Virus record (IMG/VR): IMGVR_UViG_3300020578_000006
Location: 165,718 to 229,717 of that record
Strand: one strand, 5' to 3'
DNA: 64,000 nt
Shown here: piece after piece, positions 1 to 64,000 of the stretch
How the letters are laid out: the number at the start of each line of letters is the position of its first letter
Numbering within the stretch: position 1 is the stretch's first letter
The notes under the pieces: generated by a model
What the model was told of the DNA's origin: nothing
What the model saw: only the letters and a program-made list of their open reading frames with translations
The model's database searches: none
Program-made: the position numbers and the translations under genes

Positions 1-446
1 AAAGAGGCCATAATGAGTGTTTTACCGCCTGCAGTCGCTAAAACCACCACGCCTCTACCTGAATCTAAACATTTAGTAACAATAGCCTTTTGATAATTTC
101 TTAGTTGCAGAGACAGATTATCATAAGGCTGATTAGTATAATGAATACTCTTTTGATAAGTGGTTGGACCGGGAATAATACTATCTAAAAAAGTTTTTGA
201 AGCTTTTATCTGATCCTTCGTACAAAAATTATTTTGTAGTAAAAATTTAGCTATTTCAAAAAATAAACATGGATCTACCTTGCCAGCGGGAGTTATAGCA
301 TACGTTCGTGAAGGAATAAACCGCCCTCTCATTCTTGCAAACCTAGCACCTTCATTTTTAACAGAGAAATGCTCTCTTATATCGTTAAAAAAATCACCAG
401 AAAGCACCCCATACTCACCTCCCTTATTCAAGTCAAAATATACCAT
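1..446 (-). CDS. uvsW: UvsW-like SF2 DNA helicase (partial, runs off window)
   Basis: Hand translation from ATG 446: MVYFDLNK...LRNYQKAIV...GRGVVVLATAGGKTLIMAS (Q motif + Walker A); TAATG-coupled to uvsY. Confidence 0.85.
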   Translation of the reverse strand, partial: MVYFDLNKGGEYGVLSGDFFNDIREHFSVKNEGARFARMRGRFIPSRTYAITPAGKVDPCLFFEIAKFLLQNNFCTKDQIKASKTFLDSIIPGPTTYQKSIHYTNQPYDNLSLQLRNYQKAIVTKCLDSGRGVVVLATAGGKTLIMAS

Positions 447-841
447 TACATGGTCTCCATCTTTAATAACTCTATTAGATTCTTTATATCAAAACCAATA
501 CTATGAATAGTCTTCTCAACACGTTCTAGAAATTCAACAACACTCTCTCTTTCCTTAATCTCTAAGTTAAGATCTGCAACAGCTGAGTGTCGTTCCGCAG
601 CCTCTTTAAGAGAGGGGTATGTCATTTTTACAGGAGACTCTGCCTTTACCGCTTCGATTACGGAAGACACTAAAATGTTTTTTTTCTTAGTTAGCTCTAT
701 AAGCTCACTTTTCTCTAACATCAAGCGAGACACCCATTTTGCTTTTTTACCGGGTAGTGTTAATGCTGCCTCTTTGAGGTTAAGCTCATCTAGCTTTACA
801 TCTTCTTCTAGCTCTGCTACATATTTTTGCAGTAAAGTCAT
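446..841 (-). CDS. uvsY: UvsY-like recombination mediator
   Basis: Size, helical EEDVKLDELNL..KKAKW pattern and position directly upstream of uvsW, as in T4-like phages. Confidence 0.7.
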   Translation of the reverse strand: MTLLQKYVAELEEDVKLDELNLKEAALTLPGKKAKWVSRLMLEKSELIELTKKKNILVSSVIEAVKAESPVKMTYPSLKEAAERHSAVADLNLEIKERESVVEFLERVEKTIHSIGFDIKNLIELLKMETM

Positions 842-878
842 AAATATGATTGTAATACCTTATAGTGAAAAATCAATC

Positions 879-1094
879 ATGATAACATTTAAACAATTTG
901 TAATGAATGAAGAAAATGTAGCCGGGGACGGAGGTGTTTTTGGATCAGCTGCTAGTATGGGACATGGAGGTGATGTCGGCAATACTGATTTTTACGCACC
1001 CGGTGCAGCATTTTTGGCCAAACCTCTTTTTAAAGTAAAAGGCAAAAAAAATAAAATACTTGTACAAAGAAGAAATAAGTTTAAATACTTCTGA
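879..1094 (+). CDS. Small protein with capsid-targeting-like N-terminus (MITFKQFVMNE)
   Basis: Internal ATG of the 675..1094 ORF; the upstream part of that ORF is antisense to uvsY. Confidence 0.6.
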   Translation: MITFKQFVMNEENVAGDGGVFGSAASMGHGGDVGNTDFYAPGAAFLAKPLFKVKGKKNKILVQRRNKFKYF

Positions 1095-1510
1095 TGGACC
1101 TAGGTCATTGGATTTTAAAAGAGGGTATATCTTTTAATGAATCGTCATTTGGATTCATTTATGAGATATGCAATACAGTTACAGGTAGAAAATATGTAGG
1201 TAAAAAGCAATGTCAGAGTAAACTAAAGCGTAAACCCTTAAAGGGCAAGAAAAATAAAAGAATAGAAATAAAAGAGTCTGATTGGAAAAGCTATACAGGG
1301 TCGTCAAAAGAGCTTAATGAAGATATTGAAAAGTACGGTAAAGACAAATTTACTTTTACTATATTACATGCATGTGGGTCTAAATGGGAATTAGGATATA
1401 GAGAAATAAAAGAGCAGATAGAAAGAGATGTAATCTTAAGAGATGATTATTATAATGGCATTCTAAATGTCAGGATAGGGACGCCGCCTAAGAATTTTAG
1501 TATTGACTAG
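1094..1510 (+). CDS. GIY-YIG endonuclease (endonuclease II/DenA-like)
   Basis: GFIY..N..TGRKYVGKK, ESDWKSYTGSS and YYN motifs. Confidence 0.8.
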   Translation: MDLGHWILKEGISFNESSFGFIYEICNTVTGRKYVGKKQCQSKLKRKPLKGKKNKRIEIKESDWKSYTGSSKELNEDIEKYGKDKFTFTILHACGSKWELGYREIKEQIERDVILRDDYYNGILNVRIGTPPKNFSID

Positions 1511-1536
1511 TACTAAAATTCTTTTATAATTTAAAG
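1503..1536 (+). promoter_or_regulatory. Sigma70-type promoter, leaderless arrangement
   Basis: TTGACT-16 nt-TATAAT-6 nt-ATG(1537). Confidence 0.7.
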
Positions 1537-2070
1537 ATGAGAGGAGTTTATTTTGAAGATAAAAACCTTGGCATACGATTTGCAAGTTGTCAAGTTATTT
1601 TTGATAGGGAAATAGAGCCACAATTGACAGAGGATGTTATTAAGTATGGGCTTGAAAAGAATAATCGTTTAAAAAGACAGTTTATAGTATACAGGGTGGC
1701 CTCGTTTTTTACAGATTCTCTTGGTAATAGTATCAATGTTAAGACTGTTTTCTTGCTTCCAACAAAAATAATCTCTCAACATTTTAGCGGAGAAGATATT
1801 TTTATATACAACAGTTTTAGAAATATTTTTAATATTTTATCAATTAATTTTCTTAATACAGATTTATCTCAAGCAGACTTTCAGAACATACTTGGCAAGA
1901 ATACGGGAGAAAGTAAAGAACTTAAAGCAAGAATAACTAATAATTTATATAAGCGCGGTACACCTAACCTTACAAAACTCTATTCTTATCTTAAGAAATA
2001 CAAAATACATAAGCTACAAGAGGATATATCTCAAAACATTAAGATCAAATTAGGGTTGTTTGTAGCATAA
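1537..2070 (+). CDS. Hypothetical protein
   Basis: 177-aa ORF with its own promoter. Confidence 0.6.
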   Translation: MRGVYFEDKNLGIRFASCQVIFDREIEPQLTEDVIKYGLEKNNRLKRQFIVYRVASFFTDSLGNSINVKTVFLLPTKIISQHFSGEDIFIYNSFRNIFNILSINFLNTDLSQADFQNILGKNTGESKELKARITNNLYKRGTPNLTKLYSYLKKYKIHKLQEDISQNIKIKLGLFVA

Positions 2071-2080
2071 ATATAATATA

Positions 2081-2437
2081 ATGAAGTTTTTAGCTAAGCT
2101 AGCAGAAGAATATAATAAACTAGAAGTTGAAAAGCCTCAATGGGTGGAAGAATATGTTACACCCACAACACCATCTTCAACAGTTGCAACCACACCCTCT
2201 ACATCAATAACAGGTACTAAGCCAGGTAGTAATCTAGGTAAAGCCATACAAGACACTCTTGATGTTCAAATTGACCCGGAATTGGCTAAGAAAAAAGAAG
2301 AATTAGATAATGTTTATAAGCAAGTAGCGGATGCCCTTAAGAAAAAGGCAATGGACGCAACAAATAAGCTTAAACAAACATCGAGTGAATTAGCCGCTAC
2401 CCCAACGACAGCAGTGCCGTCGGTTCCAGCGGTATGA
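2081..2437 (+). CDS. Hypothetical late protein (probable internal head protein)
   Basis: TAAATA upstream; N-terminus MKFLAKLAEE; Thr/Pro-rich. Confidence 0.55.
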   Translation: MKFLAKLAEEYNKLEVEKPQWVEEYVTPTTPSSTVATTPSTSITGTKPGSNLGKAIQDTLDVQIDPELAKKKEELDNVYKQVADALKKKAMDATNKLKQTSSELAATPTTAVPSVPAV

Positions 2438-2778
2438 AATTTAATAAATTACTAGAAACAAAATATAGAGAGCTTTTCGAGCAAGTACCTCCTCAAGATT
2501 TAAACATACCTGCTCCGGAAGCTCCTGTAGCTGCACCGGCGCCGGCTGCTGCTGTTCCTCCAGCTGAACCGCCTCAGCAGAAGCCATTAACACCTGAAGG
2601 CGAAGTATTTTTAATTAATCTTATCCGTAAAGCCTTGTTTATGAACCCTGATGATCTAGGATTAAAGACAATTAAGGAGTTACCAGAAGTAAATGCAAAA
2701 AACGCGTCTGAGATTTTAGATAAGATTGTCAAGTTAATGCAAGTAGAAGCTATTGATTTGGATGTAAATACGAAATAA
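2434..2778 (+). CDS. Hypothetical late protein (probable internal head protein)
   Basis: ATGA-overlap with previous gene; MKFNKLLE..LFEQ; Pro/Ala linker. Confidence 0.55.
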   Translation: MKFNKLLETKYRELFEQVPPQDLNIPAPEAPVAAPAPAAAVPPAEPPQQKPLTPEGEVFLINLIRKALFMNPDDLGLKTIKELPEVNAKNASEILDKIVKLMQVEAIDLDVNTK

Positions 2779-2845
2779 TTAAAAAGTATTCTAATACTAT
2801 TGACGTTATTACTAATAAGGAAGTTGGTGGTCAATAAATAATATT

Positions 2846-3730
2846 ATGAATAGGGACATTAAGTTATTGTTTGAGGCTTATAATAGTATTAAAGAGGCAG
2901 AAGATACTAACATAGACACCTTTCATAAAGAATTGGCCAAACAATGGGCTAGTTTATTCTTAGATAAATTACATGAGTATCCTATTACCAGTAGATCGGC
3001 ACACTTAGAAAGATTGCTTGATGGTTCATTAGAAGTTTTTAAGAAGTATATTCTAGATGATATTAAATCTAAAAAACTATCTTATTTAAAGGCAGACGCT
3101 TTTTCAAAAAGCGAAGATGCTCAAAGCATTGTAAAAAAATTCACAGTAGTAAGTGGAGGTGTAGATAACACCAGTGATGTAGGTTTTGATTTGAGTGAAG
3201 TGGACCACGAGCAAGCCCAGAGCTTGCAAGATGTAGTAGACAGAACAATTGAAGACATGGAGAATGATGAAGATTTTGCAGATACTTTTCCTCAAGAATA
3301 CAGAGAATTTAAGAACAATATGTTTATTATGTCCACCGATAGTGGTGATTTTGTGGCTGTACTTCCAGGGCATTTAGACGAGAAGCAAGTATTTGCAAAA
3401 TTGGCATCAGCTTTCAGTGAAGATAAAAAAGGCCTATCAGATCAAGAATATCACCAAGCCCGTAAATTTGGGCTTGAAAGCGCAGGAGAAGTGGTCGGTA
3501 AAGGCCCTATAAAGATTCAGCTGACTAAAGACCAGACTTTATTATGCACAAGAGATGGACGGGAGCAAGAAGTAAAGTTCGTTAAAGGTGTTATATTTAA
3601 TTGTGATGAATGGGTAGGGGATTATTATCATTGTGAATCAAAGAAATATGGTGGTGTTGCCGTATTTCCTCCAGACATTAAGCTATTAAGCGCCCCAGAG
3701 GGCACAATTACTCATCTAACTCCAGAGTAA
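2846..3730 (+). CDS. Hypothetical late protein; contains a domain paralogous to 56580..56810
   Basis: AATAAATA-5 nt-ATG; MNRDIKLLFEAY; visible alignment to the early ORF. Confidence 0.6.
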   Translation: MNRDIKLLFEAYNSIKEAEDTNIDTFHKELAKQWASLFLDKLHEYPITSRSAHLERLLDGSLEVFKKYILDDIKSKKLSYLKADAFSKSEDAQSIVKKFTVVSGGVDNTSDVGFDLSEVDHEQAQSLQDVVDRTIEDMENDEDFADTFPQEYREFKNNMFIMSTDSGDFVAVLPGHLDEKQVFAKLASAFSEDKKGLSDQEYHQARKFGLESAGEVVGKGPIKIQLTKDQTLLCTRDGREQEVKFVKGVIFNCDEWVGDYYHCESKKYGGVAVFPPDIKLLSAPEGTITHLTPE

Positions 3731-3778
3731 ATGTAAAGGTTTACCTGTTTACTTAGTTTATTAACATATAAATAACAA

Positions 3779-4948
3779 GTGGCTTACATATCCCTAAAAG
3801 ACCTATATTTTGAAGACGTAGCCGGCATAACTGTGCCTCCGCTGCCTAGACAACAGGTAAATACACCCCCGGTCAAAGTTTTTGTGCCGGGTGATGAATA
3901 TGTACCTCAAACACCGTGGACAGAATACGATATATCTCCAGATTTATTTCAAAAAACAGCAGGTGGGGATAAGGAAGGTACTGGTAGAGGAGAATACAGT
4001 ATAGCATGTATATTGTATGGGTTCAAGACTAAGGAACAAGTGGATAAAGCATCTGGTAGAATTATACAAGGCGGGGGAGCTTCTTTTGACGTGGTAGGAC
4101 CAGATAAACGCAAGTATGAGGTAAAAGAATTAACTAAAGCTGTACGTACAGGAACGGAAGGAACCGGGGTTTTTACAGATATCCTTAATTCGACAATAGA
4201 ATTGTTAGATGCTATACTAAAGGAATTTAATACGCTAGACGCCCAGGGTAAGCAGACCATAAACAATATGATTCTAAATAGCAATACAGTAAAAAGCACT
4301 ATTCTTAACAGAAAAAGTCAAAAGGGACATTTTGACGCTATTAAAGACAGGTGGAGCTTAGATGAATATTTAAATGACATAAAGCGTAAAGCCCCAAGAG
4401 AGCTCTCTAAAGGTATTCTTATTTCTCCTATTTTAAATTTAGGTCAATATAAAGAAGAGCGCCCTTACGTAATTTTTTCCTTAAAACAATTAGTTGATGT
4501 ATTAAACGAGATTGCCTCTACACAAGTCGCAACAGGCAATGAAGAAGGTACACCTAATCCAGCTGTAAGGGATATCGCCGATACTATCAATAAACATTAC
4601 AGCGTACAAGGTGATGAGAAAGAAAAAGAATTTTTCAAAAAAGAGGCAGAGAAAATTGATAGGGCATTAATTCAAAAGAGATGTAAGGAATTTAAAAAAT
4701 GTACTGATGAATTATCTTTTAGAAAGCAAATAATAGCACTTAATTTGTCAGGAATGCTTAAGCTAATTCAAGATAAAACTCAAGATATTGTTGAGAATTT
4801 ATTTCCAAATGATGGGTTATTTGCAGTAAACAGCCAAGGCTTTCAATACATTCCGCATAGTAAGTTAAATACCTATCTTGCTTTTGATACAATAAGTTCA
4901 GGAAGTGTAAAGATCAAGCAAAAAATAGCTAGTAATGAAACCATTTAA
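3779..4948 (+). CDS. Hypothetical late protein, possible PD-(D/E)xK nuclease-like fold
   Basis: TATAAATA-4 nt-GTG; GRGE...FDV...YEVK pattern. Confidence 0.4.
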   Translation: MAYISLKDLYFEDVAGITVPPLPRQQVNTPPVKVFVPGDEYVPQTPWTEYDISPDLFQKTAGGDKEGTGRGEYSIACILYGFKTKEQVDKASGRIIQGGGASFDVVGPDKRKYEVKELTKAVRTGTEGTGVFTDILNSTIELLDAILKEFNTLDAQGKQTINNMILNSNTVKSTILNRKSQKGHFDAIKDRWSLDEYLNDIKRKAPRELSKGILISPILNLGQYKEERPYVIFSLKQLVDVLNEIASTQVATGNEEGTPNPAVRDIADTINKHYSVQGDEKEKEFFKKEAEKIDRALIQKRCKEFKKCTDELSFRKQIIALNLSGMLKLIQDKTQDIVENLFPNDGLFAVNSQGFQYIPHSKLNTYLAFDTISSGSVKIKQKIASNETI

Positions 4949-5561
4949 ACAATTTCTTACAGAACAAAATGGTAGTAGTATAGGTTTTTTTCCTGGAGCA
5001 TTTAAACCGCCTCACAAAGGCCATTTTGATACTGCAAAACAAGCTGCAACAATTAATGATGCAGCAGTAATTTTAGTTTCAAAAATAGATAGAGATAACA
5101 TATCAGCCGACGACTCAATGTTTGTCTGGGAGACTTATAAACAGTATCTACCAAAAAACTTGTATGTGTTTTCAGTTCAAGGGTCCCCTGTTTTAACTAT
5201 ATATCAAATTACAGACATCCTTAACAATGGTGTTTTTACCCCCACACCTAGAGCCCCTACCCCTCTACCTGCGGCAACAGAAATAGCAGATTTGTTAAGA
5301 AAGTTTAACCCACCTTACAGTGTTAACCTTTATGCAAGTCAAGAAGATACAGAAAGATTTAAATCATTCTATGGACCAAGTAAAGAGATTTTCCAAGGAA
5401 AAAACGTACAAAGTATTGCTATGAAAGATATTTCTCGACTAGCGTCTGCGACAGATGCACGTGCAGCATTGTTAAAAAATAATGCAAAGGGGTTTCATTC
5501 TTTATTACCAAATATTGCAGATCAAAGTAAAGAGGCTATCTTTAATCGATTAAAAAAATGA
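4935..5561 (+). CDS. HxGH nucleotidyltransferase (cytidyltransferase-like) with capsid-targeting-like N-terminus
   Basis: FFPGAFKPPHKGHF; C-terminal SATDAR; starts MKPFKQFLTE. Confidence 0.8.
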   Translation: MKPFKQFLTEQNGSSIGFFPGAFKPPHKGHFDTAKQAATINDAAVILVSKIDRDNISADDSMFVWETYKQYLPKNLYVFSVQGSPVLTIYQITDILNNGVFTPTPRAPTPLPAATEIADLLRKFNPPYSVNLYASQEDTERFKSFYGPSKEIFQGKNVQSIAMKDISRLASATDARAALLKNNAKGFHSLLPNIADQSKEAIFNRLKK

Positions 5562-6919
5562 AATCTTTTAAACAATTCTTGCTCAAAGAGCAAATTATAA
5601 AAGAAGAGCGTACTTCTTATTTTTCACCACATCTCTCACATTTAGAAGACTTAGCTGTAGAGAACGGTAAAGCAGGATTTAAAGATTTTCTGACACATGT
5701 AAATTTAATTTCTAAAAAGATTCAAGGCTACGAATCAGAGCAAGAAATTAATGCAAAAATAGATGGAAGCCCTGCTATTTTGTTTGGTATTGATCCAAAA
5801 ACTAAGACTTTTTTTATATCATTAAAATATGTAGTGGATGAATCTACCGATACAATAAAAGAAAATGCAAAACTCTTTCATACATCAGAAGAGATAGATC
5901 AAGCTATGTCGGATAGACCAGATTTTGCATCTAGGCTTAAAAATTTATTAGAGCAGTTAACACCAGCTTATGATAATTCTGGGTTAATATATCAAGGTGA
6001 TGTTTTATACGCTAGTCAAGAAGATAAAAAAAGAGTGAAAATAGGTACAGAAGAGTTTATTACTTTTGAACCAAACACTATAATGTATGCTATTCCTATG
6101 GATGATAAATCAGAACTATTTCATAAAGTATTAAACTCTTCAGTGGGGGTAGTTGTTCATGATAGTTTTAAAGGGGTAGTAGATAAAGAATCGGGGATAA
6201 TAAAACTTGTACCGGCGTCTAAAAACATTGACAGTTTGATTGCTAGTAGTACAAATTCAAAAGCATTCATAAAAGGTAGCAATTATCGTACTTTTGCTTT
6301 TGATATACCCGATAAATTTTTTGATAATCTTAATACACTTATAGTGGACGCTAGTAAGCATATAAACTCTATTTCTGATGAATTTAATAATGAATATGTG
6401 TCGCCTGGTAGGGGGGCGCCTTCTAGCCAAATCCTAGATATGTTAAAGCGCTATTTAAATAAGCAACTTGACCTAGAGGACTCAGGACTGTTTGGGGCAG
6501 CAAAGACTAGCGGTAGATTAAACTTTAATGCATTTTACAAGGGGTTTCAACAATATGTTGAGTCGCAGATAACAAAAGGTATAGAAGGACTTGGACCTAA
6601 GGGTCAAGCCCAACGCCAGCAAAGACTTAGTATTGTTCAAAGCTTTTTACAGAACAACGCAGCTAATTTTGAGCATCTATTAACAGCTACCTTTGAGATG
6701 GTAAAAATTAAGTACCTTATTTTTAATATACTGTCTCAACTAGATACTAAGCTAACACAGCATGCTTTTTACAGACTTCCCGATGGCTCGTATGTTAAAA
6801 CAAAAGATGAAGGCTATGTTTTGTTTGCTGGTAATAATCAAGTAAAGATTGTAGATAGAGTAGATTTTTCTAAGATGAACCGCTTAGTTGGCGGTAGGCG
6901 CAGAACCCTTATTACCTGA
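5558..6919 (+). CDS. Conserved T4-like phage protein with ligase-type nucleotidyltransferase motifs
   Basis: KIDG, YQGD, DEGYV and VKIV motifs; starts MKSFKQFLLKE. Confidence 0.55.
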   Translation: MKSFKQFLLKEQIIKEERTSYFSPHLSHLEDLAVENGKAGFKDFLTHVNLISKKIQGYESEQEINAKIDGSPAILFGIDPKTKTFFISLKYVVDESTDTIKENAKLFHTSEEIDQAMSDRPDFASRLKNLLEQLTPAYDNSGLIYQGDVLYASQEDKKRVKIGTEEFITFEPNTIMYAIPMDDKSELFHKVLNSSVGVVVHDSFKGVVDKESGIIKLVPASKNIDSLIASSTNSKAFIKGSNYRTFAFDIPDKFFDNLNTLIVDASKHINSISDEFNNEYVSPGRGAPSSQILDMLKRYLNKQLDLEDSGLFGAAKTSGRLNFNAFYKGFQQYVESQITKGIEGLGPKGQAQRQQRLSIVQSFLQNNAANFEHLLTATFEMVKIKYLIFNILSQLDTKLTQHAFYRLPDGSYVKTKDEGYVLFAGNNQVKIVDRVDFSKMNRLVGGRRRTLIT

Positions 6920-7498
6920 TTCGTTAATAGCATTTAATGCTTCAAGATTAAAAATTGTTTGGCGTAATACAGATTCTAGAACTTCTTTACCCTCACCGTA
7001 CAGCATATCTCTTATTTTAGATACTATTTTTAATTCATGTGAATTTTCATCTGCATCAAACTCACCGTCTTTTCTAAATTTGTTATATTCAAGATAGTTT
7101 TTAACACTCTCAATATAGCTTGCAGCTAATGTAATTTTACTGAATACCCAAGGTTCTAAATCTTGATTGTCTTTTAGTAGATTGTAAAGAGCTTTTGACC
7201 CGTTATGAATTTTATATAGTTCGTTCTTTGCCATATCAGCTTCAGATTCACCAGAACCGGTAGAGGGTTCAACAGGGGTAATTTTTGAAGAATCTTCACA
7301 ATTTTCACTATTTTTACACTGTAAACAATCTTCACCATCTTCACACCCACAAGATTTTTTATTAAGCTTTATTACTGTTGATGTGTTATTGGAAGGTACC
7401 ATATTCGTGGTTTCGGCCGCGGGGCCCAGGTTTAATTCATTAACTACAATCTGGGTATAAGCTTCGGAAATTTTTTCTAATTCACCTTTTCTGCTCAT
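6884..7498 (-). CDS. Hypothetical late protein
   Basis: AATAAATA-6 nt-ATG; DMAKNELY..LEPWVFSKITLAASY segment resembles a repeat domain common in T4-like phages. Confidence 0.6.
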   Translation of the reverse strand: MSRKGELEKISEAYTQIVVNELNLGPAAETTNMVPSNNTSTVIKLNKKSCGCEDGEDCLQCKNSENCEDSSKITPVEPSTGSGESEADMAKNELYKIHNGSKALYNLLKDNQDLEPWVFSKITLAASYIESVKNYLEYNKFRKDGEFDADENSHELKIVSKIRDMLYGEGKEVLESVLRQTIFNLEALNAINESGNKGSAPTAN

Positions 7499-7530
7499 TT
7501 TATATATTTATTCAAATAAATACATAATAT

Positions 7531-7947
7531 ATGCGTAGTTACAAAGAATTTTTCTATGAACAAATACTAGGGGCTACGGAAGGTATTACTATTCAACATG
7601 TTGGAAACGTTAGAGCCACTGTAGACACTGGTAACAGCGGTTATAATGTACTTCATGCAGAAATAATTGATGGTGCAAAAGAGGGACATGTAAAATTTAA
7701 AACAGTAAACGACAAAGTGTTAGAATTGCCTGTAAAAGAGTTTATAACGGTATCCGGAAATAATAATACCAACGATAGACCAGTAGTAGAGTTAGACTGT
7801 AGCTTGGGCCAAGAACAATTTAATAAAGTTCCTTTCAGCCTTGCGGACAGAAGTCAGCAAGATACCCCTGTTCTCTTAAGTAAAGATTTTATAAAATTAA
7901 ATGGCGGTGTTGTTAATGTTAATATTAACAGCGAAATTAAAAAATAA
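7531..7947 (+). CDS. Retropepsin-like aspartic protease (RimK-associated family) with capsid-targeting-like N-terminus
   Basis: ATVDTGNSG, R.VVEL, FSLADRS and PVLL motifs; starts MRSYKEFFYE. Confidence 0.75.
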   Translation: MRSYKEFFYEQILGATEGITIQHVGNVRATVDTGNSGYNVLHAEIIDGAKEGHVKFKTVNDKVLELPVKEFITVSGNNNTNDRPVVELDCSLGQEQFNKVPFSLADRSQQDTPVLLSKDFIKLNGGVVNVNINSEIKK

Positions 7948-8233
7948 CATTGCTTACCCCTATACAACTTAAGACATATCTTAAATTGTATGCGTTAATT
8001 TTATCTACCACACACACGGTAGGTGAGTAAACAAATTCACTATCAACCCTCATTCCGATCTCTTCCCCAGGTAACAAAATATCATCCACATAGTCCATAG
8101 CCCCTCTTCTTTTTAAAAAAGAATAATATGGGTCTTTCGGCTCACCTTCTACAATTACATTATAATGACAAAACTCGTGTGCATAAAAGGTAAGATCTCT
8201 AAAACAAGAAATACTGGAAGGAGGATTAACCAA
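7937..8233 (-). CDS. Hypothetical protein
   Basis: 98-aa ORF downstream of folE. Confidence 0.5.
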   Translation of the reverse strand: MVNPPSSISCFRDLTFYAHEFCHYNVIVEGEPKDPYYSFLKRRGAMDYVDDILLPGEEIGMRVDSEFVYSPTVCVVDKINAYNLRYVLSCIGVSNVIF

Positions 8234-8274
8234 CTCCCCGCGTATAATTAAATTACACTAATTATTTAGTCAAA

Positions 8275-8931
8275 TTAGATTAATTTTCGGTTTTGTGCGA
8301 ACTCAATAAACTTGTAAAATTCGTTTCTAGAATTATCTTTATCATCTAGAAAAGCACCAGACATTCTTGCGGTACGCATAGTTGAATCATGTCTAATGCC
8401 ACGGTTAGAGCAGCATGTGTGAGCGGCCTCAATCATAACAGCTACTCCTTTATTCTTAATACAAACTTCATCAATATACTTGTGAATTTGCATTGTAAGG
8501 TTTTCTTGTACTTGAGGGCGACGAGAAAACCAATCCACAATACGATTTAATTTACTCAATCCAATCACCTTACCGTCCTTTGCAGGAATATAAGCAACGT
8601 GGGCAAACCCCATAAAAGGTGCGTGGTGGTGTGAGCAGAGCGATGTAACTTTAATATTGGTTTGAGATACAATACCATCATACTTATCTACATTATCAAA
8701 CGCGGTAATCTTAGGCGGCTCACTATAACATCCCCAGGCAAAGTCTTCTACAAATGCCTTAGCAACCCTAAAGGGGGTGTTGGCACTATTTGGATCGTTT
8801 CTCCAATCATAACCCAAAGCGTCCATGTATGCTTCATACGCGGCCGCGGCCTTTAGTATAATTTGATTTCTCTCTTCCTCGGAATGTGGATGGTTATGAT
8901 TGGCAAAAGCTAGCTTTTTCTTATTAAACAT
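8275..8931 (-). CDS. folE: GTP cyclohydrolase I
   Basis: CSHH, IGLSKLNRIV, RRPQVQENLT, HTCCSNRG. Confidence 0.95.
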   Translation of the reverse strand: MFNKKKLAFANHNHPHSEEERNQIILKAAAAYEAYMDALGYDWRNDPNSANTPFRVAKAFVEDFAWGCYSEPPKITAFDNVDKYDGIVSQTNIKVTSLCSHHHAPFMGFAHVAYIPAKDGKVIGLSKLNRIVDWFSRRPQVQENLTMQIHKYIDEVCIKNKGVAVMIEAAHTCCSNRGIRHDSTMRTARMSGAFLDDKDNSRNEFYKFIEFAQNRKLI

Positions 8932-8984
8932 ATTATTATTATATCAATAATGTTAGATAATCAAGATAAATAATCAAACATTCT

Positions 8985-10310
8985 ATGTTAAACAAATTAA
9001 TAGAAAATACCTTTAAGAACACACGTTTAAAGCGAGTTAGGGTAAAGTCTGATCCGTCAATACCGCCTGTGTTTGGATATGAAAATGTAAGCTGTTTTGA
9101 AGGTTATGTACTTGAGGAATGTGGTGAAGGTATGGTGAACGTTTATATTATAAATGCTCCACCAGCAGCAGATCCTATCCAGCAAGTAAGTGTAGCGCAA
9201 TTAGAGCCGGTTGAAACAATATCTGCTACTCCTCAAATTTCAGATATAAAAACAGCACTTTTAAGAGCCTTAATCAAAGCAGGTCATGGAGAAGAGACCC
9301 CTGTCTATAATCAGATTAGAAATACTAGTAGTATAGATTTTATAAAAGCTTTTTTAGCCCAAGCCAATATTAGTATAGAGGATTTAATGGCAATTAATAA
9401 TGAAAGCACTCTTCTGCCTTCTCCTTCAGCTGATGAAGATGTAAAAATTAAAAATAAAGCAGAAGATATATTTGGAACCCGCGAAGGTAAATTTGATAGG
9501 TTATTAAAGGCTACGGGTAAAGGTTTAAATCTTTTAACTAAAACAGTAGGTGCAGGTGCAGAGCTGGTCCTAGGAAAGGATAATATAGTTGCAAGAGTTA
9601 ACAGGTTTTTAAAATCTTTTGAAATAGGTGATCTTGTTGATATTAAAAAAGTAACCGATAGGGCTAGAACAAAGGACTATTCACATTTACCTTACAATAA
9701 TGAACCTGTTGTAATAACAGGCTTACCAAAGTTATCTTATCAGAAATATAATGAGGTTAAATACCAATTAATGGGTAGAATAAAAAATGTAAAGCTTTCC
9801 ACCGACGGTATAATGTATGTTGTTGGGGATATACAACCAGAGTTAAATAAGATAAAAAAAATATTGTTAGATTTTACCTATCTTGATAACCCTTCTAAGG
9901 TAGGCAAAATTATTTTTGAAGATGTTGAGGGGGCAAGATTTTACAATAGGGGTACTATTGTATATTCTAATAGTGTGTGGTTGGTCAAGTTAGGTTCTCT
10001 AAACATTAACGATAAAACATCGGAGAATAAGAAAGATAATGCTTTCATAGCGGCCTCAATAAATCTTCTTAAAGAATCTTTAGGCACTAATTATGACGAT
10101 TTGGCTAGAAGACCAGATTACAGTCTTATAGTAATTGAGGTTGCTATAGAGCTTAAGAAGCATAACCCGGAGACTATGGCGCAAATTGGAAAGTTTTTTA
10201 AGGAATATCTCCCCAAACAAGAAGAATATTTTAAATTATCAACAGATGAAAAGATAAATAGTATTAGAGGTTATTTAAAAAAGTTTAAGGAAACAACAAA
10301 TGCCATCTAA
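8985..10310 (+). CDS. Hypothetical late protein
   Basis: 441-aa ORF; TAAATA upstream; starts MLNKLIE. Confidence 0.55.
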   Translation: MLNKLIENTFKNTRLKRVRVKSDPSIPPVFGYENVSCFEGYVLEECGEGMVNVYIINAPPAADPIQQVSVAQLEPVETISATPQISDIKTALLRALIKAGHGEETPVYNQIRNTSSIDFIKAFLAQANISIEDLMAINNESTLLPSPSADEDVKIKNKAEDIFGTREGKFDRLLKATGKGLNLLTKTVGAGAELVLGKDNIVARVNRFLKSFEIGDLVDIKKVTDRARTKDYSHLPYNNEPVVITGLPKLSYQKYNEVKYQLMGRIKNVKLSTDGIMYVVGDIQPELNKIKKILLDFTYLDNPSKVGKIIFEDVEGARFYNRGTIVYSNSVWLVKLGSLNINDKTSENKKDNAFIAASINLLKESLGTNYDDLARRPDYSLIVIEVAIELKKHNPETMAQIGKFFKEYLPKQEEYFKLSTDEKINSIRGYLKKFKETTNAI

Positions 10311-10527
10311 AACAGAAAAACAGAAGAGATTTTTTGGTGCCGTTATGGGGGCGAAGAAGGGTCAGTCTAAAGTTTCCGGTAAAGCAAGAGAAGTTGCCAA
10401 AGAAATGCCTAAAAAAGAAATTAAAAAGTACTTAAAAAAAGAAAATTTTGATAATGTGGTTAATCATTTACTAGAGAAATTCTTTAAAGAAGGTATGACA
10501 TTAGAAAAGAATTACACCTGTAAATAG
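10300..10527 (+). CDS. Small basic hypothetical protein
   Basis: QKRFFGAV..AKKG motif, recalled as recurrent in T4-like phages. Confidence 0.55.
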   Translation: MPSKTEKQKRFFGAVMGAKKGQSKVSGKAREVAKEMPKKEIKKYLKKENFDNVVNHLLEKFFKEGMTLEKNYTCK

Positions 10528-10589
10528 GCTAAAGAAAAGAATTGTGATTGTGATGGTTGTTCAGATTGTATCGAAAATCAGTCTAGCGC

Positions 10590-10623
10590 TTGATTTATCA
10601 CTATAAGTTAATATACTATATAG
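10590..10623 (+). promoter_or_regulatory. Sigma70-type promoter of queD, leaderless arrangement
   Basis: TTGATT-16-TATACT-6-ATG. Confidence 0.7.
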
Positions 10624-11277
10624 ATGTCATTTCAATTTGAAAGTACAAAAATTATTGATTTAGGTAGTTGTGCGTTTAGACAATGGAGAGCTGATAGTCA
10701 TTGTAAGTTTATTCATGGCTACAGGCTGCAAGCTAAATTCTGGTTTGGTTGTAACAATTTAGACGAAAAGAATTGGGTTGTAGATTTTGGAGGTTTAAAG
10801 CAATTAAAATTAACTTTAGAGAAACAGTTTGATCACACATTATGCATTGCTGGTGATGATCCTTTATTAGAAGATTTTAAAAACCTACATAACAAAGGTG
10901 CTGTTGATTTAAGAATTATGCCAACAGGTGTAGGTATAGAGCGTACAGCACAATGGTGTTTTATAAATGCTGACATTATTATAAGATCCCAGACAAATAA
11001 TAGATGTTGGGTTGAAAGAGTAGAGGTATGGGAGCATGATAAAAATTCTGCTATTGTAACGCGAGACTATGTTACAGTACCACAACATGATCCTTATGTT
11101 TCAGAGAAACATAATGCAGAACAATTTGAACTACCTTTTCAACCACAGGCTACCACGGTTGCTGCTCCTGCTCCAGAGATACAAAACGCAGTTACAAGGA
11201 GTAATGCAGCTGCGGTCGGTAATGAAATGTCTACCGGTTGGGGCAATCCATTTGGTGGTACTAGCTGGGGTTCTTAA
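10624..11277 (+). CDS. queD: 6-carboxytetrahydropterin synthase (QueD/PTPS) with C-terminal extension
   Basis: CAFRQWRADSHCKFIHGY, VVDFG, FDHT, GIE motifs. Confidence 0.9.
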   Translation: MSFQFESTKIIDLGSCAFRQWRADSHCKFIHGYRLQAKFWFGCNNLDEKNWVVDFGGLKQLKLTLEKQFDHTLCIAGDDPLLEDFKNLHNKGAVDLRIMPTGVGIERTAQWCFINADIIIRSQTNNRCWVERVEVWEHDKNSAIVTRDYVTVPQHDPYVSEKHNAEQFELPFQPQATTVAAPAPEIQNAVTRSNAAAVGNEMSTGWGNPFGGTSWGS

Positions 11278-11998
11278 TAGTCTTAACTATAGAAACTATA
11301 AACTTTAGTAGCTTGCTCCTGGTAATATCGTCTTCGGTAAAGTGAAACGTTTCAATACCATGTTCCTTGCTGTTTTCACAACTGAAAGCTTTCATAAAAC
11401 TCTGAAAGCCAGATTTAGGAATATCAGATTGCAAGGAATCACCAATAACAAATAACTTACAACCCTTACCAAATCTAGTTAGAATTGTTGTTAATTCATT
11501 ATGCTCTAGATTTTGTGCCTCATCAACAATTACCACATTGTTGGAAAACGTTGCTCCTCGTAAAAAATTAACAGGTATACATTTTAAATATTCATTCTCA
11601 AAGAGTATATTAGCTATTTGCTTACCCACAAGCTCATCACATTTTTCTACTAATGGTATGCTCCATGGCTTAAACTTATCGTCTACCTCCCCCGGTAAAC
11701 TACCTAGTTTTCTAGAAGCTGATTCAACAATACTCCGTATATACACAATTTCATCTGCCTTTCGCTCTTTAAGTAATGTTAAGGCAACATACACAGCAAG
11801 ATATGTTTTTGAGCTTCCTGCTGGTCCATCTGCAAAAATGATGTTTGTTTTATCATCAAAAGCCTTCTCTGCAAAAGCTTTGTGATGTTCATTTAAATGA
11901 AACTTTTGATCAATTTTAAAATTTAGAAGAATATCAGACTTAATGAGTTTTTCTTCAAATTTAGCAGCCTTTCTGGCTGCTCTAGCCATCTTAGACAT
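11261..11998 (-). CDS. phoH: PhoH-family ATPase
   Basis: GPAGSSKT, FLRGATF, VDEAQN, LTRFG, GDSLQSD. Confidence 0.95.
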   Translation of the reverse strand: MSKMARAARKAAKFEEKLIKSDILLNFKIDQKFHLNEHHKAFAEKAFDDKTNIIFADGPAGSSKTYLAVYVALTLLKERKADEIVYIRSIVESASRKLGSLPGEVDDKFKPWSIPLVEKCDELVGKQIANILFENEYLKCIPVNFLRGATFSNNVVIVDEAQNLEHNELTTILTRFGKGCKLFVIGDSLQSDIPKSGFQSFMKAFSCENSKEHGIETFHFTEDDITRSKLLKFIVSIVKTIKNPS

Positions 11999-12023
11999 CT
12001 GTATTATTTATTCAAAATCTACA

Positions 12024-12057
12024 TTGATTAATGCAAAGTTAACCTTATAATAATACT
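12024..12057 (+). promoter_or_regulatory. Sigma70-type promoter of queE, leaderless arrangement
   Basis: TTGATT-16-TATAAT-6-ATG. Confidence 0.7.
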
Positions 12058-12804
12058 ATGTCTTTAGATACAACAATATTTTTAAGTGATGATAAGGTTT
12101 TTTATACAATAGAAGGGGAAGGCGAATATGTAGGTCACCCATCGGTGTTTATGAGATTATCGATGTGTAATTTAACGTGTAAAGGGTTTGCTTCTGCTGA
12201 TTCACCTCACGGGTGCGATAGCTTTATAAGTTGGTCAGTAAAAAATCATTTTAAAATTAAAGACATTTTAGATTTACTGGATAATGAGGGGTATACAAAG
12301 CATTTACGTGAAGGGGCCATCTGGAAGATTACAGGGGGTGAGCCTCTAATTCAACAGAAAAACCTATTAGAACTGGTTAGAGAGTTTGCTAAGCGTAATG
12401 GGTTTATACCAAAAATAGATTTTGAGACTAATGCAACTATTCAACCTTTAGATGACTGGACAGCATACCGGGTAACATATACAACCTCTCCAAAGCTATC
12501 TAATAACGGTGACCCAGAAGAAAAGCGCTATAAACCTGCCGTACTTAAATGGCACGTTAGTGCCGGTTCCGGATTCAAATTTGTAATTAACGAGCAAAAA
12601 GACTTAGACGAAGTATATGAGAAGTATATCAACCACCCAGATATATTGTTGCCAAGACATAGAGTATGGTTAATGCCGTGTTGTGGTAGTAGGCAAGAGC
12701 ATACAGAAAAAGCTTCTATGGTAGCAGAATTATGTAAAACACATGATATGAAATTTAGTCCAAGGTTGCAGCTAGTAATTTGGGATAAAGCATTAAAAGT
12801 ATAG
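12058..12804 (+). CDS. queE: 7-carboxy-7-deazaguanine synthase (radical SAM)
   Basis: FYTIEGEG, Cx3Cx11C cluster motif, ITGGEPL, ETNAT, SPKL, SPRLQ. Confidence 0.9.
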   Translation: MSLDTTIFLSDDKVFYTIEGEGEYVGHPSVFMRLSMCNLTCKGFASADSPHGCDSFISWSVKNHFKIKDILDLLDNEGYTKHLREGAIWKITGGEPLIQQKNLLELVREFAKRNGFIPKIDFETNATIQPLDDWTAYRVTYTTSPKLSNNGDPEEKRYKPAVLKWHVSAGSGFKFVINEQKDLDEVYEKYINHPDILLPRHRVWLMPCCGSRQEHTEKASMVAELCKTHDMKFSPRLQLVIWDKALKV

Positions 12805-12837
12805 TTGATTTTTTATACTCTTTATTTAAATTAACTT

Positions 12838-13035
12838 ATGAACGTAAACATCGATGTAACTATTTCTGGTGAAAATGGTGGTGATGAATCATTTAGAGTA
12901 CTATTAAATCAGGATGAACTTACCAATATTATTAAAACTGAAGGTCTAGAAGCTGGTAATAAGGCATTAGATACTTTTGTAGATAAGTTTGTATTGCAGT
13001 TTAAGTCTAAGCTTGCTTCTGTTATCAATCGCTAA
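12838..13035 (+). CDS. Hypothetical protein
   Basis: 65-aa ORF. Confidence 0.5.
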   Translation: MNVNIDVTISGENGGDESFRVLLNQDELTNIIKTEGLEAGNKALDTFVDKFVLQFKSKLASVINR

Positions 13036-13048
13036 TTATAATAAATAA

Positions 13049-13921
13049 TTGGTGATTCTTAATAAGTTTGATAAGAAAGCAAACGAAATTTTACAAATTT
13101 TACAAGAGAACCCTGCGGCCGCAGCGGTTGCTATACCCGCATTAACTAAAGTGGCCCCGTGGGTAGCAGGTCTTTTTTCTGTATTAGTAGGAACCCTGGT
13201 CGGTGTGGGGGGTGGTGCTTGGGCGCCTCCATTACCGACTCCAACAGAAACAGATGTAAAACCTGAAATAGATAAAAATAAGCCTAAAACATATCCACCC
13301 TTAGTTCCTCCAATACCTTCAACTAATGCACCAGATGTAGTTGGTGGTAGTACCCCTGGGGTTTCTCCAGCACCAGATGTAGTCGGGGGTACGCCTGAAA
13401 TTTCTGCACCGGCGCCAGCAGGTGTAAAAACACCTGATGCAGCACAACCAGTACCAGTAGATCAAGCAGTGCCAGTAGATCAAGCAGTTCCTGTTGATCG
13501 ATCAATTACTAATACTGCACAAAATGTTGGTGCTAAAGAAAAAGAAATTGCTGTAGCCAAAGATGCTGTACAAGATAAAACGGCTGGTCAAGCACCTATC
13601 GTAGCCCCACCACCACAATTAAAATTTTCTAAAACAGGCAATTTTAAATTAGAACGTCCAGAAGAAGGGTTTCCTAACTACCAATCACTAACACCTTATG
13701 CTATGGGACAATCCTATACTGACAACTCTAATCTATCACCTAATAGTGTGTGGAAGCAAGTTATGAAAGGTAAGCAGCCCATAGAAGAGCTTCCCGCTGA
13801 TATGCAGTCCCCTGAAGAAGTGGCCCAAAGATTTAAGAAGTGGAAAGCAGATCAAAAGAAAAGAAAATACGAGGCCCCTGGTGCTTTTGGTGGTTTAGTC
13901 GGGGAACCCAATCTAGATTAA
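13049..13921 (+). CDS. Pro/Ala-rich late protein with short repeats
   Basis: AATAAATA-GTG; hydrophobic segment; PVDQAV-type and APDVVGG repeats. Confidence 0.55.
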   Translation: MVILNKFDKKANEILQILQENPAAAAVAIPALTKVAPWVAGLFSVLVGTLVGVGGGAWAPPLPTPTETDVKPEIDKNKPKTYPPLVPPIPSTNAPDVVGGSTPGVSPAPDVVGGTPEISAPAPAGVKTPDAAQPVPVDQAVPVDQAVPVDRSITNTAQNVGAKEKEIAVAKDAVQDKTAGQAPIVAPPPQLKFSKTGNFKLERPEEGFPNYQSLTPYAMGQSYTDNSNLSPNSVWKQVMKGKQPIEELPADMQSPEEVAQRFKKWKADQKKRKYEAPGAFGGLVGEPNLD

Positions 13922-13946
13922 TTACAATTATATTATAAAATAAGAT

Positions 13947-14642
13947 ATGCGTATAGCTTTTAGCGGAGCCGCTTGTACAGGTAAAACAACAACAATTAGC
14001 GCCTTTTTAGCCAAATGGCCAAATTACAAGTCTCCAGAAACTTCATACAGAACATTAATATCAAATAATAAGCATAGTAAGAGAACAGATAAAAAGATTC
14101 AACGTAGTATTTTGCAGTTTATGGTAGATCAACAAAAAGGATATACCTTACATGATAATATTGTTTATGATAGGTGTGGGCTTGATAACGTAGTATATTC
14201 GCTATGGTGCCATGATAAGGGTATAAAAGGGTTTAACAAGCAATATATAGATGAATCAATAGAACTTGTAAAAGAGAGTATGAGAACCTTGGATATTATA
14301 TTTCTATCAACCAGAGATTTAATGGGACCTATAGTCAATAATAATATAAGAGAAGTTGACCCAGAGTTTGTTATGGAAACTGATAATATTTTTAGGGCTA
14401 TTTACAGTCAGCTTCTATCAACAGGTGCTTCACCCTTCTTTCCTCCTCACGATAGCCCGGGGCTAATTGAACTTAAAGGGACAACAGAAGAAAGAATAGA
14501 TCTTATTAGTATGTATATTACCCCAGAAGGTAGTATGTATGGTGAAGAACAAAGCCTAGTAAATATGGATGAAATCGCCAAAATGGAAAGCCTTCTAAGA
14601 GAACAAAAAGGGTTAGCTGCTAAAGAAAAAGGTATTTTGTAA
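13947..14642 (+). CDS. P-loop NTPase, nucleotide-kinase-like
   Basis: RIAFSGAACTGKTT; VYDRCGLD. Confidence 0.75.
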   Translation: MRIAFSGAACTGKTTTISAFLAKWPNYKSPETSYRTLISNNKHSKRTDKKIQRSILQFMVDQQKGYTLHDNIVYDRCGLDNVVYSLWCHDKGIKGFNKQYIDESIELVKESMRTLDIIFLSTRDLMGPIVNNNIREVDPEFVMETDNIFRAIYSQLLSTGASPFFPPHDSPGLIELKGTTEERIDLISMYITPEGSMYGEEQSLVNMDEIAKMESLLREQKGLAAKEKGIL

Positions 14643-14653
14643 TAAATATCTTA

Positions 14654-14884
14654 ATGTTATTTGATAAAAATTACAATTTTATAATGGAAAGTTTTAAGTC
14701 AATTAAAACCATTCATAGACTGTTTTATCCAAGAAACTTTAATCTATCTGAAGAATTTATAAATTCTTTTCGAAAAGAATATGCAAGGTTAAAGTCAATG
14801 AATATTGATGATAGAAGAATTTTACAGAAAATGATTAAGGCGCTACCCTTTCATAAGGATAACGTAAATATTAATACTCTATAA
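14654..14884 (+). CDS. Hypothetical late protein
   Basis: AATAAATA-5-ATG. Confidence 0.5.
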   Translation: MLFDKNYNFIMESFKSIKTIHRLFYPRNFNLSEEFINSFRKEYARLKSMNIDDRRILQKMIKALPFHKDNVNINTL

Positions 14885-15698
14885 TAACAACCCCGGCTGC
14901 TCCACTACCACCAGCACCGCTTGCAGAACCTCCACCACCGCCGGCTCCCGTATTATCTGAACCGTTTTGACCGCTCACGTTACTACCATTACCACCGCGA
15001 CCGGCTCCTGAGCCCATAAACCCTGGTCCGCCTCGTCCGCCTGCAGCAAACGCCGCAGTACTCCCCGCAATACCATTTTCACCAGAAGAGCCTGCTAAAG
15101 GTATATCACCACCAGACCCTGCTAATCCCCCTGCCCCACCGGCGACCGCACCTCCAGCAGACCCAACAGTGCCACCAGAACCTCCCGGTGCTATAACCTG
15201 TGTTTCTCCTGTAACCGTAAAGGTGGACTGACCGCCTGCTGCAGCTGCAGCACCACCGGCGCCAACCACATAAGAATATGTTTTACCTCTTACATTTGTA
15301 AAATATTTTATGTTTGTACTGCCCCCGCCACCACCACCTCCAGCTCCTGAGCTGCTGGAGCCGCCTCCACCTCCCCCGCCACCTACTATAGTCACCTTAA
15401 TATTGTTAACACCGGCGGGAAATGTTACACCGGATGCTGACCCCCCACCAGTAGGTGCGTATCTAATAACAGTGGTAAACCCTGGTTGGCGAGACTCTAC
15501 CGTAGCACTCAAGGTATTAACCCGACTACTAATAGTGGCTACAGATGTATAAAAACTAGTATTGTTTGGCCCTATTACAAAATCTTTAAAATCTATAATG
15601 TTTGTGCCTGTACTATTTTCAACAATAAGATAATTGCCGTTGACAATTTCCTCTATTTGGTTTAACTCTTTAATATTAACCTTGTTAAACGTCGACAT
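14871..15698 (-). CDS. Glycine-rich virion fibre-like protein
   Basis: N-terminal I.EL...LIV..GT..I anchor-like segment; TFPAGV..VTIVGGGGGGG...GAAGVVIIEY domain; late promoter. Confidence 0.7.
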   Translation of the reverse strand: MSTFNKVNIKELNQIEEIVNGNYLIVENSTGTNIIDFKDFVIGPNNTSFYTSVATISSRVNTLSATVESRQPGFTTVIRYAPTGGGSASGVTFPAGVNNIKVTIVGGGGGGGGSSSSGAGGGGGGGSTNIKYFTNVRGKTYSYVVGAGGAAAAAGGQSTFTVTGETQVIAPGGSGGTVGSAGGAVAGGAGGLAGSGGDIPLAGSSGENGIAGSTAAFAAGGRGGPGFMGSGAGRGGNGSNVSGQNGSDNTGAGGGGGSASGAGGSGAAGVVIIEY

Positions 15699-15758
15699 AT
15701 CAGTTATTTATTACTTTAGATATAGTTGCAATACAATTATTTTTAATATAATAAACGT

Positions 15759-16568
15759 ATGACGGGTGTAGGAATTGTAACATGTAATCGACCGAAATTT
15801 TTTCTTAAATGCTTTAGAACTATTCCCAAAGATGTTGAGCTTGTTGTAGTTAATGACGGTTCGAAATTTGAAGATTGGGAGAGACTATTAAACGAAAGAC
15901 CTTTTAAATTTATACAAAACGAACAAAATCTAGGCGTAGGCAAATCAAAAAATAAGCTGCTTAAAGCGTTGCTTGAAAAGGGTTGCACAGATCTTTTTTT
16001 AATTGAGGATGATATTATAGTTAAAGATCCAGAGGTATTCAATGAATATATTAGAGCCAAAGACATAACAGGTATACAGCACTTTAATTTTGGATATCAT
16101 GGCCCGGCTAATAAGGGAAATATATCCGGTGGTGCACCAACACCTCGATATATTATAGATTACGGTGATATAAAGATAGCATTTAATGCACACAGTGTTG
16201 GTGCTTTTTGTTATTATTCGAAAGCATGTTTAGATAAAGCAGGCTTAATAGATGAAGACTATACAAATGCTTTTGAACATGTTGATCATGATTATAGAAT
16301 TTTTAAAGTTGGTATGGGGGCACCCTACTGGCATTTTCCGGATATAGCAAATAGTATGGATTATTTAGATGAAATAGAATGTTCAGAAAAAAGTAGTGCA
16401 ATAAGACCGAGAACAGATTGGCGGTCAAATATAGAGCACGGGGTAAAGCTTTTCAAAGAGAAGCATGGTTATTTACCCGCTTGGCAAGGTGCAGTTCCAG
16501 ATATGGATGAAAAGAAAGTTAGAAGAATTTTAAAAGACCTGCAACGCTTTTACGCAAAGAGAGATTAA
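15759..16568 (+). CDS. GT2-like glycosyltransferase
   Basis: VVVNDGS, FLIEDD, FEHVDH. Confidence 0.85.
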   Translation: MTGVGIVTCNRPKFFLKCFRTIPKDVELVVVNDGSKFEDWERLLNERPFKFIQNEQNLGVGKSKNKLLKALLEKGCTDLFLIEDDIIVKDPEVFNEYIRAKDITGIQHFNFGYHGPANKGNISGGAPTPRYIIDYGDIKIAFNAHSVGAFCYYSKACLDKAGLIDEDYTNAFEHVDHDYRIFKVGMGAPYWHFPDIANSMDYLDEIECSEKSSAIRPRTDWRSNIEHGVKLFKEKHGYLPAWQGAVPDMDEKKVRRILKDLQRFYAKRD

Positions 16569-17453
16569 ATGCCAGCTAATAAAAAGATTGCTTTCGGGGT
16601 AAATTTGTTCGGTAAATCAGTTCGAACTGATTTATGTATAGAATCACTTCTTGTAGTAAAAAGCAAATATCCAGATATTATAGACTTATACAATATTCAA
16701 TTTGAAGACAAAGCTATCAAAGGTAGAGAGCATCCGGGTATAAAAACCCTATTTGTATTAAAAGAATCTAATAAAGACTATGTAAAAGAATCAACACGGA
16801 CTATACCTATGTTGAGAGAAGTTTTTGATAAATTAGCTGATTTAAATTATGAATATTTTGCATTTACTAATGATGATATTATAATTTCGGACAGACTAAT
16901 AAAAGTTTTCTTAGAGACAGACTACGATTCATGGCCAGCGAGTAGGCTGGCCATTGAGCCTATTTTTACTTTATCTGAACCAATTTCAGGCGATCATTAT
17001 CAGGTTGCAGGTTTTGATACATTTATTTTTAAGACTTCTTGGTGGAAAAAGAAACGATTAGAGTTTCCGAATTATATCCTAGGCCATCCTTGTTGGGATG
17101 TACATTACGCTACATTATGCTTAAGGCATGGAAAATCTAAATTCTGTAACGACTGGCCACCACCCACCTTTCATATAAAACACGGCGGGGGAGATCAATA
17201 CTCCACACTGGAAGTAGATTATAATAATAGTTTATACTGGGTACCCTGTAGATTTGATGTTGATATGTGGCATCACTACCTCTTTAATGTCTTACTAGTG
17301 AGACCAGGTATAAATTATTGGACGCCGCATAAAAATGAAGCTGAATTAGAGAAGGTCTGTTTCAATGATACTTGGTTTAAAACGAATTATTGGTCTTATT
17401 CGGGTGCGCAAGCAGCTGCACAAGCACAACTTTTAAAAAGTTTCTACCAATAA
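16569..17453 (+). CDS. Putative GT-A glycosyltransferase
   Basis: FAFTNDDII acidic motif; cluster context. Confidence 0.55.
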   Translation: MPANKKIAFGVNLFGKSVRTDLCIESLLVVKSKYPDIIDLYNIQFEDKAIKGREHPGIKTLFVLKESNKDYVKESTRTIPMLREVFDKLADLNYEYFAFTNDDIIISDRLIKVFLETDYDSWPASRLAIEPIFTLSEPISGDHYQVAGFDTFIFKTSWWKKKRLEFPNYILGHPCWDVHYATLCLRHGKSKFCNDWPPPTFHIKHGGGDQYSTLEVDYNNSLYWVPCRFDVDMWHHYLFNVLLVRPGINYWTPHKNEAELEKVCFNDTWFKTNYWSYSGAQAAAQAQLLKSFYQ

Positions 17454-18310
17454 GTTCCACCCTCAATCTTCATATAACCCTCCGGCGTCTCTTCAGCAGA
17501 AGGCCTTACCCAGGCATTATTATAAAAATGATTAAAAATTCTCATTTGTTCCCATCTTTTACCTTTTATACCAAATAACATTTGAAGTGCCCCGCCTAAA
17601 TGTACTGCTTGTTTATTCATATTTTTGGCAAAAGCTGCTAGCGGTAATGATGATGCGCCTGTACCTATCAATGCTACATCGTAATCAGCTTGAAACATTT
17701 GATATTTGATATCATCGATCATTTCTTTCCATGTTAGATATTTGTTCTTATCACCAGTAATAGCCTTACTTGTCGGGTGAAAAATTGTTTTTAAATCAAA
17801 TTGCGGGAGTACTTCCGGATTTCGCCAGATACTCAATCTATTTGAATATTGTTTTTTTATCGTTTCGGTAAAAGGGCTTATAACCAAAACTCGCTTATCC
17901 TTTAGAAGACTAGTCCAAGGCAATCCATGATAAAAAGATTCTAATGATTGAAGATCAACCAATACACTGGAAGGATTTCTGCTTTTTATAAATCTTAGTT
18001 CAAAATCCCCTAATCCATTATTCCAAGGTGAAATAATATCTGTAGCTGTTACCGCGTCGGATAGTTGTTCACAAAAATATATTCTAGCCTCTTCTGTCTG
18101 AGGAAAGACCCCAGCATTAACAAAAATTTCATTTACAACTGTCGGGTTCCAGGAAATTGGGCTTTGATTGTGATGTTTGGCAAAAAAATAATTGTACGCA
18201 CACATTAATTCGGCATTACCTATCTTACCTATACACAACGGTTTACCAGTTTTTAAAGCCTCATATATTTCCACACCGCCTTCCAAAAAGTTTAACACTT
18301 TAAAATCCAT
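17444..18310 (-). CDS. Glycan-biosynthesis-associated protein (GT-D-like)
   Basis: GKIGNAE, KRVLVISPF, DVALIG.GA..LPLA, HLGG..Q.LFGIKGKRW. Confidence 0.55.
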   Translation of the reverse strand: MDFKVLNFLEGGVEIYEALKTGKPLCIGKIGNAELMCAYNYFFAKHHNQSPISWNPTVVNEIFVNAGVFPQTEEARIYFCEQLSDAVTATDIISPWNNGLGDFELRFIKSRNPSSVLVDLQSLESFYHGLPWTSLLKDKRVLVISPFTETIKKQYSNRLSIWRNPEVLPQFDLKTIFHPTSKAITGDKNKYLTWKEMIDDIKYQMFQADYDVALIGTGASSLPLAAFAKNMNKQAVHLGGALQMLFGIKGKRWEQMRIFNHFYNNAWVRPSAEETPEGYMKIEGGTYW

Positions 18311-18367
18311 ACTTTATTTTAATGTATATATCATTGAAATCCATTGATTATGATATAAAATTAATAA

Positions 18368-19099
18368 GTGAAGACTGTACTGGTAAGCTTTGCAAACGAG
18401 CGTTTTTTTCGCAGTCAAGGCATGTTAGTTGAATCTGGTAAAAAGTATTTTTCCGGACATGCCTCTTATACAATAGACTTGCTCAATAATGAATTTAAGG
18501 ACAAAAATAAGCATATCTTACAGCAACCTAGAGGGTGTGGTTATTGGCTATGGAAACCATATATTATACTCAATACATTAAACCTTCTCAAAGACGGTGA
18601 TTTGGTGTTTTATGTAGATAGTGGTAATTTAATAATAAATGATCCAAAGCCTGTAATAGATCTTTGTTTAAAAGAAGAAACCGGTATTTTATTATTTGAG
18701 AATAGAGATGGTGCACCCCCAGGGACAATATGGAAAAATTACATGTGGACAAAATATGATTGTTTTGAACGTATGGGCTGTACAGGTGAAAAATATACAG
18801 AGGGCAATCAAATAGATGGTTCATACATCATAGTGCAGAAGAATAAGTTTTCTGTTAAGTTTTTTAACGAATATTTAAAATGGTGTGAAACTGATGAAAT
18901 TATTACCGATTTGCCAAGCAAAAAGCCAAACCACAAAGATTACAAAGACCACAGGCACGATCAATCCATTCTTTCGCTTTTGGCTATTAAGTATAATATT
19001 ACTTTAGCAAGAGAACCATCTGAGTGGGGTAATTCTTATATAACTGAAAAATATGATTACCCTCAATTATTTCAACATCATAGAGGTTTAATATGTTAG
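18368..19099 (+). CDS. Putative glycosyltransferase
   Basis: GYWLWKP, YVDSG, HRHDQSILS. Confidence 0.65.
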   Translation: MKTVLVSFANERFFRSQGMLVESGKKYFSGHASYTIDLLNNEFKDKNKHILQQPRGCGYWLWKPYIILNTLNLLKDGDLVFYVDSGNLIINDPKPVIDLCLKEETGILLFENRDGAPPGTIWKNYMWTKYDCFERMGCTGEKYTEGNQIDGSYIIVQKNKFSVKFFNEYLKWCETDEIITDLPSKKPNHKDYKDHRHDQSILSLLAIKYNITLAREPSEWGNSYITEKYDYPQLFQHHRGLIC

Positions 19100-19782
19100 A
19101 AGAAAAATTTTATGTAAGGTCACATATGGGTCTAGGTGACATGATATTATGTAACGCTATCGTACGTAATATATGTAAAAAATATAAAAACGTTGTCACT
19201 TTCGTAAAGCCTGAATATGAAAAAAGTATTAAGTTTATGTATAGGGACATACCTAACCTAGAATTGATTGTGATTAATGAGTGTGATATTGATAAACTTT
19301 TAGATACAGTAGATGTAAAAAATAAAATATGGCTTGGTTTTGGTAATATAGAGCATCTATTAGAAAAATATAGGTTTGATGAATGTTTTTATAGGCAGGT
19401 TGGCTTAAAATACGAGCGCAGATGGACAGATTTTTATGTAGAGAGAGATAAAATATCAGAAGAAAATCTTTTTAGTAAAAGCGGCCTAGTGAAAGGAGAA
19501 TATATTTTTATTCATGATGACAAGGAGAGGGGGCTCTTGATACCTGACAAGATGCTACCTCAAGGGATTACACATTACAGGCCAGATAGAGCGGTTGAAA
19601 ATATATTTGATTACTGTACTATAATTGAAAATGCCAAGCAAATCCATGTTATGGATAGTTGTTTTAAGCATATTGCAGATTCTCTTGACTTAACTAATGA
19701 GTTGTACTATCATGTTTATTTACGAAGTAATCGTAATCACAACGTTACCAATAGTAGATTGAGCTGGAATTATATTATATGA
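19093..19782 (+). CDS. Putative GT-B (GT9-like) glycosyltransferase
   Basis: HMGLGD..L, later I..AK..H.MDS pattern. Confidence 0.55.
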   Translation: MLEEKFYVRSHMGLGDMILCNAIVRNICKKYKNVVTFVKPEYEKSIKFMYRDIPNLELIVINECDIDKLLDTVDVKNKIWLGFGNIEHLLEKYRFDECFYRQVGLKYERRWTDFYVERDKISEENLFSKSGLVKGEYIFIHDDKERGLLIPDKMLPQGITHYRPDRAVENIFDYCTIIENAKQIHVMDSCFKHIADSLDLTNELYYHVYLRSNRNHNVTNSRLSWNYII

Positions 19783-20606
19783 AAATTACAGCTGGTATGA
19801 TTGTTTTTAATGCAGAAAAATTTGCTCCAGTTGGTATGCTTCAGGCTCAGTTGGAACAGTTATATTTTCTTGCAGATCAAATAGTTATCGTAGAAGGTGC
19901 AACAAAATCAGATAATAAAACCCATTATTTTGATGGTGATGCAACCTGGTGTACTGAGGATGGTAAGTCTAATGATAGTACTGTTAGTATTATCAAGAAT
20001 TTTCCAGATCCTCAAAATAAGATTATTTTAGTAGAAGCAAAAGGATTCTGGAATGGTAAAACACAAATGTGTAATGAGTGGAGCAAAGTAGCCAATGGTG
20101 ATTACATCTGGCAAATCGATGTAGATGAATTTTATCACAAAAAAGATATATTGAAAATAAAAAATATATTGCAAAAGTATGAGCCTAATGCAGTACATTT
20201 TTTTGCAAATCATTTTTGGGGAGATTATTTTAATTGTATAGATGAATCCTGCCCCTACACATGGGGAAACAATTTACCTTGGAGACGTATTTTTAGACAC
20301 AAACCAGGAAGCAAGTGGCAGAGCCACGAACCACCTGTATATTTGTTACCAGATGGAACAGATTGCAATACCTTGCAATTGATACCAAGAGAGGAAACAC
20401 TAAAGGTTGGATTGAAAATGTTTCACTATTCTTATGTAACACCAGAGCAAATTAGTTTTAAAGCCCGTTTCTATAAGCAATCTTGGACGGAGCAAACATA
20501 TAAAGATTGGTTAGTAGATAAAGCTACACCTGTTAATGGTTCTTCTACAAAACCTTTTACAGGTCAGCACCCTGAGTGGCTTACCAAAATTATACCTATA
20601 AAATAA
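19779..20606 (+). CDS. GT2-like glycosyltransferase
   Basis: IVIVEG, S.DST, WQIDVDE. Confidence 0.75.
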   Translation: MKITAGMIVFNAEKFAPVGMLQAQLEQLYFLADQIVIVEGATKSDNKTHYFDGDATWCTEDGKSNDSTVSIIKNFPDPQNKIILVEAKGFWNGKTQMCNEWSKVANGDYIWQIDVDEFYHKKDILKIKNILQKYEPNAVHFFANHFWGDYFNCIDESCPYTWGNNLPWRRIFRHKPGSKWQSHEPPVYLLPDGTDCNTLQLIPREETLKVGLKMFHYSYVTPEQISFKARFYKQSWTEQTYKDWLVDKATPVNGSSTKPFTGQHPEWLTKIIPIK

Positions 20607-20609
20607 TTT

Positions 20610-21218
20610 ATGACCGATTTAACAACTTTTGTAATGCATCATTCTCCTTTAGGTTATAGAAAAGAAGCTCTTCTAAATGATCTAAAAGCTGTTTCTTTTC
20701 CATACAAAACTGTATGGGTAGAAAGCTTTCCACCATCTCTTTTTCAAGGTACTAATAAAATTACGGCTGGGGAAATGTCTCTTTCGTTTAAACATTATCA
20801 TTCATTTTGTACCCAATTAGAAAATAATATAGATGTCGCGCTTTATATTGAAGATGATGTTGCGTTACTAAGTGTGCCTAACGCTATAGAATTTATAGAG
20901 ACATGTATTAAGGAAATGAAAGAAACTGATGGAGATATTTGTTGGGTAGGTGGTGTGCATTACCTAGGCATTAGAGAGCCTGAGATAAGCGGTAAACACC
21001 TATATTATAGAGAGGATTATACTACAAGATGTACTCATGCGTTTCTAGTAAATAAAAAATGTATCCCAACTATACTTTCAAATTATCATTTTCAAAACCA
21101 GGTTGATATAATGTTAAATACAATAATATCTACACAAAAACTAAAAAATAGTTGGACTAGTCCGTTTTTTGATCAAAAAAGTCATTATGATTCGAATTGG
21201 AAATGCTCAGTTAAATGA
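20610..21218 (+). CDS. GT25-like glycosyltransferase
   Basis: SLSFKHY, IEDDV, CTHAFLV. Confidence 0.7.
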   Translation: MTDLTTFVMHHSPLGYRKEALLNDLKAVSFPYKTVWVESFPPSLFQGTNKITAGEMSLSFKHYHSFCTQLENNIDVALYIEDDVALLSVPNAIEFIETCIKEMKETDGDICWVGGVHYLGIREPEISGKHLYYREDYTTRCTHAFLVNKKCIPTILSNYHFQNQVDIMLNTIISTQKLKNSWTSPFFDQKSHYDSNWKCSVK

Positions 21219-21832
21219 CCCCATCCTTTCGAGCTGTCTCTTATACATACGGTAATATTCCTTCAGAAGTTGTTGAATATCAAAAAAAAGTTTTTGATTT
21301 TCTAAATTTGCCTATCGATCAATATATAGGTGGGTACGATCATGGTCAGTTTTTAGAAAAAATCTTAACAGAGGCGAAAACAGATTATACTATATTTTTT
21401 GACATAGACTGTATTCCATTAGTACCTAATTTTGATTCTATTATACAAGAGGAATTATTAAAAGAAGAATGTTTAATTGGTATTGAGCAGACGGGCCATC
21501 CGAGATATCATATATATGCCGGGCCAGGGTGTATGGGATTATCTTCTAATTTGTATAAAAAATTAGAATCCCCTCAGTTAAATCAAAACTTTAGAAGTGA
21601 TGTTGCTGAAGAGTTGACTTGGCGATGTGAAGAGAGGGCAATTAAAGTAAAGTTTTTTAAGGTGTCAAGTATTGAGCAACCTAAATGGCGATTAGGTTAT
21701 GATAGAGAGTTTGGAATAGGGACTACTTACAAATATAGTAATATAGACGTATTATATCATCAGTTTGAAATTAGATACAATTACGGCAATTTTATAGAAA
21801 AATGTAAGTCAATACTAGGGACAAGTACTTAA
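21215..21832 (+). CDS. Putative GT-A glycosyltransferase
   Basis: IFFDIDCIPL DxD motif. Confidence 0.6.
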   Translation: MTPSFRAVSYTYGNIPSEVVEYQKKVFDFLNLPIDQYIGGYDHGQFLEKILTEAKTDYTIFFDIDCIPLVPNFDSIIQEELLKEECLIGIEQTGHPRYHIYAGPGCMGLSSNLYKKLESPQLNQNFRSDVAEELTWRCEERAIKVKFFKVSSIEQPKWRLGYDREFGIGTTYKYSNIDVLYHQFEIRYNYGNFIEKCKSILGTST

Positions 21833-21836
21833 TATT

Positions 21837-24278
21837 TTAAATTACTTGAAATTCTATTGTGTAATTTGTATTTGCCCCTAATTGCTGCACTCGCATAGTA
21901 TAAGAGCCTTGATTATAGGGAGCAGAAGCGGTAAGAATTTCTTGATTTATGTTACCGGGTCCAAAGTGTTGTTGTGCTAGCATTTGATCTGGATTATCTC
22001 CTGCTGTCCATTGAGACCCTGATTGAATTCCCAACCATGCTACATTATCTACTGAATTGTAATTCCTAAGTATAATTTTATTTAATATCTTATTATTCCC
22101 TACATTAAAGGTAAAATAATCACTATTTCCAGCTACAGAAGCAACAACTAAGCCATTACCAGTGTTTAAAGTTACAGGTGTAGGAACAAGTGCTATGTTT
22201 GAAAAAGGACCATTAATATTTTCTGCCCATATTGTATAACTAGGAGGCTCGGGGGAAGGTGATGGAGGGCAAGCACTTAAGAATCTTAAGTCTGTTGAGC
22301 TATTTAAATAAAATTGTGTTGAATCTCTATATGGCACCCTACTGAAAAATATATTATTTGTACTTAGTGGTATTGTTGATGTATTTACATAGCAATGTGA
22401 TAGATACTGTGCAAATAATTCAGTTGCTGTTGTTGTTGCTATAGATGTAGCTGGAAATTTGCTAACAGTTAGATTTGTTGTAGGTGGTCGAGAAGGGTTA
22501 TTAATACTAGGGTCTCCAAGACCATAATTGCCTGCTAGACCGGAGCTGGAGAGAGTGTTGACACTAGCACACTGCATTAGAAAATTTTTAGCTTGTTGCG
22601 GTGTAAAATGAGGAAATCTTTCTAATATTGTGCATAAAATACCTGCAATATTGGGTCCTGACATTGAGGTCCCGCTTAGCTTGCTCAAGAAATAACCTGA
22701 ATAACCTGGGTATGTTACACCGCTTATGAAAGCACTTTGAATATATGAGCCTGGAGCATATATACTTACACCACTACCATACTGAGAGTATTCAGCTCTT
22801 GCAGCTACAGCGTCTATTAAAGAAGAAATAGTTCTACCTCCGATAGCCCCTACTGTTATAACTGGATTATCTTCATGTGATGTCCAATTAGAGATAGGAT
22901 AAGCGGGGGAATCTTCTCTACTGTTACACGTACCCGAATTCATTCTATCGTCAATCGGGGTTACAATTAATATGTTTCCATTGCCCGCAGAATGAACAAA
23001 ATGAATGCCATTATCGGTTAATTGTTTTACTTTTTGATCTATAACATCAACAGTACCACATGAATATCCGTAACTATTATTCATTACAGAAGGTCGTGAA
23101 GATAACCCTGGAACAGTCCTTTTATATTTGTGATACCGTTCAATTAAATCAAGCATTAAGTATAAACCTTCAGTAGAATTACCATACCCGTTAGATGTTG
23201 AAAAATTTATTCTCATTGAAAAAATTTGTGCATCTATTGCCCAGCCGCAACTAGAGCCTGCAACGGTTCCTGTGCAGTGTGTCCCGTGGCCGTTGGTATC
23301 TTGATAAAATAAGCTTCTATCTGATTGACAATTATAATCTGTTCTTGCAATTACCCCACCCCCGACCCCGGATCCGGGGAGGCCACCCCAATAATACATA
23401 GTATCTTGCTGTCCAGAAGATGCTAGTGGGTTGTTGTTTGGCCAAACCGTTAATGAAACTGTACCAGTAGAAGCACCATTATTAGAAACATAATCACTAT
23501 TAAAAGGAACATAACTAGTAGATCCTATAAAAAATGGATGCGCGCTAGTTGTATTTACTAAATTAAAATCATAAACACCGGTTCTAAAACTAACAGGAAA
23601 CCCACCGGCTGGGTGTCTAGCTGTAGGAACACCTACTCTATCTTTCACAACATAAACTGTATCTTTTTCAACACCATTAATAAAATATGAATTTTGTCCA
23701 GGATTACCTGGTGAAGCGCTAACAGTCACAGTAATATTTCTATCTGCTGTAACAGGGGCAAATAGTGACCAATTAAGAAACTGTAGTCTTGTTTGACCGT
23801 TTTGATCTAACCATTCAGGATGACCTGGTACTATTCCGGAATCAAGAATTATCGCATCAACACCACTACCTGTATAATGATAGGTAAACTCCATATCAAA
23901 TGGGGGTAGCGCAGATAGAGAATTACACCTTCCAAACCCCCATTGTTCAGGGGTAGTATTACTACTAGAATTAAACGCCTGCCCAACAGTAGTTAATTGT
24001 CTTTTTTTACCAGCTTGACTATTAGGTTCAAATTGAACGTCTAACCTCTCTTCAACAATTACTACCCCAGGGCATTTTTTTAAAGCATTTGCTTCTTCCT
24101 CTGTTAAAAAGGCTTTAATAGTTGTAGATGAAGAAGACATGTAATCACTCACTTCAACACACCGAGAAAGGGAAGGGGTTTCAGTTCCTTCAGGAATAAC
24201 TCCAGGTGTATATAATTGTTCAACAATACTGTCTATTTGGTCTTCTGTTGAAGCGGTTATAAAAAATTCTTTTTTCAT
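21837..24278 (-). CDS. S8 subtilisin-like serine peptidase with inserted domain
   Basis: Triad motifs IILDSG, GHGTHCTG, SGTSMSGP; N-terminal propeptide-like region. Confidence 0.9.
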   Translation of the reverse strand: MKKEFFITASTEDQIDSIVEQLYTPGVIPEGTETPSLSRCVEVSDYMSSSSTTIKAFLTEEEANALKKCPGVVIVEERLDVQFEPNSQAGKKRQLTTVGQAFNSSSNTTPEQWGFGRCNSLSALPPFDMEFTYHYTGSGVDAIILDSGIVPGHPEWLDQNGQTRLQFLNWSLFAPVTADRNITVTVSASPGNPGQNSYFINGVEKDTVYVVKDRVGVPTARHPAGGFPVSFRTGVYDFNLVNTTSAHPFFIGSTSYVPFNSDYVSNNGASTGTVSLTVWPNNNPLASSGQQDTMYYWGGLPGSGVGGGVIARTDYNCQSDRSLFYQDTNGHGTHCTGTVAGSSCGWAIDAQIFSMRINFSTSNGYGNSTEGLYLMLDLIERYHKYKRTVPGLSSRPSVMNNSYGYSCGTVDVIDQKVKQLTDNGIHFVHSAGNGNILIVTPIDDRMNSGTCNSREDSPAYPISNWTSHEDNPVITVGAIGGRTISSLIDAVAARAEYSQYGSGVSIYAPGSYIQSAFISGVTYPGYSGYFLSKLSGTSMSGPNIAGILCTILERFPHFTPQQAKNFLMQCASVNTLSSSGLAGNYGLGDPSINNPSRPPTTNLTVSKFPATSIATTTATELFAQYLSHCYVNTSTIPLSTNNIFFSRVPYRDSTQFYLNSSTDLRFLSACPPSPSPEPPSYTIWAENINGPFSNIALVPTPVTLNTGNGLVVASVAGNSDYFTFNVGNNKILNKIILRNYNSVDNVAWLGIQSGSQWTAGDNPDQMLAQQHFGPGNINQEILTASAPYNQGSYTMRVQQLGANTNYTIEFQVI

Positions 24279-25528
24279 ATGTTTAGTCTAAATATTGTTA
24301 CTACCGCGTTACCGCTTAATGGCGCAAGCGGTGGTGGCGGAGGTGTTGGTGGTAGGTTGCCTAAAATATTTAGTTCAGCACCCCACAGAGCAACGTGCGA
24401 ACCAAAAGTTATATTGTCTAGTAAAAATACTGTAGGGTAATTATAAGAACCGGCAGCAGGTGATACAGTCCATCTAACTTCAAAACGCTTCCATTCATTA
24501 GTCAAATTACCATTTACCGGTATGGACACTCTATCAGAAAGACCGTCTTTTGTAACGCTTATTATTTCACCGCTATTAACATTAGTACCACTCAATAATC
24601 TAGCCCAAACAGACATCCTAAATTGTCTTCCTGGGTTATATTCATCTCTAAATTGCCATGATACATATCTAGGGGTAAAATTAGAAAATTCTGTATATAT
24701 TGATCTGGCATCTTGTGAACCGTCAGGAGCTGTTCCGTAGCCAAGAGGAGAATTTTTTGTATTCCAACCATAATCCCATCCACCGCCCCCTGGTTCAAAG
24801 AAGCCATCTGGAGGGCATTCTACTCTATCAATACGAGCTGAACATGAAATATAATTTGTAGATAAGTTTGGAACATACGCACATAACATAGCCACATTAG
24901 AATAAACCGGGTTAGAGCCTCTTGCAGATATTTTTGCTCTTAGTCTTTTAACACTATTTCTAGAAATGCTTAAGGTGGAAAGTATAGGAGAGTCTGTGGC
25001 AACTGTAATATAGTTTCCTGAATATGGGAAATCTAAAGTTTCCCAATCAATAGTAACAGGGGTACTATTACTAGCAGAAGCTGTACAAGACACAGTAAAG
25101 GGCCTATCTGCAATAACTTCCACTAATTGTTGTATATTTTTTATTACAGATATATTAACATCGAGTGGCTTTACACTTAATGATGCAGAACTTGTAAAGT
25201 TTGGATGCCTTATATTGGAAGCGCTAAGCCTACACCTTATTAAAGAATTGTTTAAACTAGTTGTTGTTGACAGAAAAATAACTCTAGTTGTGGCAAAGTT
25301 AATATCATTGAAGGTAGAAGATTGATTTAGAGCTATTTGCCATTGATAGGTTATATTAAAGGTAGGTACTGTGACTCCTGATACTCCAAACGCTATAGTA
25401 TCCCCATCATATACCGTGACGCTACTTGGTTGTTGGGTGATTGTTAAATTAGTAAATGGTATTATTGTTAAGGGTGTACCTAATTTTATTATAGGTATTT
25501 TAGTGCCTTTTAATAAGCTGAATCTCAC
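24275..25528 (-). CDS. Ig-like plus carbohydrate-binding-like virion protein
   Basis: ITQQPSSVTV, TYQWQ, IRCRLS Ig pattern; SVWAR...NEWKRFEV jelly-roll-like segment. Confidence 0.65.
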   Translation of the reverse strand: MRFSLLKGTKIPIIKLGTPLTIIPFTNLTITQQPSSVTVYDGDTIAFGVSGVTVPTFNITYQWQIALNQSSTFNDINFATTRVIFLSTTTSLNNSLIRCRLSASNIRHPNFTSSASLSVKPLDVNISVIKNIQQLVEVIADRPFTVSCTASASNSTPVTIDWETLDFPYSGNYITVATDSPILSTLSISRNSVKRLRAKISARGSNPVYSNVAMLCAYVPNLSTNYISCSARIDRVECPPDGFFEPGGGGWDYGWNTKNSPLGYGTAPDGSQDARSIYTEFSNFTPRYVSWQFRDEYNPGRQFRMSVWARLLSGTNVNSGEIISVTKDGLSDRVSIPVNGNLTNEWKRFEVRWTVSPAAGSYNYPTVFLLDNITFGSHVALWGAELNILGNLPPTPPPPPLAPLSGNAVVTIFRLNI

Positions 25529-25532
25529 TACC

Positions 25533-28500
25533 TTATTCTACTCTTATAAACCCACCGCTTAATGCGATGTAAGACAGTAGAACCTCCGTGCTTAATGCAT
25601 CTAATCCGATTCTTAAATGAATTGGATTTGCGGGATTATAATCCATAGAAACTAAAGGCAGATTTGAAGTACCGTCGTTTTCCAAAGCATCAGACGCTTG
25701 GAATATAACTTTAGTACTTCCACCAACATCTATTGCTGCCCCGACAAACTGCTTTACCAAAGAGCGAACATTTTTGAGAGTATTTGTTCCGCTCAATTTA
25801 ATAATATCTGTTGAGGTTTCATCAGACCAATTAGGTGGGGTAGTCTGGGTGGCTTGAACTCTGAGATGTTTAGCTACATTACTGTTTGTCATATCAAGAT
25901 ACAGCATACCTCTTAATGATCCGCCTTCTAACAATCTATTTCCTAGATCATTTGCACTTAGTGTAATATAATTACTATATTCCATTTGCACCGCGGGGGT
26001 CATAGAAGCCATGTAAGGTGTGAGTGTATATCTTAAATTACTTAAACTATTAACAGTTGTGTGAGTGCTGTCCCAATCAGCTGAAGTCTCATTTACAGAA
26101 GTATAAGTACTATCCCAATCAGCTGAAGTCTCATTTACAGAAGTATAAGTACTATCCCAGTCGGCTGAAGTCTCTGAAACCGATGTATAAGTTGAATTCC
26201 AGTCGGCTGAAGTCTCTGAAACCGATGTATAAGTTGAATTCCAGTCGGCTGAAGTCTCATTTACAGAAGTATAAGTACTATCCCAGTCGGCTGAAGTCTC
26301 ATTTACAGAAGTATAGGTACTATCCCAATCAGCTGAAGTCTCATTTACAGAAGTATAAGTACTATCCCAATCAGCTGACGTCTCTGAAACCGATGTATAA
26401 GTACTAACCCAATCAGCTGAAGTCTCACTTACAGATGTGTATGTAGCATCCCAATTAGCTGATGTTTCACTAACGGAAGTGTATGTGGCATCCCAGTTAG
26501 CAGAGGTTTCACTGACGTCTGTATATGTAGCATCCCAATTAGCTGATGTATTGCTAACGTCTGTATAGACATTGTTCCAATCAGCTGATGTTTCACTAAC
26601 GTCGGTGTATGTGGCATCCCAGTTAGCAGATACCGTGGCTATATCATTGGTTACAGAACTATATGCTTGATCCCAATCAGCTGATGTTTCACTAACGTCG
26701 GTGTATGTGGCGTCCCAGGTAGCAGAAGTGTTACTAACGTCGGTATAGACGTTGTTCCAATCTCCGCTTAACACATTTACCGTATCTCTAGAAGATTGAA
26801 GAGGTATTAATATTTCATCCACATCAGTTTTTGTGTAATATAATGAAGATACAAAATTACCGCTAACGGAGGCAAACTCTAAAACCAGTGAATCGACATA
26901 TCGTTTAGATACAAACTCATCTGCATTTGTAAAATTAGTAGACAAGGTTTGAGAAGTTGTTAACTTCCCGATCATATTGTCACCTATATCTCTTATGTAG
27001 CTATTGCTAAGCGTGTTGTAGGTTGTATAGGTACCGTTCCATTTTAAGGAGTTGTTATTAACATAATCATATGTGGCATCCCAGTTAGCAGTTACCGGGG
27101 CTATATCATTGGTTACAGAACTATAAGCTTGATCCCAGTTAGCAGTTACCGGGGCTATATCATTGGTTACAGAGCTATAAGCTTGATCCCAGTTAGCAGT
27201 TACCGGGGCTATATCATTGGTTACAGAGCTATAAGCTTGATCCCAGTTAGCACTGGTTTCGCTTACCGAGGTGTAAGTGCTGTCCCAGTCAGCCGAAGTT
27301 TCGCTTACCGATGTATAAGCTTGATCCCAGTTAGCACTGGTTTCGCTTACCGAGGTGTAAGTGCTGTCCCAGTCAGCCGAAGTTTCGCTTACCGATGTAT
27401 AAGTTGAATCCCAATTGGCGCTAGCTTCACTTACAGAAGTATAAGTACTATCCCAGTCGGCTGAAGTCTCTGAAACCGATGTATAAGTTGAATTCCAGTC
27501 GGCTGAAGTCTCACTTACAGAAGTATAAGTACTATCCCAATCAGCTGACGTCTCTGAAACCGATGTATAAGTACTATCCCAATCAGCTGAAGTCTCATTT
27601 ACAGAAGTATAAGTACTATCCCAATCAGCTGACGTCTCTGAAACCGATGTATAAGTTGAATTCCAGTCGGCTGAAGTCTCATTTACAGAAGTATAAGTAC
27701 TATCCCAATCAGCTGACGTCTCACTTACAGAAGTATAGGTACTATCCCAATCAGCTGACGTCTCACTTACAGAAGTATAGGTACTATCCCAATCAGCTGA
27801 CGTCTCACTTACAGCTGTATATGTAGCATCCCAATTAGCTGACGTCTCACTTACAGCTGTATATGTAGCATCCCAATTAGCTGACGTCTCACTTACAGCT
27901 GTATATGTAGCATCCCAATTAGCTGACGTCTCACTGACGTCTGTATATGTAGCATCCCAATTAGCTGAAGTCTCACTGACGTCTGTATATGTAGCATCCC
28001 AATTAGCTGAAGTCTCACTTACAGAAGTATAAGTACTATCCCAATCAGCTGACGTCTCACTTACAGAAGTATAGGTACTATCCCAATCAGCTGATGTTTC
28101 ACTTACCGAGGTGTAAGTACTATCCCAATTGGCGCTAGCTTCACTTACTGATGTGTAAGTGCTATCCCAACTAGCAGACGCAGTTTGTAACGGTGTTATA
28201 AAAGCTGATTCTTCCCAACTATCCGACAATGATCTTACTAGAGTTTCGACACTCCCCCAACCAGCTGAATTAGTTCTGGTTGTACTGTAAACCGAATCCC
28301 AACTAGCAGACGCGGTTTGTAACGGTGTTATAAAAGCTGATTCTTCCCAACTATCCGACAATGATCTTACTAGAGTTTCAACACTCTCCCAACCAGCTGA
28401 ATTAGTTCTGGTTGTACTGTAAACCGAATTCCAATCATTACTATTTCCGTTAAAAGCATAAACTATATTCCTGGCGCTTAAATTAGAACTAACATTTACG

Positions 28501-31500
28501 CCATTTAAAAATGATATATGTAAAGTGTTTGCCCCGGTACCAGGTGTATCGTCACTATCAGAAATTACAGCTGAATTCCCTGCAGTAGCACTATAAAGAT
28601 CTGTTACTGATAAACTTGCTAGATGGGTAAGGGCTCCTATGGTAACTTCATTGCTAGAGAGGTATTGCAAAACGGTACTTAATGCAAAATCTGGTTGCCA
28701 GTATCCGGAATTGGTTGTTGTTGTATTATAATTACTTACCCAGTTATTACTGTTTCTGCCATTTCCTGTTCCTGCTAAATCTATGCTGTTAGAAATATTT
28801 AAACCTGCACTAATAGTTACCGTTGTCGAATTAATCTCAAATAAATTTCTTCTAACTGTATCCGAAGTGCCGTTACCAACAATAAAGAGACTTGATGACG
28901 GTTGATTGTATAAACCTATAACAACCTGATTAGATCCGTTGCTAATTAATGATTCACCACCTACGGTGACAGAATTATTACCATAAACATAATTGTTTCT
29001 TCCTGCAAAATTACCAGAAAAATTACCTACTACTACACCTTGATATCCTAAGCCGTAAGAAAAATTACCGTAAGACTCTGATACACTACCTAGTACACTG
29101 TTTTTAATTGTACCTCCGCTAAGATAAGAAAAATTATCTGCACTGGTAAACCTATAGTTCTCTCTCTCAAAATAAAACCCTGCTGTACCGAATGTTGGTC
29201 TATGTACTGTGTCTTGTGAACCACCGTACAATACCCAGCCAGCATTTCCAGCTGCAGAACAAGATATTGTTATGTTTTCAAATGCATATGAATCCATTAA
29301 ATTACCTATAGTAATTTCTAGATCGTTTCCATTTTTTGCTCTTACATAAGCATCAAAATAGCCGTATCTGTAAGTATTACTGTTGGTTAAGGTGTTGTTG
29401 GGTCTATCTGGTAAAATAAATCCTGTTCCCGCAGGGGATGTGGAGGGCATTTCCCTTGGTACCCATAATGTAAGAGGGGAGCCACTCTTAAGTCCAGTTA
29501 AAACACTAGAATTAGTAAATCTAACTAAAACATGTTTAGGAATATTTTTATAATTACCTGTAAGACCTACGTAATCAGTACCTGGTGTTCCAATTTGACT
29601 TGTAATAATAGAGACACCAGGGTTCCCTCCATTTGCTCTAGACTGTAAATTGACATTTTGTCTTGTTTTTTGTGCTGGTACCCAGTTGGATTGATTACCT
29701 ATAAATAAATCAAATCTAAACGTGGAGAGCGTTGGGTTAGCAGAAACCTGAGTACACTGTGCATTATATGATGCTGCTACTATACCGGCGACCCCTGGGT
29801 TAACAGCCAGAGTGACAACCTCACCAACATTGATTAGAGAATAGTTTGTATTGGTGGTTGAGTTAACTCCAATTAATACCCCTGTCAATCTATCAGTATT
29901 TGTTAAAAGTAAAGCGTTGTTAGTGTCAACAAATCCACCCTGATTGGCAGTAATAGTTGTAGAAATTTGAAATTGAGGTAGGGTGTGTACAAAAAATCTA
30001 TTTGTATACCCGCTAGGTAGGTTATAACCATAAACATCGCTAACATTACCACCCATGGTCATTTGCCATTCTCGGGTAGCGTTAAATGGCGCGCCTACCC
30101 ACATTACGTGGGTGTGATCTGAACCCCCGGTAAAGTTATTAATACCTGCTCTAAAAGTCATTCCGTGTGTAATGGCGGCTCTTCCATCACTTACAAATGT
30201 TGTGCCTGGGTCCATGTTATCTACGTTTTGAATATGAAGTCCGTAGACACCTAGGTTAGGTAAATTCCTTACGGAAGTATCGTAAGTAGGTGATTGGCCT
30301 TTAAGTATCAAGCCGCCAGGTAATGCAAAAGTTGATTCGGAATTAAAGAAATCGTAATTTTGCCGAAGCGTTGCACTTAAGGCAGGGTAATCTGAGTTTT
30401 TAACTAGCGTTCCAATCTTAGGTGAAATTACTATTCCACCGGCGCTAATTCTATCTGTTACAGTATTGCTTAGTGTTCTTACGTCGTTTGTAGAAAGATA
30501 GTTTGTTACTGTAGGTAGTATTTCAGCACTTTCTTCCCAAGTCGTGGATAGTGCTTGTACAGTGTTCTTAACACTATCCCAACCAGCTGATATTTCTGAA
30601 ACCGATGTATATGTCGAATTCCAGTTAGCAGTTACCGGGGCTATATCATTGGTTACAGAGCTATAAGCTTGATCCCAGTTAGCAGTTACCGGGGCTATAT
30701 CATTGGTTACAGAGCTATAAGCTTGATCCCAATTAGCAGATGTATCCCTTACAGATGTGTAATTATTATCCCACTTAGCACTATTCTGACTTACTGAGGT
30801 GTATGTTCCTCCACCATCGTTCCAGCTTGCACTAACAGCAGCTACACTACCATAAACACTATCCCAGTTAGCAGAGTTGTTTCTACTAGATGTATAATTG
30901 CTGTTCCAATTAGCTGATACAGCAGCAACATCTGATATAAAACTAGATTCTTCCCAAGCATCTGAGAGTGACCTTACTGTTGTTTCGACTGATTCCCAGC
31001 CAGCTGAATTACCTTGGGTAGTACTATAAACTGAATTCCAGTTAGCAGAAGTATCTCTTACAGATGTTTCAACTGATTCCCAACCCCCACTATTACTTTG
31101 TGTGGTGCTATATACACTATTCCAGTTAGCAGATGTATCCCTTACAGATGTGTAATTATTATCCCACTTAGCACTATTCTGACTTACTGAGGTGTATGTT
31201 CCTCCACCATCGTTCCAGCTTGCACTAACAGCAGCTACACTACCATAAACACTATCCCAGTTAGCAGAGTTGTTTCTACTAGATGTATAAACTGAATCCC
31301 AATTAGCAGAATTATTTCTACTAGATGTATAATTGCTGTTCCAATTAGCTGATACAGCAGCAACATCTGATATAAAACTAGATTCTTCCCAAGCATCTGA
31401 GAGTGACCTTACTGTTGTTTCGACTGATTCCCACCCTCCACTATTATTTTGGGTAGTACTATATACACTATTCCAGTTAGCGGATGTATCCCTTACAGAT

Positions 31501-32072
31501 GTTTCTACACTCTCCCACCCTGCAGAATTACTTTGTGTAGTACTGTAGGCGGAATTCCAATTAGCAGAATTATTTCTACTAGATGTATAGGTACTATCCC
31601 AGTTAGCAGAAGTGGTTCTTGAAGATGTATAATTGCTATTCCAATTAGCTGATGCATCTCTTACAGATGTTTCAACTGATTCCCAGCCCCCACTATTGCT
31701 TTGTGTAGTGCTATATACACTATCCCATTCAGCTGAATTTGCTGAAGTTGCTGTATATGCCTGATCCCATTTTCCACTATTTTGTAAGACACTTGTATGT
31801 ACTGATTCACCTAACGTTTTTAAGAAAAATATTTCTGCTAAATCTCTGTTACCTGATAATATTTTATATAAGCTAGTAAAGGTGTCGACCGCACTTAAAC
31901 TACCAGAGACTATTAAGTCACCAGGCAAAACTATTTCAGAATTTACCGGGTAAGCTGAAGCAGGTAAAAAATAGTTGTAGCTAGAATCAATTAGATTCTT
32001 AAAATCTGCTTCTGACGGAAATTTGCCAGTCTTAAATGCAGTGTATAATTCAGCTATATTGACAATTGCCAC
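25533..32072 (-). CDS. Giant 2179-aa fibre/adhesin with Trp-containing 14-aa repeats and a YadA-head-like segment
   Basis: N-terminal FKTGKFPSEADFKNLIDS; A(N/D)WDSTYTSVSETS repeats; GN.S..G repeats ending LFIVGNGTS; AATAAATA-4-GTG. Confidence 0.8.
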   Translation of the reverse strand: MAIVNIAELYTAFKTGKFPSEADFKNLIDSSYNYFLPASAYPVNSEIVLPGDLIVSGSLSAVDTFTSLYKILSGNRDLAEIFFLKTLGESVHTSVLQNSGKWDQAYTATSANSAEWDSVYSTTQSNSGGWESVETSVRDASANWNSNYTSSRTTSANWDSTYTSSRNNSANWNSAYSTTQSNSAGWESVETSVRDTSANWNSVYSTTQNNSGGWESVETTVRSLSDAWEESSFISDVAAVSANWNSNYTSSRNNSANWDSVYTSSRNNSANWDSVYGSVAAVSASWNDGGGTYTSVSQNSAKWDNNYTSVRDTSANWNSVYSTTQSNSGGWESVETSVRDTSANWNSVYSTTQGNSAGWESVETTVRSLSDAWEESSFISDVAAVSANWNSNYTSSRNNSANWDSVYGSVAAVSASWNDGGGTYTSVSQNSAKWDNNYTSVRDTSANWDQAYSSVTNDIAPVTANWDQAYSSVTNDIAPVTANWNSTYTSVSEISAGWDSVKNTVQALSTTWEESAEILPTVTNYLSTNDVRTLSNTVTDRISAGGIVISPKIGTLVKNSDYPALSATLRQNYDFFNSESTFALPGGLILKGQSPTYDTSVRNLPNLGVYGLHIQNVDNMDPGTTFVSDGRAAITHGMTFRAGINNFTGGSDHTHVMWVGAPFNATREWQMTMGGNVSDVYGYNLPSGYTNRFFVHTLPQFQISTTITANQGGFVDTNNALLLTNTDRLTGVLIGVNSTTNTNYSLINVGEVVTLAVNPGVAGIVAASYNAQCTQVSANPTLSTFRFDLFIGNQSNWVPAQKTRQNVNLQSRANGGNPGVSIITSQIGTPGTDYVGLTGNYKNIPKHVLVRFTNSSVLTGLKSGSPLTLWVPREMPSTSPAGTGFILPDRPNNTLTNSNTYRYGYFDAYVRAKNGNDLEITIGNLMDSYAFENITISCSAAGNAGWVLYGGSQDTVHRPTFGTAGFYFERENYRFTSADNFSYLSGGTIKNSVLGSVSESYGNFSYGLGYQGVVVGNFSGNFAGRNNYVYGNNSVTVGGESLISNGSNQVVIGLYNQPSSSLFIVGNGTSDTVRRNLFEINSTTVTISAGLNISNSIDLAGTGNGRNSNNWVSNYNTTTTNSGYWQPDFALSTVLQYLSSNEVTIGALTHLASLSVTDLYSATAGNSAVISDSDDTPGTGANTLHISFLNGVNVSSNLSARNIVYAFNGNSNDWNSVYSTTRTNSAGWESVETLVRSLSDSWEESAFITPLQTASASWDSVYSTTRTNSAGWGSVETLVRSLSDSWEESAFITPLQTASASWDSTYTSVSEASANWDSTYTSVSETSADWDSTYTSVSETSADWDSTYTSVSETSANWDATYTDVSETSANWDATYTDVSETSANWDATYTAVSETSANWDATYTAVSETSANWDATYTAVSETSADWDSTYTSVSETSADWDSTYTSVSETSADWDSTYTSVNETSADWNSTYTSVSETSADWDSTYTSVNETSADWDSTYTSVSETSADWDSTYTSVSETSADWNSTYTSVSETSADWDSTYTSVSEASANWDSTYTSVSETSADWDSTYTSVSETSANWDQAYTSVSETSADWDSTYTSVSETSANWDQAYSSVTNDIAPVTANWDQAYSSVTNDIAPVTANWDQAYSSVTNDIAPVTANWDATYDYVNNNSLKWNGTYTTYNTLSNSYIRDIGDNMIGKLTTSQTLSTNFTNADEFVSKRYVDSLVLEFASVSGNFVSSLYYTKTDVDEILIPLQSSRDTVNVLSGDWNNVYTDVSNTSATWDATYTDVSETSADWDQAYSSVTNDIATVSANWDATYTDVSETSADWNNVYTDVSNTSANWDATYTDVSETSANWDATYTSVSETSANWDATYTSVSETSADWVSTYTSVSETSADWDSTYTSVNETSADWDSTYTSVNETSADWDSTYTSVNETSADWNSTYTSVSETSADWNSTYTSVSETSADWDSTYTSVNETSADWDSTYTSVNETSADWDSTHTTVNSLSNLRYTLTPYMASMTPAVQMEYSNYITLSANDLGNRLLEGGSLRGMLYLDMTNSNVAKHLRVQATQTTPPNWSDETSTDIIKLSGTNTLKNVRSLVKQFVGAAIDVGGSTKVIFQASDALENDGTSNLPLVSMDYNPANPIHLRIGLDALSTEVLLSYIALSGGFIRVE
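26060..26760 (-). repeat. 42-bp coding tandem repeats, distal block of the fibre gene
   Basis: Repeated TCCCA(A/G)TC(A/G)GCTGAAGTCTC units. Confidence 0.85.
27075..28170 (-). repeat. About 22 x 42-bp plus 3 x 54-bp coding tandem repeats
   Basis: Counted from the translation (14-mers, then ANWDQAYSSVTNDIAPVT x3). Confidence 0.9.
30600..31760 (-). repeat. Proximal repeat block of the fibre gene (14/18-aa units, nested duplications)
   Basis: SANWNSVYSTTQ and DAWEESSFISDVAAVS units repeated. Confidence 0.85.
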
Positions 32073-32086
32073 GAATTATTTATTCC

Positions 32087-32487
32087 TGGAGCTGCTGGGA
32101 TTTGAACCCAGGTCTTGAAAAGATTCACTATAAGCCACTACAAGTGTATTCTGGTTGAGATTCATAATATATTAAACCAGACAAAACATATTAAATATAA
32201 TGATTTTATACGCTTGATAGATAACCATTAAAACACATCAAGTCGAAAGCTAGTAACACGCCTTGCTCTACAAGCTTTTATCTACAGCAAGACGATCGAA
32301 CTAAACTAGTTCGAGTTCGGCTTCTGCGTCTTCGAAGCCATACTGTGCAAGAACTGCATCAGCTTCTTCTAGACTCATGGCCATGTCGAAGTTATCTTCG
32401 GCAATTGATTTGTTTGCTATTTTTAATTGGAATGCCCCAATACTTGCAACCTATACCTACACCATTCAATCGATTCCATTCAGCCCC
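32087..32487 (-). ncRNA. ssrA: tmRNA (one-piece, about 401 nt, CCA not encoded)
   Basis: 5' GGGGCTG pairs with 3' CAGCTCC-A with G3.U70; T-arm CTGGG-TTCAAAT-CCCAG; internal tag frame 32402..32301 ending in hairpin CGAACTA/TAGTTCG. Confidence 0.95.
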
Positions 32488-32518
32488 AGTTATCAAAGAA
32501 CGATTTATTATAATCTAT

Positions 32519-32743
32519 TTATTCTAAAATTCCAATACTTCTGAAAGGAAGCGGTTTTCCATTTTTATCATTAACAGTTATACCGTCAATATGGCCAGCC
32601 ATATACGAGCCATGGCCTTCCCATTTACCACAATACCAAATAGGCTTTACTTCTTTACCTTCTAGAAGTCTTCTTCTGTTAAAGGAAGTCTTATGACCAG
32701 GTGTTCTGCTTCCTGCTTGGGGATTTGTTTTTGAGGCTGCCAT
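32519..32743 (-). CDS. Hypothetical protein
   Basis: 74-aa ORF. Confidence 0.5.
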   Translation of the reverse strand: MAASKTNPQAGSRTPGHKTSFNRRRLLEGKEVKPIWYCGKWEGHGSYMAGHIDGITVNDKNGKPLPFRSIGILE

Positions 32744-32776
32744 ATATTATATATGACTATATTTCTTAAATACTAC

Positions 32777-32806
32777 AAAAAAAATACCGAGATTACTCTC
32801 GGTATT
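32777..32806 (-). terminator. Rho-independent terminator
   Basis: 10-bp stem AATACCGAGA/TCTCGGTATT, GTAA loop, T8 tract on minus strand. Confidence 0.85.
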
Positions 32807-32837
32807 AATTTTCTACGAAACTCTCGTAGAGGAGGAA

Positions 32838-33053
32838 TTAAGCAACCTGAAGACCGCTCCTACGAATGGCGCGGGTCAGATCACGAGCATCAACGCGACG
32901 AATGCGCGTAGTATACTGATTCTTCGGCTCAAGAACACGAGCGCGCTTAACGGTAAATTGACCGCCACGGGAACGCTCGATCTTAACGTAAAACGTCTTC
33001 GGCCGAAGATCCTTATTTGTATAATCGATTGACATATTCATTCCTCCTTTCAT
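32838..33053 (-). CDS. Small Arg-rich protein
   Basis: TTGATT-16-TATTAT-6-ATG; internal AGGAGG before a third ATG; CGT/CGC-rich codons. Confidence 0.6.
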   Translation of the reverse strand: MKGGMNMSIDYTNKDLRPKTFYVKIERSRGGQFTVKRARVLEPKNQYTTRIRRVDARDLTRAIRRSGLQVA

Positions 33054-33093
33054 ACATTGATAATAACATATGTGTAGAATAAATCAACATACT

Positions 33094-33354
33094 ATGAGCG
33101 AAAAGATAAATAATTTTATGAGAGATTGCGTTTGGATAAGAGCTGCTTTATATTTTTTTATTGCCGCAATCCCGGCATTAATGGTTGATCTCGGTCAGTA
33201 TAAATCTTTTAGCGAAATAAGTGATATTACTGTGGCTATTATCGTTGCTAATTTTCTTCTTCAAGGGTTAATTGCAGTCCGGGCATTTATTGATCAATCT
33301 ATTAGTCGTACTAAAGAAAGAAAAGAAAAAAAGGTTGAACTGATAAATGGCTAA
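33094..33354 (+). CDS. Putative holin (2 TM)
   Basis: Two hydrophobic helices, charged C-terminus, first gene of lysis cluster; start taken as MSEK. Confidence 0.55.
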   Translation: MSEKINNFMRDCVWIRAALYFFIAAIPALMVDLGQYKSFSEISDITVAIIVANFLLQGLIAVRAFIDQSISRTKERKEKKVELING

Positions 33355-33826
33355 CCTAAGTACTTACATGAATATATTTCTACCTTTAGCTCTAATAACA
33401 ATTTTAGCCGGTTGCTCTACCACAAATAACGGTGGTGGTTCCGATGTTGGCGGTACTACACCCAGTCAGGCTGTAGAGAATGCTTTACCTTATATTGCCC
33501 CGGCTGTAACTCTTGCCTGTACGGTTGTCTTGGAGCAAGCCGTTTCCCCAGAAGATAGAGTAGAGAAGGCAAAGATGATTAATCATGTTGCAACTATTGT
33601 TGAAAGTCTAACCCGTGGTGCAACCCCAACACCGGATCAACTTCAAAAAGCTTTAGTTGATTATCTACCTCAAGACAAGACACACTGGGTAAAATATATA
33701 ACAGTGGTTAAGGACATTTATGCAGCACAATTTGCAAAGCTTGATGGTGATGCAAAGCTTGGTATAGATTTACTCAATGCTATTGCCAAGGGCTGTAAGA
33801 CAGCAACCGACGAATACGTAGAGTAA
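33347..33826 (+). CDS. Lipoprotein
   Basis: Lipobox LAGC after a hydrophobic signal. Confidence 0.7.
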   Translation: MANLSTYMNIFLPLALITILAGCSTTNNGGGSDVGGTTPSQAVENALPYIAPAVTLACTVVLEQAVSPEDRVEKAKMINHVATIVESLTRGATPTPDQLQKALVDYLPQDKTHWVKYITVVKDIYAAQFAKLDGDAKLGIDLLNAIAKGCKTATDEYVE

Positions 33827-33827
33827 A

Positions 33828-34019
33828 ATGGACTTTACCGCCATCTTTAAAGCAATTGGCGAGGTATTCGGATTAATAAACAACTGGATGGGTCATAAGA
33901 ATACCCCGGAAATGAAAAAAGCTGAACAACAGCAAAAAGAAGTTGACCGTCAAAATGAAATTGAAAAAGCTTTAAAGGAGAAAGATATTGAAAAGCTTCG
34001 CCGTTTGCTATCTCAGTAG
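33828..34019 (+). CDS. Small membrane/coiled-coil protein (i-spanin-like)
   Basis: Amphipathic N-terminus plus charged coiled coil; overlaps next lipoprotein gene. Confidence 0.4.
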   Translation: MDFTAIFKAIGEVFGLINNWMGHKNTPEMKKAEQQQKEVDRQNEIEKALKEKDIEKLRRLLSQ

Positions 34020-34404
34020 CTTAATTCTTGTAGGGTGTGCAACAGTAACACCTGATAAAGTTAAAGATAATACTGCTTCGTTTGATTCAACTACCCCACA
34101 GCAATATGACTCACACAACTCAGGTGTAATCGGGTTTAGTCCCGAAGGCAAAGGTATACTAACAAGTAACGGGGTAGAGCGCTACAATAATCTCATAAAG
34201 GATTACAAACTACAATTTAGAGCGTCAAAAGGTGTAGAATTAAAAGAAAATGATGGTATTACAGAGTTTCTGGACAAACACGGTAATGTTCTGTTTTATA
34301 TCGACCATCAACACTTAGTTTATTTTGGCATTTTGAATAGCTGGAGACGAGATGGTAAAGATGTGGATGGGCTTTGGGATAAAGCAAAGGCATGGGTAAA
34401 GTGA
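33988..34404 (+). CDS. Lipoprotein (o-spanin candidate)
   Basis: Lipobox LVGC. Confidence 0.6.
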   Translation: MKSFAVCYLSSLILVGCATVTPDKVKDNTASFDSTTPQQYDSHNSGVIGFSPEGKGILTSNGVERYNNLIKDYKLQFRASKGVELKENDGITEFLDKHGNVLFYIDHQHLVYFGILNSWRRDGKDVDGLWDKAKAWVK

Positions 34405-34547
34405 AGCTACTTCTTATTGCAGTTGCAGTGATGTTGTCTTCTTGTGCGCCGGTTTCAGTAGAGGAAGAATATAAGACAAAATACCCGGAAGTCCCAACTA
34501 TGCAATCTGCAGAAGACGCTAATACTGGTCAGTTATTCAAGGAGTAG
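34401..34547 (+). CDS. Small lipoprotein (48 aa, not in ORF track)
   Basis: GTG start; MKLLLIAVAVMLSSC lipobox. Confidence 0.6.
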   Translation: MKLLLIAVAVMLSSCAPVSVEEEYKTKYPEVPTMQSAEDANTGQLFKE

Positions 34548-34549
34548 TT

Positions 34550-35152
34550 ATGGGCTGGTCATCTAGAGATAATAACTTACGTAGAAGATCTAATCAACCT
34601 TCTTCTAGTAAGCCTATAGAACCAAAGAAAAAGGATAAACCGATTGTAATACAACCTCTTGTATCTGAAAAAACAGATTTAAGTGTTTTGGATGAAAGAA
34701 GTGCAAAGAATGTTGCAACTCTACACACAAAAGTTCAACAGCTATTTAAAAATTGGATTGCTGAATGTCAAATATTGGCCAAAGCACACGGCTATGAGTA
34801 CAAGGCAATTTCAGGAAATAGAACATGGGAAGAACAAGCAAAAATTTATGCACAAGGAAGAACGGCACCAGGTAAGATTGTTACTAACGCAAAACCTGGA
34901 TTCAGTAATCACAATTACGGAATTGCCGTAGATATGGGAGTTTTTAAGGATGGAAAATATCTAGATAGTTCTAAGCCTTCAGAAGCAGAAGCATTTCATA
35001 GAAAAGCTGCTACTGTTGCAGAAAAATATGGTATTGAATGGGGCGGTAGTTGGAAATCGTTCAAAGACTATCCCCATTTTGAATATAAAACCGGTAAAAC
35101 AATTTCACAATTAAGACAGATAGTTCTAGAAGGTAAAGATATTTTGGCCTAA
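34550..35152 (+). CDS. Endolysin, M15 peptidase (L-Ala-D-Glu peptidase-like)
   Basis: RTWEEQ..YAQGRT, SNHNYGIAVD, WGGSW..D.PHFE. Confidence 0.9.
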   Translation: MGWSSRDNNLRRRSNQPSSSKPIEPKKKDKPIVIQPLVSEKTDLSVLDERSAKNVATLHTKVQQLFKNWIAECQILAKAHGYEYKAISGNRTWEEQAKIYAQGRTAPGKIVTNAKPGFSNHNYGIAVDMGVFKDGKYLDSSKPSEAEAFHRKAATVAEKYGIEWGGSWKSFKDYPHFEYKTGKTISQLRQIVLEGKDILA

Positions 35153-35160
35153 ATAATTAT

Positions 35161-35661
35161 ACGAAATTTAAGCGTACTCTTAAGTGGTTTATTATAATAG
35201 GCCTGTTTTTAGGATCAGCCTACATAAGCTTGGAATCTGGCTATTATCTAGGTAAAAACAGTACTTTTAAAACTTATAATTATACTAAACTACCAAATTC
35301 TTGTTTCTTAGAAGCATTAATTCACGCTTCAAGAGCAAACCTAGTTTTAAAATCTGAAACCAGTCCTGACATTTATTCTTCTATTTTTGGATATACCTAT
35401 AAACACGAAGATGACATTATTTTAAATGGTAAAAAGGCTGCACTTGTTTTTGGCCATGCCGTTTGTATATTCGAATATAAAAATAAATTGTGGGTGTATG
35501 ATACCAATCACGGAACTATGTATGTGGGTATTACAAGAGATAAATTAGAATATAACAACATAATGAAAAAATGGACGGAAGATACTTACAAAATTAAAAT
35601 AGAGAAAAGTTTTGTACTTGATGACTGGGCACTTCCAGCTAATATTACTGATCACCAATAG
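35161..35661 (+). CDS. Secreted or anchored protein with putative Cys-His-Asp triad; predicted ACG start
   Basis: NSCF, GHAV, VYD; frame open upstream of the TTG call through a signal-like segment. Confidence 0.5.
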   Translation, partial: TKFKRTLKWFIIIGLFLGSAYISLESGYYLGKNSTFKTYNYTKLPNSCFLEALIHASRANLVLKSETSPDIYSSIFGYTYKHEDDIILNGKKAALVFGHAVCIFEYKNKLWVYDTNHGTMYVGITRDKLEYNNIMKKWTEDTYKIKIEKSFVLDDWALPANITDHQ

Positions 35662-36388
35662 TAGCAAGCTGTTGTAAATAACAATCACGCTCCTCTGGAT
35701 GCTCAATTAAACCTTGATTTAAATTCATTAATCGCATATTATTGAGTTGTTGGTGCTGTAGGTCTACAGAGAGTTTATTAAAATCTACTTCATAATTCTC
35801 TGACAATCTTTTTGCTTTAACTTTACCATACCCAGCCAGTCCTTCAATGTTATCAGATGCATCACCCATGATGCTCTTATATAATAAATATTTGTCTATT
35901 GATACAGGAAAGTGTTGATCAAAATTTTGTAAATTAATCACAATTTTTTTAATGGGTGAATATAGCTCCACACATGAGTTAATTAGTTGAGCCATATCAT
36001 TATCAGTAGAAACAACTGTCTTTGTACCTTCTAAATGATTGCAAAGGAATGCTATCACATCATCTGCTTCCAAAATACCTGGAAACATGAGATGAATGCC
36101 TTGTTGTTGCATAGTTTCATGAATTTTATCTTCTGCTGCATGCACAGTTTGCCACATGGAACTATCCCTGTTTTGTTTGTAATTATGTTCTTGGCGGCGA
36201 TAATTTTTCTTACCATGTATTAATCGTTTGTCTGATACAGCATAAATTGATGTAGGTTCAAACATGCGTATGTACTTGTTAATGCTACGCATGTATGCAC
36301 TAATCATGTCATTAGTGTTTGGGCCTTTTAAAACATGATAAACACGATACAACAAATTTGTTGCATCAACGATTAAAATACGTTTCAT
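35645..36388 (-). CDS. 5'-3' exonuclease / T4 RNase H-like flap nuclease
   Basis: IVDATN, EADDVIA, STDND, GDASDNIEG. Confidence 0.9.
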   Translation of the reverse strand: MKRILIVDATNLLYRVYHVLKGPNTNDMISAYMRSINKYIRMFEPTSIYAVSDKRLIHGKKNYRRQEHNYKQNRDSSMWQTVHAAEDKIHETMQQQGIHLMFPGILEADDVIAFLCNHLEGTKTVVSTDNDMAQLINSCVELYSPIKKIVINLQNFDQHFPVSIDKYLLYKSIMGDASDNIEGLAGYGKVKAKRLSENYEVDFNKLSVDLQHQQLNNMRLMNLNQGLIEHPEERDCYLQQLATIGDQ

Positions 36389-37299
36389 TGCTTGCTTTCA
36401 AGCAACAGCTGCTTTTGCATGCGTTTAATAGCTCTGTCCTTAGCCTTGAGTTCCACTTCCCAAACTACTGGCAAGTCATAATCCGAAGGCAAGCTAGTAG
36501 CATAATCTGCATGCTTGCGACTACCATTAATGCCTTCTGAATAATGAAAGATGGGTATATAGCCCGGCCACGTGGCATATGCAGCCTCAAATGCTTGACG
36601 GTGACTCAAACCATCTGGTAACATTTCATGATGCAAATTGTCATATGTAATAGGAATACCCTGTCTAGCATGAAAATAAGTAACAAGATTCTTAATACTC
36701 CACACGCCTTTTTTGTTGTCGTTGTTCTCAAATACTAATCGCTTGGTAACACAAGCAGGGCACTGCTTCAAACTTTGTATCACATTGTTATAAATTACTT
36801 CTGCATTACCATCTTTGCGAATATGAATGTTCAGAGGTGCTTCATATGATTCAGGTAGATCAAGCAATTCAAATACAAGTGCATGAGCAATCAAATCACG
36901 AATACTGTTGGCAATTACTTTGGGGTTTTCAGAAGTTAAACTTATGAATTCAGAAGGATGAGCTGAAAAACGCAGACCTGAATTTTTCATAGTTATTTTT
37001 GCTTCATTAATTGCATGTAACATCTCATCTTGCATGGGTAAAGAATGGAAATCCAAATTCAAGTCTGGGTGATTAATTACTGGAATGAGATCGCTGCCAA
37101 TACGCAGTCCTGCTAGTTTCATGCTTTGACACAACTCTACAGTAGTTTTGAGAGTTTGAAAATTGGTAACTATGCGTTCACACAGTGTTTTTAGTGCTTC
37201 GGCTCTAGGCTTCTTCATGAACTGTGTCACAGTCATCATTCTAAACTTGATGCCTTTGTCATTGAGCACATTGCTCTGACAGCATAATGACAAGTTCAT
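36385..37299 (-). CDS. uvsE: UV-damage endonuclease
   Basis: R..SD..P, SAHP.EF, FEND-like motif, DNLHH, HYSE, HADY, ELKAKD. Confidence 0.9.
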   Translation of the reverse strand: MNLSLCCQSNVLNDKGIKFRMMTVTQFMKKPRAEALKTLCERIVTNFQTLKTTVELCQSMKLAGLRIGSDLIPVINHPDLNLDFHSLPMQDEMLHAINEAKITMKNSGLRFSAHPSEFISLTSENPKVIANSIRDLIAHALVFELLDLPESYEAPLNIHIRKDGNAEVIYNNVIQSLKQCPACVTKRLVFENNDNKKGVWSIKNLVTYFHARQGIPITYDNLHHEMLPDGLSHRQAFEAAYATWPGYIPIFHYSEGINGSRKHADYATSLPSDYDLPVVWEVELKAKDRAIKRMQKQLLLESKQ

Positions 37300-37333
37300 T
37301 AGTAAAATATAGAGGAAATTCTAAAACAATCAA

Positions 37334-37693
37334 CTAAAACGGTGTTGTAAGAGAGGGATTTGGACTAATGAGAGGATTAACAGGGGGTATAGGGGCTGCT
37401 GTGGCTTGTGTGTCAACAGAAGCTTCTGTTCCAGCTGCCGTATCAACTTCTTCCACAGAAATGTCAGTCAATTCATTAATACCCAGAGCGGCAAGATTTA
37501 CTTTATTTTCTTCAACATAAAGGGTGACTGAATTATCTCCAATTCTAACAATAACAGGTGCAGTATGGCCTTCTACAGTTAAAATTAGTTCTCCAAACGA
37601 ATTTTTTGAGAAAGTTAGCTTAATACCATCTTCACTAAAAACATAAACTGAAGAAACTATTAACAAAATTAACGCTAAGATAGTAGTTTTCAT
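37334..37693 (-). CDS. Secreted protein
   Basis: Signal peptide MKTTILALILLIVSS; Pro-rich C-terminus. Confidence 0.6.
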   Translation of the reverse strand: MKTTILALILLIVSSVYVFSEDGIKLTFSKNSFGELILTVEGHTAPVIVRIGDNSVTLYVEENKVNLAALGINELTDISVEEVDTAAGTEASVDTQATAAPIPPVNPLISPNPSLTTPF

Positions 37694-37738
37694 ATGTTAT
37701 ATTAGACAGTTAAAACTGAAAATCATTAGAAATATTTC

Positions 37739-37960
37739 TCATTCATTTACAACAAATACTGTATAATGTCCGTTGCCAACACATTCATAATAGTATCTAA
37801 ACTTCTCATCTCCTTCCAAATAGACCCCGTAAACATCTTGTCCATTAAAATATTCTTTCAAACAAAGAACCTCATGTTTGCCAATTTTATCCTTGATCCA
37901 TCTTACAGCTTCATACACATCTCCTTCGTGAACTATTACTTTAAGATCATTTAGATTCAC
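37739..37960 (-). CDS. Hypothetical protein
   Basis: 73-aa ORF, coupled overlap. Confidence 0.5.
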   Translation of the reverse strand: MNLNDLKVIVHEGDVYEAVRWIKDKIGKHEVLCLKEYFNGQDVYGVYLEGDEKFRYYYECVGNGHYTVFVVNE

Positions 37961-38222
37961 TATCTTCTCCTGCTGCTGTCTGTATATCTAATTTGTTACT
38001 GTAAACCTTTTCTAAGACGGCTATAGACATAATACCTATAATTATAAACGCTGCAATAATTGAAACAGCTTTGCAAATTGTTCTTCTGACATTTTGCCTC
38101 TTATGGTATGCTTTATAAGAAGAAAGAAAATTATTAAAATAGTCAGAGGAAGGCGAATTAAGATCAGAAGCCCTCTTAATAAGTCTCGAAAGCTCATTCA
38201 TTGGGGCCCTCTTGTTGCACAA
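37947..38222 (-). CDS. Single-TM membrane protein
   Basis: Hydrophobic AVSIIAAFIIIGIMSIAVL segment. Confidence 0.5.
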   Translation of the reverse strand: MCNKRAPMNELSRLIKRASDLNSPSSDYFNNFLSSYKAYHKRQNVRRTICKAVSIIAAFIIIGIMSIAVLEKVYSNKLDIQTAAGEDSESK

Positions 38223-41200
38223 CTAAAATTAATAGTCGCAGTATTTTTAACTGCTGCAGCGTTTAATGAGGCTACATCTGACTCCATAGAATCTTCTACC
38301 ATAATTATTTTTATTGCAGCAGTTCCAAATGCTGGTATGTTCTTATACATAAATCTCCATTCTTTTTCATATCTAGAATTTACATCTACTTTAGGAACTT
38401 GTGCCCATGCTAAATTACCTTTAGACCCATCAGGGTTAACAAGAACACCATTTCCATTGTCCTCTCCGGTTGCCGCATCATCGTTAAGAGCGTTAGCATC
38501 TCTTATATTATAGAATACTTCCTTTACAGTGCTATCTGTTTTTATAACAAATTCGTAGTTTTGACTAGTTAATGTTTCTCCCGGTCTAGGATAAAGAATT
38601 TGACCTGAAGGGGGTTTAGAATCATAATAAAAAACTTGAGTAAAAGTATTATAGTAAGGTGTAAAGCCTGGCGCCTTAAGGAATGCTCGAGCTCTTAATA
38701 CATGATAGCCTTCTTCCAAGCCCACTCTTTTACTTGCAAAATCATTATGTACATAGTTTTCAACTGTTGTTGCATTAAAATTAGTTACAGAAAATTGTGA
38801 TGCCATTTTGCTTTTTATACTGACCATATTACCGTTAGAAGGAAAAACACTTAATGTATCTAAATAAGTGCCGCCAATTTTATAACGCAATTGACCCGTT
38901 GGCCAAGGTATTTGTACAGACCACCAATACGTAGGTCTTCCATTACCATCATTCGGACCAGTTCCGTCTCTTATAGCTTCTAGTACTCTTGTTGAAGCTA
39001 TTGCAGCTACGCCTCCATAGCCCTCAGGAAAAGAAATACCATCAGTTGTGTAATATACAAAAAGTTTAGCATTATTATAATACTCACCAGTTTTGATTCT
39101 AATAGTGGCACTTGAAGCATTAGCTACAAACTGACGTCTACCATCTGCAATTACGTTTGGATCATGATAGATGTAATCGGAAGGTGTAAAGAATGCGTTA
39201 GGACCATTTCCTAAATTAAAATTAACTCTTCTAAGCCCCTTTATAGCTATATAGGTTTCAGCTCCTTGCGAACCTACTATATTACGATTAACGTTAGCTG
39301 CAGCAAACTTATCTCTTACTCGGTAATCAAATTTCATTTGTTCATAACCTAAAAACATATCATCAGTGCCTGGGGGATAGTCCCTCTTGATGTCCGTCAT
39401 CGAACCCAGGCCCATTTGAGAGTTAACGTCAACCCCTCCATCTAGTTTTAATAATACATTTTCCGCTGAGCCATCGAGTTGTACAATAAAGCTTAAATTT
39501 TGACCAGATCTTACAATAGGAATAAATGTTTCATATGTATAATCAGAAGTGTTTGTATCATATAAGCCATAAGGGTTAAACGCTGCATCTCCATTCGTTC
39601 CATCTTTTCTTTTAACTTTTATGTAAGGAACATTAGTACCGTTTTCTCTTATGTTTATAGCATTTAAACCTGTGTTTAAAGTAGGTCTTTCAGGAGTACG
39701 ATAAGAGAACATATAATAACTACTAGGCGGGACTATGACATTTCTTAATTCGTTTGCATACTTATAAAACCCTACTTGACCAGATCCGTTGGGCCCGGTA
39801 GCATATTGAAACAGATAAGCATCAGAAGGAAATGAAGAAGTAATAGGTGCAGACTTTCCATTCCATCTATTTCCGTTTATCATTGCGATCATAGTAACTC
39901 CGGTTGCATCAGAAGATGCACCATATCTTCTATCTATTCTTTCATAAGCAACATAATCGTTATTGGACCATATTCCCTTTTGACTGCCTCTTGCAAAATT
40001 ATTATGTATTTTAACTAAATTAGGAATCCTAGGGTCACTCCATTGTCCAAGAAAAGCTGAATTTGCTATACGGGGAAATTCACCTCCTGAATTTGTTAGT
40101 ACCCCTGCATGGTAATTGCCATCTGTATATATAAGAGGAAGGCCTGCTCTAGTAAAATAGAATGCGTGTTGAATATGGCGGTCGGTAGACCAACCATTAT
40201 CGTGAGATTGTGAATGCATAACAGCTACATCTGAACCAAAGCCTCCTGAGCCTTGACCATCAAAGCCAGATAAATTATTCCCTATTCTGTTATCTAGATT
40301 ACTTTTAAGAATATTATCTACTAGTCTCATTCCTGCATTAATATAATCACCATAAGGAGGTGGTTCACCGAGGTGCTCACCAAACATCATAGCATCATCT
40401 CTACCTAGATCAGTATTAAAAACACTATCTCGGTGATTGATATCTGCAAAGCCTCTAGATATATTAAACTGTCTTTGTGCTTGACCTACATAACCATAAT
40501 CAGAAAAATCTTTATCAGTTCCATAAGAAGCACCAAAGAAATCATATGGCACGTGCTTTACAGCGTCTAATCTTAATCCATCACATTTAGTTCTATCCAT
40601 AAACCAACGTACCGCTCTATTAAGATATTCTTCTACGTACTCTGAATAATATGCTTCATTAGCAGCAAGATACTCAACTGTTAATCCATTCTCATAACCA
40701 AACCCTACATAATTACCGTTTGCGTCATAACAATAAAATTCTGGGTTATTAGGATGTCTTAAGAACTTTACCTTTTGTGTCCACCATCCCTCGTTTGGTC
40801 CATGATTCTTATTCCAGATACCCGTCTCTGTAGCAATATCTATTAAATCAGATAATCCTCTGTTTTGTACTTCCCATACATTACCCCAATCACTTGTGTT
40901 ATACCATTTGCGGTAAGTACCATCAGGCATTAACTTAAGATGAAAGTCTTCAGGTCTCATTCCTGGATACAAATCAAGAGGTGTATCAGCTGTATACCCA
41001 GGTGTATCAAACCCGCGGTGATTCATTATATTATCAAAATAAACTCTGATACCAAAACGGTGTGCGGTTTCAATTAACATCATGAGTTCAGCTTCAGTAC
41101 CATACCTTGTATAAGTAGAACCTCTTTGGTCTTTAGAACCTAAATCAAATGGATCAAATAAATCATATCCTACTGAAAATGAACTACCAGCTTTTGCAGG

Positions 41201-41356
41201 GGGAGGAAGCCATAGAGAATCATAACCTACTTCTGCAAGTTCAGGAAGCTTGGCAGTAATTTCTGCCCAACTAGTATTAAAATACTGAAGCATAGCCTCA
41301 GCTTGAACGTTAACTGAAATGAAAAGAGAAGCGAAAAATGCAATTGCCCTTTTCAT
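38198..41356 (-). CDS. Secreted multidomain GH13 alpha-amylase-family enzyme
   Basis: Signal peptide; LWLPP, GYDLFD, DNIMNH, GLRLDAVKH (nucleophile), FGEH (acid/base), SHDN. Confidence 0.9.
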   Translation of the reverse strand: MKRAIAFFASLFISVNVQAEAMLQYFNTSWAEITAKLPELAEVGYDSLWLPPPAKAGSSFSVGYDLFDPFDLGSKDQRGSTYTRYGTEAELMMLIETAHRFGIRVYFDNIMNHRGFDTPGYTADTPLDLYPGMRPEDFHLKLMPDGTYRKWYNTSDWGNVWEVQNRGLSDLIDIATETGIWNKNHGPNEGWWTQKVKFLRHPNNPEFYCYDANGNYVGFGYENGLTVEYLAANEAYYSEYVEEYLNRAVRWFMDRTKCDGLRLDAVKHVPYDFFGASYGTDKDFSDYGYVGQAQRQFNISRGFADINHRDSVFNTDLGRDDAMMFGEHLGEPPPYGDYINAGMRLVDNILKSNLDNRIGNNLSGFDGQGSGGFGSDVAVMHSQSHDNGWSTDRHIQHAFYFTRAGLPLIYTDGNYHAGVLTNSGGEFPRIANSAFLGQWSDPRIPNLVKIHNNFARGSQKGIWSNNDYVAYERIDRRYGASSDATGVTMIAMINGNRWNGKSAPITSSFPSDAYLFQYATGPNGSGQVGFYKYANELRNVIVPPSSYYMFSYRTPERPTLNTGLNAINIRENGTNVPYIKVKRKDGTNGDAAFNPYGLYDTNTSDYTYETFIPIVRSGQNLSFIVQLDGSAENVLLKLDGGVDVNSQMGLGSMTDIKRDYPPGTDDMFLGYEQMKFDYRVRDKFAAANVNRNIVGSQGAETYIAIKGLRRVNFNLGNGPNAFFTPSDYIYHDPNVIADGRRQFVANASSATIRIKTGEYYNNAKLFVYYTTDGISFPEGYGGVAAIASTRVLEAIRDGTGPNDGNGRPTYWWSVQIPWPTGQLRYKIGGTYLDTLSVFPSNGNMVSIKSKMASQFSVTNFNATTVENYVHNDFASKRVGLEEGYHVLRARAFLKAPGFTPYYNTFTQVFYYDSKPPSGQILYPRPGETLTSQNYEFVIKTDSTVKEVFYNIRDANALNDDAATGEDNGNGVLVNPDGSKGNLAWAQVPKVDVNSRYEKEWRFMYKNIPAFGTAAIKIIMVEDSMESDVASLNAAAVKNTATINFSCATRGPQ

Positions 41357-41364
41357 ATTAATAT

Positions 41365-41925
41365 TTATTTGGCAAACAATTTCTTATCTTTATATGGACA
41401 AAAACTATATACATCATCAAAAGGTGTCTTGTTAGGATCGTCCTGCTTTTGATTTTTACCTAAGCTTACTACTATGAAATCTTTAGGTACATTTTCTTGA
41501 AAGTTTTTACCATAATATTCTACTTTACCAGAACCGTCTATATCCCATTTTAATGCATATTGATTCTTCCACGGGTCAAGTAAGGTACCATCTTCTTTTA
41601 TACCTTCACCATAATAAGGTCTTAAGATTTTACATACATCTTTACTATCATCTATTCTAGTAGGAGGACCATACCATGCGTAATATTCATGGTCAAAAGG
41701 ATACCCCTTTCTAGGCGCAGGCCATGCAATCAAGCCATTTTCAGATTTATAAAGCTGTACAGCATGATACAACCCTCTCATTTCTACATTCTGTACTTTA
41801 GATATTTTTGTTTTTTCTTGTATATGCTGGTAAGCAGGAAATGACAAGCTAACTAGTAAAAGAATGATGCTGACGGCTACAAGCATCTCTATAATAGTAA
41901 ATGCTGTAGCCGTCAGCTTCTTCAT
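41365..41925 (-). CDS. Type IV pilin/pseudopilin-like protein
   Basis: AFTIIEMLVAVSIILLLVSLSFPAY N-methylation segment; LDPWKNQY and S.GKN. Confidence 0.85.
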   Translation of the reverse strand: MKKLTATAFTIIEMLVAVSIILLLVSLSFPAYQHIQEKTKISKVQNVEMRGLYHAVQLYKSENGLIAWPAPRKGYPFDHEYYAWYGPPTRIDDSKDVCKILRPYYGEGIKEDGTLLDPWKNQYALKWDIDGSGKVEYYGKNFQENVPKDFIVVSLGKNQKQDDPNKTPFDDVYSFCPYKDKKLFAK

Positions 41926-41927
41926 TC

Positions 41928-42581
41928 TTACTTTCTCTTTTTAAGAAGTAGTAGTGCGCTAACACCTAACAATGATAGGATTGAAGGTTCGGGTACAGCA
42001 GTAAATTGTGTTAAGTAATTTACTCCCCCGTTGCTTGCATAGTTTTCAAAACTACCACTGCTTCCACCGTTAGACCATGTAAAGTCAGCCTTTGCATACA
42101 TTTCTATTGTGTATGTTTTAGGTGCTTGAATGGTACCAGCGGTTACGTTCTGTAATAAGTTAACAGAAGAATTGGCTGCCCAATATTTGTTAACGTTACC
42201 ATCAGTCCATGAGTTACTAAACGGAACGTTATATGAACTGAATGCACCTTTATCAGCTGCACCAGTTTCATACACCCTCCAGTATAAAGTAACTGCATTA
42301 GCAGAATCTGTAGAACTTTGCCAGGTTTTAGCAGTTGCACTAGCTAATTGTAGTAACCCACCTTGATTCATGTTAATAGTACCAAGGCTAGCAGGTAAAG
42401 AATTAGCAGGGTTTGGACCATGGGTATCACCAAGCAAATTATAGAACGTAGTTGCTTGATTAATCACATCCAAACTAGAAGCATCTACACTAAACCCAAC
42501 ACCTACTGCATACATAGTATTGGCATAAGATGCTGATGCTAACCCTAAACTTATTACAATAGCTAGAATTAATTTATTCAT
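41928..42581 (-). CDS. PEP-CTERM sorting-domain protein
   Basis: Signal peptide plus VPEPS-ILSLLGVSALLLL-KKRK. Confidence 0.9.
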   Translation of the reverse strand: MNKLILAIVISLGLASASYANTMYAVGVGFSVDASSLDVINQATTFYNLLGDTHGPNPANSLPASLGTINMNQGGLLQLASATAKTWQSSTDSANAVTLYWRVYETGAADKGAFSSYNVPFSNSWTDGNVNKYWAANSSVNLLQNVTAGTIQAPKTYTIEMYAKADFTWSNGGSSGSFENYASNGGVNYLTQFTAVPEPSILSLLGVSALLLLKKRK

Positions 42582-44146
42582 ACATTACCCTCCTTTCTTT
42601 TGAGCGTTCTTATTGCAAGTACCCCTAGTCCTCCAAGCAGCATTAAGCTACCAGCAGAGGGTTCAGGAATACCTGAAACTTCAATGTTATTAACAAACAG
42701 ACCATAGTTTGGTTGATCTGCTGTAGTGGTCTGTATGTCACCTGCATAGAAGTGAATAGTAGTAATATAATCCGGCACATTTACATTAGTCACAAATAAC
42801 ACCTCTGGATTTCCGTATAAATAAGCACTTACTTCAACAAGTGTAGGGGTTAATTGCTCTACCATGTAAGTTAATGCTTGTTGATAGCCATTGGCTAACA
42901 CCTGAGTATTAGTTAATCCAGTACCTGCAAAGGTAATAGGATCTGACCATACATTCTGGAATCTAAACACTGCAGTGTTTCCAGACATGAATTCAACACC
43001 TCGGTTACCTCCATTCCAAAGATAGTTTGCATCTACTGATAGAGTTTGACCTGCTATAAGGCCACCACCATTGAGTACAAACCAACCGTTTGAGTATTGA
43101 TTATAAGCCGTATTACCAGGTACAAAATTAAATGCACTTGCTCCAATACTAGTTCTTCCTCCTTGAGAGGAATTACTAATCTGGGTTATAGCAGATGTGT
43201 CATTTTGGAAGTACCAAGTACCTACACTTGTACCAGCACCTTCTATCCATGTTGCAGTGGTATAGCTGCTGGCATCCTCTATACCTAATACAGCTGCATG
43301 TGTTGTATTTAGACTAAAGATAGCGAGCAATGCAGCAAGCAAGCTAACTTTAGTTTTGTTTTTTGTTCTCATAAAACCTAATAATGTTGCGCCTATTACA
43401 AGCAATAACCAAGTATCTGGTTCAGGAATAATACCTACATCAGAGAGCGAATCACCCACAGATAGATAATCAATATGCACAACAGGTGCTGCAGTTGCAG
43501 AACCTTGTCTTAAGTTAATAGCAGATATAAAAGAAGCTGGCTCTGAACCTGTAGTAGATAGCCAATTAACTGTTCCTAGTTCTGCTACAAGTAATGATCT
43601 GTTTGTATCATTAGGGTTTATGTACAAGCTAAATGTATCATTAAGAGTGCCAGCTACAAAATCCCATGCCATAACTATAGTGTATTCAGTGTTAAAATCT
43701 AATAATGTAGTTCCCCAGGTCATTGCAGATCCTGTGCCTGATGCAGATTGTAATCCCAGTTGAAATCCAGCACCTGAGCTTCTAGCAGCCAATCTTTGAT
43801 AAAAATTGGAAGAAGTACCTGCAGGGTCAGATAGGTTTAAGAAGTAATCACCATTAACAAAGGCAGATGCAATTTTAAGATCTACTCTTGTATATAAAGT
43901 ATTACCAGACGTCTTTACTACTTGTGAAGTTAGTGCTTTCCAAACATCTTGACCTGTTGTATTAATAATTGCTTTACCATCTTGGTACTGAATAGGATTA
44001 TTAGAAGCAGTGGATGTTTGAGTCCATCCATTCTGCCCTACTAGATTTCCATTTACATATCCTGTTGAAAAGTCATCAATTAGATATGTTGCTGCATTGA
44101 GATTTATAGCTACCAATGCAAGTAGTGTTGTTATTAGTTTTTTCAT
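42578..44146 (-). CDS. Tandem double PEP-CTERM protein
   Basis: Signal; internal IPEPDTWLLLVIGATLLGFMRTK; second signal; terminal IPEPSAGSLMLLGGLGVLAIRTLKRK. Confidence 0.85.
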   Translation of the reverse strand: MKKLITTLLALVAINLNAATYLIDDFSTGYVNGNLVGQNGWTQTSTASNNPIQYQDGKAIINTTGQDVWKALTSQVVKTSGNTLYTRVDLKIASAFVNGDYFLNLSDPAGTSSNFYQRLAARSSGAGFQLGLQSASGTGSAMTWGTTLLDFNTEYTIVMAWDFVAGTLNDTFSLYINPNDTNRSLLVAELGTVNWLSTTGSEPASFISAINLRQGSATAAPVVHIDYLSVGDSLSDVGIIPEPDTWLLLVIGATLLGFMRTKNKTKVSLLAALLAIFSLNTTHAAVLGIEDASSYTTATWIEGAGTSVGTWYFQNDTSAITQISNSSQGGRTSIGASAFNFVPGNTAYNQYSNGWFVLNGGGLIAGQTLSVDANYLWNGGNRGVEFMSGNTAVFRFQNVWSDPITFAGTGLTNTQVLANGYQQALTYMVEQLTPTLVEVSAYLYGNPEVLFVTNVNVPDYITTIHFYAGDIQTTTADQPNYGLFVNNIEVSGIPEPSAGSLMLLGGLGVLAIRTLKRKEGNV

Positions 44147-44793
44147 AATCTTTTTCTTAATGCTAGTAATCCTAGTAATGTTAAATGTAAGGTTGAAGGT
44201 TCAGGAACTACTTCAATTATTTCATTACCTCCGTTATAAGAAAATGTACCTACCAATGCTGTAGTATTAGAAGAGAAGACAAACGATTCCATATTAGGTG
44301 TGCTATCAAACAGAGGGGCGCGCCATAAAGTATCAGTTAAAATAGCTTTATCGTAAGAACTGTTATAAGGTGCAGCTGTAAAATTAACTAGGTCTGCATC
44401 ATATATAGCTAATGCAAGTTGTGTATTTACCGCAACATCAGTATTATCTATTTTGCTATAATTGATTTGCATCTCAAGAAAATCTACTCCCGTATCAACA
44501 AAACCTGTACCGTTAGGAAGAGGGGAGAAAATACCATTACTATAAGTACCCCATAACGCTGACATGTAACGGGTATTAACTGTATTATTATCTACAAGAA
44601 CAGAAAATAAATCGTCATACAAAACTATAGAAGAAACAGCTTTGGATTCGGACACCATAAACCAACCAATAAAAAAGCCGCACATTGTGCGGCTTAGCAT
44701 CTTTAAAGCGTTATAAGCGCTCTTGTATCCTAGCATGTGAGGTTCTCCCTCATATAATGTACTTATACCTGCTGTTGTATTGTTTGCAAGCAT
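44143..44793 (-). CDS. PEP-CTERM sorting-domain protein
   Basis: VVPEPSTLHLTLLGLLALRKRL; true start may be a later Met. Confidence 0.85.
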   Translation of the reverse strand: MLANNTTAGISTLYEGEPHMLGYKSAYNALKMLSRTMCGFFIGWFMVSESKAVSSIVLYDDLFSVLVDNNTVNTRYMSALWGTYSNGIFSPLPNGTGFVDTGVDFLEMQINYSKIDNTDVAVNTQLALAIYDADLVNFTAAPYNSSYDKAILTDTLWRAPLFDSTPNMESFVFSSNTTALVGTFSYNGGNEIIEVVPEPSTLHLTLLGLLALRKRL

Positions 44794-44882
44794 ATTAAGT
44801 TAGACAGATCAACTTTAAAAACATTAAATTTATTTTTGTGACAAAAAAAATTATTAGGGTTTCTTATTGACTAAATATTATT

Positions 44883-45044
44883 ATGGCAGAGCTTGATGAG
44901 CTCATCGCCTTTACCATAGAAAAATACGTGGCAAAAGGCGGCAAAAAAAAGAGCGTTTTGAAGAAAATAGCAGAGTGTAAGACTATGAAAGGGCTTTTAA
45001 AGCTAAGAAGTAAGTTGGGTATGATTAAGTGGGAGAATAAATAA
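44883..45044 (+). CDS. Small basic late protein (53 aa, not in ORF track)
   Basis: TAAATA-5-ATG; MAELDELIAF...KWENK. Confidence 0.45.
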   Translation: MAELDELIAFTIEKYVAKGGKKKSVLKKIAECKTMKGLLKLRSKLGMIKWENK

Positions 45045-45048
45045 CTAT

Positions 45049-45270
45049 ATGAAGCTATTCGACAAAATACTTGATGTGTATTATGATGTTGTCTTTAAAG
45101 TAGAAGACCTTGCAACAACTGTTAAGTATAAAGTTGTTGATTTGATCGACGGTATTAAGGGCCACAAAAGTAGTCTTGATGCCTATGTAGGTCAAGAAAT
45201 TGATCTAGTTCAGAAAGAACCGGTCAAAAAGACAAAGAAAAAGAAAACGTCTAAAAAGAAAAAGAAGTAA
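45049..45270 (+). CDS. Small late protein with Lys-rich tail
   Basis: AATAAATA-5-ATG. Confidence 0.5.
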   Translation: MKLFDKILDVYYDVVFKVEDLATTVKYKVVDLIDGIKGHKSSLDAYVGQEIDLVQKEPVKKTKKKKTSKKKKK

Positions 45271-45364
45271 TTGATTTAAAATAATTACCGTCTACAATAA
45301 TACTGTGGACATACTGCACCTTTTAAATGATAGAAACGGCTATGGGTGGTGGGGTTTATAAAAT

Positions 45365-46042
45365 ATGGGCAACATATGGAATACACTCATTGATGTGCAG
45401 CATATGCTGCAAAAGCAGTTTGAGATCAGTGGCAAGGAAATACAAGAACCAGGCATGGATCGGTTCAATCAACCGGGGTGGATAAACCGGGTATGGACAT
45501 CTGATAATTATCGCAGAGCTCATATTGATGTAGTTGACACCCGTGACATCAAGGGACTATGGATGATGCATTGCTGCATCTTTCCGCATGTACACAATGA
45601 TGCACCCATATTTGGGTTTGATGTGATTGCCGGTAAGAATATTATTACAGGTTGTTTTCATGATTACAGTGTGACTGTGAACAAGGACCATGACATGTGC
45701 ACTTGGTTTGCTCAATATGTGAAACAATTTTCATGGCGCAAAATCAGAGAATTACCCGCATGGGCCAATCGTATATTTTCTCCAAGCATGGTGGCTGCCA
45801 GCCAAGTCACATGTGAAACAGAATTGCAGCAAATCTCTCAAATGGTAACAGACACTTCTGCATATTATTTGCAACATATAGGAGCATCCAATCACAAGGA
45901 TGTAAACACTACTGCAGCTCAAAATTATTATGCTGCCAATCAGAAGGAAAATCCTCACACTCCCCGGGTTATGGCTAAACTGGGTCTTAAGGAAGATGAC
46001 ATTAAAGTCTTTATTCAAAATTGCTTGTTTCCTGAGATATGA
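45365..46042 (+). CDS. pcyX: Ferredoxin-dependent bilin reductase, PcyX/PcyA type
   Basis: YRRAHID55, WMMH69CCIFP, PIFGFD86, QNYY..NQKENPHT. Confidence 0.85.
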   Translation: MGNIWNTLIDVQHMLQKQFEISGKEIQEPGMDRFNQPGWINRVWTSDNYRRAHIDVVDTRDIKGLWMMHCCIFPHVHNDAPIFGFDVIAGKNIITGCFHDYSVTVNKDHDMCTWFAQYVKQFSWRKIRELPAWANRIFSPSMVAASQVTCETELQQISQMVTDTSAYYLQHIGASNHKDVNTTAAQNYYAANQKENPHTPRVMAKLGLKEDDIKVFIQNCLFPEI

Positions 46043-46088
46043 AAAGAAGATACGTTGATTTTTGTATAAACATAGTTAAATTACGTAT

Positions 46089-46277
46089 ATGGCAACACAA
46101 ACACACGAATCAATTAAAAATTTAGTCGAAACTCTTTCTACAGAAGAAACAAAATTCTGGGAAGGTAATAATGCAGCTGGTACTCGCGCCCGTAAAGCGT
46201 TGCAGGAAATTATTAAGGCTGCACGCGAAGGCCGTAAGGCAATTCAAGAAGAAAAAAATTCCCGTAAGGGTAAATAA
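46089..46277 (+). CDS. Histone H1-like Hc1-family protein
   Basis: KF..GNNAAGTRARKALQE motif. Confidence 0.75.
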   Translation: MATQTHESIKNLVETLSTEETKFWEGNNAAGTRARKALQEIIKAAREGRKAIQEEKNSRKGK

Positions 46278-46646
46278 TTAGCCATTCAGATTCCAAAGAC
46301 GGCGGGTCTCTGGGCTGGAATAATCTCTTCCATGTACTGTTAATGTACGTGAAGCTGTTGCACTCGAAGCCGTAAACGTACTAACTGTATTATCCTCTAG
46401 TACAACGGCAAATGTTGTGCCATGGTAAACATTATCGATGTTAACTCTAGTCCCGTTTACAGCCAAAATGTTTGTTGTATATGCAGCTTGTAAGCCTGTC
46501 CCTGCAACCGGGTCATTAAAAAGTATGCCCTTAGAGCCGGCAGTTAGATTTGTAATACCTACACCTTGTGCTGTAAGAGAATAAGCTAAATTAGAAGGTG
46601 TTGTTAAACCGGGATCTGTAACGTAGTATTTAAACTCGAGTGCCAT
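46278..46646 (-). CDS. Hypothetical late (structural-like) protein
   Basis: TATAAATA-6-ATG; Thr/Ala-rich beta composition. Confidence 0.5.
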   Translation of the reverse strand: MALEFKYYVTDPGLTTPSNLAYSLTAQGVGITNLTAGSKGILFNDPVAGTGLQAAYTTNILAVNGTRVNIDNVYHGTTFAVVLEDNTVSTFTASSATASRTLTVHGRDYSSPETRRLWNLNG

Positions 46647-46676
46647 ATAATATATTTATATGGCTCAGGCAACAAA

Positions 46677-47810
46677 TTATTTAAATCCGATAATTTTTTT
46701 AGGCTGGTCTTTTTCGGCTAAGTCTTCCTTATCATAATTGTAAATCTCTGTAAGAGTTAAAGGTTTATCTACTTTTTTGTCGACACCTAAGAATTTAAAT
46801 ACTTTAGTAGCCTCTTCTTCTGTTAACTCTTTAAACTCGTGTTCGGCAATTAATCTTCCCTTACGTAGTAGTGCTGAGTCAAGCTTTTCTCTTGATGTGT
46901 TTAAGGTAGCAATTATTTGTATATTCAAACAATCTCCTAATACTCCATCGGTCATATTAAGAATATTTGATACCCCATTGTTTGTGTCGTTTGATTCTCT
47001 CGACCCAATCACCTTTTCTGCGTCTTCAATAACCAATATTGAGTTTTTATTTTCCATTAAAAATGGTAAAAAGTTGGGCGCAGTAATACCTTCTGTCATA
47101 TTTGGAGGAACAAAAATGACTTTCTTCTTTAAGAGGGTTGTTAGATATTTAATATAAGTTGTTTTACCGGTGCCTGGCTTTCCGTTTAAAATAACCAACC
47201 CAGTATCACCGAGTGTATTAAGTCTTTTAACTATTGTTTTGTGTTTTTTAATAAATCCCTCACCATAATTTAACTCAAGATCCATTTCTTTACATGGAAG
47301 CTTTGTTGTAAACTCTTTTAATGTGTAGCCTTCCCCCGGGGTCCCAATAATCAAATATATATTATTTGTTGCTATTTCTTCGTGAACAGTAAAATATTTT
47401 AACAAAGAGTCTAGTTTTTCTTTTTTATCAACTAAGGCAATTAGGGTGAGAGAGTGAGCATTAATGTCTTTGGTTGTGGCACTATCATAATCATACTCCA
47501 AATCAATTTCGTTTCCAGCAAGTGTGTCCAGTTTTGCTCTTTCTAGTAAGACTAATACTCCATCACCTTCAAAAGCATATGACGTAGAAACAGTCTCTAC
47601 CTTCTTACCTTTTTTGTAGGGTACAACTACTTCGTAGGCTAGAGTAAAATCTTTTTTAAGTTTTTCTATACAGTCCTCCTTGTATAGTAATCTTACCGGT
47701 CGATATACAAAAGGCTGGCTATTAAATTTATGACAAAAATAATAGCCTAAATTAAAAAGGTTATAGGTGCCTGATGTTTGACTATAAGGCTGAAACATGG
47801 TATCACCCAT
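46677..47810 (-). CDS. AAA+ ATPase
   Basis: GKPGTGKTT, LVIEDAE, LNMTDG, ATLN, ALLRKGRL. Confidence 0.9.
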   Translation of the reverse strand: MGDTMFQPYSQTSGTYNLFNLGYYFCHKFNSQPFVYRPVRLLYKEDCIEKLKKDFTLAYEVVVPYKKGKKVETVSTSYAFEGDGVLVLLERAKLDTLAGNEIDLEYDYDSATTKDINAHSLTLIALVDKKEKLDSLLKYFTVHEEIATNNIYLIIGTPGEGYTLKEFTTKLPCKEMDLELNYGEGFIKKHKTIVKRLNTLGDTGLVILNGKPGTGKTTYIKYLTTLLKKKVIFVPPNMTEGITAPNFLPFLMENKNSILVIEDAEKVIGSRESNDTNNGVSNILNMTDGVLGDCLNIQIIATLNTSREKLDSALLRKGRLIAEHEFKELTEEEATKVFKFLGVDKKVDKPLTLTEIYNYDKEDLAEKDQPKKIIGFK

Positions 47811-47838
47811 ATCTTATTATAGCCAAATATATTATTAA

Positions 47839-48003
47839 TCAACCTCTTTTTGAACCAAAATCAGAACGCCTGGCCCTGTAAGCCGGTTTTTGTCGAGTAC
47901 CTTTGGGTATAATAGGTTTAATCGTTCTATCGCGAAATTGCTTCGCAAGAGCTTTGTTTGACGAGTTACTGTTGTTTCTGTTATAACCAATTATTTTTGC
48001 CAT
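47839..48003 (-). CDS. Small basic protein (54 aa, not in ORF track)
   Basis: MAKIIGYNRNNS...RARRSDFGSKRG, open ATG to TGA. Confidence 0.5.
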   Translation of the reverse strand: MAKIIGYNRNNSNSSNKALAKQFRDRTIKPIIPKGTRQKPAYRARRSDFGSKRG

Positions 48004-48031
48004 ACATTTATTATGAAGGAAAATATTTTAT

Positions 48032-48772
48032 ATGCAACTTGTTATTGTTTTTTTTATAAATCTATGTAATTATAATATGTTCAAACCCCAAGTAACATTT
48101 ACTACGCAGTGTTACCAGAAAGATTATTTAAATGTTCTAGCCAAAGACAGACTATTGCACATTAACAACATTTTAAACTCTAGAATGGATATTATTATTA
48201 ATAAGTGTGAAGAATACGAAATTATAAAATTATTTTGCTCTAATCTTCAAAAAGAAAATTTAATAAATAATTACTTCTGTGTTAATGAAGAAGAAAAAAA
48301 TATTTTAAGCACTTTTAATTTAACACAAAAAAACTTTTCAAATAATCTACATTATAATATTTGTTTGTACGGGATGGCAGCGCTTTATTTTTGTAAGACA
48401 GATTATATTTGCTTCTTTACTGGGGATAGTACACCGTTGTATGTGGGAAATTTTGTAAAAGATAGTATAGAGCATGACAAAAATTCCAGTATTCCTCATA
48501 CATACATGTTAAGATGGTGCAATACAGATGGGGTAAAGCGTGAGTCATTTAAAGAAGATGAAAAGTTTTTTTACACAAAGCTATTCTCTGATCAAAATTT
48601 TTTAATTAACACAAAGCATTTTAACTATAAAGAACTTTTACAAAATTATAAACAACCATCACTATTTCCTCACATAGATGCATTTGAAGCAAGATTTTTT
48701 GATTACATGAGATTACACAATATTGATAGATGTGTTTATAAAAACGGGAAATACTTACACAGAAACTATTAA
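48032..48772 (+). CDS. Hypothetical, possibly degenerate GT-A protein
   Basis: CKTDYICFFTGD; probable start MFKPQ. Confidence 0.4.
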   Translation: MQLVIVFFINLCNYNMFKPQVTFTTQCYQKDYLNVLAKDRLLHINNILNSRMDIIINKCEEYEIIKLFCSNLQKENLINNYFCVNEEEKNILSTFNLTQKNFSNNLHYNICLYGMAALYFCKTDYICFFTGDSTPLYVGNFVKDSIEHDKNSSIPHTYMLRWCNTDGVKRESFKEDEKFFYTKLFSDQNFLINTKHFNYKELLQNYKQPSLFPHIDAFEARFFDYMRLHNIDRCVYKNGKYLHRNY

Positions 48773-48954
48773 CAGTGATAGTTTAAATAGCGTTGTGCGG
48801 CTTTTGCAGTATGACTACCCTTATTCTTTTGTCTGGATTTGATTCCTCTGGCCTTAGAACATGTAAGCTTGCCTTTGGTTTGACGCTTTAATATACCAGG
48901 TCTAACGGGATCGTGTATACTCTTTTCCAAGATAAACTCTTTAAATGATTTCAC
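48769..48954 (-). CDS. Small basic protein with capsid-targeting-like N-terminus
   Basis: TATAAATA-5-GTG; MKSFKEFILE. Confidence 0.65.
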   Translation of the reverse strand: MKSFKEFILEKSIHDPVRPGILKRQTKGKLTCSKARGIKSRQKNKGSHTAKAAQRYLNYHC

Positions 48955-49164
48955 ATAAATATTTATATGTTGAGCAGTAAACCAGGCATAATAGCTTATT
49001 ATATTATAATAACTACATTGGCTGGTTTAATATATCTGACTACAAAGAGTTGGTTGTGATTGATTATATAATTGGGTTTACGCTGGGAATGATCATAAAT
49101 GGCATTATTATACTATTGTGTATTAAGATGTTCAGAGATATAGATAAACATTCATAAATACATT

Positions 49165-49380
49165 GTGGCCAAGAAAAAGAAAAAATTAAAGAAAGTAAAT
49201 AGACTCACAATTAAAGAATGTGAGGCAATACTTTCTCGGTTAGATAGAGATAAAGAATCTCAGTATTATAACCATGTTTTAAACCATTATAGAGGGTTAT
49301 TGCCAGATATGAGAAGTGCAGTTGCATTAGGCAAAATAAGTGTTGAGCAAGGCAAAACAGCTCCACACATAACTAAATAA
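49165..49380 (+). CDS. Small late protein
   Basis: TAAATA-4-GTG. Confidence 0.5.
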   Translation: MAKKKKKLKKVNRLTIKECEAILSRLDRDKESQYYNHVLNHYRGLLPDMRSAVALGKISVEQGKTAPHITK

Positions 49381-49384
49381 TATA

Positions 49385-49765
49385 GTGAACAACGATTCTC
49401 GTCTATTATCAGAGGCCTATAAGACAATAGTTGAGCAAAACCCTCAATTGGGTCAGTTTAGACAGGATGTACCGACTTATAATATACAACAAATGTCACA
49501 GGCTTTTGGTTTAAATCCGGATCAAGAAAAAGCTGTTAAAAATTTGTTACAAGCTTTTAATATTAATCCTGACAACCCTCAGGCTAGTCAGCGTGCTATT
49601 ATTGGAATGATAATAAATGGTTTAGCTAGACTCGCACAAACCGCTGTAAATCAGCCTGTGCAGCAAGCCCAGCCACAACAGACTTCTGCACAAATAGCCC
49701 CGGTGGGTGGTCAACCACAAAGCGCCCCAGTTAGCGCAGGGTTTAGGACCATCACCCCGGAATAA
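49385..49765 (+). CDS. Late protein, MNxDxxL family, Gln-rich
   Basis: TAAATA-5-GTG; MNNDSRLLSEAY. Confidence 0.6.
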   Translation: MNNDSRLLSEAYKTIVEQNPQLGQFRQDVPTYNIQQMSQAFGLNPDQEKAVKNLLQAFNINPDNPQASQRAIIGMIINGLARLAQTAVNQPVQQAQPQQTSAQIAPVGGQPQSAPVSAGFRTITPE

Positions 49766-49965
49766 TAGATCTTAATAACCAGCAGCTAATAAACCCCGTT
49801 ATATAACCAATTATAACAAGAGCAGTTCCTACTGCACAATCATTCATAAACCACTTGGTTAACCAGTATAACCGTGACTTCATTTAGTATATAGTCGGGC
49901 CCCCATACCCTTTAAACCGAAGGTTTCGGTTCCGTAAAAAAATTTTTAATTATATAAATAATACA

Positions 49966-50724
49966 GTGAATGCGGATAGTCATTTGATATTTGAAGCCTT
50001 TAAGAACAGGGTTGTTAAGAAGAATGATGATGAAGAGGGTGATCTAATGACCCATATGAAAGAAAAGGGTATGATACCAAAGGATGCACGTGTAACTCTA
50101 CCAGCACACAAGACTGAGGAAGAAGAAAAAGATTCATTTGATATGCACGTTGATCAATTAAAGAATACTTCCACAGAAGAATTAATTGAAGATTTGAAGG
50201 ATTTGTACCGCATTGTTGCTGATGAAAAAAATGTGGGTGATTATTCTTATGATAGTGCAAATTTGGATATTGAAATAATTCATGATATCTTGAAAAGCAG
50301 AGGAATGGATTATCAAAAAGACTTGGCTCCTATTTGGAATAAGATTGATAGTGAAGTGAATGGAAGTGAAGAAAATGCAGAACAAAGACTTGACCCCAAG
50401 TGTTGGAAAGGCTATCATAAACAAGGCACCAAAATGAAAGGTGGTGTAAGAGTAAACAATTGTGTTAAGAGTGAGAATGCAGAAGACATGTCCAAAAGTC
50501 CTTTTCATTATGATCCCAGTCATGGTTTAATGCAGGCGGCCAATCAAATCAATGATATATTGAAGAGCTCCTATAATGATGAAGCTACGCCTGAACACAT
50601 TGAAAAAATGGCATTAAGAATAGTGGGGCCTCAGTCTGAATATGGAGATTATCATGAATTTAATTTAGCATTGCGCGGGGTAAAGGCGTTGTTGTATAGG
50701 TATGTTGCAGTACAGATGAATTAA
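49966..50724 (+). CDS. Late protein, MNxDxxL family
   Basis: TATAAATA-5-GTG; MNADSHLIFEAF; CWKGY...GG..VNNCVK motif. Confidence 0.65.
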   Translation: MNADSHLIFEAFKNRVVKKNDDEEGDLMTHMKEKGMIPKDARVTLPAHKTEEEEKDSFDMHVDQLKNTSTEELIEDLKDLYRIVADEKNVGDYSYDSANLDIEIIHDILKSRGMDYQKDLAPIWNKIDSEVNGSEENAEQRLDPKCWKGYHKQGTKMKGGVRVNNCVKSENAEDMSKSPFHYDPSHGLMQAANQINDILKSSYNDEATPEHIEKMALRIVGPQSEYGDYHEFNLALRGVKALLYRYVAVQMN

Positions 50725-50732
50725 ATAACAGT

Positions 50733-51116
50733 ATGAATAGAGACAGTCATCTTATTATGGAGGCCTATTTAACTGTAAGAGAACAAGCAACCACACCTCC
50801 AACTACAACAGTTCAAACACCGGCTGCGGCCCCTCAAAGCACAAATTTACAGGCCGAAACATTGTTGCAAAAGATTACCGAATTAGCTAGAATTCCTTAT
50901 AAAAATAGCATGAAGCTTGTTCAGATATTAAATGGTATGAGAAATCAGCCGGCTCAACCGGGGGCTTCCACCACACCAGTTCGAGTAACTAATAATGTAG
51001 AATTGGATAAAGCAATTGACGATATAATGAAAGTGCTCGGTATTAATTATGGCAATAAAGAGGCTGTGTATAGTGCCATAAGGTCGTTGGTTGATACCTA
51101 CGTTACTACCCCTTAA
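50733..51116 (+). CDS. Late protein, MNxDxxL family
   Basis: TAAATA-5-ATG; MNRDSHLIMEAY. Confidence 0.6.
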   Translation: MNRDSHLIMEAYLTVREQATTPPTTTVQTPAAAPQSTNLQAETLLQKITELARIPYKNSMKLVQILNGMRNQPAQPGASTTPVRVTNNVELDKAIDDIMKVLGINYGNKEAVYSAIRSLVDTYVTTP

Positions 51117-51259
51117 AAAGCCGTTGGCTAAATTCTACAAAAAAATTGCGCAAAAATTTTTGGAGCATGGGGTGTTAGAACACACTTTTGTTTCCATGGT
51201 ATATAGGATTTTCGTACTGTGTTTCTATAGGGGGGTGGCTCTATTAGACTGTTGTGTCT

Positions 51260-51490
51260 CTAGAACTGGCCCTGTTTTAGCTTACCCACCAAGCTCTCTC
51301 TAAGGGGGTGGTATTCTTCTTTGAGGTTGGTTATATTATTGAGCAAGTGTATGAGCATATCCACTCGCAACATCTTTAACCACTCCACCTTGAGTGACAA
51401 GCCCATGCGGGCAAAGATAGTACCACCCACCGCACACAGCAAGGTGTACTCTTCTTCAGTTAACTCTTGGAGTGTCTGGTAGTGTATCAT
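51260..51490 (-). CDS. Early hypothetical protein
   Basis: ORF in minus-strand early array. Confidence 0.45.
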   Translation of the reverse strand: MIHYQTLQELTEEEYTLLCAVGGTIFARMGLSLKVEWLKMLRVDMLIHLLNNITNLKEEYHPLRESLVGKLKQGQF

Positions 51491-51671
51491 TTAGGTACCA
51501 AGGCAGCTTACCCTCATACATACTTACCGAGGGCGTGGTGGTACTCAAGTCACCATACCACTTGTGCTCACCTTGCACATACCTGTCTATCTGCTTGCGC
51601 CTGCCTTCCATGTACTCAGCCAGACTGAGCACTACTACTGAGCAAGTGTCTGCCTCTGCAACCATTACCAA
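51456..51671 (-). CDS. Early hypothetical protein
   Basis: ORF in minus-strand early array. Confidence 0.4.
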   Translation of the reverse strand: MVMVAEADTCSVVVLSLAEYMEGRRKQIDRYVQGEHKWYGDLSTTTPSVSMYEGKLPWYLNDTLPDTPRVN

Positions 51672-51754
51672 TATTGTATGGGGTCAGGCTTTGTAGGTCA
51701 AGCAGATGAACATCAATGCCATGATACCAAGCACAGCCAATACCACACTGGTAC

Positions 51755-52435
51755 TCACTCACTCACTCCTGCAGGCAATATGCCACGTGTCATGACATCA
51801 TACTTGCCCTCAGACACATAAGACTGCAACAAATGCTCCACAATGTTCTTGATGGTATCACCACCTTGGGCTTCGGCCTCACTTGCCAATGACCTGTCAA
51901 TGGCCACAAAGCGTTTGCCACTCTTGTGAATGATGGTGCGTTCACTGGACACTCGGTAGGCATGGAACGGATTCTTGTCATCTTTGAGATGTGTATTCTT
52001 GTACTTCTTAACCAAGTTTTTGCCCTTCTCATCCAGAGAAGTAAGAGCATACCCTTTGTTCTTCAAACGTTCTACCTTGAGTCCAAATGCCTCGGCCCGC
52101 TTCTTGAAGTGCTTGTTGTGGTATTGGTTACTGTTACAGTCTTCAATGCCTTCCACATTATTCTTGTAATGGGCCATCTCATGAATCAGAGTCTCACACA
52201 CATCATCCACATCACGCTTCAAAGTATCAGCAGTGATGTTGATCTCTGGCAATGTCTTCTTGCCATCCTTCCACCGCCCTTGCCAATACCAACCATAGTA
52301 GGACTGCCTACCACGATTGGGGATGAGCGTGAATACAGGAGTGTCTAACTCAGTACCCAACTCTTTATTGAAGAAGTTAAAAGCTTCTACGAGGCGATCG
52401 GTCACCTCACCTGTGATGTTATTACTAGTACTCAT
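51755..52435 (-). CDS. SprT-like zinc metalloprotease
   Basis: TLIHEMAHY, YHNKHFK..AE.FGL. Confidence 0.8.
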   Translation of the reverse strand: MSTSNNITGEVTDRLVEAFNFFNKELGTELDTPVFTLIPNRGRQSYYGWYWQGRWKDGKKTLPEINITADTLKRDVDDVCETLIHEMAHYKNNVEGIEDCNSNQYHNKHFKKRAEAFGLKVERLKNKGYALTSLDEKGKNLVKKYKNTHLKDDKNPFHAYRVSSERTIIHKSGKRFVAIDRSLASEAEAQGGDTIKNIVEHLLQSYVSEGKYDVMTRGILPAGVSE

Positions 52436-52607
52436 TTCTTATTCTCCTTATTATCGGGGACGCTATTACGTTCGTCAAGCATGGCGTCGGCATACTTGTA
52501 CGCTTGGTGCACCACCCACTTGTTAGTGACTCCACTACCATAGGCCTCTTTGATGAGAGCCTGCATGGCTAGGGCGGCGAAGATGTCTCGAAGTTCTGAA
52601 TCATTAC

Positions 52608-52838
52608 TCATGAGACAGGCTCCTTCTTTTTAAAGACCGGGACAGGTCCCAGGCTGAGGTGATTGTAGCCTTCCACCTCTTCGTCCGAGGGGTAGTCAGG
52701 TACTTGTTCCAAGTACTGTTCCAGGCTAACGTTCTCTGTATCCCAGTCTGGGCTGTTCTTAACCATCCAAGCCACCTTTTTACAATCCATCTCACTGGGG
52801 CTAAGTCCTGCATTTGTTCCATCATACGGGTGCTTCAT
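52608..52838 (-). CDS. Early hypothetical protein
   Basis: ORF coupled to 52839..53066. Confidence 0.45.
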   Translation of the reverse strand: MKHPYDGTNAGLSPSEMDCKKVAWMVKNSPDWDTENVSLEQYLEQVPDYPSDEEVEGYNHLSLGPVPVFKKKEPVS

Positions 52839-53066
52839 TTAGATTTTGTAAGGGTAGGTAATCGTATTGAGCTTTTCAACAGTCGAATCAATCACATCAA
52901 TCATCTCATCTTTAGTAAAGATCGGACTGTGAGTTTGATCTTGGTGCAAGTCCACCAACTCAATCATTCGTTTCAGGTTAAGCAAACGGCCAATACAAGT
53001 ACCCACGCTATAAGCGGTGGTCTCTTCATTGGCAGCTGCCACGCTATGTAATGTTGCATTCATCAT
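52839..53066 (-). CDS. Early hypothetical protein
   Basis: Promoter module followed by ATGATG. Confidence 0.55.
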   Translation of the reverse strand: MMNATLHSVAAANEETTAYSVGTCIGRLLNLKRMIELVDLHQDQTHSPIFTKDEMIDVIDSTVEKLNTITYPYKI

Positions 53067-53347
53067 ACTCGTATTATACTGGAAGTTGGGTTAACTGCAA
53101 CTACCAAATGGCCCGCCATATGACATAAGTGACACTGACATATATGGCCAGTGCCACCAAGTTGGCTAACACCATGATGCAGAACTGAATAAGCTTATCC
53201 ATCATGAACCTCCTGTGAAGTATTCATCTTCATATTCTTCCCAGAACTTCTTTAACTCATTCTCTCTCTCTTTGTTATCCAAATACTCTTGTATAACTTG
53301 TTGTTGATCTTCGTTATCCAGACGAGCTATTTTACGAGCAATCCAAC

Positions 53348-53566
53348 TCATATGACTCCCATGCCTTCATACTTGAGCAAAGCATTGTAGAATAACCTCT
53401 GCAAGTCGTTGATAGTATTACACTGATTGATGTGCATGTGCAACCGACGTTTATCTTCGACTCGTATATCAGTCTGATTGATAGCATCCCTAAGCGATCC
53501 CTTAAGCTCGCTTGTTTCTGGTATGTTTAATATGATGTGTTCGAATGCTCGTAGCTTACTAGTCAT
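53348..53566 (-). CDS. Early hypothetical protein
   Basis: ORF in array. Confidence 0.5.
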   Translation of the reverse strand: MTSKLRAFEHIILNIPETSELKGSLRDAINQTDIRVEDKRRLHMHINQCNTINDLQRLFYNALLKYEGMGVI

Positions 53567-53567
53567 G

Positions 53568-53888
53568 TTAGTCTCCTATGTGGTAGCACAATTCTACCTT
53601 AATGTGTTGATCATCAAGCTTTTCCACACCACTCACAGTGGTATAACCACCAAACTTGTTGAAGCGAGCAGGATATAACCTGTTGAGGGCGTTCCACATA
53701 CGGCCCTGATCATATGGCCCATAGAAGGGCACTTTGTAAGCAGAGTGATCATAGTAAGCAGACTGCTGCTCACCACCCAGAGACTCACGCTTGCCCCACT
53801 TGATGCCACCAATGGCAGGCTTGGTCTCAGTACGCCACTCACCAATCATCTGATCGTAAAACTCGTTGGTTACTTCTTTATTCATCAT
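53568..53888 (-). CDS. Early hypothetical protein
   Basis: Promoter module followed by ATGATG. Confidence 0.55.
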   Translation of the reverse strand: MMNKEVTNEFYDQMIGEWRTETKPAIGGIKWGKRESLGGEQQSAYYDHSAYKVPFYGPYDQGRMWNALNRLYPARFNKFGGYTTVSGVEKLDDQHIKVELCYHIGD

Positions 53889-53923
53889 ACCCATAGTATA
53901 TGTGACAGTTGGTTAAACGTCAA

Positions 53924-54127
53924 CTAAAAAGGTCGTTGGTTCAAGTAAGGATGCCACCCATCCAACCGATCTTCAGTCCTCACATCAGCAAAGTCAATGT
54001 ACAATCCCCCATAATACTCATCATCATGTTTGTAGGCCACGTTACAGTCTTTCTGGTAATCGTTTAACTGATTGATACGCTCTGCTAGCTCTCTGTATGT
54101 CATTTGACAGCTCCTTGTGCCAAGCAC
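53924..54127 (-). CDS. Early hypothetical protein
   Basis: MTYRELAERI..L segment; probable later start. Confidence 0.5.
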   Translation of the reverse strand: MLGTRSCQMTYRELAERINQLNDYQKDCNVAYKHDDEYYGGLYIDFADVRTEDRLDGWHPYLNQRPF

Positions 54128-54387
54128 TCTTCAATAGTGGGCTCTTGCCAGTACAAGGTGTTGAAGCCCATGATCCAGACATTCACACCTGGCTTCTTGA
54201 TGCCTCTCATCACCACATCCCCTGCAGGGTGTTGTGCACATGCATCAGTCACAACTTCGATGAATCCTTCTCTGACAGATCCCTGCACATCATATCCCAC
54301 CTTCTTGGCTTCTGTCAAGTAGGGCTTGAGCACTTGGGTGGTCATCAGTTTGGGGAAGAATTTGTGTTTCTGTTGTGTATTCATCAT
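54100..54387 (-). CDS. Early hypothetical protein
   Basis: Promoter module followed by ATGATG. Confidence 0.55.
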   Translation of the reverse strand: MMNTQQKHKFFPKLMTTQVLKPYLTEAKKVGYDVQGSVREGFIEVVTDACAQHPAGDVVMRGIKKPGVNVWIMGFNTLYWQEPTIEECLAQGAVK

Positions 54388-54428
54388 GTCTATATTATGG
54401 CTGAACTGGGGTTTGAGTCAACTACAAT

Positions 54429-54689
54429 TTACTCCGCCCTCACCCACCTAATACCCTTAACTTCATCATCATATCGGGTTTGCACCTCATCCATCATGTT
54501 CTCGGTTTTCACCAACACCACCAACCGCTCCAACTTTGCATCAATATCTTCAATCGTTTTCTTAATAAACTTCCATTTACGGGAATCGATTTTAGCTTCA
54601 TTGCTCACATATTTGAGACCATTCTCCAAGTTCTCAATCATGTAATGGAGATACATACTACGATTATCGCGCTCGGTTTCATTTATCAT
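54429..54689 (-). CDS. Early hypothetical protein
   Basis: Promoter module. Confidence 0.55.
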   Translation of the reverse strand: MINETERDNRSMYLHYMIENLENGLKYVSNEAKIDSRKWKFIKKTIEDIDAKLERLVVLVKTENMMDEVQTRYDDEVKGIRWVRAE

Positions 54690-54724
54690 ACCCATATTAT
54701 GAATGAAATTGAGTTTAGTTCAAC

Positions 54725-55033
54725 TCAAAAATCATCACTATCAACATCATTATTCAACAAATCGTTGATCTTGATAGACTTGATATCGAAGGGTTTAGCG
54801 TTTTTCAGGGCTTCTTTCATTTCCTTTAACCCCTTCTCACTCAATATAACGGTAGAGCTAAAATCTCCCTCTCCATCATTATACAATGTAACTCCTTGAC
54901 TATCAGTATTATAGGAATTGTAATAACCAATCTCCTCTAATACCTTTTCCTCGGTCAAGGAATCCAGCCAGGCCTCTCCACCACACTCCACATCAATCTT
55001 CAACACCGCATATTTTTGTTCTTTTTTCATCAT
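54725..55033 (-). CDS. Early hypothetical protein
   Basis: Promoter module followed by ATGATG. Confidence 0.55.
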   Translation of the reverse strand: MMKKEQKYAVLKIDVECGGEAWLDSLTEEKVLEEIGYYNSYNTDSQGVTLYNDGEGDFSSTVILSEKGLKEMKEALKNAKPFDIKSIKINDLLNNDVDSDDF

Positions 55034-55052
55034 ACTCCTATTATACGGGAAT

Positions 55053-55373
55053 TTACTTTTTCTTCAACTCCAAATTTCTATACTCTTTACTCATTCCCCA
55101 CACATTACCATCTCCATACCAACTCGCACTATCCACCAACTCCCATCCACTATCAATCTTATTAACTTCTTTCAATATATTCCTCCACACCTTCTCAAAC
55201 TTATAACTCCCAAAACTCTTCCACACAATCTTATATCCATTACACAACTCATTATTATATCTATTACAATTATACCGCACCATCTCCTTACCCCTATTAT
55301 CACTAATCTTATTAACCTCTTCAATAAACAACTCTCTAACTTTTTTATTAAACTCTCTATTACTAATTTTCAT
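55053..55373 (-). CDS. Early hypothetical protein, almost C-free coding strand
   Basis: Promoter module; only 2 G on plus strand in 321 nt. Confidence 0.6.
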   Translation of the reverse strand: MKISNREFNKKVRELFIEEVNKISDNRGKEMVRYNCNRYNNELCNGYKIVWKSFGSYKFEKVWRNILKEVNKIDSGWELVDSASWYGDGNVWGMSKEYRNLELKKK

Positions 55374-55408
55374 TTTATTATTATACGGGAAATTTGGATT
55401 TGGTCAAG

Positions 55409-55609
55409 TTAGATTTGGATTGATCCATCCTTTTCAATTTTGTAACAATTACCTGCATCTTCTAGAACTCTTGTATACACCTCTCCTTCAAATATTGAGC
55501 AGATAATTTCTTGACCATCCACTCCTTCAATTATATTACCAACTACTAGTTCGTCTTGTTCTATTTTATTCATACAAATCCACCCAATATATCCATTTAA
55601 CAATTTCAA
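55409..55609 (-). CDS. Early hypothetical protein
   Basis: ORF in array; start uncertain. Confidence 0.4.
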   Translation of the reverse strand: MKLLNGYIGWICMNKIEQDELVVGNIIEGVDGQEIICSIFEGEVYTRVLEDAGNCYKIEKDGSIQI

Positions 55610-55645
55610 TTACTTTATTTAACATACAACTATTCTATTTGAAAT

Positions 55646-55834
55646 TTACTTCTTCTTCAATACAATTACATCATTCTCACAAATACAAATTGTAGGACCA
55701 TTTTTAATTTCTACATTATACAAACTACCATCAAAAACAGCATTAAAAATTGTATCTTTTTTATACAATTCTGTTTTGATATATCCTTTATAGTAACAAT
55801 CCAATTTTGTATCTTTCTTTAATTTAATTAACAT
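55646..55834 (-). CDS. Early hypothetical protein
   Basis: Promoter module. Confidence 0.5.
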   Translation of the reverse strand: MLIKLKKDTKLDCYYKGYIKTELYKKDTIFNAVFDGSLYNVEIKNGPTICICENDVIVLKKK

Positions 55835-55891
55835 ACAACTATTATATCTGAATTTGCATTTTGTTCAATTCAAAAACAATCTATTTTGTTA

Positions 55892-55952
55892 TTGACAGAA
55901 TCTGCATTTCACATATACTATATGTACCACCTTGAATTACGGCAGGAGGGGG
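55892..55952 (+). promoter_or_regulatory. Antisense-oriented promoter element, copy 1
   Basis: TTGACA-16-TATACT then ATATGTACCACCTT..ATTACGGCAGGAGGGGG. Confidence 0.7.
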
Positions 55953-56039
55953 GAGAACTGTACTGCATGTTTTTCTATAAAAACAAGCACTATACATTAC
56001 TTTACTGCTTGTTATTCTGATAATTATTCAAATATACTC

Positions 56040-56276
56040 TTATAATATCCCACTATCAAAAAGGTATTGTCCTCTATTATAATAGGTAGTTAAGTACTCA
56101 CTTCCACTTTTCAGATAGATTTTAGTAGTGATGGAATCATCATCTGTACACCATCCATAATTCATATGGAAGTTCTTGTCCAGAAAGATGCCCTTACCAT
56201 ACACCTTTTTAAGATGTGATGAATGTTTGTCAGCCAATTTGGAGTAGTTCAATTTTATTTGTTCTCCTTCAACCAA
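56040..56276 (-). CDS. Early hypothetical protein
   Basis: ORF in array. Confidence 0.45.
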   Translation of the reverse strand: MVEGEQIKLNYSKLADKHSSHLKKVYGKGIFLDKNFHMNYGWCTDDDSITTKIYLKSGSEYLTTYYNRGQYLFDSGIL

Positions 56277-56548
56277 CTAACTTTATCCAACTTCTTGTTA
56301 GTAAAGTCAATCAACATACTCTCTTCACCCTTATAGATGGTGTGAGTGGGAGTTCTCTGAATGCTATCAAAATTGTCTTTCCAATTGTAGTATTCTCTCT
56401 CTCCATTTGTATATTCATAATAATAACCCTTACTATCTTTACCATCATATTCATCTCCAACTGTAAAGAGAAGAAATTCCTTCTCACTAATCCATTTGGA
56501 TTTTCCATTATACAAGTCAATTGTTAGATACTGTTTGTTTTTCATCAT
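56255..56548 (-). CDS. Early hypothetical protein
   Basis: Promoter module followed by ATGATG. Confidence 0.55.
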   Translation of the reverse strand: MMKNKQYLTIDLYNGKSKWISEKEFLLFTVGDEYDGKDSKGYYYEYTNGEREYYNWKDNFDSIQRTPTHTIYKGEESMLIDFTNKKLDKVSWLKENK

Positions 56549-56579
56549 ACAACTATAATAGCTGAATTTGGATATTGAG

Positions 56580-56810
56580 TCAACTCAAATAAGAGATGTT
56601 TCTAGATTTGATATCATCTAGAATGTCTTGTTTAAAAACTTCTAGAGAAGAATCAATAAGCTCTCTTAATGCTTGCTTCCTTCTGGTAATGGGGTAGTCA
56701 TGCAATAGATCCAACTGATCATCTGCCCACCTCTTTACAAGTTCAGTATAGAAGGAGAGTACATCAGTTTGGTTGTATGGTTTGAATTTATTAATCAGGT
56801 GTGGCATCAT
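56580..56810 (-). CDS. Early protein paralogous to the N-terminal domain of 2846..3730
   Basis: Visible alignment; promoter module. Confidence 0.6.
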   Translation of the reverse strand: MMPHLINKFKPYNQTDVLSFYTELVKRWADDQLDLLHDYPITRRKQALRELIDSSLEVFKQDILDDIKSRNISYLS

Positions 56811-56852
56811 ACTCTTATTGTAGGGGAATGTTGGGTTGAAGTCAACTATAAT

Positions 56853-56904
56853 GTATCAGATATATCAGATGTTTGCATGCAGAGTATCAGATATATCAGA
56901 TGTT
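56853..56904. repeat. Two 21-bp direct repeats GTATCAGATATATCAGATGTT, 31-bp period
   Basis: Exact copies at 56853 and 56884. Confidence 0.85.
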
Positions 56905-57055
56905 AGGTATTAAGAATCTTAACAATCTTATTGAGGGTAATTGTGGGTGAGGGGTCATCTTCCTCTTTTTCTACACCATCCAATTGACCAAACTGTAACA
57001 GATCCTCTAACTCCTCAATAATCTTCTTTCTCTTTTTAGGTGTAAGCTTAATCAT
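56903..57055 (-). CDS. Early hypothetical protein (50 aa, not in ORF track)
   Basis: MIKLTPKKRKKIIEELEDLL...KILNT; overlaps previous stop. Confidence 0.45.
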   Translation of the reverse strand: MIKLTPKKRKKIIEELEDLLQFGQLDGVEKEEDDPSPTITLNKIVKILNT

Positions 57056-57251
57056 CTTCTGCCTCTTCAGTTCCAGTCACTTCAATCTCTACATCACCAT
57101 CATCATAAGCCTTTTGAACAGTATCAAAATCGATACTGTCTTCAGCTTTCTTGTTGGCCTCTTCTTCATTTTTTGCAGTTACAGTTTTTCTGATGAAGAG
57201 GGCTACCAACACATCCACATCAAACTTCTTCTTTTTAGTAGTCTTACTCAT
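57048..57251 (-). CDS. Early hypothetical protein
   Basis: TVTAKNEEEA..KA motif. Confidence 0.5.
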   Translation of the reverse strand: MSKTTKKKKFDVDVLVALFIRKTVTAKNEEEANKKAEDSIDFDTVQKAYDDGDVEIEVTGTEEAEDD

Positions 57252-57499
57252 TAGTCATTGCCCTCATTACTGAACATCTTGCCTGTATCAATAAGGTTCT
57301 CTGCAAATCCTGTAATGCCATAAGCAGTCTCTTCTAGATCCCCATTATCTTCACAATTCTCACTATCTAGATACCTTTCTGCCCATTTAATATCTGACTT
57401 CTTGAGGGTCTCTTGAAATTCCTCAATTGCATCAAACACATTTGCCATCAGTTTGTCAAGCTTTTCAGCTCTTTCAGTTGTCATTTTGTTTTTCATCAT
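57251..57499 (-). CDS. Early hypothetical protein
   Basis: Promoter module followed by ATGATG. Confidence 0.55.
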   Translation of the reverse strand: MMKNKMTTERAEKLDKLMANVFDAIEEFQETLKKSDIKWAERYLDSENCEDNGDLEETAYGITGFAENLIDTGKMFSNEGND

Positions 57500-57529
57500 C
57501 CTCCTATTATATTAGAAATTTGGATTTAG

Positions 57530-57781
57530 TCAATTTTTAATTTTAACAAAACTCAAATCATACCCTCTCCCCCATTCCCCATACCACTCTCTAAAATACT
57601 TTTCATCCTTATCAATACTGCTCTTTATCCATCTGTTAGCAATCTTCTTGTTCTGCTTGTCAACCTCTTTTTTAACCTTCTTCATTTCATATCTGCTAAC
57701 AATATCTACAAGCCCACCATCCCAATCAATCTTAAGGTAAAGGGGTCCCTTCTTTCTTTTTGTTTTTGTATTATTCATCAT
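57530..57781 (-). CDS. Early hypothetical protein
   Basis: Promoter module followed by ATGATG. Confidence 0.55.
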   Translation of the reverse strand: MMNNTKTKRKKGPLYLKIDWDGGLVDIVSRYEMKKVKKEVDKQNKKIANRWIKSSIDKDEKYFREWYGEWGRGYDLSFVKIKN

Positions 57782-57807
57782 GCCTATATTATATGGGAAG
57801 TTAGAAT

Positions 57808-57990
57808 TTAGACAATATAAATCTGTTTTTCAACCACATACTTGCTAAACTCTTCTAATATTTGATCCACCCCCCACTCACTAACTCCATAACTCTCTTT
57901 CAAGTTATCATAATATAACTCCAAATCACCACACCCCACCTCTTCAATGAAGCTTTCAATTTGTTCTAAACTATCAAACTCATGTTTCAT
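57808..57990 (-). CDS. Early hypothetical protein (start MKHEF)
   Basis: Start reassigned from the promoter module. Confidence 0.5.
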   Translation of the reverse strand: MKHEFDSLEQIESFIEEVGCGDLELYYDNLKESYGVSEWGVDQILEEFSKYVVEKQIYIV

Positions 57991-57997
57991 TTTTATA

Positions 57998-58243
57998 TTA
58001 TACAGGCAAATTGGATTTAGACAATTTATTTTCTTTATTATATTTGCTCCAATCCACATACTTCAACAAATCAATACATCCTTCCACCTCTACACCCCAC
58101 CTATCTATACTCTCTATTAAATGTACACTACCCTCTATCCCTTCTATATCATATATATTATGTTCTGCAAAATTAGCCATTTTATAAAATGCCTTTTCAA
58201 ATTGCTTATATAGTTGTTTGTACTGTTTTTGTTTATTTACCAT
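57998..58243 (-). CDS. Early hypothetical protein (start MVNKQ)
   Basis: Start reassigned from the promoter module. Confidence 0.5.
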   Translation of the reverse strand: MVNKQKQYKQLYKQFEKAFYKMANFAEHNIYDIEGIEGSVHLIESIDRWGVEVEGCIDLLKYVDWSKYNKENKLSKSNLPV

Positions 58244-58291
58244 ACCATTATTATATGGGAAGTTAGGGTTGAAACAAGCCAAATTTTATTA

Positions 58292-58353
58292 TTGACAGAA
58301 ATGTAGATTCCCATATACTATATGTACCACCTTAAGATTACGGCAGGAGGGGG
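58292..58353 (+). promoter_or_regulatory. Antisense-oriented promoter element, copy 2
   Basis: TTGACA-16-TATACT then ATATGTACCACCTT...ATTACGGCAGGAGGGGG. Confidence 0.7.
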
Positions 58354-58624
58354 CAGGACTGGACTTTTTCCTTTACGGTAAAGTTACAGAAAAACTATTA
58401 AAGAAAAACTCCTTCATTCAATTATCAAGGAGTTACAATATGGTTGATGGAGTTGATGTATCTACTTCTTAATTTGTTGGTAGATACAATAACAAATTGC
58501 TATACTAAAAATAGAAAAAGTAATAATTCCCCACCAACAAATAGGGAGTGGGTTATGGTTGTCCTTTATACTATAAAAAACATGTTCACAGAAGGTGGGA
58601 TCGTTTACAGTGGATAGGAATGTC

Positions 58625-58936
58625 TTAAGCATAACGTTTAGCCGATTCCAGTTCGGCTTGTTGTATTAACCAGCTATTCACCTTGGAGATAAGGTTCTTA
58701 CCCTCCATGTTCTCTATGCTAGCATGATAGGCCTCGTACATATCAAGTACTTGACCCACTTGAATGGAGCGCAATACCTTGGGCGTGATGGCCCGTATCC
58801 AATTCAACACCTCTTTATGGCCATAAAACTTGCCAGAGACATCCAATTCTTTACCATATTCTTCCACCTGATTACAAATGATACGTATAGTGTCTTGGGC
58901 GATGGCCATACCAGGTAACTTTCTACGTATATGCAT
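58625..58936 (-). CDS. Early hypothetical protein
   Basis: 103-aa ORF. Confidence 0.5.
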   Translation of the reverse strand: MHIRRKLPGMAIAQDTIRIICNQVEEYGKELDVSGKFYGHKEVLNWIRAITPKVLRSIQVGQVLDMYEAYHASIENMEGKNLISKVNSWLIQQAELESAKRYA

Positions 58937-58998
58937 GTGTGTGTATTATATATCAGAGGGGCTATTATTTCCACGCACCTATTATCCCCACGAAACAA

Positions 58999-59262
58999 TT
59001 AATAAGGTTTTGAGTAGTATTCCCAAGGTGGCGCCGGCATACCATTCCATGTAATTGCTGGGTCACTATTGAAGTATTCAATTAAGATATCACGATCACC
59101 ACCTTTGAGTTTGTCAATCTTGTTACGGAATTTGTGCAGTGTTTGGTATTGGGGATCTGAGCTATACATGCAATAGTCAAACAACATGTTATACAGTGTC
59201 TTGCCGTCCAAGGTAAGAGAGTCATACTTATCATAGGAAAGGCCAATGGTAGGATTGTTCAT
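58999..59262 (-). CDS. Early hypothetical protein
   Basis: 87-aa ORF. Confidence 0.5.
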   Translation of the reverse strand: MNNPTIGLSYDKYDSLTLDGKTLYNMLFDYCMYSSDPQYQTLHKFRNKIDKLKGGDRDILIEYFNSDPAITWNGMPAPPWEYYSKPY

Positions 59263-59264
59263 GT

Positions 59265-59588
59265 TTAAACCTCTAGTGTATTGTACCGGACATGGGCACT
59301 ATCTAAATCGGTACATGTCCACCCCATAATACCCCACAGAGAGGAGCCTGGATAGGTTTCAGAAGGTTCAATGTAAGAGCCGCCCATGGTATAACCATTG
59401 TGTTTGCCAATCTTCACCACTTCATAGGCAGTAAACTCACCCTTGGTTTGCTCATAGATGGCTCTATTGCCTTCTCGTTTAATCTGACGGTAGGTATAGC
59501 CCTTCTTATTGAAGAGTTGGGGGATGGGTTTGTGGGTAATAGCGGTTTTTGAGACTGTGTTCTCTGCAGTAGTTTCTGTATTCATCAT
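59265..59588 (-). CDS. Conserved-looking phage early protein
   Basis: Y.QI.R....AIY...YEV......E.YP.SS.WG..GWT pattern; promoter module. Confidence 0.6.
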   Translation of the reverse strand: MMNTETTAENTVSKTAITHKPIPQLFNKKGYTYRQIKREGNRAIYEQTKGEFTAYEVVKIGKHNGYTMGGSYIEPSETYPGSSLWGIMGWTCTDLDSAHVRYNTLEV

Positions 59589-59747
59589 GCCCTTATTATA
59601 CTGGAACTATTGGCCAAGTCAACTGTAAAAGTAATACCGGTTTCTTTAACGTAGACACCGGCAAACTACGATGATGAAGTGGTTGTTTTCAATAGGTAAA
59701 CCACCTTAACCTCTTAGTTTCTACTAAGACTGTCGGCCTCCGAATAT

Positions 59748-60017
59748 TCAGAACAAGTCACTATAATCCTTGAAGTCTTCAACTGCCTGATTAAGCTCAT
59801 ACTTTGCTATAGCCAATTCAAATTCATTGATCTTATTCTCCACCATGGTACGAAGCTCATTATGGGTAAGCTGAAATCCGCAAGCCACTGGATACTTGTG
59901 GATTGGAACCCCTGGAAACAACAGATTATAGACCTCTTTAGTACTCCTATTATAGAGCAACTCAACTTTCTCTCCTGCTATGTTCAATAATACTCTGTCT
60001 AAAACGCCATTCATCAT
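59748..60017 (-). CDS. Early hypothetical protein
   Basis: Promoter followed by ATGATG. Confidence 0.5.
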   Translation of the reverse strand: MMNGVLDRVLLNIAGEKVELLYNRSTKEVYNLLFPGVPIHKYPVACGFQLTHNELRTMVENKINEFELAIAKYELNQAVEDFKDYSDLF

Positions 60018-60180
60018 TTCAATATTCTATAAGCCTTTAAAAAAAATAACAAGCTTATTCCCAGTATTCCTCAGTATTTCCATATTCCTTTTGTAACCTA
60101 CTTATATATGAACACCACTATTATATCTACGTACTGATTATCCGTGCGTTTTTATTAAAAATTCGTGCGTTTTTGGTGTT

Positions 60181-60483
60181 TTATGCTGCATAATCACCAT
60201 CTTCTTCATATTCTTCCAAAGCCTCTTCATCCAGATCAGAAACAATAATACGATAAACCCCTTGATCTGATTCATATTCTGTGTTATCCAGGTCGGCTAA
60301 TTCTTCTGCAGTGATTGCATTTTCTACAGCAATACAAGGCAGATCCTCCACTTCCAAATCTTCTAAAGATTGTACTTCTTTGCCATTAACCTCAATGTTA
60401 TTAATAAAATAGTCATCATCCTCCACAATCTCTTGATGTTGTCTGTTAACGGTAACCTCAATTAAAATCTTCTTATTTTTCAT
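60181..60483 (-). CDS. Acidic hypothetical protein
   Basis: 100-aa ORF. Confidence 0.5.
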   Translation of the reverse strand: MKNKKILIEVTVNRQHQEIVEDDDYFINNIEVNGKEVQSLEDLEVEDLPCIAVENAITAEELADLDNTEYESDQGVYRIIVSDLDEEALEEYEEDGDYAA

Positions 60484-60790
60484 TCTTTTTCCTTTGATGG
60501 TTGTGGGCTTGTTCTATTTCTGGGTATTCTTTTACTGGTGTTTTCCATAACAAATCATCGGTGTCCAAATCTGAACTCCACAACATTAACCTACTATACA
60601 CTTTATATCCTACACCAAATCTCATTGTTGTTCGACTTATTAGATCACCCAGAAAATAGGTAACATAAACCAACCCTCTCCTTCCAATCTCTCTTACTAT
60701 GAAGTAACAAGCCGACAGTATAATAAACCCAATACCAAATAAAAAAGTAACAATCTCAGAAAACCTATTCAATCTTGCATTAGTTTCCAT
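60473..60790 (-). CDS. Membrane hypothetical protein
   Basis: N-terminal hydrophobic helix. Confidence 0.5.
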   Translation of the reverse strand: METNARLNRFSEIVTFLFGIGFIILSACYFIVREIGRRGLVYVTYFLGDLISRTTMRFGVGYKVYSRLMLWSSDLDTDDLLWKTPVKEYPEIEQAHNHQRKKNEK

Positions 60791-61050
60791 TCTTCACCTA
60801 CTAGTTTGTATAGTTTACCATGGCCTTGAAACTCTACCTTTTCTATCTCCTGCAATAGATTATATACTGAGTGTTGGGATTTTCTATTATCTTCTGCAGT
60901 CTCAGAAGGTTGTTTCAATTCCTCATTATAATACTTCTGAAGAGCTTTCACAATGAATTCATACTGCTCTTCAGTAACTCTTAGGTCTTTGTATCTCACT
61001 ATGTTATTTAGTGGTAAGAAGGAGTGCAAATGCATCAAACCCATCTTCAT
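60769..61050 (-). CDS. Hypothetical protein
   Basis: ORF in array; start uncertain. Confidence 0.4.
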   Translation of the reverse strand: MKMGLMHLHSFLPLNNIVRYKDLRVTEEQYEFIVKALQKYYNEELKQPSETAEDNRKSQHSVYNLLQEIEKVEFQGHGKLYKLVGEEWKLMQD

Positions 61051-61222
61051 TGTCTTGGGTAATATTATGCTTACCGCAATACCATTCCTTGTTCTGGTCT
61101 AACTTAATCTTAACAATCTTAAGCTTATCTATATCGTCAACCCCATCTTCATATCCCCTTATTACTACTCTCACATCACCTTCAAATTTATTAAGCTCAT
61201 GTATTAAATCAGATACAGTCAT
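61004..61222 (-). CDS. Hypothetical protein
   Basis: MTVSDLIHEL...VVIRGYEDG pattern. Confidence 0.55.
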   Translation of the reverse strand: MTVSDLIHELNKFEGDVRVVIRGYEDGVDDIDKLKIVKIKLDQNKEWYCGKHNITQDNEDGFDAFALLLTTK

Positions 61223-61256
61223 AAAAACCTTCGGAACCGGACCGACCTTCGGTCGA

Positions 61257-61565
61257 TTAAGATAATGGGCCCTCCTCGTAGTCGTCTAAAATTTCCTTAA
61301 CTTGCTTTCCTTTTGTTTTTGTAAAGATCTCTTTGATCTTCTTCTTTAACATCTTGGTTGGTTTATGTTGGTAATAGGGCAATACACTTGCTTTATACTC
61401 TTTATCAATTTCTTGAATACGAAGTACATGGATTTGTTCAGCTTCTTTGACAATCTGTTCTAATTTTAAACGATTAACCACTTCTGGCATACTGTAAGAA
61501 TCCTGGTACCAGGCAAGGAATTTAGCAATGAAACGAAGGGCTTGGTCTTTGGCAGTATTCTTCAT
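61257..61565 (-). CDS. Hypothetical protein
   Basis: 102-aa ORF. Confidence 0.5.
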   Translation of the reverse strand: MKNTAKDQALRFIAKFLAWYQDSYSMPEVVNRLKLEQIVKEAEQIHVLRIQEIDKEYKASVLPYYQHKPTKMLKKKIKEIFTKTKGKQVKEILDDYEEGPLS

Positions 61566-61698
61566 TTCTTTTTCTTTGTCTTGCTCTTCTCTACAAGCAA
61601 ATACTCATCTAAAGACTTCTCCAGCTTATTGGTAATATCATCCAGATAACTGATAATCTTATTAAGATGTCTCTTAAACTCTTTAATATCGACAGTAT

Positions 61699-62058
61699 TC
61701 ATGGCTTTCTCTTCAGTAATTTGTTGATTTCTTTTGTTTCGTAAACAGGTATTTTAGAAGGATCTTTTGAATACTTCAAGTGAAAATGAATATTTTGATC
61801 GGCCTTTTTTCTTAATAAATCAATTTTAATATCTTTTCTATCTTCTAGGATAAAGTCAATCACCTCATACCAGACCTTTTTCTTTACATTCTCTACTGTT
61901 TTAATGTAGAACATAGCTTCCAGAAAATCGGTATTAGCATTACAATAATCAATTACAATATCATCAACTGTATATTTAAAATCCATCATCTCAAATACAT
62001 CATATGTATGAGAAAAAATTGCATGCCGAACACCTTCGGCGATAGAATAGTTACTCAT
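61699..62058 (-). CDS. Hypothetical protein
   Basis: 119-aa ORF. Confidence 0.5.
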   Translation of the reverse strand: MSNYSIAEGVRHAIFSHTYDVFEMMDFKYTVDDIVIDYCNANTDFLEAMFYIKTVENVKKKVWYEVIDFILEDRKDIKIDLLRKKADQNIHFHLKYSKDPSKIPVYETKEINKLLKRKP

Positions 62059-62281
62059 CTTCTCTATCTAAAGCAATAAATTCTAACTCTTCAATCTCTT
62101 CTTCTGTATATTGATCAGCAATTGCCGGGTCTTCTAGAATTCGGTTTAATATCTTCTTGGCTTGCTCTCTATGTTTTTTACTAATCATTTTACCCATATT
62201 AAATGATGACTAATAGCTCCAACTGCAATTATAATACCCCAGCTCAAAAGTCCAAGGATAATAGTAAAAATAAAAGGTACT

Positions 62282-62656
62282 TTATTCACTCTCAGCCAAT
62301 TCTAATCTCTTTTCAAGCTCTGCTTGAACACTAATATCTAGCTCATCATTTATCCAGCCATAATCTTTCTTATAACTTTTATGGAGCTTTTTATAGTCTT
62401 CTCCAACCTCTTTGCCTGCTTTGAAAGCCACTTTTTCCAGCTTATCTTCCAGAGTACTATCCAATTCATAACGATACGCCTTGGAAGTATAAACATTGAA
62501 AGCTTGATCCATGGATAAGCCGGACTTAACCAAGCCATTTAAGAATGCATTGGAGACAATGGATGCTGTTCTGTCATAAGAAATAGATTGTTTAAGCAGA
62601 TGCATATCATTAATCTCAACTCCTGAGCCGGTGAAATCGATATATTTACTGTTCAT
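62282..62656 (-). CDS. Early hypothetical protein
   Basis: Promoter module. Confidence 0.55.
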   Translation of the reverse strand: MNSKYIDFTGSGVEINDMHLLKQSISYDRTASIVSNAFLNGLVKSGLSMDQAFNVYTSKAYRYELDSTLEDKLEKVAFKAGKEVGEDYKKLHKSYKKDYGWINDELDISVQAELEKRLELAESE

Positions 62657-62672
62657 TCTATTATTATATGGG

Positions 62673-63032
62673 TTATTTGGACTTAGTCAATACTAATTTT
62701 TCAGGCACCAACTTAACATCTACCACTTTAATACCTGTAATTTTAAAGTATTTACTGTAATCCTTTAACAGCTCAACAATATCCCTTAATTCATTACCTT
62801 CAGTAGCCCACCATTTTGGTTTAAAACTAACTCTTTCCTCTTTACCATATCCATAAAACCACTCTCTACTCTCATAAAAAAACCTACCACTTTTAGGAAT
62901 CTTTTCTAACCTATCTGTAATCCTAAAACCATTAATCCAACATCCACATTTTGTCTTTACCTGGCTGGTAGATTGCAAGCCTGTATAGTAACCTTTCCTA
63001 CCATTCACAGTCATTTCAATTACTTTCATCAT
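62673..63032 (-). CDS. Early protein, paralog A1
   Basis: NGRKGYYTG...SGRFFYESREW, shared with 63203..63508. Confidence 0.65.
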   Translation of the reverse strand: MMKVIEMTVNGRKGYYTGLQSTSQVKTKCGCWINGFRITDRLEKIPKSGRFFYESREWFYGYGKEERVSFKPKWWATEGNELRDIVELLKDYSKYFKITGIKVVDVKLVPEKLVLTKSK

Positions 63033-63057
63033 ACTAATATTATGGCTGAATTTAAGA

Positions 63058-63210
63058 TTAGGTCAAGCTCTTTAAATACTCTTCTGCTTGTTCAATTTCA
63101 TCAAATGATTTGAGAACTATTTCGTGGGTTTGATCAAATGAATCAACTTCAACAACATTGTAGATAGGAAGCCTACCATCATACTCTTCTTTAATGAGAT
63201 ACTCAATCAT
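63058..63210 (-). CDS. Small early protein, paralog B1 (50 aa)
   Basis: MIEYLIKEEYDGRLPIYNVVEV...EEYL. Confidence 0.55.
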   Translation of the reverse strand: MIEYLIKEEYDGRLPIYNVVEVDSFDQTHEIVLKSFDEIEQAEEYLKSLT

Positions 63211-63508
63211 GGCTAAGGCTTGATCTCTTCAAATGATAATGAGAAGGCACAAAATTAACATCTACCACTTTAACACCTGTAATTGTAACTTTATACTCTT
63301 TTCCATACTCTTTTATCCATTTAATAGTAGCTTTCAGTTCGGGTCCTTCGTTTTTAATACACCACTCTCTACTTTCATAAAAAAACCTGCCACTATTAGG
63401 AATGTTTTCTAGCTTATTTGTAGTCCTGAAACCATTATTATATCTAGACCAACGACCTGTATAGTATCCTTTCCTACCATTTTGAACCATTTCAACTACT
63501 TTCATCAT
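63203..63508 (-). CDS. Early protein, paralog A2
   Basis: NGRKGYYTG...SGRFFYESREW. Confidence 0.65.
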   Translation of the reverse strand: MMKVVEMVQNGRKGYYTGRWSRYNNGFRTTNKLENIPNSGRFFYESREWCIKNEGPELKATIKWIKEYGKEYKVTITGVKVVDVNFVPSHYHLKRSSLSHD

Positions 63509-63510
63509 AC

Positions 63511-63669
63511 TCATATTATGTCTGAATTTAAGATTGTGTCAAGATACTTTTCTGCATCTGTTTTATTATCAAACGTTTTTATTACTTTTGTTATTTTTGT
63601 CTCAACTTCTACTACTTCATACATAGGCAGCCTGCCATCATAAACTTCTGCTACGTAATAATCTTTCAT
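63511..63669 (-). CDS. Small early protein, paralog B2 (52 aa)
   Basis: MKDYYVAEVYDGRLPMYEVVEV...EKYL. Confidence 0.55.
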   Translation of the reverse strand: MKDYYVAEVYDGRLPMYEVVEVETKITKVIKTFDNKTDAEKYLDTILNSDII

Positions 63670-64000
63670 GGCTGGGGTTTAATTTCTTCAAACGATAATG
63701 AGAAGGCATTGTTCTTAACATGAACACCTTTCATCTTGAATCCTGGAGAACATTTGCACATACTACATCCTGCATACACATTGAACTTACGATTATCAAG
63801 ACCGGCGTCTAGAATATAATAGTATAGATCTTGATAAGGATACCCCATACCCCTTAGGTAATCCATGAACCGATTGATATACATATTGAAAATCTTAACC
63901 TCTAATCGGTTATACTTCTTCCATTTCTTGTCTTGTTCGAGATCTAATCCCTTGGGACCGGCATCCAGCTCTTCATGATAAAGTTTATGAAAAGAAGAAA
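63666..64000 (-). CDS. Hypothetical protein with GCSMCKCSPGF motif (5' end outside window)
   Basis: Frame stays open upstream of the 63884 ATG to the window edge. Confidence 0.55.
   Translation of the reverse strand, partial: SSFHKLYHEELDAGPKGLDLEQDKKWKKYNRLEVKIFNMYINRFMDYLRGMGYPYQDLYYYILDAGLDNRKFNVYAGCSMCKCSPGFKMKGVHVKNNAFSLSFEEIKPQP

What the first reader, a model, noticed from the sequence alone, without database searches (positions are those of the whole stretch)
879..7947. Family of genes with T4 capsid-targeting-sequence (CTS)-like N-termini, including enzymes
Seen: five unrelated ORFs start MITFKQFVMNE (879), MKPFKQFLTE (4935), MKSFKQFLLKE (5558), MRSYKEFFYE (7531) and MKSFKEFILE (48954, minus strand). 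They lie behind TAAATA late motifs or in such operons. Known: T4 internal protein IPIII uses MKTYQEFIAE as a CTS, cleaved after Glu by prohead protease gp21, and internal proteins are injected with the DNA. Inference: this phage packages and injects these proteins, and three of them look like enzymes (nucleotidyltransferase, ligase-like protein, aspartic protease).
Basis: partly seen in the sequence, partly recalled or inferred. Interest (0 to 1): 0.68.

Follow-up and report, generated by a model that had tools for sequence, protein, structure and literature searches.

The report
Capsid-targeting tags on phage enzymes
An uncultured T4-like phage puts the same short N-terminal tag that phage T4 uses to load proteins into its head onto several unrelated proteins, enzymes included, so it probably ships them into the host with its DNA; this also explains why such enzymes keep turning up in purified cyanophage particles.

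Summary
All five ORFs exist as described. They share only their first 10-11 residues, M-[KR]-[ST]-[FY]-K-[EQ]-F-h-x-E. A sixth carrier (an M15 cell-wall peptidase) lies outside the window. Nine further genes carry a second tag, MNxD[ST]xLIFEAY, also with Glu at position 10.

The tag matches T4 sequences that I fetched: IPI and gp61.1 start MKTFKEF, and IPII/IPIII start MKTYQEFIAE. The 229.7 kb genome is T4-like and encodes a gp21-type (S77) prohead protease, gp22 and gp23.

The tag lies outside the catalytic folds. It is conserved in orthologues at 43-60% identity, and it is present or absent in a modular way across the DUF6267 family. Tagged genes are enriched behind ATAAATA late-promoter-like motifs.

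Published virion proteomes of three T4-like cyanophages detect the homologous nucleotidyltransferase. In all three, the protein carries this tag.

The enzyme calls hold: an NMNAT/PPAT-fold nucleotidyltransferase, an RNA-ligase-like DUF6267 protein and a retropepsin-like protease.

Cleavage after Glu and injection are inferred, not shown. Verdict: new members of the known T4 capsid-targeting system. Interest is moderate.

The parts
841..847 (+). ATAAATA late-promoter-like motif 32 nt upstream of ORF 879
879..1094 (+). 71-aa small protein with a basic C-terminus and a type-A tag, MITFKQFVMNE|ENVAGDGGVFG. It is a relative of T4 gp61.1.
   Evidence: Sixteen homologues keep a tag ending in Glu followed by [DE][NM]xAGxGGVFG. 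phrog_1823 matches residues 1-28.
2846..3730 (+). 294-aa acidic protein with a type-B tag, MNRDIKLLFE|AY. ATAAATA lies 13 nt upstream.
3779..4948 (+). 389-aa protein of unknown function, the first gene of the late operon 3779-4935-5558 (GTG start, TATAAATA 12 nt upstream). Its N-terminal Glu is not conserved in orthologues, so it is not counted as tagged.
4935..5561 (+). 208-aa HxGH nucleotidyltransferase (NMNAT/PPAT fold) with a type-A tag, MKPFKQFLTE|Q
   Evidence: AF2 model pLDDT 92.5, with residues 1-10 at 54. Foldseek finds NMNAT/PPAT at probability 1.0.
5558..6919 (+). 453-aa DUF6267 protein with a covalent nucleotidyltransferase (RNA-ligase-like) fold, a KxDG motif and a type-A tag, MKSFKQFLLKE|Q
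   Evidence: Pfam 1.6e-48. K67 in at least 90% of sequences, D69 and G70 invariant, and E418-G419 invariant. AF2 pLDDT 92.8 with residues 1-20 low. Top structural matches are RNA ligases, Z 8.6-6.4.
6884..7498 (-). 204-aa protein with a type-B-like start, MSRKGELEKISE|AY. ATAAATA lies 14 nt upstream. Orthologues keep [LI]xEAY.
7531..7947 (+). 138-aa retropepsin-like protease (PF05618, invariant D32-T33-G34) with a type-A tag, MRSYKEFFYE|Q. ATAAATA lies 16 nt upstream.
48769..48954 (-). 61-aa very basic protein (net charge +13 after the Glu) with a type-A tag, MKSFKEFILE|K. GTG start, with TATAAATA 13 nt upstream.
49385..49765 (+). 126-aa protein with a type-B tag, MNNDSRLLSE|AY
49966..50724 (+). 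252-aa protein with a type-B tag, MNADSHLIFE|AF. ATAAATA lies upstream.
50733..51116 (+). 127-aa protein with a type-B tag, MNRDSHLIME|AY

Best explanation
The 10-11-residue N-termini are capsid-targeting sequences of the T4 type.

Proposed sequence of events:
1. The tagged genes are transcribed late.
2. The short amphipathic tag (aromatic at positions 4 and 7, hydrophobic at P3, Glu at P1) docks the new protein onto the gp22-based scaffolding core while the prohead assembles.
3. The gp21-type S77 protease cuts after the Glu at position 9-11. This frees the mature protein inside the shell.
4. DNA is then packaged around it, and the protein leaves with the DNA at the next infection.

Predicted cargo in this phage:
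- an NMNAT/PPAT-fold nucleotidyltransferase and an RNA-ligase-like DUF6267 enzyme, which are fused into one protein in some metagenomic relatives and so probably act together;
- a retropepsin-like protease;
- an M15 cell-wall peptidase;
- two small basic proteins.

Nine or ten proteins with the second tag (LIFE|AY, which resembles the N-termini of T4 gp22, gp67 and gp21) are probably loaded the same way.

Shown: the tags, their conservation and modularity, the protease and scaffold genes, the late-type motifs, and virion detection of tagged homologues in other phages. Inferred: binding to the core, cleavage, injection, and what the enzymes do in the host.
For: 1. Identity to validated T4 tags. 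T4 IPI and gp61.1 start MKTFKEF, and IPII/IPIII start MKTYQEFIAE. One homologue of the window's nucleotidyltransferase starts MKTFKEFLTE. The functionally mapped positions 4, 7, 8 and 10 (PMC9026906) are the conserved ones here.

2. The machinery is present: Peptidase_S77 at 5.5e-36 and Gp23 at 7.8e-91, with gp22 between them. All six tag-bearing phages tested for the family encode S77.

3. The tag is an appendage. Pfam domains start at residues 14-25. AF2 gives pLDDT 50-54 for the tag against more than 90 for the folds.

4. Modularity. Of 150 DUF6267 representatives, 118 could be classified; 18 have only 4-10 residues before the first conserved motif and no tag, and 42 match a tag pattern. 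Many of the remaining 58 begin MxxFKx[FY], like T4 IPI. S-PM2 and S-SZBM1 DUF6267 lack the tag, while phage C48C1 has it.

5. Conservation. About 65 nucleotidyltransferase homologues and 44 protease homologues keep the tag; the 20 protease homologues I aligned show E10 invariant. Syntenic relatives at 54-59% identity keep it on all orthologues. Codons differ (Ser as TCT/AGT/TCA/TCG, Glu as GAA/GAG), so selection acts on the peptide.

6. Late-type motif enrichment, p=1.6e-4.

7. Virion proteomics. The tagged cytidylyltransferase/NMNAT is found in S-SZBM1, S-CREM2 and S-SCSM1 virions. Their tags were read. The untagged DUF6267 of S-SZBM1 is absent from that phage's virion list. S-SCSM1_89, a virion protein, starts with the type-B-like MDSKTFNSLSEAY.
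Against: - There are no proteomic or N-terminal data for this phage or a close relative.
- The authors of the cyanophage papers caution that the enzymes might be abundant contaminants of CsCl preparations.
- The Glu sits at position 9, 10 or 11. P3 is sometimes F, M or V rather than the L/I of the T4 logo.
- S-PM2 has gp21 but no tagged gene, so the system is not universal in the group.
- DUF6267 lies behind a late-type motif in S-PM2 even without a tag, so late expression alone does not single out cargo.
- The GTG start of 48954 lies only 5 nt after TATAAATA, which would give an almost leaderless mRNA.
- The type-B tag has no experimentally validated counterpart.
Confidence: 0.75

Rival explanations
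1. The tag is a conserved N-terminal helix with another job. It might recruit the proteins to a different phage complex (replisome, nucleotide-synthesis complex, membrane), or serve as a degradation or regulation signal. Under this view, virion detection of the nucleotidyltransferase is carry-over.
For: The tagged cluster sits among replication and recombination genes such as UvsW, UvsY and primase. The authors of the proteome papers raise contamination as a possibility. T4 gp61.1 lies beside the primase gene.
Against: The tag equals the experimentally defined T4 packaging signal down to the functional positions. Three independent virion proteomes find the tagged enzyme. The carriers are as disparate as a cell-wall peptidase, a protease and small basic peptides, so no shared cytoplasmic complex suggests itself. 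The association with late-type motifs also fits virion proteins.
Confidence: 0.12
2. The similarity reflects the mRNA, not the peptide. An A/T-rich 5' coding stretch would favour translation initiation, or a short recombination cassette would be shared by gene starts.
For: The genome has 35% G+C. Three tags share TTTAAACAATT. Lys at position 2 is common in bacterial proteins in general (my own knowledge).
Against: The amino-acid pattern is kept through synonymous and two-step codon changes, and in phages of 43% G+C, where MRFRQFIIE is encoded as ATG CGT TTC CGT CAA TTC ATC ATC GAA. F4 and E10 are invariant or nearly so across homologues down to 42% identity. None of 907 internal Met residues and none of 36 early-like genes carries the pattern.
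Confidence: 0.04
3. The tags are real prohead-core signals, but the proteins are structural or scaffold accessories that are degraded or stay in the capsid. In that case they are not effectors delivered into the host.
For: In T4 the core proteins gp22, gp67 and gp68 and gp21 itself carry N-terminal LIxE-type sites and are largely degraded. The type-B tag resembles these more than it resembles the IP tags. Many type-B proteins are acidic with low-complexity stretches.
Against: The type-A carriers are folded enzymes with intact catalytic motifs: HxGH, KxDG, DTG, and SxHxxGxAxD in the M15 domain. Such proteins have no obvious use inside a sealed capsid. T4 proteins with the same tag (IPI, and Alt with a related one) act in the host.
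Confidence: 0.09

Closest known systems
T4 internal proteins IPI, IPII and IPIII with the capsid targeting sequence (Mullaney and Black 1996; reviewed in PMC9026906 and PMC3012670)
   Same: Same N-terminal heptad/decamer (MKTFKEF, MKTYQEFIAE), with Glu at the cut site. Same type of phage, with a gp21 S77 protease and a gp22 core. In both, diverse unrelated cargo shares only the tag. Some cargo is small and basic.
   Different: The phage is only distantly related: no DNA match in 50,697 phage records. Cargo includes folded enzymes of 138-453 aa. There are 6 type-A and 9-10 type-B carriers rather than 3-4. No experimental data exist here.
T4 Alt (ADP-ribosyltransferase packaged in the head)
   Same: An enzyme loaded into the head through a short N-terminal propeptide ending in Glu at position 10 (MELITELFDE), then injected.
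   Different: Different tag sequence and different enzyme class. C-terminal processing of Alt has no counterpart tested here.
T4 gp61.1 (54-aa hypothetical protein) and its cyanophage counterparts S-SCSM1_97 and S-CREM2 gp160
   Same: ORF 879 shares with gp61.1 the tag plus the post-Glu xVAGDxGG stretch. The cyanophage counterparts lie upstream of the primase gene and are listed as virion proteins.
   Different: gp61.1 is not annotated as an internal protein in the T4 record. ORF 879 lies next to uvsY, not next to the primase gene.
Virion-associated cytidylyltransferase/NMNAT-like proteins of T4-like cyanophages (S-SZBM1_140, S-CREM2 gp154, S-SCSM1_91)
   Same: Same HxGH enzyme superfamily, same neighbourhood with DUF6267, and the same N-terminal tag.
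   Different: They are longer (286-409 aa), with a linker between tag and fold. They are too divergent for tblastn from the window's protein. The papers did not link virion presence to a targeting tag.
Propeptide-bearing ejection/inner-body proteins of giant phages (SPN3US, phiKZ; PMC5694885, PMC7411985)
   Same: Many head-internal proteins are processed by the prohead protease and delivered to the host.
   Different: This rests on the abstracts only. Those phages use their own cleavage motif and much larger propeptides. This comparison was not tested here.

Membership tests
T4-type CTS-bearing head-internal proteins | N-terminal ~10-residue tag with aromatic/hydrophobic residues at positions 4 and 7 | tested here: met
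   F or Y at position 4 and F at position 7 in all six type-A carriers. F4 is nearly invariant in homologues. The T4 reference sequences were read directly.
T4-type CTS-bearing head-internal proteins | gp21-type cleavage site, hydrophobic-x-Glu, at the end of the tag | tested here: met
   Glu at position 10 or 11 with L, I, F, V or M at P3 in all carriers. E10 is invariant in the protease family. P3 is not always L or I.
T4-type CTS-bearing head-internal proteins | Same genome encodes the S77 prohead protease, the gp22 scaffold and the gp23 capsid protein | tested here: met
T4-type CTS-bearing head-internal proteins | Cargo proteins unrelated to each other apart from the tag | tested here: met
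   All-against-all BLASTP found no pairs among the type-A carriers. Their Pfam families are distinct.
T4-type CTS-bearing head-internal proteins | Protein physically present in the virion | tested here: inconclusive
   No data for this phage. Tagged homologues of one carrier are in three published cyanophage virion proteomes.
T4-type CTS-bearing head-internal proteins | Tag removed by the prohead protease; mature protein injected with the DNA | not testable with these tools
   This needs N-terminomics and infection experiments.
HxGH (cytidylyltransferase-like) nucleotidyltransferases | Rossmann-like fold with (H/T)xGH after strand 1 | tested here: met
   PGAFKPPHKGH is invariant. Foldseek matches NMNAT and PPAT at E~1e-6 and probability 1.0. 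The Pfam score of 20.1 is just under the cut-off of 21. The substrate is not determined.
Covalent nucleotidyltransferases (RNA/DNA ligases, capping enzymes) | Motif I KxDG with the catalytic Lys, the later motifs, and the nucleotidyltransferase fold | tested here: met
   K67 is in at least 90% of sequences, D69 and G70 are invariant, and E418-G419-F-V and K430 are conserved. The top 23 VIA matches are RNA/DNA ligases apart from one poxvirus polymerase-complex chain; capping enzymes follow from rank 31. Best is Naegleria RNA ligase (Z 8.6, rmsd 4.0, 188 residues aligned), then T4 Rnl2 at Z 7.7. Z is middling, and there was no PDB match by sequence.
Retropepsin-like aspartic proteases (Pfam PF05618, RimB-like) | Pfam match above cut-off and the D-T/S-G catalytic triplet | tested here: met
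   33.1 bits against a cut-off of 27. D32-T33-G34 are invariant in 20 homologues. The profile matches 9g58 and 2pma. Activity was not tested.

The most novel reading that the evidence does not exclude
Short N-terminal tags form a readable grammar for head-loaded proteins across aquatic T4-like myoviruses. At least two classes exist here. A third, MKKSQLRQIIKE-like start appears on several genes of Flavobacterium phage immuto, which also has an S77 protease. If so, the injected proteome of uncultured phages could be predicted from sequence alone.

In this lineage the core cargo would be a pre-packaged pair: a nucleotidyltransferase and an RNA-ligase-like enzyme. Delivered with the DNA, it would act before any phage gene is expressed. 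It might repair nucleic acids cut by host defence nucleases, or restore a nucleotide cofactor.
Probability: 0.3. Interest if true: 0.75.

Novelty: new member of a known kind. Interest (0 to 1): 0.55.

Why it matters
1. It offers a concrete mechanism for a repeated, unexplained result. Cytidylyltransferase/NMNAT-like enzymes keep appearing in cyanophage virion proteomes, and the authors could not tell cargo from contaminant.

2. It suggests that the T4 capsid-targeting signal has been conserved across very distant T4-like phages. A simple motif scan could then list candidate injected proteins in metagenomic phage genomes.

3. It points to an uncharacterised, widespread enzyme pair (DUF6267 RNA-ligase-like plus an HxGH nucleotidyltransferase, sometimes fused). 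This pair is a likely first-minute effector of infection and worth biochemical study.

4. It flags T4 gp61.1 as a possible overlooked head-internal peptide.

Tried and rejected
- A DNA search of the region against 50,697 phage records found nothing.
- tblastn with the window's nucleotidyltransferase found only Flavobacterium phage immuto, where the domain sits inside a 907-aa protein.
- S-PM2 was fetched whole to use its 'virion structural protein' labels. It has no tagged gene, so the test was uninformative.
- I suspected a tag on ORF 3779 (MAYISLKDLYFE|DVAG). I dropped it because the Glu is not conserved in orthologues. Its body has no detectable relative among the genes upstream of DUF6267 in other phages.
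- A sequence search of DUF6267 against PDB chains gave nothing. Foldseek gave only weak RNA-ligase rows, best E=1.2e-3. The ligase call rests on VIA-align plus the motifs.
There is no result either way.
- Type-B proteins have no Pfam or annotated PHROG family.
- The open library holds no paper with 'DUF6267', and none linking the capsid targeting sequence to cyanophages.

Full report
**What the window is.** The window is bases 165,718-229,717 of a single 229,717-bp IMG/VR virus record with 35% G+C, judged complete by CheckV. The genome encodes a gp23-type major capsid protein (Pfam Gp23, 7.8e-91). It also encodes a gp21-type prohead protease (Peptidase_S77, 5.5e-36), with a gp22-like scaffold gene and a 47-aa ORF between them. 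The window opens with uvsW and uvsY. It is therefore a T4-like myovirus, but a distant one: the 7 kb region has no DNA match among 50,697 deposited phage genomes.

**The observation.** There are two small corrections. ORF 48954(-) starts with GTG. ORF 879 shares its frame with an upstream ATG at 675, but orthologues begin at the tag, and the ATG at 846 sits inside the promoter-like motif.

Outside their first 10-11 residues the five proteins are unrelated (all-against-all BLASTP). My own gene calling (312 genes) found a sixth carrier outside the window. It lies at genome 15636-16286, starts MVSYRQFIKE and has a C-terminal M15/VanY peptidase domain.

The statistics rule out chance:
- The full pattern occurs 7 times in the proteome, 6 of them at residue 1, against 0.03 expected.
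- None of 907 internal Met residues carries it.
- 2000 shuffles of residues 2-15 never gave more than one hit.

**A second tag.** Nine further genes start MNxD[ST]xLIFEAY. In the window these are 2846, 49385, 49966 and 50733. The other five are at genome 7470(-), 8086(-), 17031(-), 17430(-) and 153363(+). All nine occurrences of this core in the proteome are N-terminal, against 0.04 expected. Apart from one short shared C-terminal module between two of them, the proteins are again unrelated. Window ORF 6884-7498(-) has a longer variant (…KISE|AY) that its orthologues keep. This tag also places a hydrophobic residue at P3 and Glu at position 10.

**Comparison with T4, from fetched sequence.** T4 N-termini read as follows:
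- IPII and IPIII: MKTYQEFIAE
- IPI: MKTFKEFTSTTTPVSTITE
- Alt: MELITELFDE
- gp22: MLKEQLIAEAQ
- gp67: MEGLIEAIK
- gp21: MNEPQLLIETW
- ORF 61.1 (54 aa, 'hypothetical'): MKTFKEFIKE|DMVAGDSGG

The type-A tag is thus the same heptad as in T4 IPI and 61.1. According to the review PMC9026906, the first 10 residues of IPIII suffice for packaging. The review adds that residues 4 and 7 matter most for targeting and residues 8 and 10 for processing. Those are the positions conserved here. The type-B tag resembles the LIxE-type N-termini of the T4 core proteins. My type-A pattern, run on the whole T4 genome as a positive control, recovered IPII, IPIII and 61.1 among six in-frame starts; the other three are unrelated.

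**The tag is an appendage under selection.**
- Pfam domains begin at residue 14 (protease), 18 (nucleotidyltransferase) and 25 (DUF6267).
- AlphaFold models of the nucleotidyltransferase and DUF6267 are confident (pLDDT 92.5 and 92.8). Both give about 50-54 for the tag, which forms a short detached helix at residues 4-9.
- The 20 protease homologues aligned (of 44 found, down to 42% identity) keep MxSFKxFFxEQ, with E10 invariant.
- About 65 nucleotidyltransferase homologues keep MK[PST]FK[LQ]F[LV]E.
- Two syntenic metagenomic relatives at 54-59% identity keep tags on all orthologues, along with the upstream ATAAATA motifs.
- Codons differ between copies and between phages, including phages of 43% G+C, while the residues stay. 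Selection therefore acts on the peptide.

The tag is also modular. Of 150 DUF6267 representatives, 118 could be classified. Of these, 18 have only 4-10 residues before the first conserved motif and no tag, and 42 match a tag pattern. Many of the remaining 58 begin MxxFKx[FY] with a later LLE, like T4 IPI. S-PM2 and S-SZBM1 DUF6267 lack the tag; phage C48C1 has it. C48C1 has six type-A starts clustered at 57-68 kb, one of them on its cytidylyltransferase once the start is moved to an upstream GTG.

**Expression context.** ATAAATA, the core of the T4 late promoter, lies within 45 nt upstream of 54 of 312 genes. These include gp21 and many tail genes. It precedes 9 of the 15 tagged genes (Fisher p=1.6e-4). 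4935 and 5558 follow 3779, which has the motif, with overlapping stop and start codons. None of the 36 small minus-strand, early-like genes at the end of the genome is tagged.

**Independent evidence for packaging.** Three papers report the cytidylyltransferase/NMNAT-like protein in CsCl-purified virions of T4-like cyanophages:
- S-SZBM1_140 (PMC9146016)
- S-CREM2 ORF154 (PMC10665884)
- S-SCSM1 ORF91 (PMC9602691)

The papers call this recurrent and unexplained, and they mention contamination as an alternative. I read the N-termini from the deposited genomes: MRFRQFIIEA, MKNFSSFLTEA and MKSFLQFLKEA. All three are type-A tags, followed by a linker and then the HxGH fold.

In S-SZBM1 the neighbouring untagged DUF6267 is not in the virion list. 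In S-SCSM1 the virion protein ORF89 starts with the type-B-like MDSKTFNSLSEAY. The 61-aa virion protein ORF97, just upstream of the primase gene, belongs with the gp61.1-like peptides. All six tag-bearing phages that I tested for the family have an S77 protease: this one, T4, C48C1, S-SZBM1, S-CREM2 and immuto.

**What the cargo is.**
- *ORF 4935* is an HxGH nucleotidyltransferase. PGAFKPPHKGH is invariant. Foldseek matches NMNAT and PPAT structures at E~1e-6 and probability 1.0. Its substrate is open.
- *ORF 5558 (DUF6267)* has the covalent nucleotidyltransferase fold. K67 is in at least 90% of sequences, D69 and G70 are invariant, E418-G419 are invariant and K430 is in at least 90%. Its top 23 structural matches are RNA or DNA ligases apart from one poxvirus polymerase-complex chain, and capping enzymes follow from rank 31. 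Best is Naegleria RNA ligase (Z 8.6, rmsd 4.0, 188 residues), then T4 Rnl2 at Z 7.7 and REL1 at Z 7.6. The Z values are middling, so 'RNA-ligase-like' is a fold-level statement.
- *The pair.* Metagenomic proteins fuse the two enzymes (P0131 at 858 aa, and P0149). The two genes are neighbours in cyanophages. They probably work together.
- *ORF 7531* is a retropepsin-like PF05618 protein with an invariant DTG.
- *ORFs 879 and 48954* are small and basic after the Glu, with net charge +6 and +13, like T4 internal proteins.

**Mechanism, with the status of each step.**
1. Late transcription: motif evidence.
2. The tag binds the scaffolding core: inferred from T4.
3. The S77 protease cuts after Glu 9-11: inferred from the site and from the presence of the enzyme. 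The phage's own gp23 and gp21 show similar sites, …CINE|GNVAG and LLVE|T.
4. Mature proteins stay among the DNA and are ejected: inferred from T4.

I put 0.75 on the tags being functional head-loading signals.

**Rivals.**
- Another role for the helix, with virion carry-over: 0.12.
- Core accessories that never reach the host: 0.09.
- An mRNA-level feature or chance: 0.04.

**Novelty.** The capsid targeting sequence and its use by diverse T-even internal proteins are textbook (PMC3012670). I found no paper in the open library that extends it to cyanophage-like or other aquatic T4-like phages, that mentions DUF6267, or that links the virion-borne cytidylyltransferases to a tag. The library is incomplete, so this is not proof of absence. 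I rate the finding as new members of a known kind. The second tag class and the enzyme pair are the less expected parts.

**Limits.**
- The gene calls are my own crude ones.
- The tag counts use hand-made patterns derived from the data.
- The proteome evidence is from other phages and is correlative.
- The complex prediction could not be run.

Noticed in passing
L053:667-831 (-), T4 NC_000866 18966-19130; compare window 879-1094: T4 ORF 61.1 (54 aa, annotated hypothetical) starts MKTFKEFIKE|DMVAGDSGG. It has the same tag and the same post-Glu stretch as window ORF 879. It may be an overlooked head-internal peptide of T4 itself.
   Followed up: partly
genome 97692-99167 (-) = L031:1692-3167; window 879-1094: After its predicted cleavage Glu, the phage's own gp23 reads …CINE|GNVAGGVGSVFGG. 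This resembles the start of mature ORF 879 (E|ENVAGDGGVFGS). The small peptide looks like the new N-terminus of the capsid protein. I have no explanation for this.
   Followed up: no
window 1094-1510 (+): A SegE-type GIY-YIG homing endonuclease (Pfam 2.7e-30) sits between ORF 879 and the rest of the tagged cluster. It is at the same place in two relatives at 54-59% identity.
   Followed up: partly
window 42578-44146 (-) and 44143-44793 (-): Two phage proteins end in PEP-CTERM-like sorting signals: (I/V)PEPS, a hydrophobic stretch, then a basic tail. The first also has an internal copy and an N-terminal signal-peptide-like start. This is unusual for a phage and may hint at the host group.
   Followed up: no
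window 49966-50724 (+) and genome 8086-8949 (-): Two type-B proteins share an 80%-identical 36-residue Cys-containing module (RLDPKCWKGYHKQGTK.KGG.RVNNCVK). It matches several PHROGs of unknown function (phrog_4359 and others).
   Followed up: no
L054 (Flavobacterium phage immuto, NC_055915 100000-120000): This is the only cultured phage with tblastn matches to the window's nucleotidyltransferase and 61-aa protein. There both are domains of larger proteins. Several of its genes share a different N-terminal start (MKKSQLRQIIKE, MKKSQLREIIRKE, MKKSELVKLIKEE). It also encodes an S77 protease. This may be a third tag class.
   Followed up: partly
P0131, P0149, P0178 (metagenomic proteins): These are natural fusions of the HxGH nucleotidyltransferase with DUF6267, which argues that the two enzymes act in one pathway.
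   Followed up: partly
window 8275-8931 (-), and L055/L056 neighbours: GTP cyclohydrolase I, PTPS and radical-SAM genes follow the tagged cluster. This looks like a 7-deazaguanine-type base-modification module. It was not examined.
   Followed up: no
window 2081-2437 and 2434-2778 (+): Two adjacent small Pro/Ala/Thr-rich proteins start MKFLAKLAEEYNKLE and MKFNKLLETKYRELFEQ. They lie behind an ATAAATA motif, and their orthologues keep similar helical starts. They may be a looser tag or scaffold-like proteins.
   Followed up: no

Follow-up and report, generated by a model that had tools for sequence, protein, structure and literature searches.

In this uncultured T4-like phage of about 230 kb, the late (gp55-type TAAATA) and the early (sigma-70-type) promoters both sit where transcription should begin on the first base of the start codon, so that about a third of its genes are probably made from leaderless mRNAs. 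This layout is conserved across a large uncultured clade and differs from that of T4 and of cyanophages. The window analysed here is a stretch of 64 kb that forms the end (positions 165718-229717) of the 229.7-kb genome, hereafter G000. In the absence of mapped transcription start sites, the term leaderless remains an inference from geometry, which we nevertheless consider likely.

The starting point was a sequence-only reading of the window, which had noted TAAATA 4-7 nt before ATG or GTG at 15 positions, without room for a Shine-Dalgarno (SD) sequence, and had inferred that late mRNAs are leaderless or nearly so. All 15 sites were confirmed on the strand of the gene. Considering d as the number of bases between the last A of TAAATA and the first base of the start codon, these sites have d=4 (3779, 32072), d=5 (2846, 14654, 45049, 49385, 49966, 50733, 41356, 48954), d=6 (7498, 11998, 15698, 46646) or d=7 (2081). 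Five more sites were found in the window, at 1094 (d=6), 7531 (d=8), 44883 (d=5), 49165 (d=4) and, doubtfully, at 55609 (TTG start), which brings the total to 20 in the window; the whole genome holds 66. The late-class sites of the window are the following:

1082..1096 (+), TAAATA, d=6, ATG of gene 1094-1510 (weak T4/Syn9 homologue)
2068..2083 (+), TAAATA, d=7, ATG of 2081-2437; the TAA of the motif is the stop codon of the upstream ORF 1537-2070
2835..2848 (+), TAAATA, d=5, ATG of 2846-3730
3769..3781 (+), TATAAATA, d=4, GTG of 3779-4948
7496..7510 (-), TAAATA, d=6, ATG of 6884-7498; half of a back-to-back divergent pair in a 32-bp spacer
7517..7533 (+), TAAATA, d=8, ATG of 7531-7947; the other half of this divergent pair
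11996..12010 (-), TAAATA, d=6, ATG of 11261-11998; diverges from the sigma-70-class promoter of 12058
14643..14656 (+), TAAATA, d=5, ATG of 14654-14884
15696..15710 (-), TAAATA, d=6, ATG of 14871-15698
32070..32082 (-), TAAATA, d=4, GTG of the 2179-aa gene 25533-32072; directly after the 3' end of the tmRNA gene
41354..41367 (-), TAAATA, d=5, ATG of the 1052-aa gene 38198-41356
44872..44885 (+), TAAATA, d=5, ATG of the 53-aa ORF 44883-45044
45038..45051 (+), TAAATA, d=5, ATG of 45049-45270
46644..46658 (-), TATAAATA, d=6, ATG of 46278-46646
48952..48965 (-), TATAAATA, d=5, GTG of 48769-48954
49155..49167 (+), TAAATA, d=4, GTG of 49165-49380
49374..49387 (+), CTAAATA, d=5, GTG of 49385-49765
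49955..49968 (+), TATAAATA, d=5, GTG of 49966-50724
50722..50735 (+), TAAATA, d=5, ATG of 50733-51116

This arrangement is much stronger than chance. The window contains fewer TAAATA than dinucleotide shuffles give (87 versus 128 +/- 11), yet 20 of these 87 sit at starts. In the whole genome, 63 of the 312 called genes have the motif at d=4-6 (22, 25 and 16 genes at d=4, 5 and 6, respectively), against 2.96 +/- 1.73 (maximum 10) in 2000 shuffles of the 30-nt upstream regions, whereas each other distance holds only 0-2 genes. Indeed, TAAATA is the top hexamer at that position although it is the rarest of the 15 A4T2 hexamers genome-wide. The logo of the 66 sites shows an invariant TAAATA preceded by A/C and A/T, without information upstream of position -3, and thus without a -35 element. 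However, GTG starts are oddly concentrated at d=4 (10 of 22).

We found that the geometry is not late-specific, a point missed by the sequence-only reading. In a second promoter class, of the form TTGAnn-N16-TATAAT, the -10 hexamer ends exactly 6 nt before the start codon in 30-34 genes, against about 0.6 per other distance. The sigma-70-class sites of the window, some of them with a variant spacer or hexamer, are the following:

1503..1539 (+), TTGACT-N16-TATAAT-N6-ATG of 1537-2070
8929..8964 (-), TTGATT-N15-TATAAT-N6-ATG of 8275-8931 (GTP cyclohydrolase)
10590..10626 (+), TTGATT-N16-TATACT-N6-ATG of 10624-11277 (QueD-like)
12024..12060 (+), TTGATT-N16-TATAAT-N6-ATG of 12058-12804 (QueE-like)
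15726..15761 (+), TTGCAA-N15-TATAAT-N6-ATG of 15759-16568
18334..18370 (+), TTGAAA-N16-TAAAAT-N6-GTG of 18368-19099
33051..33087 (-), TTGATT-N16-TATTAT-N6-ATG of 32838-33053
37297..37333 (-), TTGATT-N16-TATATT-N6-ATG of 36385-37299 (endonuclease, phrog_8420)
46055..46091 (+), TTGATT-N16-TAAATT-N6-ATG of 46089-46277
47808..47842 (-), TTGATT-N15-TATAAT-N5-ATG of 46677-47810 (ATPase-like)
55031..55067 (-), TTGAAG-N16-TATAAT-N6-ATG of the small early ORF 54725-55033
55371..55407 (-), TTGACC-N16-TATAAT-N6-ATG of 55053-55373
55832..55868 (-), TTGAAC-N16-TATAAT-N6-ATG of 55646-55834
56808..56845 (-), TTGACT-N17-TACAAT-N6-ATG of 56580-56810
57497..57533 (-), TTGACT-N16-TATAAT-N6-ATG of 57251-57499
57779..57815 (-), TTGTCT-N16-TATAAT-N6-ATG of 57530-57781
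59586..59622 (-), TTGACT-N16-TATAAT-N6-ATG of 59265-59588
60015..60052 (-), TTGTTA-N17-TAGAAT-N6-ATG of 59748-60017
62654..62690 (-), TTGACT-N16-TATAAT-N6-ATG of 62282-62656
63030..63066 (-), TTGACC-N16-CATAAT-N6-ATG of 62673-63032

The two classes correspond to a functional split. The TAAATA class covers late functions, namely tail fibres, tail tube, terminase, prohead protease, a gp15-like protein, a peptidase and bS21 (homologues of gp17, gp21, gp19 and gp15 are among the carriers), whereas the sigma-70 class covers DNA polymerase, primase, gp32, FolE/QueD/QueE and small ORFs. Consistent with a gp55-type late system, a gp55 homologue is encoded 1 kb upstream of the window (G000 164060-164677, minus strand; phrog_234 E=5.5e-26, phrog_12791 E=3.8e-10). 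It matches T4 gp55 by BLASTP with E=9e-11 and 39% identity over 80 aa, and is 30-37% identical to cyanophage gp55. However, only about half of the T4 gp55 residues that contact the -10-like element are conserved (L54, Y97 and T99 are kept; R57, F86 and H95 are not). A gp45 sliding clamp (G000 147761-148318, minus strand; phrog_223 E=5.6e-13) and a gp44 clamp loader homologue (125511-126476) are also present, and no RNA polymerase beta subunit was found. A profile search with phrog_254, which matches Syn9 gp33, found nothing in G000 at E<=10, although gp33 is only about 80 aa long and diverges fast. With this reservation, the computational tests suggested by the sequence-only reading came out in its favour.

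The distances observed for the two classes, 5 nt (mode) and 6 nt, match the known registers of the two -10 elements. A sigma-70 hexamer occupies -12 to -7, and the structure of T4 gp55, in which flipped adenines are reported at -12, -9 and -8, places TATAAATA at -13 to -6. Both geometries therefore put +1 on the A or G of the start codon. Indeed, this first base is a purine in 108 of 110 promoter-adjacent genes (TTG in 2 of 110), and position -1 is T in 67% of late sites. Moreover, 23 of the 66 late sites face a divergent neighbour, and eleven divergent pairs have both genes in this geometry, with spacers as short as 32 bp. The other 43 late sites lie in short same-strand gaps, so that read-through transcripts would also carry these genes with the motif internal, and translation from those transcripts would need another mechanism.

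SD pairing is depleted at promoter-adjacent starts (6-9% at or below -4.5 kcal) and enriched at coupled operon-internal starts (37%), against 13% in controls. The phage therefore uses two initiation modes rather than lacking SD sequences altogether. However, predicted folding of the first 40 nt does not differ between gene classes. The most abundant virion proteins, the major capsid protein and the tail sheath, are exceptions, their genes keeping conserved SD-bearing leaders, and the portal gene has its motif at d=11.

The layout is conserved in about 150 related contigs. In 76 sheath-neighbourhood loci, d=4/5/6/7 holds 49/161/95/20 genes and the sigma-70 class has 46 genes at d=6, and in 77 capsid-neighbourhood loci, d=5/6/7 holds 67/32/14 genes. 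Protein alignments of orthologues begin at residue 1, and the spacer sequence drifts while the motif and the start codon stay put, ATG and GTG interchanging at the same position.

We therefore propose that this deep-branching phage transcribes with the host RNA polymerase from two promoter classes that are both fused to the start codon. Early and DNA-metabolism genes would use the canonical sigma-70 promoter, and late genes a promoter with core TAAATA, usually [A/C]TAAATA, read by the gp55 homologue, presumably with the phage gp45 clamp. The promoter-proximal gene of each short operon would thus be made from a leaderless or 1-2-nt-leader mRNA, presumably initiated by 70S ribosomes on a 5'-terminal AUG or GUG. 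In E. coli-type hosts, leaderless AUG is weak and GUG nearly inactive, and the host of this phage is unknown. Downstream genes would be translated by stop/start overlap coupling or by occasional SD sequences.

Other explanations appear much less likely. The promoters could be real but the start codons misassigned, or the transcription start could lie elsewhere, so that ordinary leaders would lie inside the called ORFs. Our gene calls take the first start after a stop, which could over-extend ORFs, and one quarter of the late-class starts are GTG. However, orthologues at 48-94% identity align from residue 1, codons 2-4 show synonymous third-position changes and are therefore coding, and ATG and GTG interchange in place. 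In addition, d=4 and d=5 sites are out of frame with the TAA of the motif, so the geometry is not created by the ORF definition, and SD pairing is depleted at these starts. We consider this possibility unlikely.

It is somewhat more doubtful still that TAAATA is an A/U-rich, SD-independent ribosome-binding or translation-enhancer element on ordinary leadered or polycistronic transcripts. The motif does sit where a ribosome-binding site would be, SD sequences are rare in this genome, and two thirds of the sites lie in short same-strand gaps where polycistronic RNA is plausible. However, only 21% of genes carry the motif, all in the late class, and none of the 106 coupled internal genes was classed with it. 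The motif equals the gp55 recognition element and a gp55 gene is present, and in T4, Syn9, KVP40 and P-SSM4 the same motif sits 13-39 nt upstream, followed by SD sequences, so that it acts there as a promoter. A complete -35/-10 sigma-70 promoter occupies the same place in front of other genes and cannot be a ribosome-binding site, and TAAATA is avoided elsewhere on both strands. Nor does the genome resemble Bacteroidota-type genomes with non-SD motifs, since TAnnTTTG is not enriched upstream of starts and early promoters are TTGACA/TATAAT.

An RNA processing site, at which an endonuclease would trim polycistronic late RNA, is very unlikely. Several genes elsewhere in the genome start 6-8 nt after a tRNA 3' end, which makes processed 5' ends next to start codons plausible in this phage, but no such nuclease was identified, divergent back-to-back pairs in 32-50-bp spacers have no upstream transcript to process, and neither the sigma-70 class nor the presence of gp55 would be explained. 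Finally, a by-product of the A+T-rich composition (35% G+C) is refuted by the shuffles, by the rarity of TAAATA and by the conservation of the geometry across about 150 diverged loci.

Among known systems, T4 late promoters (TATAAATA read by gp55 with gp33 and the gp45 sliding clamp) share the core element, the absence of a -35 element, an A/T-rich segment downstream and the control of virion and lysis genes. In T4, however, the element ends 13-34 nt before start codons, with none at 4-7, and is followed by SD-bearing leaders, and the consensus here is [A/C]TAAATA rather than TATAAATA. The T4-like cyanophages and pelagimyophages have the same [A/C]TAAATA core, and HTVC008M, Mosig, Melnitz and P-SSM4 have 10, 6, 3 and 2 genes, respectively, with the motif at exactly d=5. 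The leadered arrangement nevertheless dominates in those phages (near/far counts: Syn9 1/23, P-SSM4 3/30, Melnitz 3/28, Mosig 7/23), the Pelagibacter phage HTVC008M being intermediate (14/11), and their sigma-70-type promoters are not at d=6. The corresponding counts are 1/30 in T4 and 0/25 in KVP40, against 66/14 in G000 with a further 31 sigma-70 sites at d=6. Leaderless late promoters are not mentioned in the papers that we searched on the cyanophages and pelagimyophages.

Leaderless phage transcripts are already known in Thermus phages phiYS40 and P23-45. phiYS40 is a large myovirus that uses host RNA polymerase and whose middle and late mRNAs mostly lack leaders, which a review links to raised IF2 and lowered IF3. 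It is, however, unrelated, has no gp55/gp45 system and infects a host phylum where leaderless mRNA is the norm, and in G000 the early class appears to be leaderless as well. In Deinococcus, TANNNT 6-7 bp before the ORF has been validated as a promoter for leaderless mRNA, and in mycobacteria ATG or GTG, but not TTG, at the mRNA 5' end is necessary and sufficient, which matches the start codons observed here. Those are cellular genomes using the housekeeping sigma factor, whereas here a phage sigma factor (gp55) with a different -10 register shows the matching geometry, shifted by 1 nt.

More speculatively, and with low confidence, an abundant, uncultured T4-like clade may have given up SD-led initiation for almost every promoter-proximal gene in both temporal classes. 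Infection would then depend on leaderless (5'-RTG, 70S-type) translation from the first minute, which implies a host whose ribosomes handle such mRNAs well. The late-expressed ribosomal protein bS21 of the phage (G000 39317-39520, itself behind a d=4 TAAATA) and its tmRNA would then retune ribosomes towards these mRNAs, which would give viral bS21 a concrete function and link gp55/gp45 late transcription directly to leaderless translation.

The genome examined, named G000 hereafter, is a 229,717-bp IMG/VR virus record (35% G+C, rated complete by CheckV) of which the window represents the last 64 kb (165718-229717). It corresponds to a deep-branching T4-like myovirus that encodes homologues of the T4 and Syn9 portal, major capsid protein, prohead protease, terminase, tail sheath and tube, gp15, gp6, DNA polymerase, primase, helicase, UvsX, UvsW, gp46/47, gp44, gp32 and NrdAB. 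A gp55 late sigma factor is encoded just upstream of the window and a gp45 clamp is also present, whereas no RNA polymerase beta subunit was found and gp33 was not detected by profile search. No cultured phage is close: a megablast of 6 kb against phages gave no hit, and tblastn with the sheath gave less than 40% identity, over the C-terminal half only. However, IMG/VR holds at least 599 related contigs for both the sheath and the capsid gene.

In what follows, d is the number of bases between the last A of TAAATA and the first base of the start codon. The 15 sites proposed by the sequence-only reading, in which TAAATA precedes ATG or GTG by 4-7 nt, are all as described, and the window holds five more. 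Using a simple ORF caller (312 genes, 95% coding), we found 66 genes with TAAATA ending 3-8 nt before the first start codon, with 22, 25 and 16 genes at d=4, 5 and 6 and only 0-2 genes at every other distance up to 74. Shuffling of the 30-nt upstream regions gave 2.96 +/- 1.73 genes at d=4-6, against 63 observed. TAAATA is the most frequent hexamer at that position, yet it is the rarest of the fifteen A4T2 hexamers in the genome and is depleted in the window relative to dinucleotide shuffles (87 vs 128 +/- 11), a pattern expected if the bare hexamer is enough to act as a promoter and is selected against elsewhere. The pattern is not created by the ORF definition since, at d=4 and d=5, the TAA of the motif is out of frame with the gene. 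Among the late-class sites, GTG starts are concentrated at the shortest spacing (10 of 22 at d=4, 6 of 25 at d=5 and 0 of 16 at d=6), which is unexplained but may reflect a preference for starting with GTP when the spacer is only 4 nt.

A second promoter class was not seen by the sequence-only reading. Genes with an upstream gap but without TAAATA turned out to carry complete sigma-70 promoters, composed of A/T-rich tracts followed by TTGAnn, a 16-bp spacer and TATAAT. The -10 hexamer ends exactly 6 nt before the ATG in 30-34 genes, against about 0.6 genes per other distance. These genes encode the T4-type DNA polymerase, primase, gp32, GTP cyclohydrolase, QueD, QueE, an endonuclease and the blocks of small ORFs located at both genome ends, one of which is window 52-64 kb on the minus strand. 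Three of them, each behind its own sigma-70-type promoter at d=6, suggest a 7-deazaguanine DNA-modification pathway:
Window 8275-8931, minus strand: GTP cyclohydrolase I.
Window 10624-11277, plus strand: QueD-like gene.
Window 12058-12804, plus strand: QueE-like gene.
A further radical-SAM gene lies at G000 56201-57355 behind a late motif. The TAAATA class comprises tail fibres, tail tube, terminase, prohead protease, a gp15-like protein, a peptidase and large virion-type proteins. The two motifs therefore split the genome into an early/DNA-metabolism programme and a late programme, as in T4. A suspected paralogue family among genes starting M-N-x-D was not supported by BLASTP.

The geometry of both classes points to leaderless mRNA. 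A sigma-70 hexamer spans -12 to -7, so that six spacer bases put +1 on the A of ATG. In the T4 gp55 structure, the flipped adenines of TATAAATA are placed at -12, -9 and -8, so that the element spans -13 to -6 and five spacer bases do the same. The observed modes are 6 for the sigma-70 class and 5 for the gp55 class, in G000 and, more clearly, in its relatives, and this 1-nt offset is hard to explain if the motifs were ribosome-binding elements. The first base of the start codon is a purine in 108 of 110 promoter-adjacent genes and position -1 is T in two thirds of late sites, which would correspond to the usual pyrimidine(-1)/purine(+1) start-site preference. The use of ATG and GTG but not TTG is the rule found experimentally for leaderless initiation in mycobacteria, and a -10 element 6-7 bp before the ORF has been validated as the promoter of leaderless genes in Deinococcus. 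Predicted 5'-end RNA folding (first 40 nt), however, does not distinguish promoter-adjacent genes from other genes.

The start codons themselves were examined in 76 loci around sheath orthologues (51-94% identity), in which orthologues of the tail tube, the second tube-like gene, the gene upstream of the sheath and the terminase align from residue 1. The motif and the start codon stay in place while the 4-7-nt spacer and the flanks drift, third codon positions vary from codon 2 onward, and ATG and GTG replace each other at the same site. Pooled histograms give d=4/5/6/7 = 49/161/95/20, with 46 genes of the sigma-70 class at d=6, and, around capsid orthologues, d=5/6/7 = 67/32/14, with 22 genes of the sigma-70 class at d=6. 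In many orthologues of the tail-tube gene (G000 134937-135482), for example in the related loci L036, L046 and L067, GGAG lies two bases upstream of the TAAATA, about 13 nt before the ATG. This may be a long-spaced SD sequence used on read-through transcripts from the sheath promoter, which would give the gene two routes to translation.

Considering the organisation of the genome around these promoters, twenty-three late sites face a gene on the opposite strand. Eleven divergent pairs have both partners in this geometry, with spacers of 32-59 bp in most, including window 7498/7531, where the two TAAATA elements lie 6 bp apart on opposite strands. In eight cases the TAA of the motif is the stop codon of the upstream gene. 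A further 106 genes follow their upstream neighbour within 15 nt, 47 of them with 4-nt or 1-nt stop/start overlaps. Pairing to the anti-SD is enriched at these coupled genes (37% at or below -4.5 kcal, against 13% at random ATGs) and depleted at promoter-adjacent starts (6-9%). The phage thus appears to use leaderless initiation for the first gene of each short operon, and coupling or SD sequences for the rest. Processing of tRNAs could also yield near-leaderless mRNAs, since, among the eight tRNAs of the genome (none of them in the window), two are followed by a gene starting 6-8 nt after their 3' end:
G000 13611-14327, minus strand: gene next to tRNA-Met (14333-14406).
G000 21383-21661, plus strand: gene next to tRNA-Arg (21300-21375).

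There are exceptions to this layout. The major capsid gene (G000 97692-99167) has a leader of roughly 65 nt that is conserved across the clade:
G000 99168-99250, minus strand (19168-19250 in the stretch L025; relatives L111-L190): conserved structured 5' leader of the major capsid gene.
This leader begins with a degenerate AAATA-type element and contains a hairpin (GAGGn-loop-nCCTGA) whose fifth pair appears, by eye, to covary, a second variable hairpin, an invariant GGTCGA and an AAGGAG 8-10 nt before the ATG. It has no Rfam match, and RNAalifold applied to a MAFFT alignment gave only a 4-bp invariant stem. The sheath gene has TAAATA 45 nt upstream, a distance that recurs in relatives, and a GGAGG, while the portal gene has the motif at d=11. 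The proteins needed in the largest copy numbers therefore keep SD-led leaders, which, we infer, fits leaderless initiation being adequate but not maximal.

The same pipeline was applied to other T4-like phages.

Number of TAAATA motifs near (d=3-8) and far (d=9-45) from start codons in T4-like phages (near / far).
T4: 1 / 30
KVP40 (145 kb sampled): 0 / 25
Syn9: 1 / 23
P-SSM4: 3 / 30
Melnitz: 3 / 28
Mosig: 7 / 23
HTVC008M: 14 / 11
G000: 66 / 14

The near sites of the pelagimyophages are almost all at exactly d=5, and only G000 and its clade have the sigma-70 class at d=6. In the cultured SAR11 phage HTVC008M (Pelagibacter; stretches L192-L199), ten genes have ATAAATAG ending exactly 5 nt before the ATG (starts at 6280, 7562, 16007(-), 18916(-), 18943, 19456, 31132, 49760, 75830 and 142360), beside about eleven genes with SD-bearing leaders of 18-31 nt. 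Promoter-to-start fusion therefore exists as a minority arrangement in cultured pelagiphages, which does not appear to be described in the papers that could be searched, and has become the rule in the clade of G000. The nearest described precedent for a phage running its later genes on leaderless mRNA is Thermus phage phiYS40.

Attempts to identify the host failed. The only hit for the sheath protein among GTDB species genomes (52% identity) is L110 (DLPY01000007.1), a 2637-bp, wholly phage-derived contig binned in a Flavobacteriaceae MAG (UBA7446), which is a weak and possibly misleading hint. WhiB is absent. A Bacteroidota host was rejected as the working assumption because the early promoters are canonical (TTGACA/TATAAT, with A/T-rich upstream tracts), TAnnTTTG is not enriched and SD sequences are enriched at internal genes. 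As early genes are also in leaderless geometry, we infer that the host ribosome must translate 5'-RTG mRNAs before any phage protein is made, and GTG starts conserved in whole subclades point to a host more like mycobacteria than E. coli in this respect. The phage encodes a bS21 homologue and a tmRNA:
G000 39317-39520, minus strand, outside the window (19317-19520 in the stretch L022): bS21 homologue of 67 aa (Pfam PF01165, 28.2 bits, just above the 27-bit cut-off), with a C-terminus rich in aromatic residues, preceded by TAAATA at d=4 and located between the gp15-like gene and the portal region.
Window 32084-32487, minus strand: one-piece tmRNA gene (Rfam RF00023, 87 bits, E=4e-34), missed by ARAGORN.
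Read from the aligned resume codon, the tag frame of the tmRNA gives an unusually long (33-residue), acidic tag that does not end in the usual ...LAA. A TAAATA at 32516-32521(-) lies about 28 nt upstream of the mature 5' end, and the late promoter of the 2179-aa gene directly follows the 3' end of the tmRNA. A role for bS21 in favouring leaderless mRNAs is attractive but unsupported. Indeed, bS21 is present in G000, HTVC008M, Mosig and Melnitz and absent in P-SSM4 and KVP40, but Melnitz (3 near/28 far) is no different from P-SSM4 (3/30), so the correlation is weak. The published study of bS21-encoding phages (PMC9723584) describes larger (293-331 kb) phages and says nothing on promoters or leaders.

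Taken together, these results confirm the observation of TAAATA elements abutting start codons. The interpretation of the sequence-only reading, that late mRNAs are leaderless or nearly so, is supported by every sequence-level test available although, without a mapped 5' end, it remains an inference from geometry, and it has to be broadened to both temporal classes and qualified for the capsid, sheath and portal exceptions and for the two modes of translation. T4 late transcription is a textbook system whose promoters have always been described together with SD-bearing leaders. Here, the same gp55-type element, as well as the host-type early promoter, are fused to the start codon at the distance predicted by the geometry of each sigma factor, across a clade with at least 599 contigs in IMG/VR. 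If confirmed at the transcript level, this would be a natural case of a phage that runs about a third of its genes, including its DNA polymerase and most tail genes, on leaderless mRNAs. Such a case would constrain the identity of the host, whose ribosomes must translate 5'-AUG and 5'-GUG mRNAs, and would give a simple rule for correcting gene starts and predicting temporal class in such metagenomic phages. It would also provide a graded series (T4/KVP40/Syn9, then P-SSM4/Melnitz, Mosig, HTVC008M, then G000) for studying how leaders are lost and offer a testable context for the unexplained phage-encoded bS21.

What the first reader, a model, noticed from the sequence alone, without database searches (positions are those of the whole stretch)
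32301..32402. tmRNA tag is 33 aa long and ends ELELV, not the Ala-Ala degron
Seen: after the resume-like context AAATCAATT-GCC the frame reads AEDNFDMAMSLEEADAVLAQYGFEDAEAELELV-stop (an in-frame GCA 5 codons earlier is an alternative resume site). It is strongly acidic and helix-like. Known: typical tags are about 10 aa and end in (L/A)AA, which ClpX recognises, and acidic substitutions block degradation. Inference: the phage tmRNA may free ribosomes while sparing or re-routing tagged proteins, or compete with host tagging. This could be an undescribed way of rewiring trans-translation.
Basis: partly seen in the sequence, partly recalled or inferred. Interest (0 to 1): 0.78.

Follow-up and report, generated by a model that had tools for sequence, protein, structure and literature searches.

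The report
Phage tmRNA with long conserved tag
A large lake-water phage carries its own ribosome-rescue RNA (tmRNA) whose 33-residue acidic tag ends in Leu-Val rather than Ala-Ala, and the tag contains a conserved helix shared by many phage tmRNAs that I found described in no paper.

Summary
A full-length tmRNA lies on the minus strand at 32087-32487 (Rfam 87 bits). It resumes at GCC 32402-32400, encodes AEDNFDMAMSLEEADAVLAQYGFEDAEAELELV and stops at UAG 32303-32301.

The tag is translated and selected as a peptide. In 18 distinct relatives from viral contigs it is always 33 aa and ends ELV. Pooled dN/dS is 0.15 in that frame and above 1 in the other two sense frames. The rest of the RNA diverges more and shows 32 compensatory base pairs.

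The tag belongs to a wide class. At least 53 distinct phage tmRNA tags of about 29-35 aa share an internal module, (D/G)MA(M/P)S(L/V)xEADA(I/V)LAxxG(F/Y). Outside this clade half end in canonical LAA/MAA/VAA. The ELV end looks derived. Mycobacteriophage Bxz1 (…EEAAALV) is a distant cultured precedent.

So the claim "not the Ala-Ala degron" holds for this clade. The claim that tagged proteins are spared or re-routed is untested. The AA-ending relatives suggest the class is still degradative, with the internal helix acting as an added recognition site for an unknown reader.

The host is unknown, with a weak lead to Verrucomicrobiota. ARAGORN misses most of these genes. I rate it a new variant of a known kind, of moderate to high interest.

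The parts
32087..32487 (-). tmRNA (ssrA) gene, 401 nt from G1 (32487) to the discriminator A (32087). CCA is not encoded; the next bases are GGA.
   Evidence: RF00023 match at 87.1 bits, E 2e-32, covering model positions 1-374. In 18 homologues, 90 pairs are predicted and 32 show compensatory changes.
32481..32487 (-). 5' strand of the acceptor stem, GGGGCUG. G3 forms the G:U pair that is the AlaRS identity element.
   Evidence: The G3:U pair is GU in 18 of 18 sequences, while positions 5 and 6 change with compensation (GGGGCUG/CAGCUCC, GGGGGCG/CGCCUCC, GGGGGUG/CACCUCC).
32426..32441 (-). Hairpin in the pseudoknot-1 region, with an invariant GGC in its loop.
   Evidence: Pairs 48-63 to 52-59 of alignment A4 include 9 UA-to-CG double changes. 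The second PK1 stem is not convincingly paired; non-canonical pairs are flagged.
32406..32406 (-). Invariant A four nucleotides upstream of the resume codon, the counterpart of E. coli A86.
   Evidence: Listed as invariant A82 in alignment A4. Its role in frame setting is described in PMC2481249.
32400..32402 (-). Resume codon GCC (Ala).
   Evidence: The Rfam alignment places the model's resume codon here. ARAGORN calls the same codon in L015 and L017.
32304..32402 (-). Tag reading frame of 33 codons, encoding AEDNFDMAMSLEEADAVLAQYGFEDAEAELELV.
   Evidence: dN/dS is 0.15, against 1.2 and 1.8 in the other sense frames. Variable columns by codon position number 9, 5 and 19.
32343..32372 (-). Codons 11-20 (LEEADAVLAQ), the conserved helical core of the module shared by the wider class of phage tmRNA tags.
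   Evidence: AlphaFold2 predicts a helix at residues 11-20 with pLDDT about 85. The class alignments are A5 and A6. Distinct tags carrying the module number 53.
32301..32303 (-). Stop codon UAG; most relatives have UAA.
32296..32314 (-). Helix 5, UCGAAC / GUUCGA around the loop UAGUUUA. It contains the last codons and the stop codon.
   Evidence: Compensatory variants are UCGAGC/GCUCGA, UCGAGU/ACUCGA and UUGAGC/GCUCAA.
32095..32111 (-). T-arm of the tRNA-like domain, CUGGG-UUCAAAU-CCCAG.
   Evidence: Three of its five pairs show double changes in 5 to 8 sequences.
32507..32535 (-). Promoter-like site, TTGGAA-17-TATAAT, ending 20 nt upstream of the mature 5' end.
   Evidence: It matches 10 of 12 consensus positions, but the number of such sites in the region is not above shuffled controls. 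This is a weak lead.
32519..32743 (-). A 74-aa ORF directly upstream, conserved (76-100% identity) next to the tmRNA in this phage clade. It matches no known family.
   Evidence: One relative (L014) has this ORF but no tmRNA beside it.

Best explanation
This is a working phage-encoded tmRNA. Shown: it has every sequence and structure hallmark of tmRNA, including the G3:U pair for charging with alanine, an invariant A at -4 before the resume codon, and a stop codon in helix 5. Shown: the 33-codon frame evolves as a protein. Inferred: during infection it is charged by the host AlaRS and, with SmpB, enters stalled ribosomes. It then adds Ala plus the 33 residues to truncated proteins and releases the ribosome. 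The tag appears to have three parts. The first is a short N-terminal stretch (AEDNF) that resembles ordinary tags. The second is an internal amphipathic helix followed by a G(F/Y) turn. This module is conserved across many phage tmRNAs from contigs of 34-59% GC, and I take it to be a docking site for a reader (adaptor, protease or other partner) that is still unidentified. The third is a flexible hydrophobic C-terminal end. In most of the class that end is the canonical (L/M/V)AA degron, so the class is most likely degradative. In this clade the end has changed to ELV, a state that looks derived. Judged by E. coli ClpX rules, this should weaken or alter recognition and shift control of the tagged protein's fate towards whatever reads the internal module.
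For: The tmRNA identity and structure rest. The G:U pair is kept in 18 of 18 sequences despite compensatory changes beside it. The frame rests. Peptide-level selection is shown by dN/dS of 0.15 overall, 0.16 in codons never used for retrieval, and 0.09 in the four genes found through the neighbouring protein. The tag averages 87.5% pairwise identity against 74.7% for the rest of the RNA. None of the pairs RNAalifold predicts inside the ORF (alignment columns 88-173) has a compensatory change, while helix 5 and the non-coding helices have many. The wider class is supported by three searches. A profile search of 1.84 billion proteins returned 24 hits, nearly all tiny mis-called ORFs over tag frames. 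A core-motif scan of IMG/VR gave 70 loci. All 16 of the 16 loci tested hold a full-length tmRNA of 73-150 bits, most with tRNA genes in the same locus. Five of seven further contigs were confirmed. There are 53 distinct tags with the module. Of these, 21 end ELV and 16 end AA, and nearly all others end in small hydrophobic residues. In a tmRNA tree the ELV clade is one long-stemmed branch among AA-ending lineages. AlphaFold2 predicts a helix at residues 11-20 and a flexible tail. Short contigs of relatives in freshwater metatranscriptomes lie only inside the gene.
Against: No experiment or expression data exist for this exact gene. The RNA-library contigs are from relatives and could in principle be DNA carry-over. 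No SmpB, Clp or Lon gene and no conserved candidate reader was found near the tmRNA. The window's ORFs of 120 aa or more show no SmpB domain, and no neighbour gene is shared across the class. The module matches no Pfam family, no solved structure and no Atlas cluster, so its role as a docking site is inference from conservation alone. The tree is midpoint-rooted and no support values were shown, so 'derived' is provisional. Part of the sample was retrieved with patterns taken from the tag itself, which inflates the apparent invariance of those segments. This was controlled. CCA is not encoded and PK1 is atypical.
Confidence: 0.55

Rival explanations
1. The tag is an ordinary degradation tag with a different sequence. 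The hydrophobic C-terminal Leu-Val is read by the host's ClpXP, ClpAP, FtsH or Tsp much as LAA is. The long acidic body only tunes rate or adaptor use, so the outcome (rescue plus rapid proteolysis) is the same as for the host tag.
For: Half of the class members outside this clade keep an AA end with the same module. V-terminal ends arose repeatedly: AALV, VALV and AVLV in L055, L057 and L075, and AAALV in Bxz1 and GMA2. All tags end in a hydrophobic residue and the tail is predicted flexible. From general knowledge, engineered ssrA variants ending in V (AAV, ASV) are still degraded in E. coli, only more slowly.
Against: Two Glu residues sit among the last five, and the -3 residue is Glu where E. 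coli ClpX needs Leu. The ELV end is invariant in 21 distinct tags, which suggests selection for this particular end. That end is also partly constrained by helix 5. Twenty conserved internal residues are far more than an ordinary degron needs.
Confidence: 0.3
2. The tag has lost degron function, so the phage tmRNA frees ribosomes while leaving tagged proteins intact, or competes with host tagging to keep ClpXP free or to spare phage proteins.
For: The end is not AA. The tag carries 11 acidic residues and no basic ones. The ELV clade is a distinct, long-stemmed and strictly conserved branch. From general knowledge, acidic C-terminal substitutions (LDD) block ClpXP.
Against: If the only requirement were 'not a degron', the sequence would be free to drift. 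Instead 23 of 33 positions are invariant and dN/dS is 0.15. Relatives with the same module keep LAA. The last two residues are hydrophobic, not acidic.
Confidence: 0.15
3. The tmRNA acts as a decoy that titrates SmpB or blocks host trans-translation, as proposed for the TLD-only tmRNA of mycobacteriophage DS6A. The reading frame would then be irrelevant.
For: Phage DS6A carries a TLD-only tmRNA. A similar TLD-only molecule strongly inhibited tmRNA, perhaps by titrating SmpB.
Against: This gene is full length. It has a conserved resume context, an open frame in all relatives, codon-periodic substitution, and a stop codon held in helix 5.
Confidence: 0.03
4. The conservation reflects RNA structure, or an independently initiated small ORF starting at Met7 or Met9, and not trans-translation.
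For: RNAalifold can draw pairs inside the ORF. AUG codons sit at codons 7 and 9, and gene callers have called 27-aa ORFs from them.
Against: The pairs drawn inside the ORF have no compensatory change. Substitutions concentrate at third codon positions. Codons 1-6, upstream of the AUGs, are the most constrained part, with dN/dS 0.014 over codons 1-9 and synonymous changes present. There is no in-frame start upstream. The antisense frames contain stops.
Confidence: 0.02

Closest known systems
Canonical bacterial tmRNA / ssrA (Rfam RF00023; E. coli tag ANDENYALAA)
   Same: It shares the tRNA-like domain with the G3:U pair, the T-arm, helix 2, the resume codon with A at -4, the stop codon in helix 5 and the downstream pseudoknot-type helices. 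The N-terminal AEDNF resembles the A-N-D-x-N-(Y/F) start of many tags.
   Different: The tag is 33 aa against a mode of 10. It has 11 acidic residues and ends ELV, not (L/V)AA. It contains a 20-residue conserved internal module. CCA is not encoded, PK1 is atypical, and the gene sits in a phage genome.
tmRNAs of mycobacteriophage Bxz1 (cluster C) and Gordonia phage GMA2
   Same: Both are phage-borne. ARAGORN calls the Bxz1 tag as ATDTDATVTDAEIEAFFAEEAAALV, 25 aa, which is long, acidic and ends LV. The GMA2 tag frame, which I read by eye, ends ...TEADFAEIEAFANSEAAALV. The N-terminus ATxTDA and the AALV end recur in class members such as L055.
   Different: They match the module only loosely, at 24% identity in A5. 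They are shorter and come from GC-rich actinobacteriophages. I found no study of their tag function.
Cellulophaga phage Calle_1 tmRNA
   Same: It is phage-borne with a 22-aa tag, AQIEANMEAVNAILNLEVAVGV, which is not AA-ended and carries an E-A-x-N-A-I-L stretch like EADAIL. It groups near the ELV clade in the tmRNA tree.
   Different: Its tag is shorter, has 3 acidic residues and ends VGV. Homology of the module is uncertain.
Phage tmRNAs with host-like tags (Streptomyces BE-cluster phages, Stenotrophomonas Yut2, Pseudomonas FBPa45, Alcaligenes QDWS595)
   Same: All are phage-encoded tmRNAs, often next to tRNA arrays.
   Different: Their tags are 9-13 aa and mostly AA-ended, for example ANSNVASAYALAA, ANSNFALAA, AANDDSYTVRIAA, ANDTSFDVRLAA and ANDNVYAAAA. 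Several are permuted two-piece forms.
Mesoplasma florum ssrA tag and its Lon protease
   Same: It is a long tag whose recognition has moved from ClpXP to another protease. This is the established example that tag evolution can re-route proteolysis (Lon-degron pair cited in PMC10695633).
   Different: There is no sequence similarity. That case is a bacterial lineage lacking ClpXP, not a phage. No protease partner is known here.
TLD-only tmRNA of mycobacteriophage DS6A
   Same: It is a phage-borne derivative of tmRNA thought to interfere with host trans-translation.
   Different: DS6A has no tag frame. The gene here is full length with a selected frame.

Membership tests
tmRNA (RF00023, one-piece) | Full-length match to the covariance model above the curated threshold | tested here: met
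   The match scores 87.1 bits against a gathering score of 47 and covers model positions 1-374. Relatives score 84-107 bits.
tmRNA (RF00023, one-piece) | Acceptor stem with a G3:U pair (alanine identity) and a T-arm | tested here: met
   The pair at columns 4-408 is GU in 18 of 18 sequences. The T-arm has compensatory changes at three of its five pairs.
tmRNA (RF00023, one-piece) | Resume codon for a small residue, set by a conserved A four nucleotides upstream | tested here: met
   The resume codon is GCC, and the A at -4 is invariant. The rule comes from PMC2481249.
tmRNA (RF00023, one-piece) | Short open frame without a start codon, ending at a stop in or next to helix 5 | tested here: met
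   The frame has 33 codons. The UAG overlaps the 3' strand of helix 5, which shows compensatory variants.
tmRNA (RF00023, one-piece) | Pseudoknots PK1-PK4 | tested here: inconclusive
   Nested helices downstream of the ORF are well supported by covariation. The PK1 second stem is flagged as non-canonical. Pseudoknot pairings were not scored separately.
tmRNA (RF00023, one-piece) | Encoded or added 3' CCA, charging by AlaRS, binding of SmpB, tagging activity | not testable with these tools
   CCA is not encoded; the sequence reads ...CUCCA then GGA. No SmpB domain was found among the window's ORFs of 120 aa or more. The rest of the roughly 230-kb genome was not available.
Canonical ssrA degradation tag (ClpX-type) | C-terminal hydrophobic tripeptide ending Ala-Ala | tested here: not met
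   The tag ends E-L-V, as do all 21 distinct tags of the clade.
Canonical ssrA degradation tag (ClpX-type) | Rapid degradation of tagged proteins by ClpXP, ClpAP, Lon or FtsH | not testable with these tools
   This needs reporter stability assays.
Phage long-tag tmRNA class (defined here) | Tag of about 29-35 aa with the internal module (D/G)MA(M/P)S(L/V)xEADA(I/V)LAxxG(F/Y), carried by a full-length tmRNA on a viral contig | tested here: met
   The class alignments are A5 and A6. There are 53 distinct tags. All 16 loci tested and 5 of 7 hold a full-length tmRNA. The contexts are phage-like.
Host-derived tag (same as the host's own ssrA tag) | Identity or near-identity of the phage tag to the host tag | tested here: inconclusive
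   The host is unknown. The PEP-CTERM protein points weakly to Verrucomicrobiota. The pattern for EDNFDMAM occurs in no tmRNA of 185,579 representative genomes, and its 3 hits all lie inside Acidobacteriota proteins. Host tags of similar length but different sequence are not excluded.

The most novel reading that the evidence does not exclude
Many phages carry a tmRNA whose tag contains a dedicated, portable docking helix read by a partner that is not yet known, either phage-encoded or a universally conserved host factor. Infected cells would then mark every truncated protein with a phage-specific label. In the ELV clade the ClpX-type degron has been dropped altogether, so the label would decide the protein's fate on its own, through an alternative protease, sequestration or recycling. 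That would be a phage-controlled branch of trans-translation rather than a mere spare copy of the host system.
Probability: 0.3. Interest if true: 0.8.

Novelty: new variant of a known kind. Interest (0 to 1): 0.62.

Why it matters
Phage tmRNAs are usually listed in genome papers as spare parts, and I found no study of their tags. This analysis shows that a whole class of them encodes a much longer tag with a strictly conserved internal helix. One clade has also replaced the Ala-Ala degron. The selection on the peptide means it does something sequence-specific in infected cells.

Three consequences follow. First, there is a concrete, cheap experiment: reporter stability and pull-down with the tag and with the module scrambled. 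It could reveal a new adaptor or protease route, or a way phages manage stalled ribosomes and proteolysis during infection. Second, the class could supply orthogonal degradation or affinity tags for synthetic biology, as the Mesoplasma tag and its Lon protease did. Third, there is an annotation problem. ARAGORN, the standard tool in phage pipelines, found the right gene and tag in only 2 of the 15 Rfam-confirmed genes checked here. Phage tmRNAs of this kind are therefore probably under-counted.

Tried and rejected
- **Stop-codon recoding.** If the phage read UAG as sense, the tag would be longer. Per-frame counts of stop types show no recoded region, and most relatives use UAA.
- **Alternative resume at the upstream GCA.** It is out of frame in several relatives.
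- **Similarity of the tag to a known domain.** I found nothing usable in Pfam at E up to 10, in PDB sequences searched with two profiles (best E 0.024 to a P450, a helix plus GY turn), or in the ESM Atlas. By eye the module resembles the Mpa-binding helix of Pup and the first helices of UBA domains. No search supported either, and the topology (a free C-terminus) is the reverse of Pup, so I dropped both.
- **The tag in cultured phages.** tblastn of three tags against 50,697 phage records gave nothing relevant. blastn of the tmRNA gave only a 28-nt match.
- **A conserved neighbouring gene as candidate reader.** No gene is shared across the class within 5 kb. The 74-aa upstream ORF is specific to this clade and has no known family.
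- **Supplementary tables.** Those of the huge-phage and tmRNA-database papers contain no tag lists.
- **Chance matches to EDNFDMAM.** The pattern also hit a large phage protein (L031, L037) and Acidobacteriota proteins (L047-L049). These are chance matches.
- **The 54-64 kb stretch with no long ORFs.** It is simply a dense array of small minus-strand genes.
- **Host identification from the DUF6267-family protein (5558-6919).** It shows only distant (25-28%) relatives in T4-like cyanophages and in myophages of Pelagibacter and Methylophilales.

Full report
**1. What is at the coordinates**

The finding lies on the minus strand. Read 5'->3', the RNA begins GGGGCUGAAUGG... at 32487 and ends ...CAGCUCCA at 32087. 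Rfam's tmRNA model matches 32084-32487 over its full length at 87.1 bits, E 2e-32, and is the only Rfam family found in the window. The model's resume codon aligns with GCC at 32402-32400.

ARAGORN reports nothing in the window. It does call a tmRNA with the same resume point and a 33-aa tag in two relatives, L015 and L017.

**2. The window is phage DNA**

- The ORFs include PhoH, GTP cyclohydrolase I with QueD- and QueE-like genes, an M15 endolysin, tail-fibre proteins, homing endonucleases, a ferredoxin and a ferredoxin-dependent bilin reductase, UvdE, a 5'-3' exonuclease and an S8 protease.
- The same sequence occurs in IMG/VR contigs of up to 229.7 kb and in more than twenty lake-water metagenome runs.
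- A DUF6267-family protein (5558-6919) has only distant relatives, at 25-28% identity, in T4-like cyanophages and in myophages of Pelagibacter and Methylophilales.
- The host is unknown. Two phage proteins carry PEP-CTERM sorting signals. The nearest Atlas clusters of one of them are from Verrucomicrobiota, with score 0.97. This is a lead, not an identification.

**3. The tmRNA is a constrained, structured RNA**

I collected 18 distinct homologous genes from viral contigs. They were found first through the neighbouring 74-aa protein and then through degenerate patterns for the C- and N-terminal parts of the tag.

- RNAalifold on their alignment predicts 90 pairs, and 32 of them have compensatory double changes.
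- The acceptor stem changes at positions 5 and 6 with compensation while the G3:U pair stays GU in all 18. That pair is the alanine identity element.
- The T-arm, helix 2, helix 5 and three downstream helices all covary.
- The A four nucleotides before GCC is invariant. In E. coli the equivalent A86 sets the frame four nucleotides downstream (PMC2481249).
- CCA is not encoded, so it must be added after transcription. The second stem of PK1 is not convincing.

**4. The tag is translated and selected as a peptide**

- All 18 genes encode 33 residues. There are 14 distinct peptides and 23 invariant positions.
- Variable columns fall 9, 5 and 19 on codon positions 1, 2 and 3. The tag averages 87.5% pairwise identity, against 74.7% for the rest of the RNA.
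- Pooled Nei-Gojobori dN/dS is 0.15 in the tag frame, against 1.23 and 1.78 in the other two sense frames. It is the only frame free of stops in all 18.
- Some sequences were retrieved with patterns taken from the tag, so I repeated the test. dN/dS is 0.16 for codons 10-25, which were never in a retrieval pattern. It is 0.09 for the four genes found only through the neighbouring protein.
- Codons 1-9, upstream of the internal AUGs, are the most constrained (dN/dS 0.014). Translation therefore starts at or before them, and there is no start codon upstream.
- The pairs RNAalifold draws inside the ORF show no compensatory change. RNA structure does not explain the conservation, except at the last codons, which form helix 5.

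**5. Expression**

Freshwater metatranscriptome assemblies hold short contigs (105-305 nt) that are 80-95% like this gene. They lie only between 32087 and 32448, with nothing in the flanks. This fits a stable small RNA made by relatives. It is not proof, because DNA carry-over is possible and the flanks are less conserved.

**6. The tag belongs to a much larger class**

- A profile of the tag, searched against 1.84 billion representative proteins, gave 24 hits. Nearly all are ORFs of 25-103 aa that gene callers placed over the tag frames of other tmRNAs.
- Their contigs look like phage. They carry a tail collar domain, HNH, an SNF2 helicase with 35-40% identity to helicases of Thermus, Rhodothermus, Microcystis and Ruegeria phages, a sigma factor, DUF1064 and arrays of small ORFs. 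Rfam confirms full-length tmRNAs on five of the seven contigs scanned.
- A degenerate DNA pattern for the core (EADA[IV]LA..G[FY]) found 70 IMG/VR loci. About 45 are tag frames. All 16 loci tested contain a full-length tmRNA of 73-150 bits, most with tRNA genes in the same locus.
- The contigs range from 34 to 59% GC and up to about 200 kb, so many different hosts are implied.
- The tags are about 29-35 aa, taking the likely resume codons. They share a start like ordinary tags (AN.N..., AND...), the module (D/G)MA(M/P)S(L/V)xEADA(I/V)LAxxG(F/Y)x(D/E)..., and a short hydrophobic end.
- Among 53 distinct tags, 21 end ELV (this clade, which is over-sampled) and 16 end AA (LAA 10, MAA 3, VAA 2, AAA 1). 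Others end ALV, VLV, AVA, VLA or ALA.
- In a FastTree of 45 tmRNAs the ELV clade is a single long-stemmed branch among AA-ending lineages. The tree is midpoint-rooted and no support values were shown, so 'derived' is provisional.

**7. Comparison with cultured phages**

A blastn search with the 3' part of the Rfam consensus, followed by ARAGORN and Rfam on selected hits, gave the following.

| Phage or group | Tag | Source |
|---|---|---|
| Streptomyces BE-cluster phages | ANSNVASAYALAA, ANSKFAFALAA, ANSNFALAA | |
| Stenotrophomonas Yut2 | AANDDSYTVRIAA | |
| Pseudomonas FBPa45 | ANDTSFDVRLAA | |
| Alcaligenes QDWS595 | ANDNVYAAAA | |
| Xanthomonas BUDD | AANDADYSVARYA | |
| Mycobacteriophage GenevaB15 | AADVAADYAAVGA | |
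| Mycobacteriophage Bxz1 | ATDTDATVTDAEIEAFFAEEAAALV | |
| Gordonia phage GMA2 (frame read by eye) | ...TEADFAEIEAFANSEAAALV | |
| Cellulophaga phage Calle_1 | AQIEANMEAVNAILNLEVAVGV | |

Host-like tags dominate the first group. Long tags that do not end in AA therefore already sit in databases, but the module class itself was not found in any cultured phage.

I found no paper that analyses phage tmRNA tags, and none that contains these tag strings. The huge-phage survey only notes that tmRNAs and SmpB occur in phages, and it used ARAGORN. Reviews give a tag length range of 8-35 aa with a mode of 10.

**8. Is the tag the host's?**

This could not be tested directly. The degenerate pattern for EDNFDMAM occurs three times in 185,579 species-representative genomes. 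All three hits lie inside Acidobacteriota protein genes, with no tmRNA nearby. Host tags of similar length but different sequence are not excluded.

**9. What the peptide looks like**

- It has 11 acidic and no basic residues.
- AlphaFold2, run with two alignments, gives one helix at residues 11-20 (pLDDT about 85), a possible short helix at residues 4-7, and a flexible last third.
- No domain or structure match was found.

**10. Interpretation**

- *Shown:* a full-length, covarying tmRNA with alanine identity; a frame set by the canonical A at -4; a 33-residue peptide under purifying selection; membership of a broad phage class with a conserved internal helix; an ELV end specific to one clade.
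- *Inferred:* the tmRNA rescues ribosomes in infected cells and tags truncated proteins. The internal helix is a docking site for an unknown reader. Because half of the class outside this clade keeps an AA end, the class is probably degradative. The ELV clade has changed the entry signal, which by E. coli ClpX rules should weaken ClpX recognition.
- *Not shown:* whether tagged proteins are degraded more slowly, degraded by another protease, or kept.
- No SmpB, Clp or Lon gene was seen in the window, and no neighbour gene is shared across the class.

**11. Verdict**

I rate it a new variant of a known kind. What is new is the conserved module across phage tmRNAs and the clade-specific loss of the Ala-Ala end. 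It can be tested directly with reporter and pull-down experiments.

Noticed in passing
window 32087-32487; L013, L016, L018, L020, L021, L024, L026, L050-L058: ARAGORN misses this tmRNA and most of its relatives. In the ELV clade it found 2 of the 10 genes it was run on. Among five Rfam-confirmed tmRNAs on further contigs it found none correctly and gave one wrong tag (GQQQSESCR in L058). Rfam finds all of these. Phage surveys that rely on ARAGORN probably under-count this class.
   Followed up: partly
window 44143-44793 (-) and 42578-44146 (-): Two phage ORFs carry PEP-CTERM sorting motifs. The nearest Atlas clusters of the first are from Verrucomicrobiota (score 0.97). A phage encoding exosortase substrates is unusual and hints at the host.
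   Followed up: partly
window 45365-46042 (+): This ORF is a ferredoxin-dependent bilin reductase. A ferredoxin and a QueD/QueE/GTP-cyclohydrolase set also lie elsewhere in the window. These are cyanophage-style auxiliary genes in a phage whose host may not be a cyanobacterium.
   Followed up: no
window 25533-32072 (-): A 2179-aa ORF lies directly downstream of the tmRNA. It has no PHROG match and only a weak DUF948 stretch. It is followed by a 417-aa ORF and an 813-aa S8 subtilase-like protein. Its function is unknown.
   Followed up: no
window 54000-64000: This stretch has almost no ORF of 120 aa or more and a strong negative GC skew (down to -0.39). It is a dense run of minus-strand ORFs of 50-120 aa, like an early-gene block. 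There is no sign of stop-codon recoding.
   Followed up: yes
L063, L082, L085, L086, L087, L093, L098, L107: Large phage proteins of 475-2509 aa contain a conserved stretch, NPEADAMLALWGYGGKLQ(S/T)MEAY. It matches the core pattern of the tag module (EADA.LA..GY). Whether this is chance or a related interaction motif is open.
   Followed up: no
L046 942-998 (Gordonia phage GMA2); L061 2145-2212; L094 2882-2950: Pistol ribozymes lie in the same loci as the tmRNA and tRNA genes of three unrelated phages. abiF RNA motifs occur in L079 and L094.
   Followed up: no
L044 887-963 (Alcaligenes phage vB_Af_QDWS595): ARAGORN calls a tRNA with anticodon UUA (a suppressor of UAA) directly beside this phage's permuted tmRNA.
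   Followed up: no
L014 4200-5000: A relative (84% identity in the 74-aa ORF) has no tmRNA next to that ORF. Either the gene has been lost or it lies elsewhere in that genome. Comparing genomes with and without it could help find partner genes.
   Followed up: no
window 32426-32441 and 32400-32403: The invariant loop GGCA of the PK1-region hairpin is complementary to U-GCC, the resume codon plus the base before it. The invariant AAUAGCA lies 15 nt upstream of the resume codon and resembles the E. coli upstream element, but at the wrong distance. Neither is explained.
   Followed up: no
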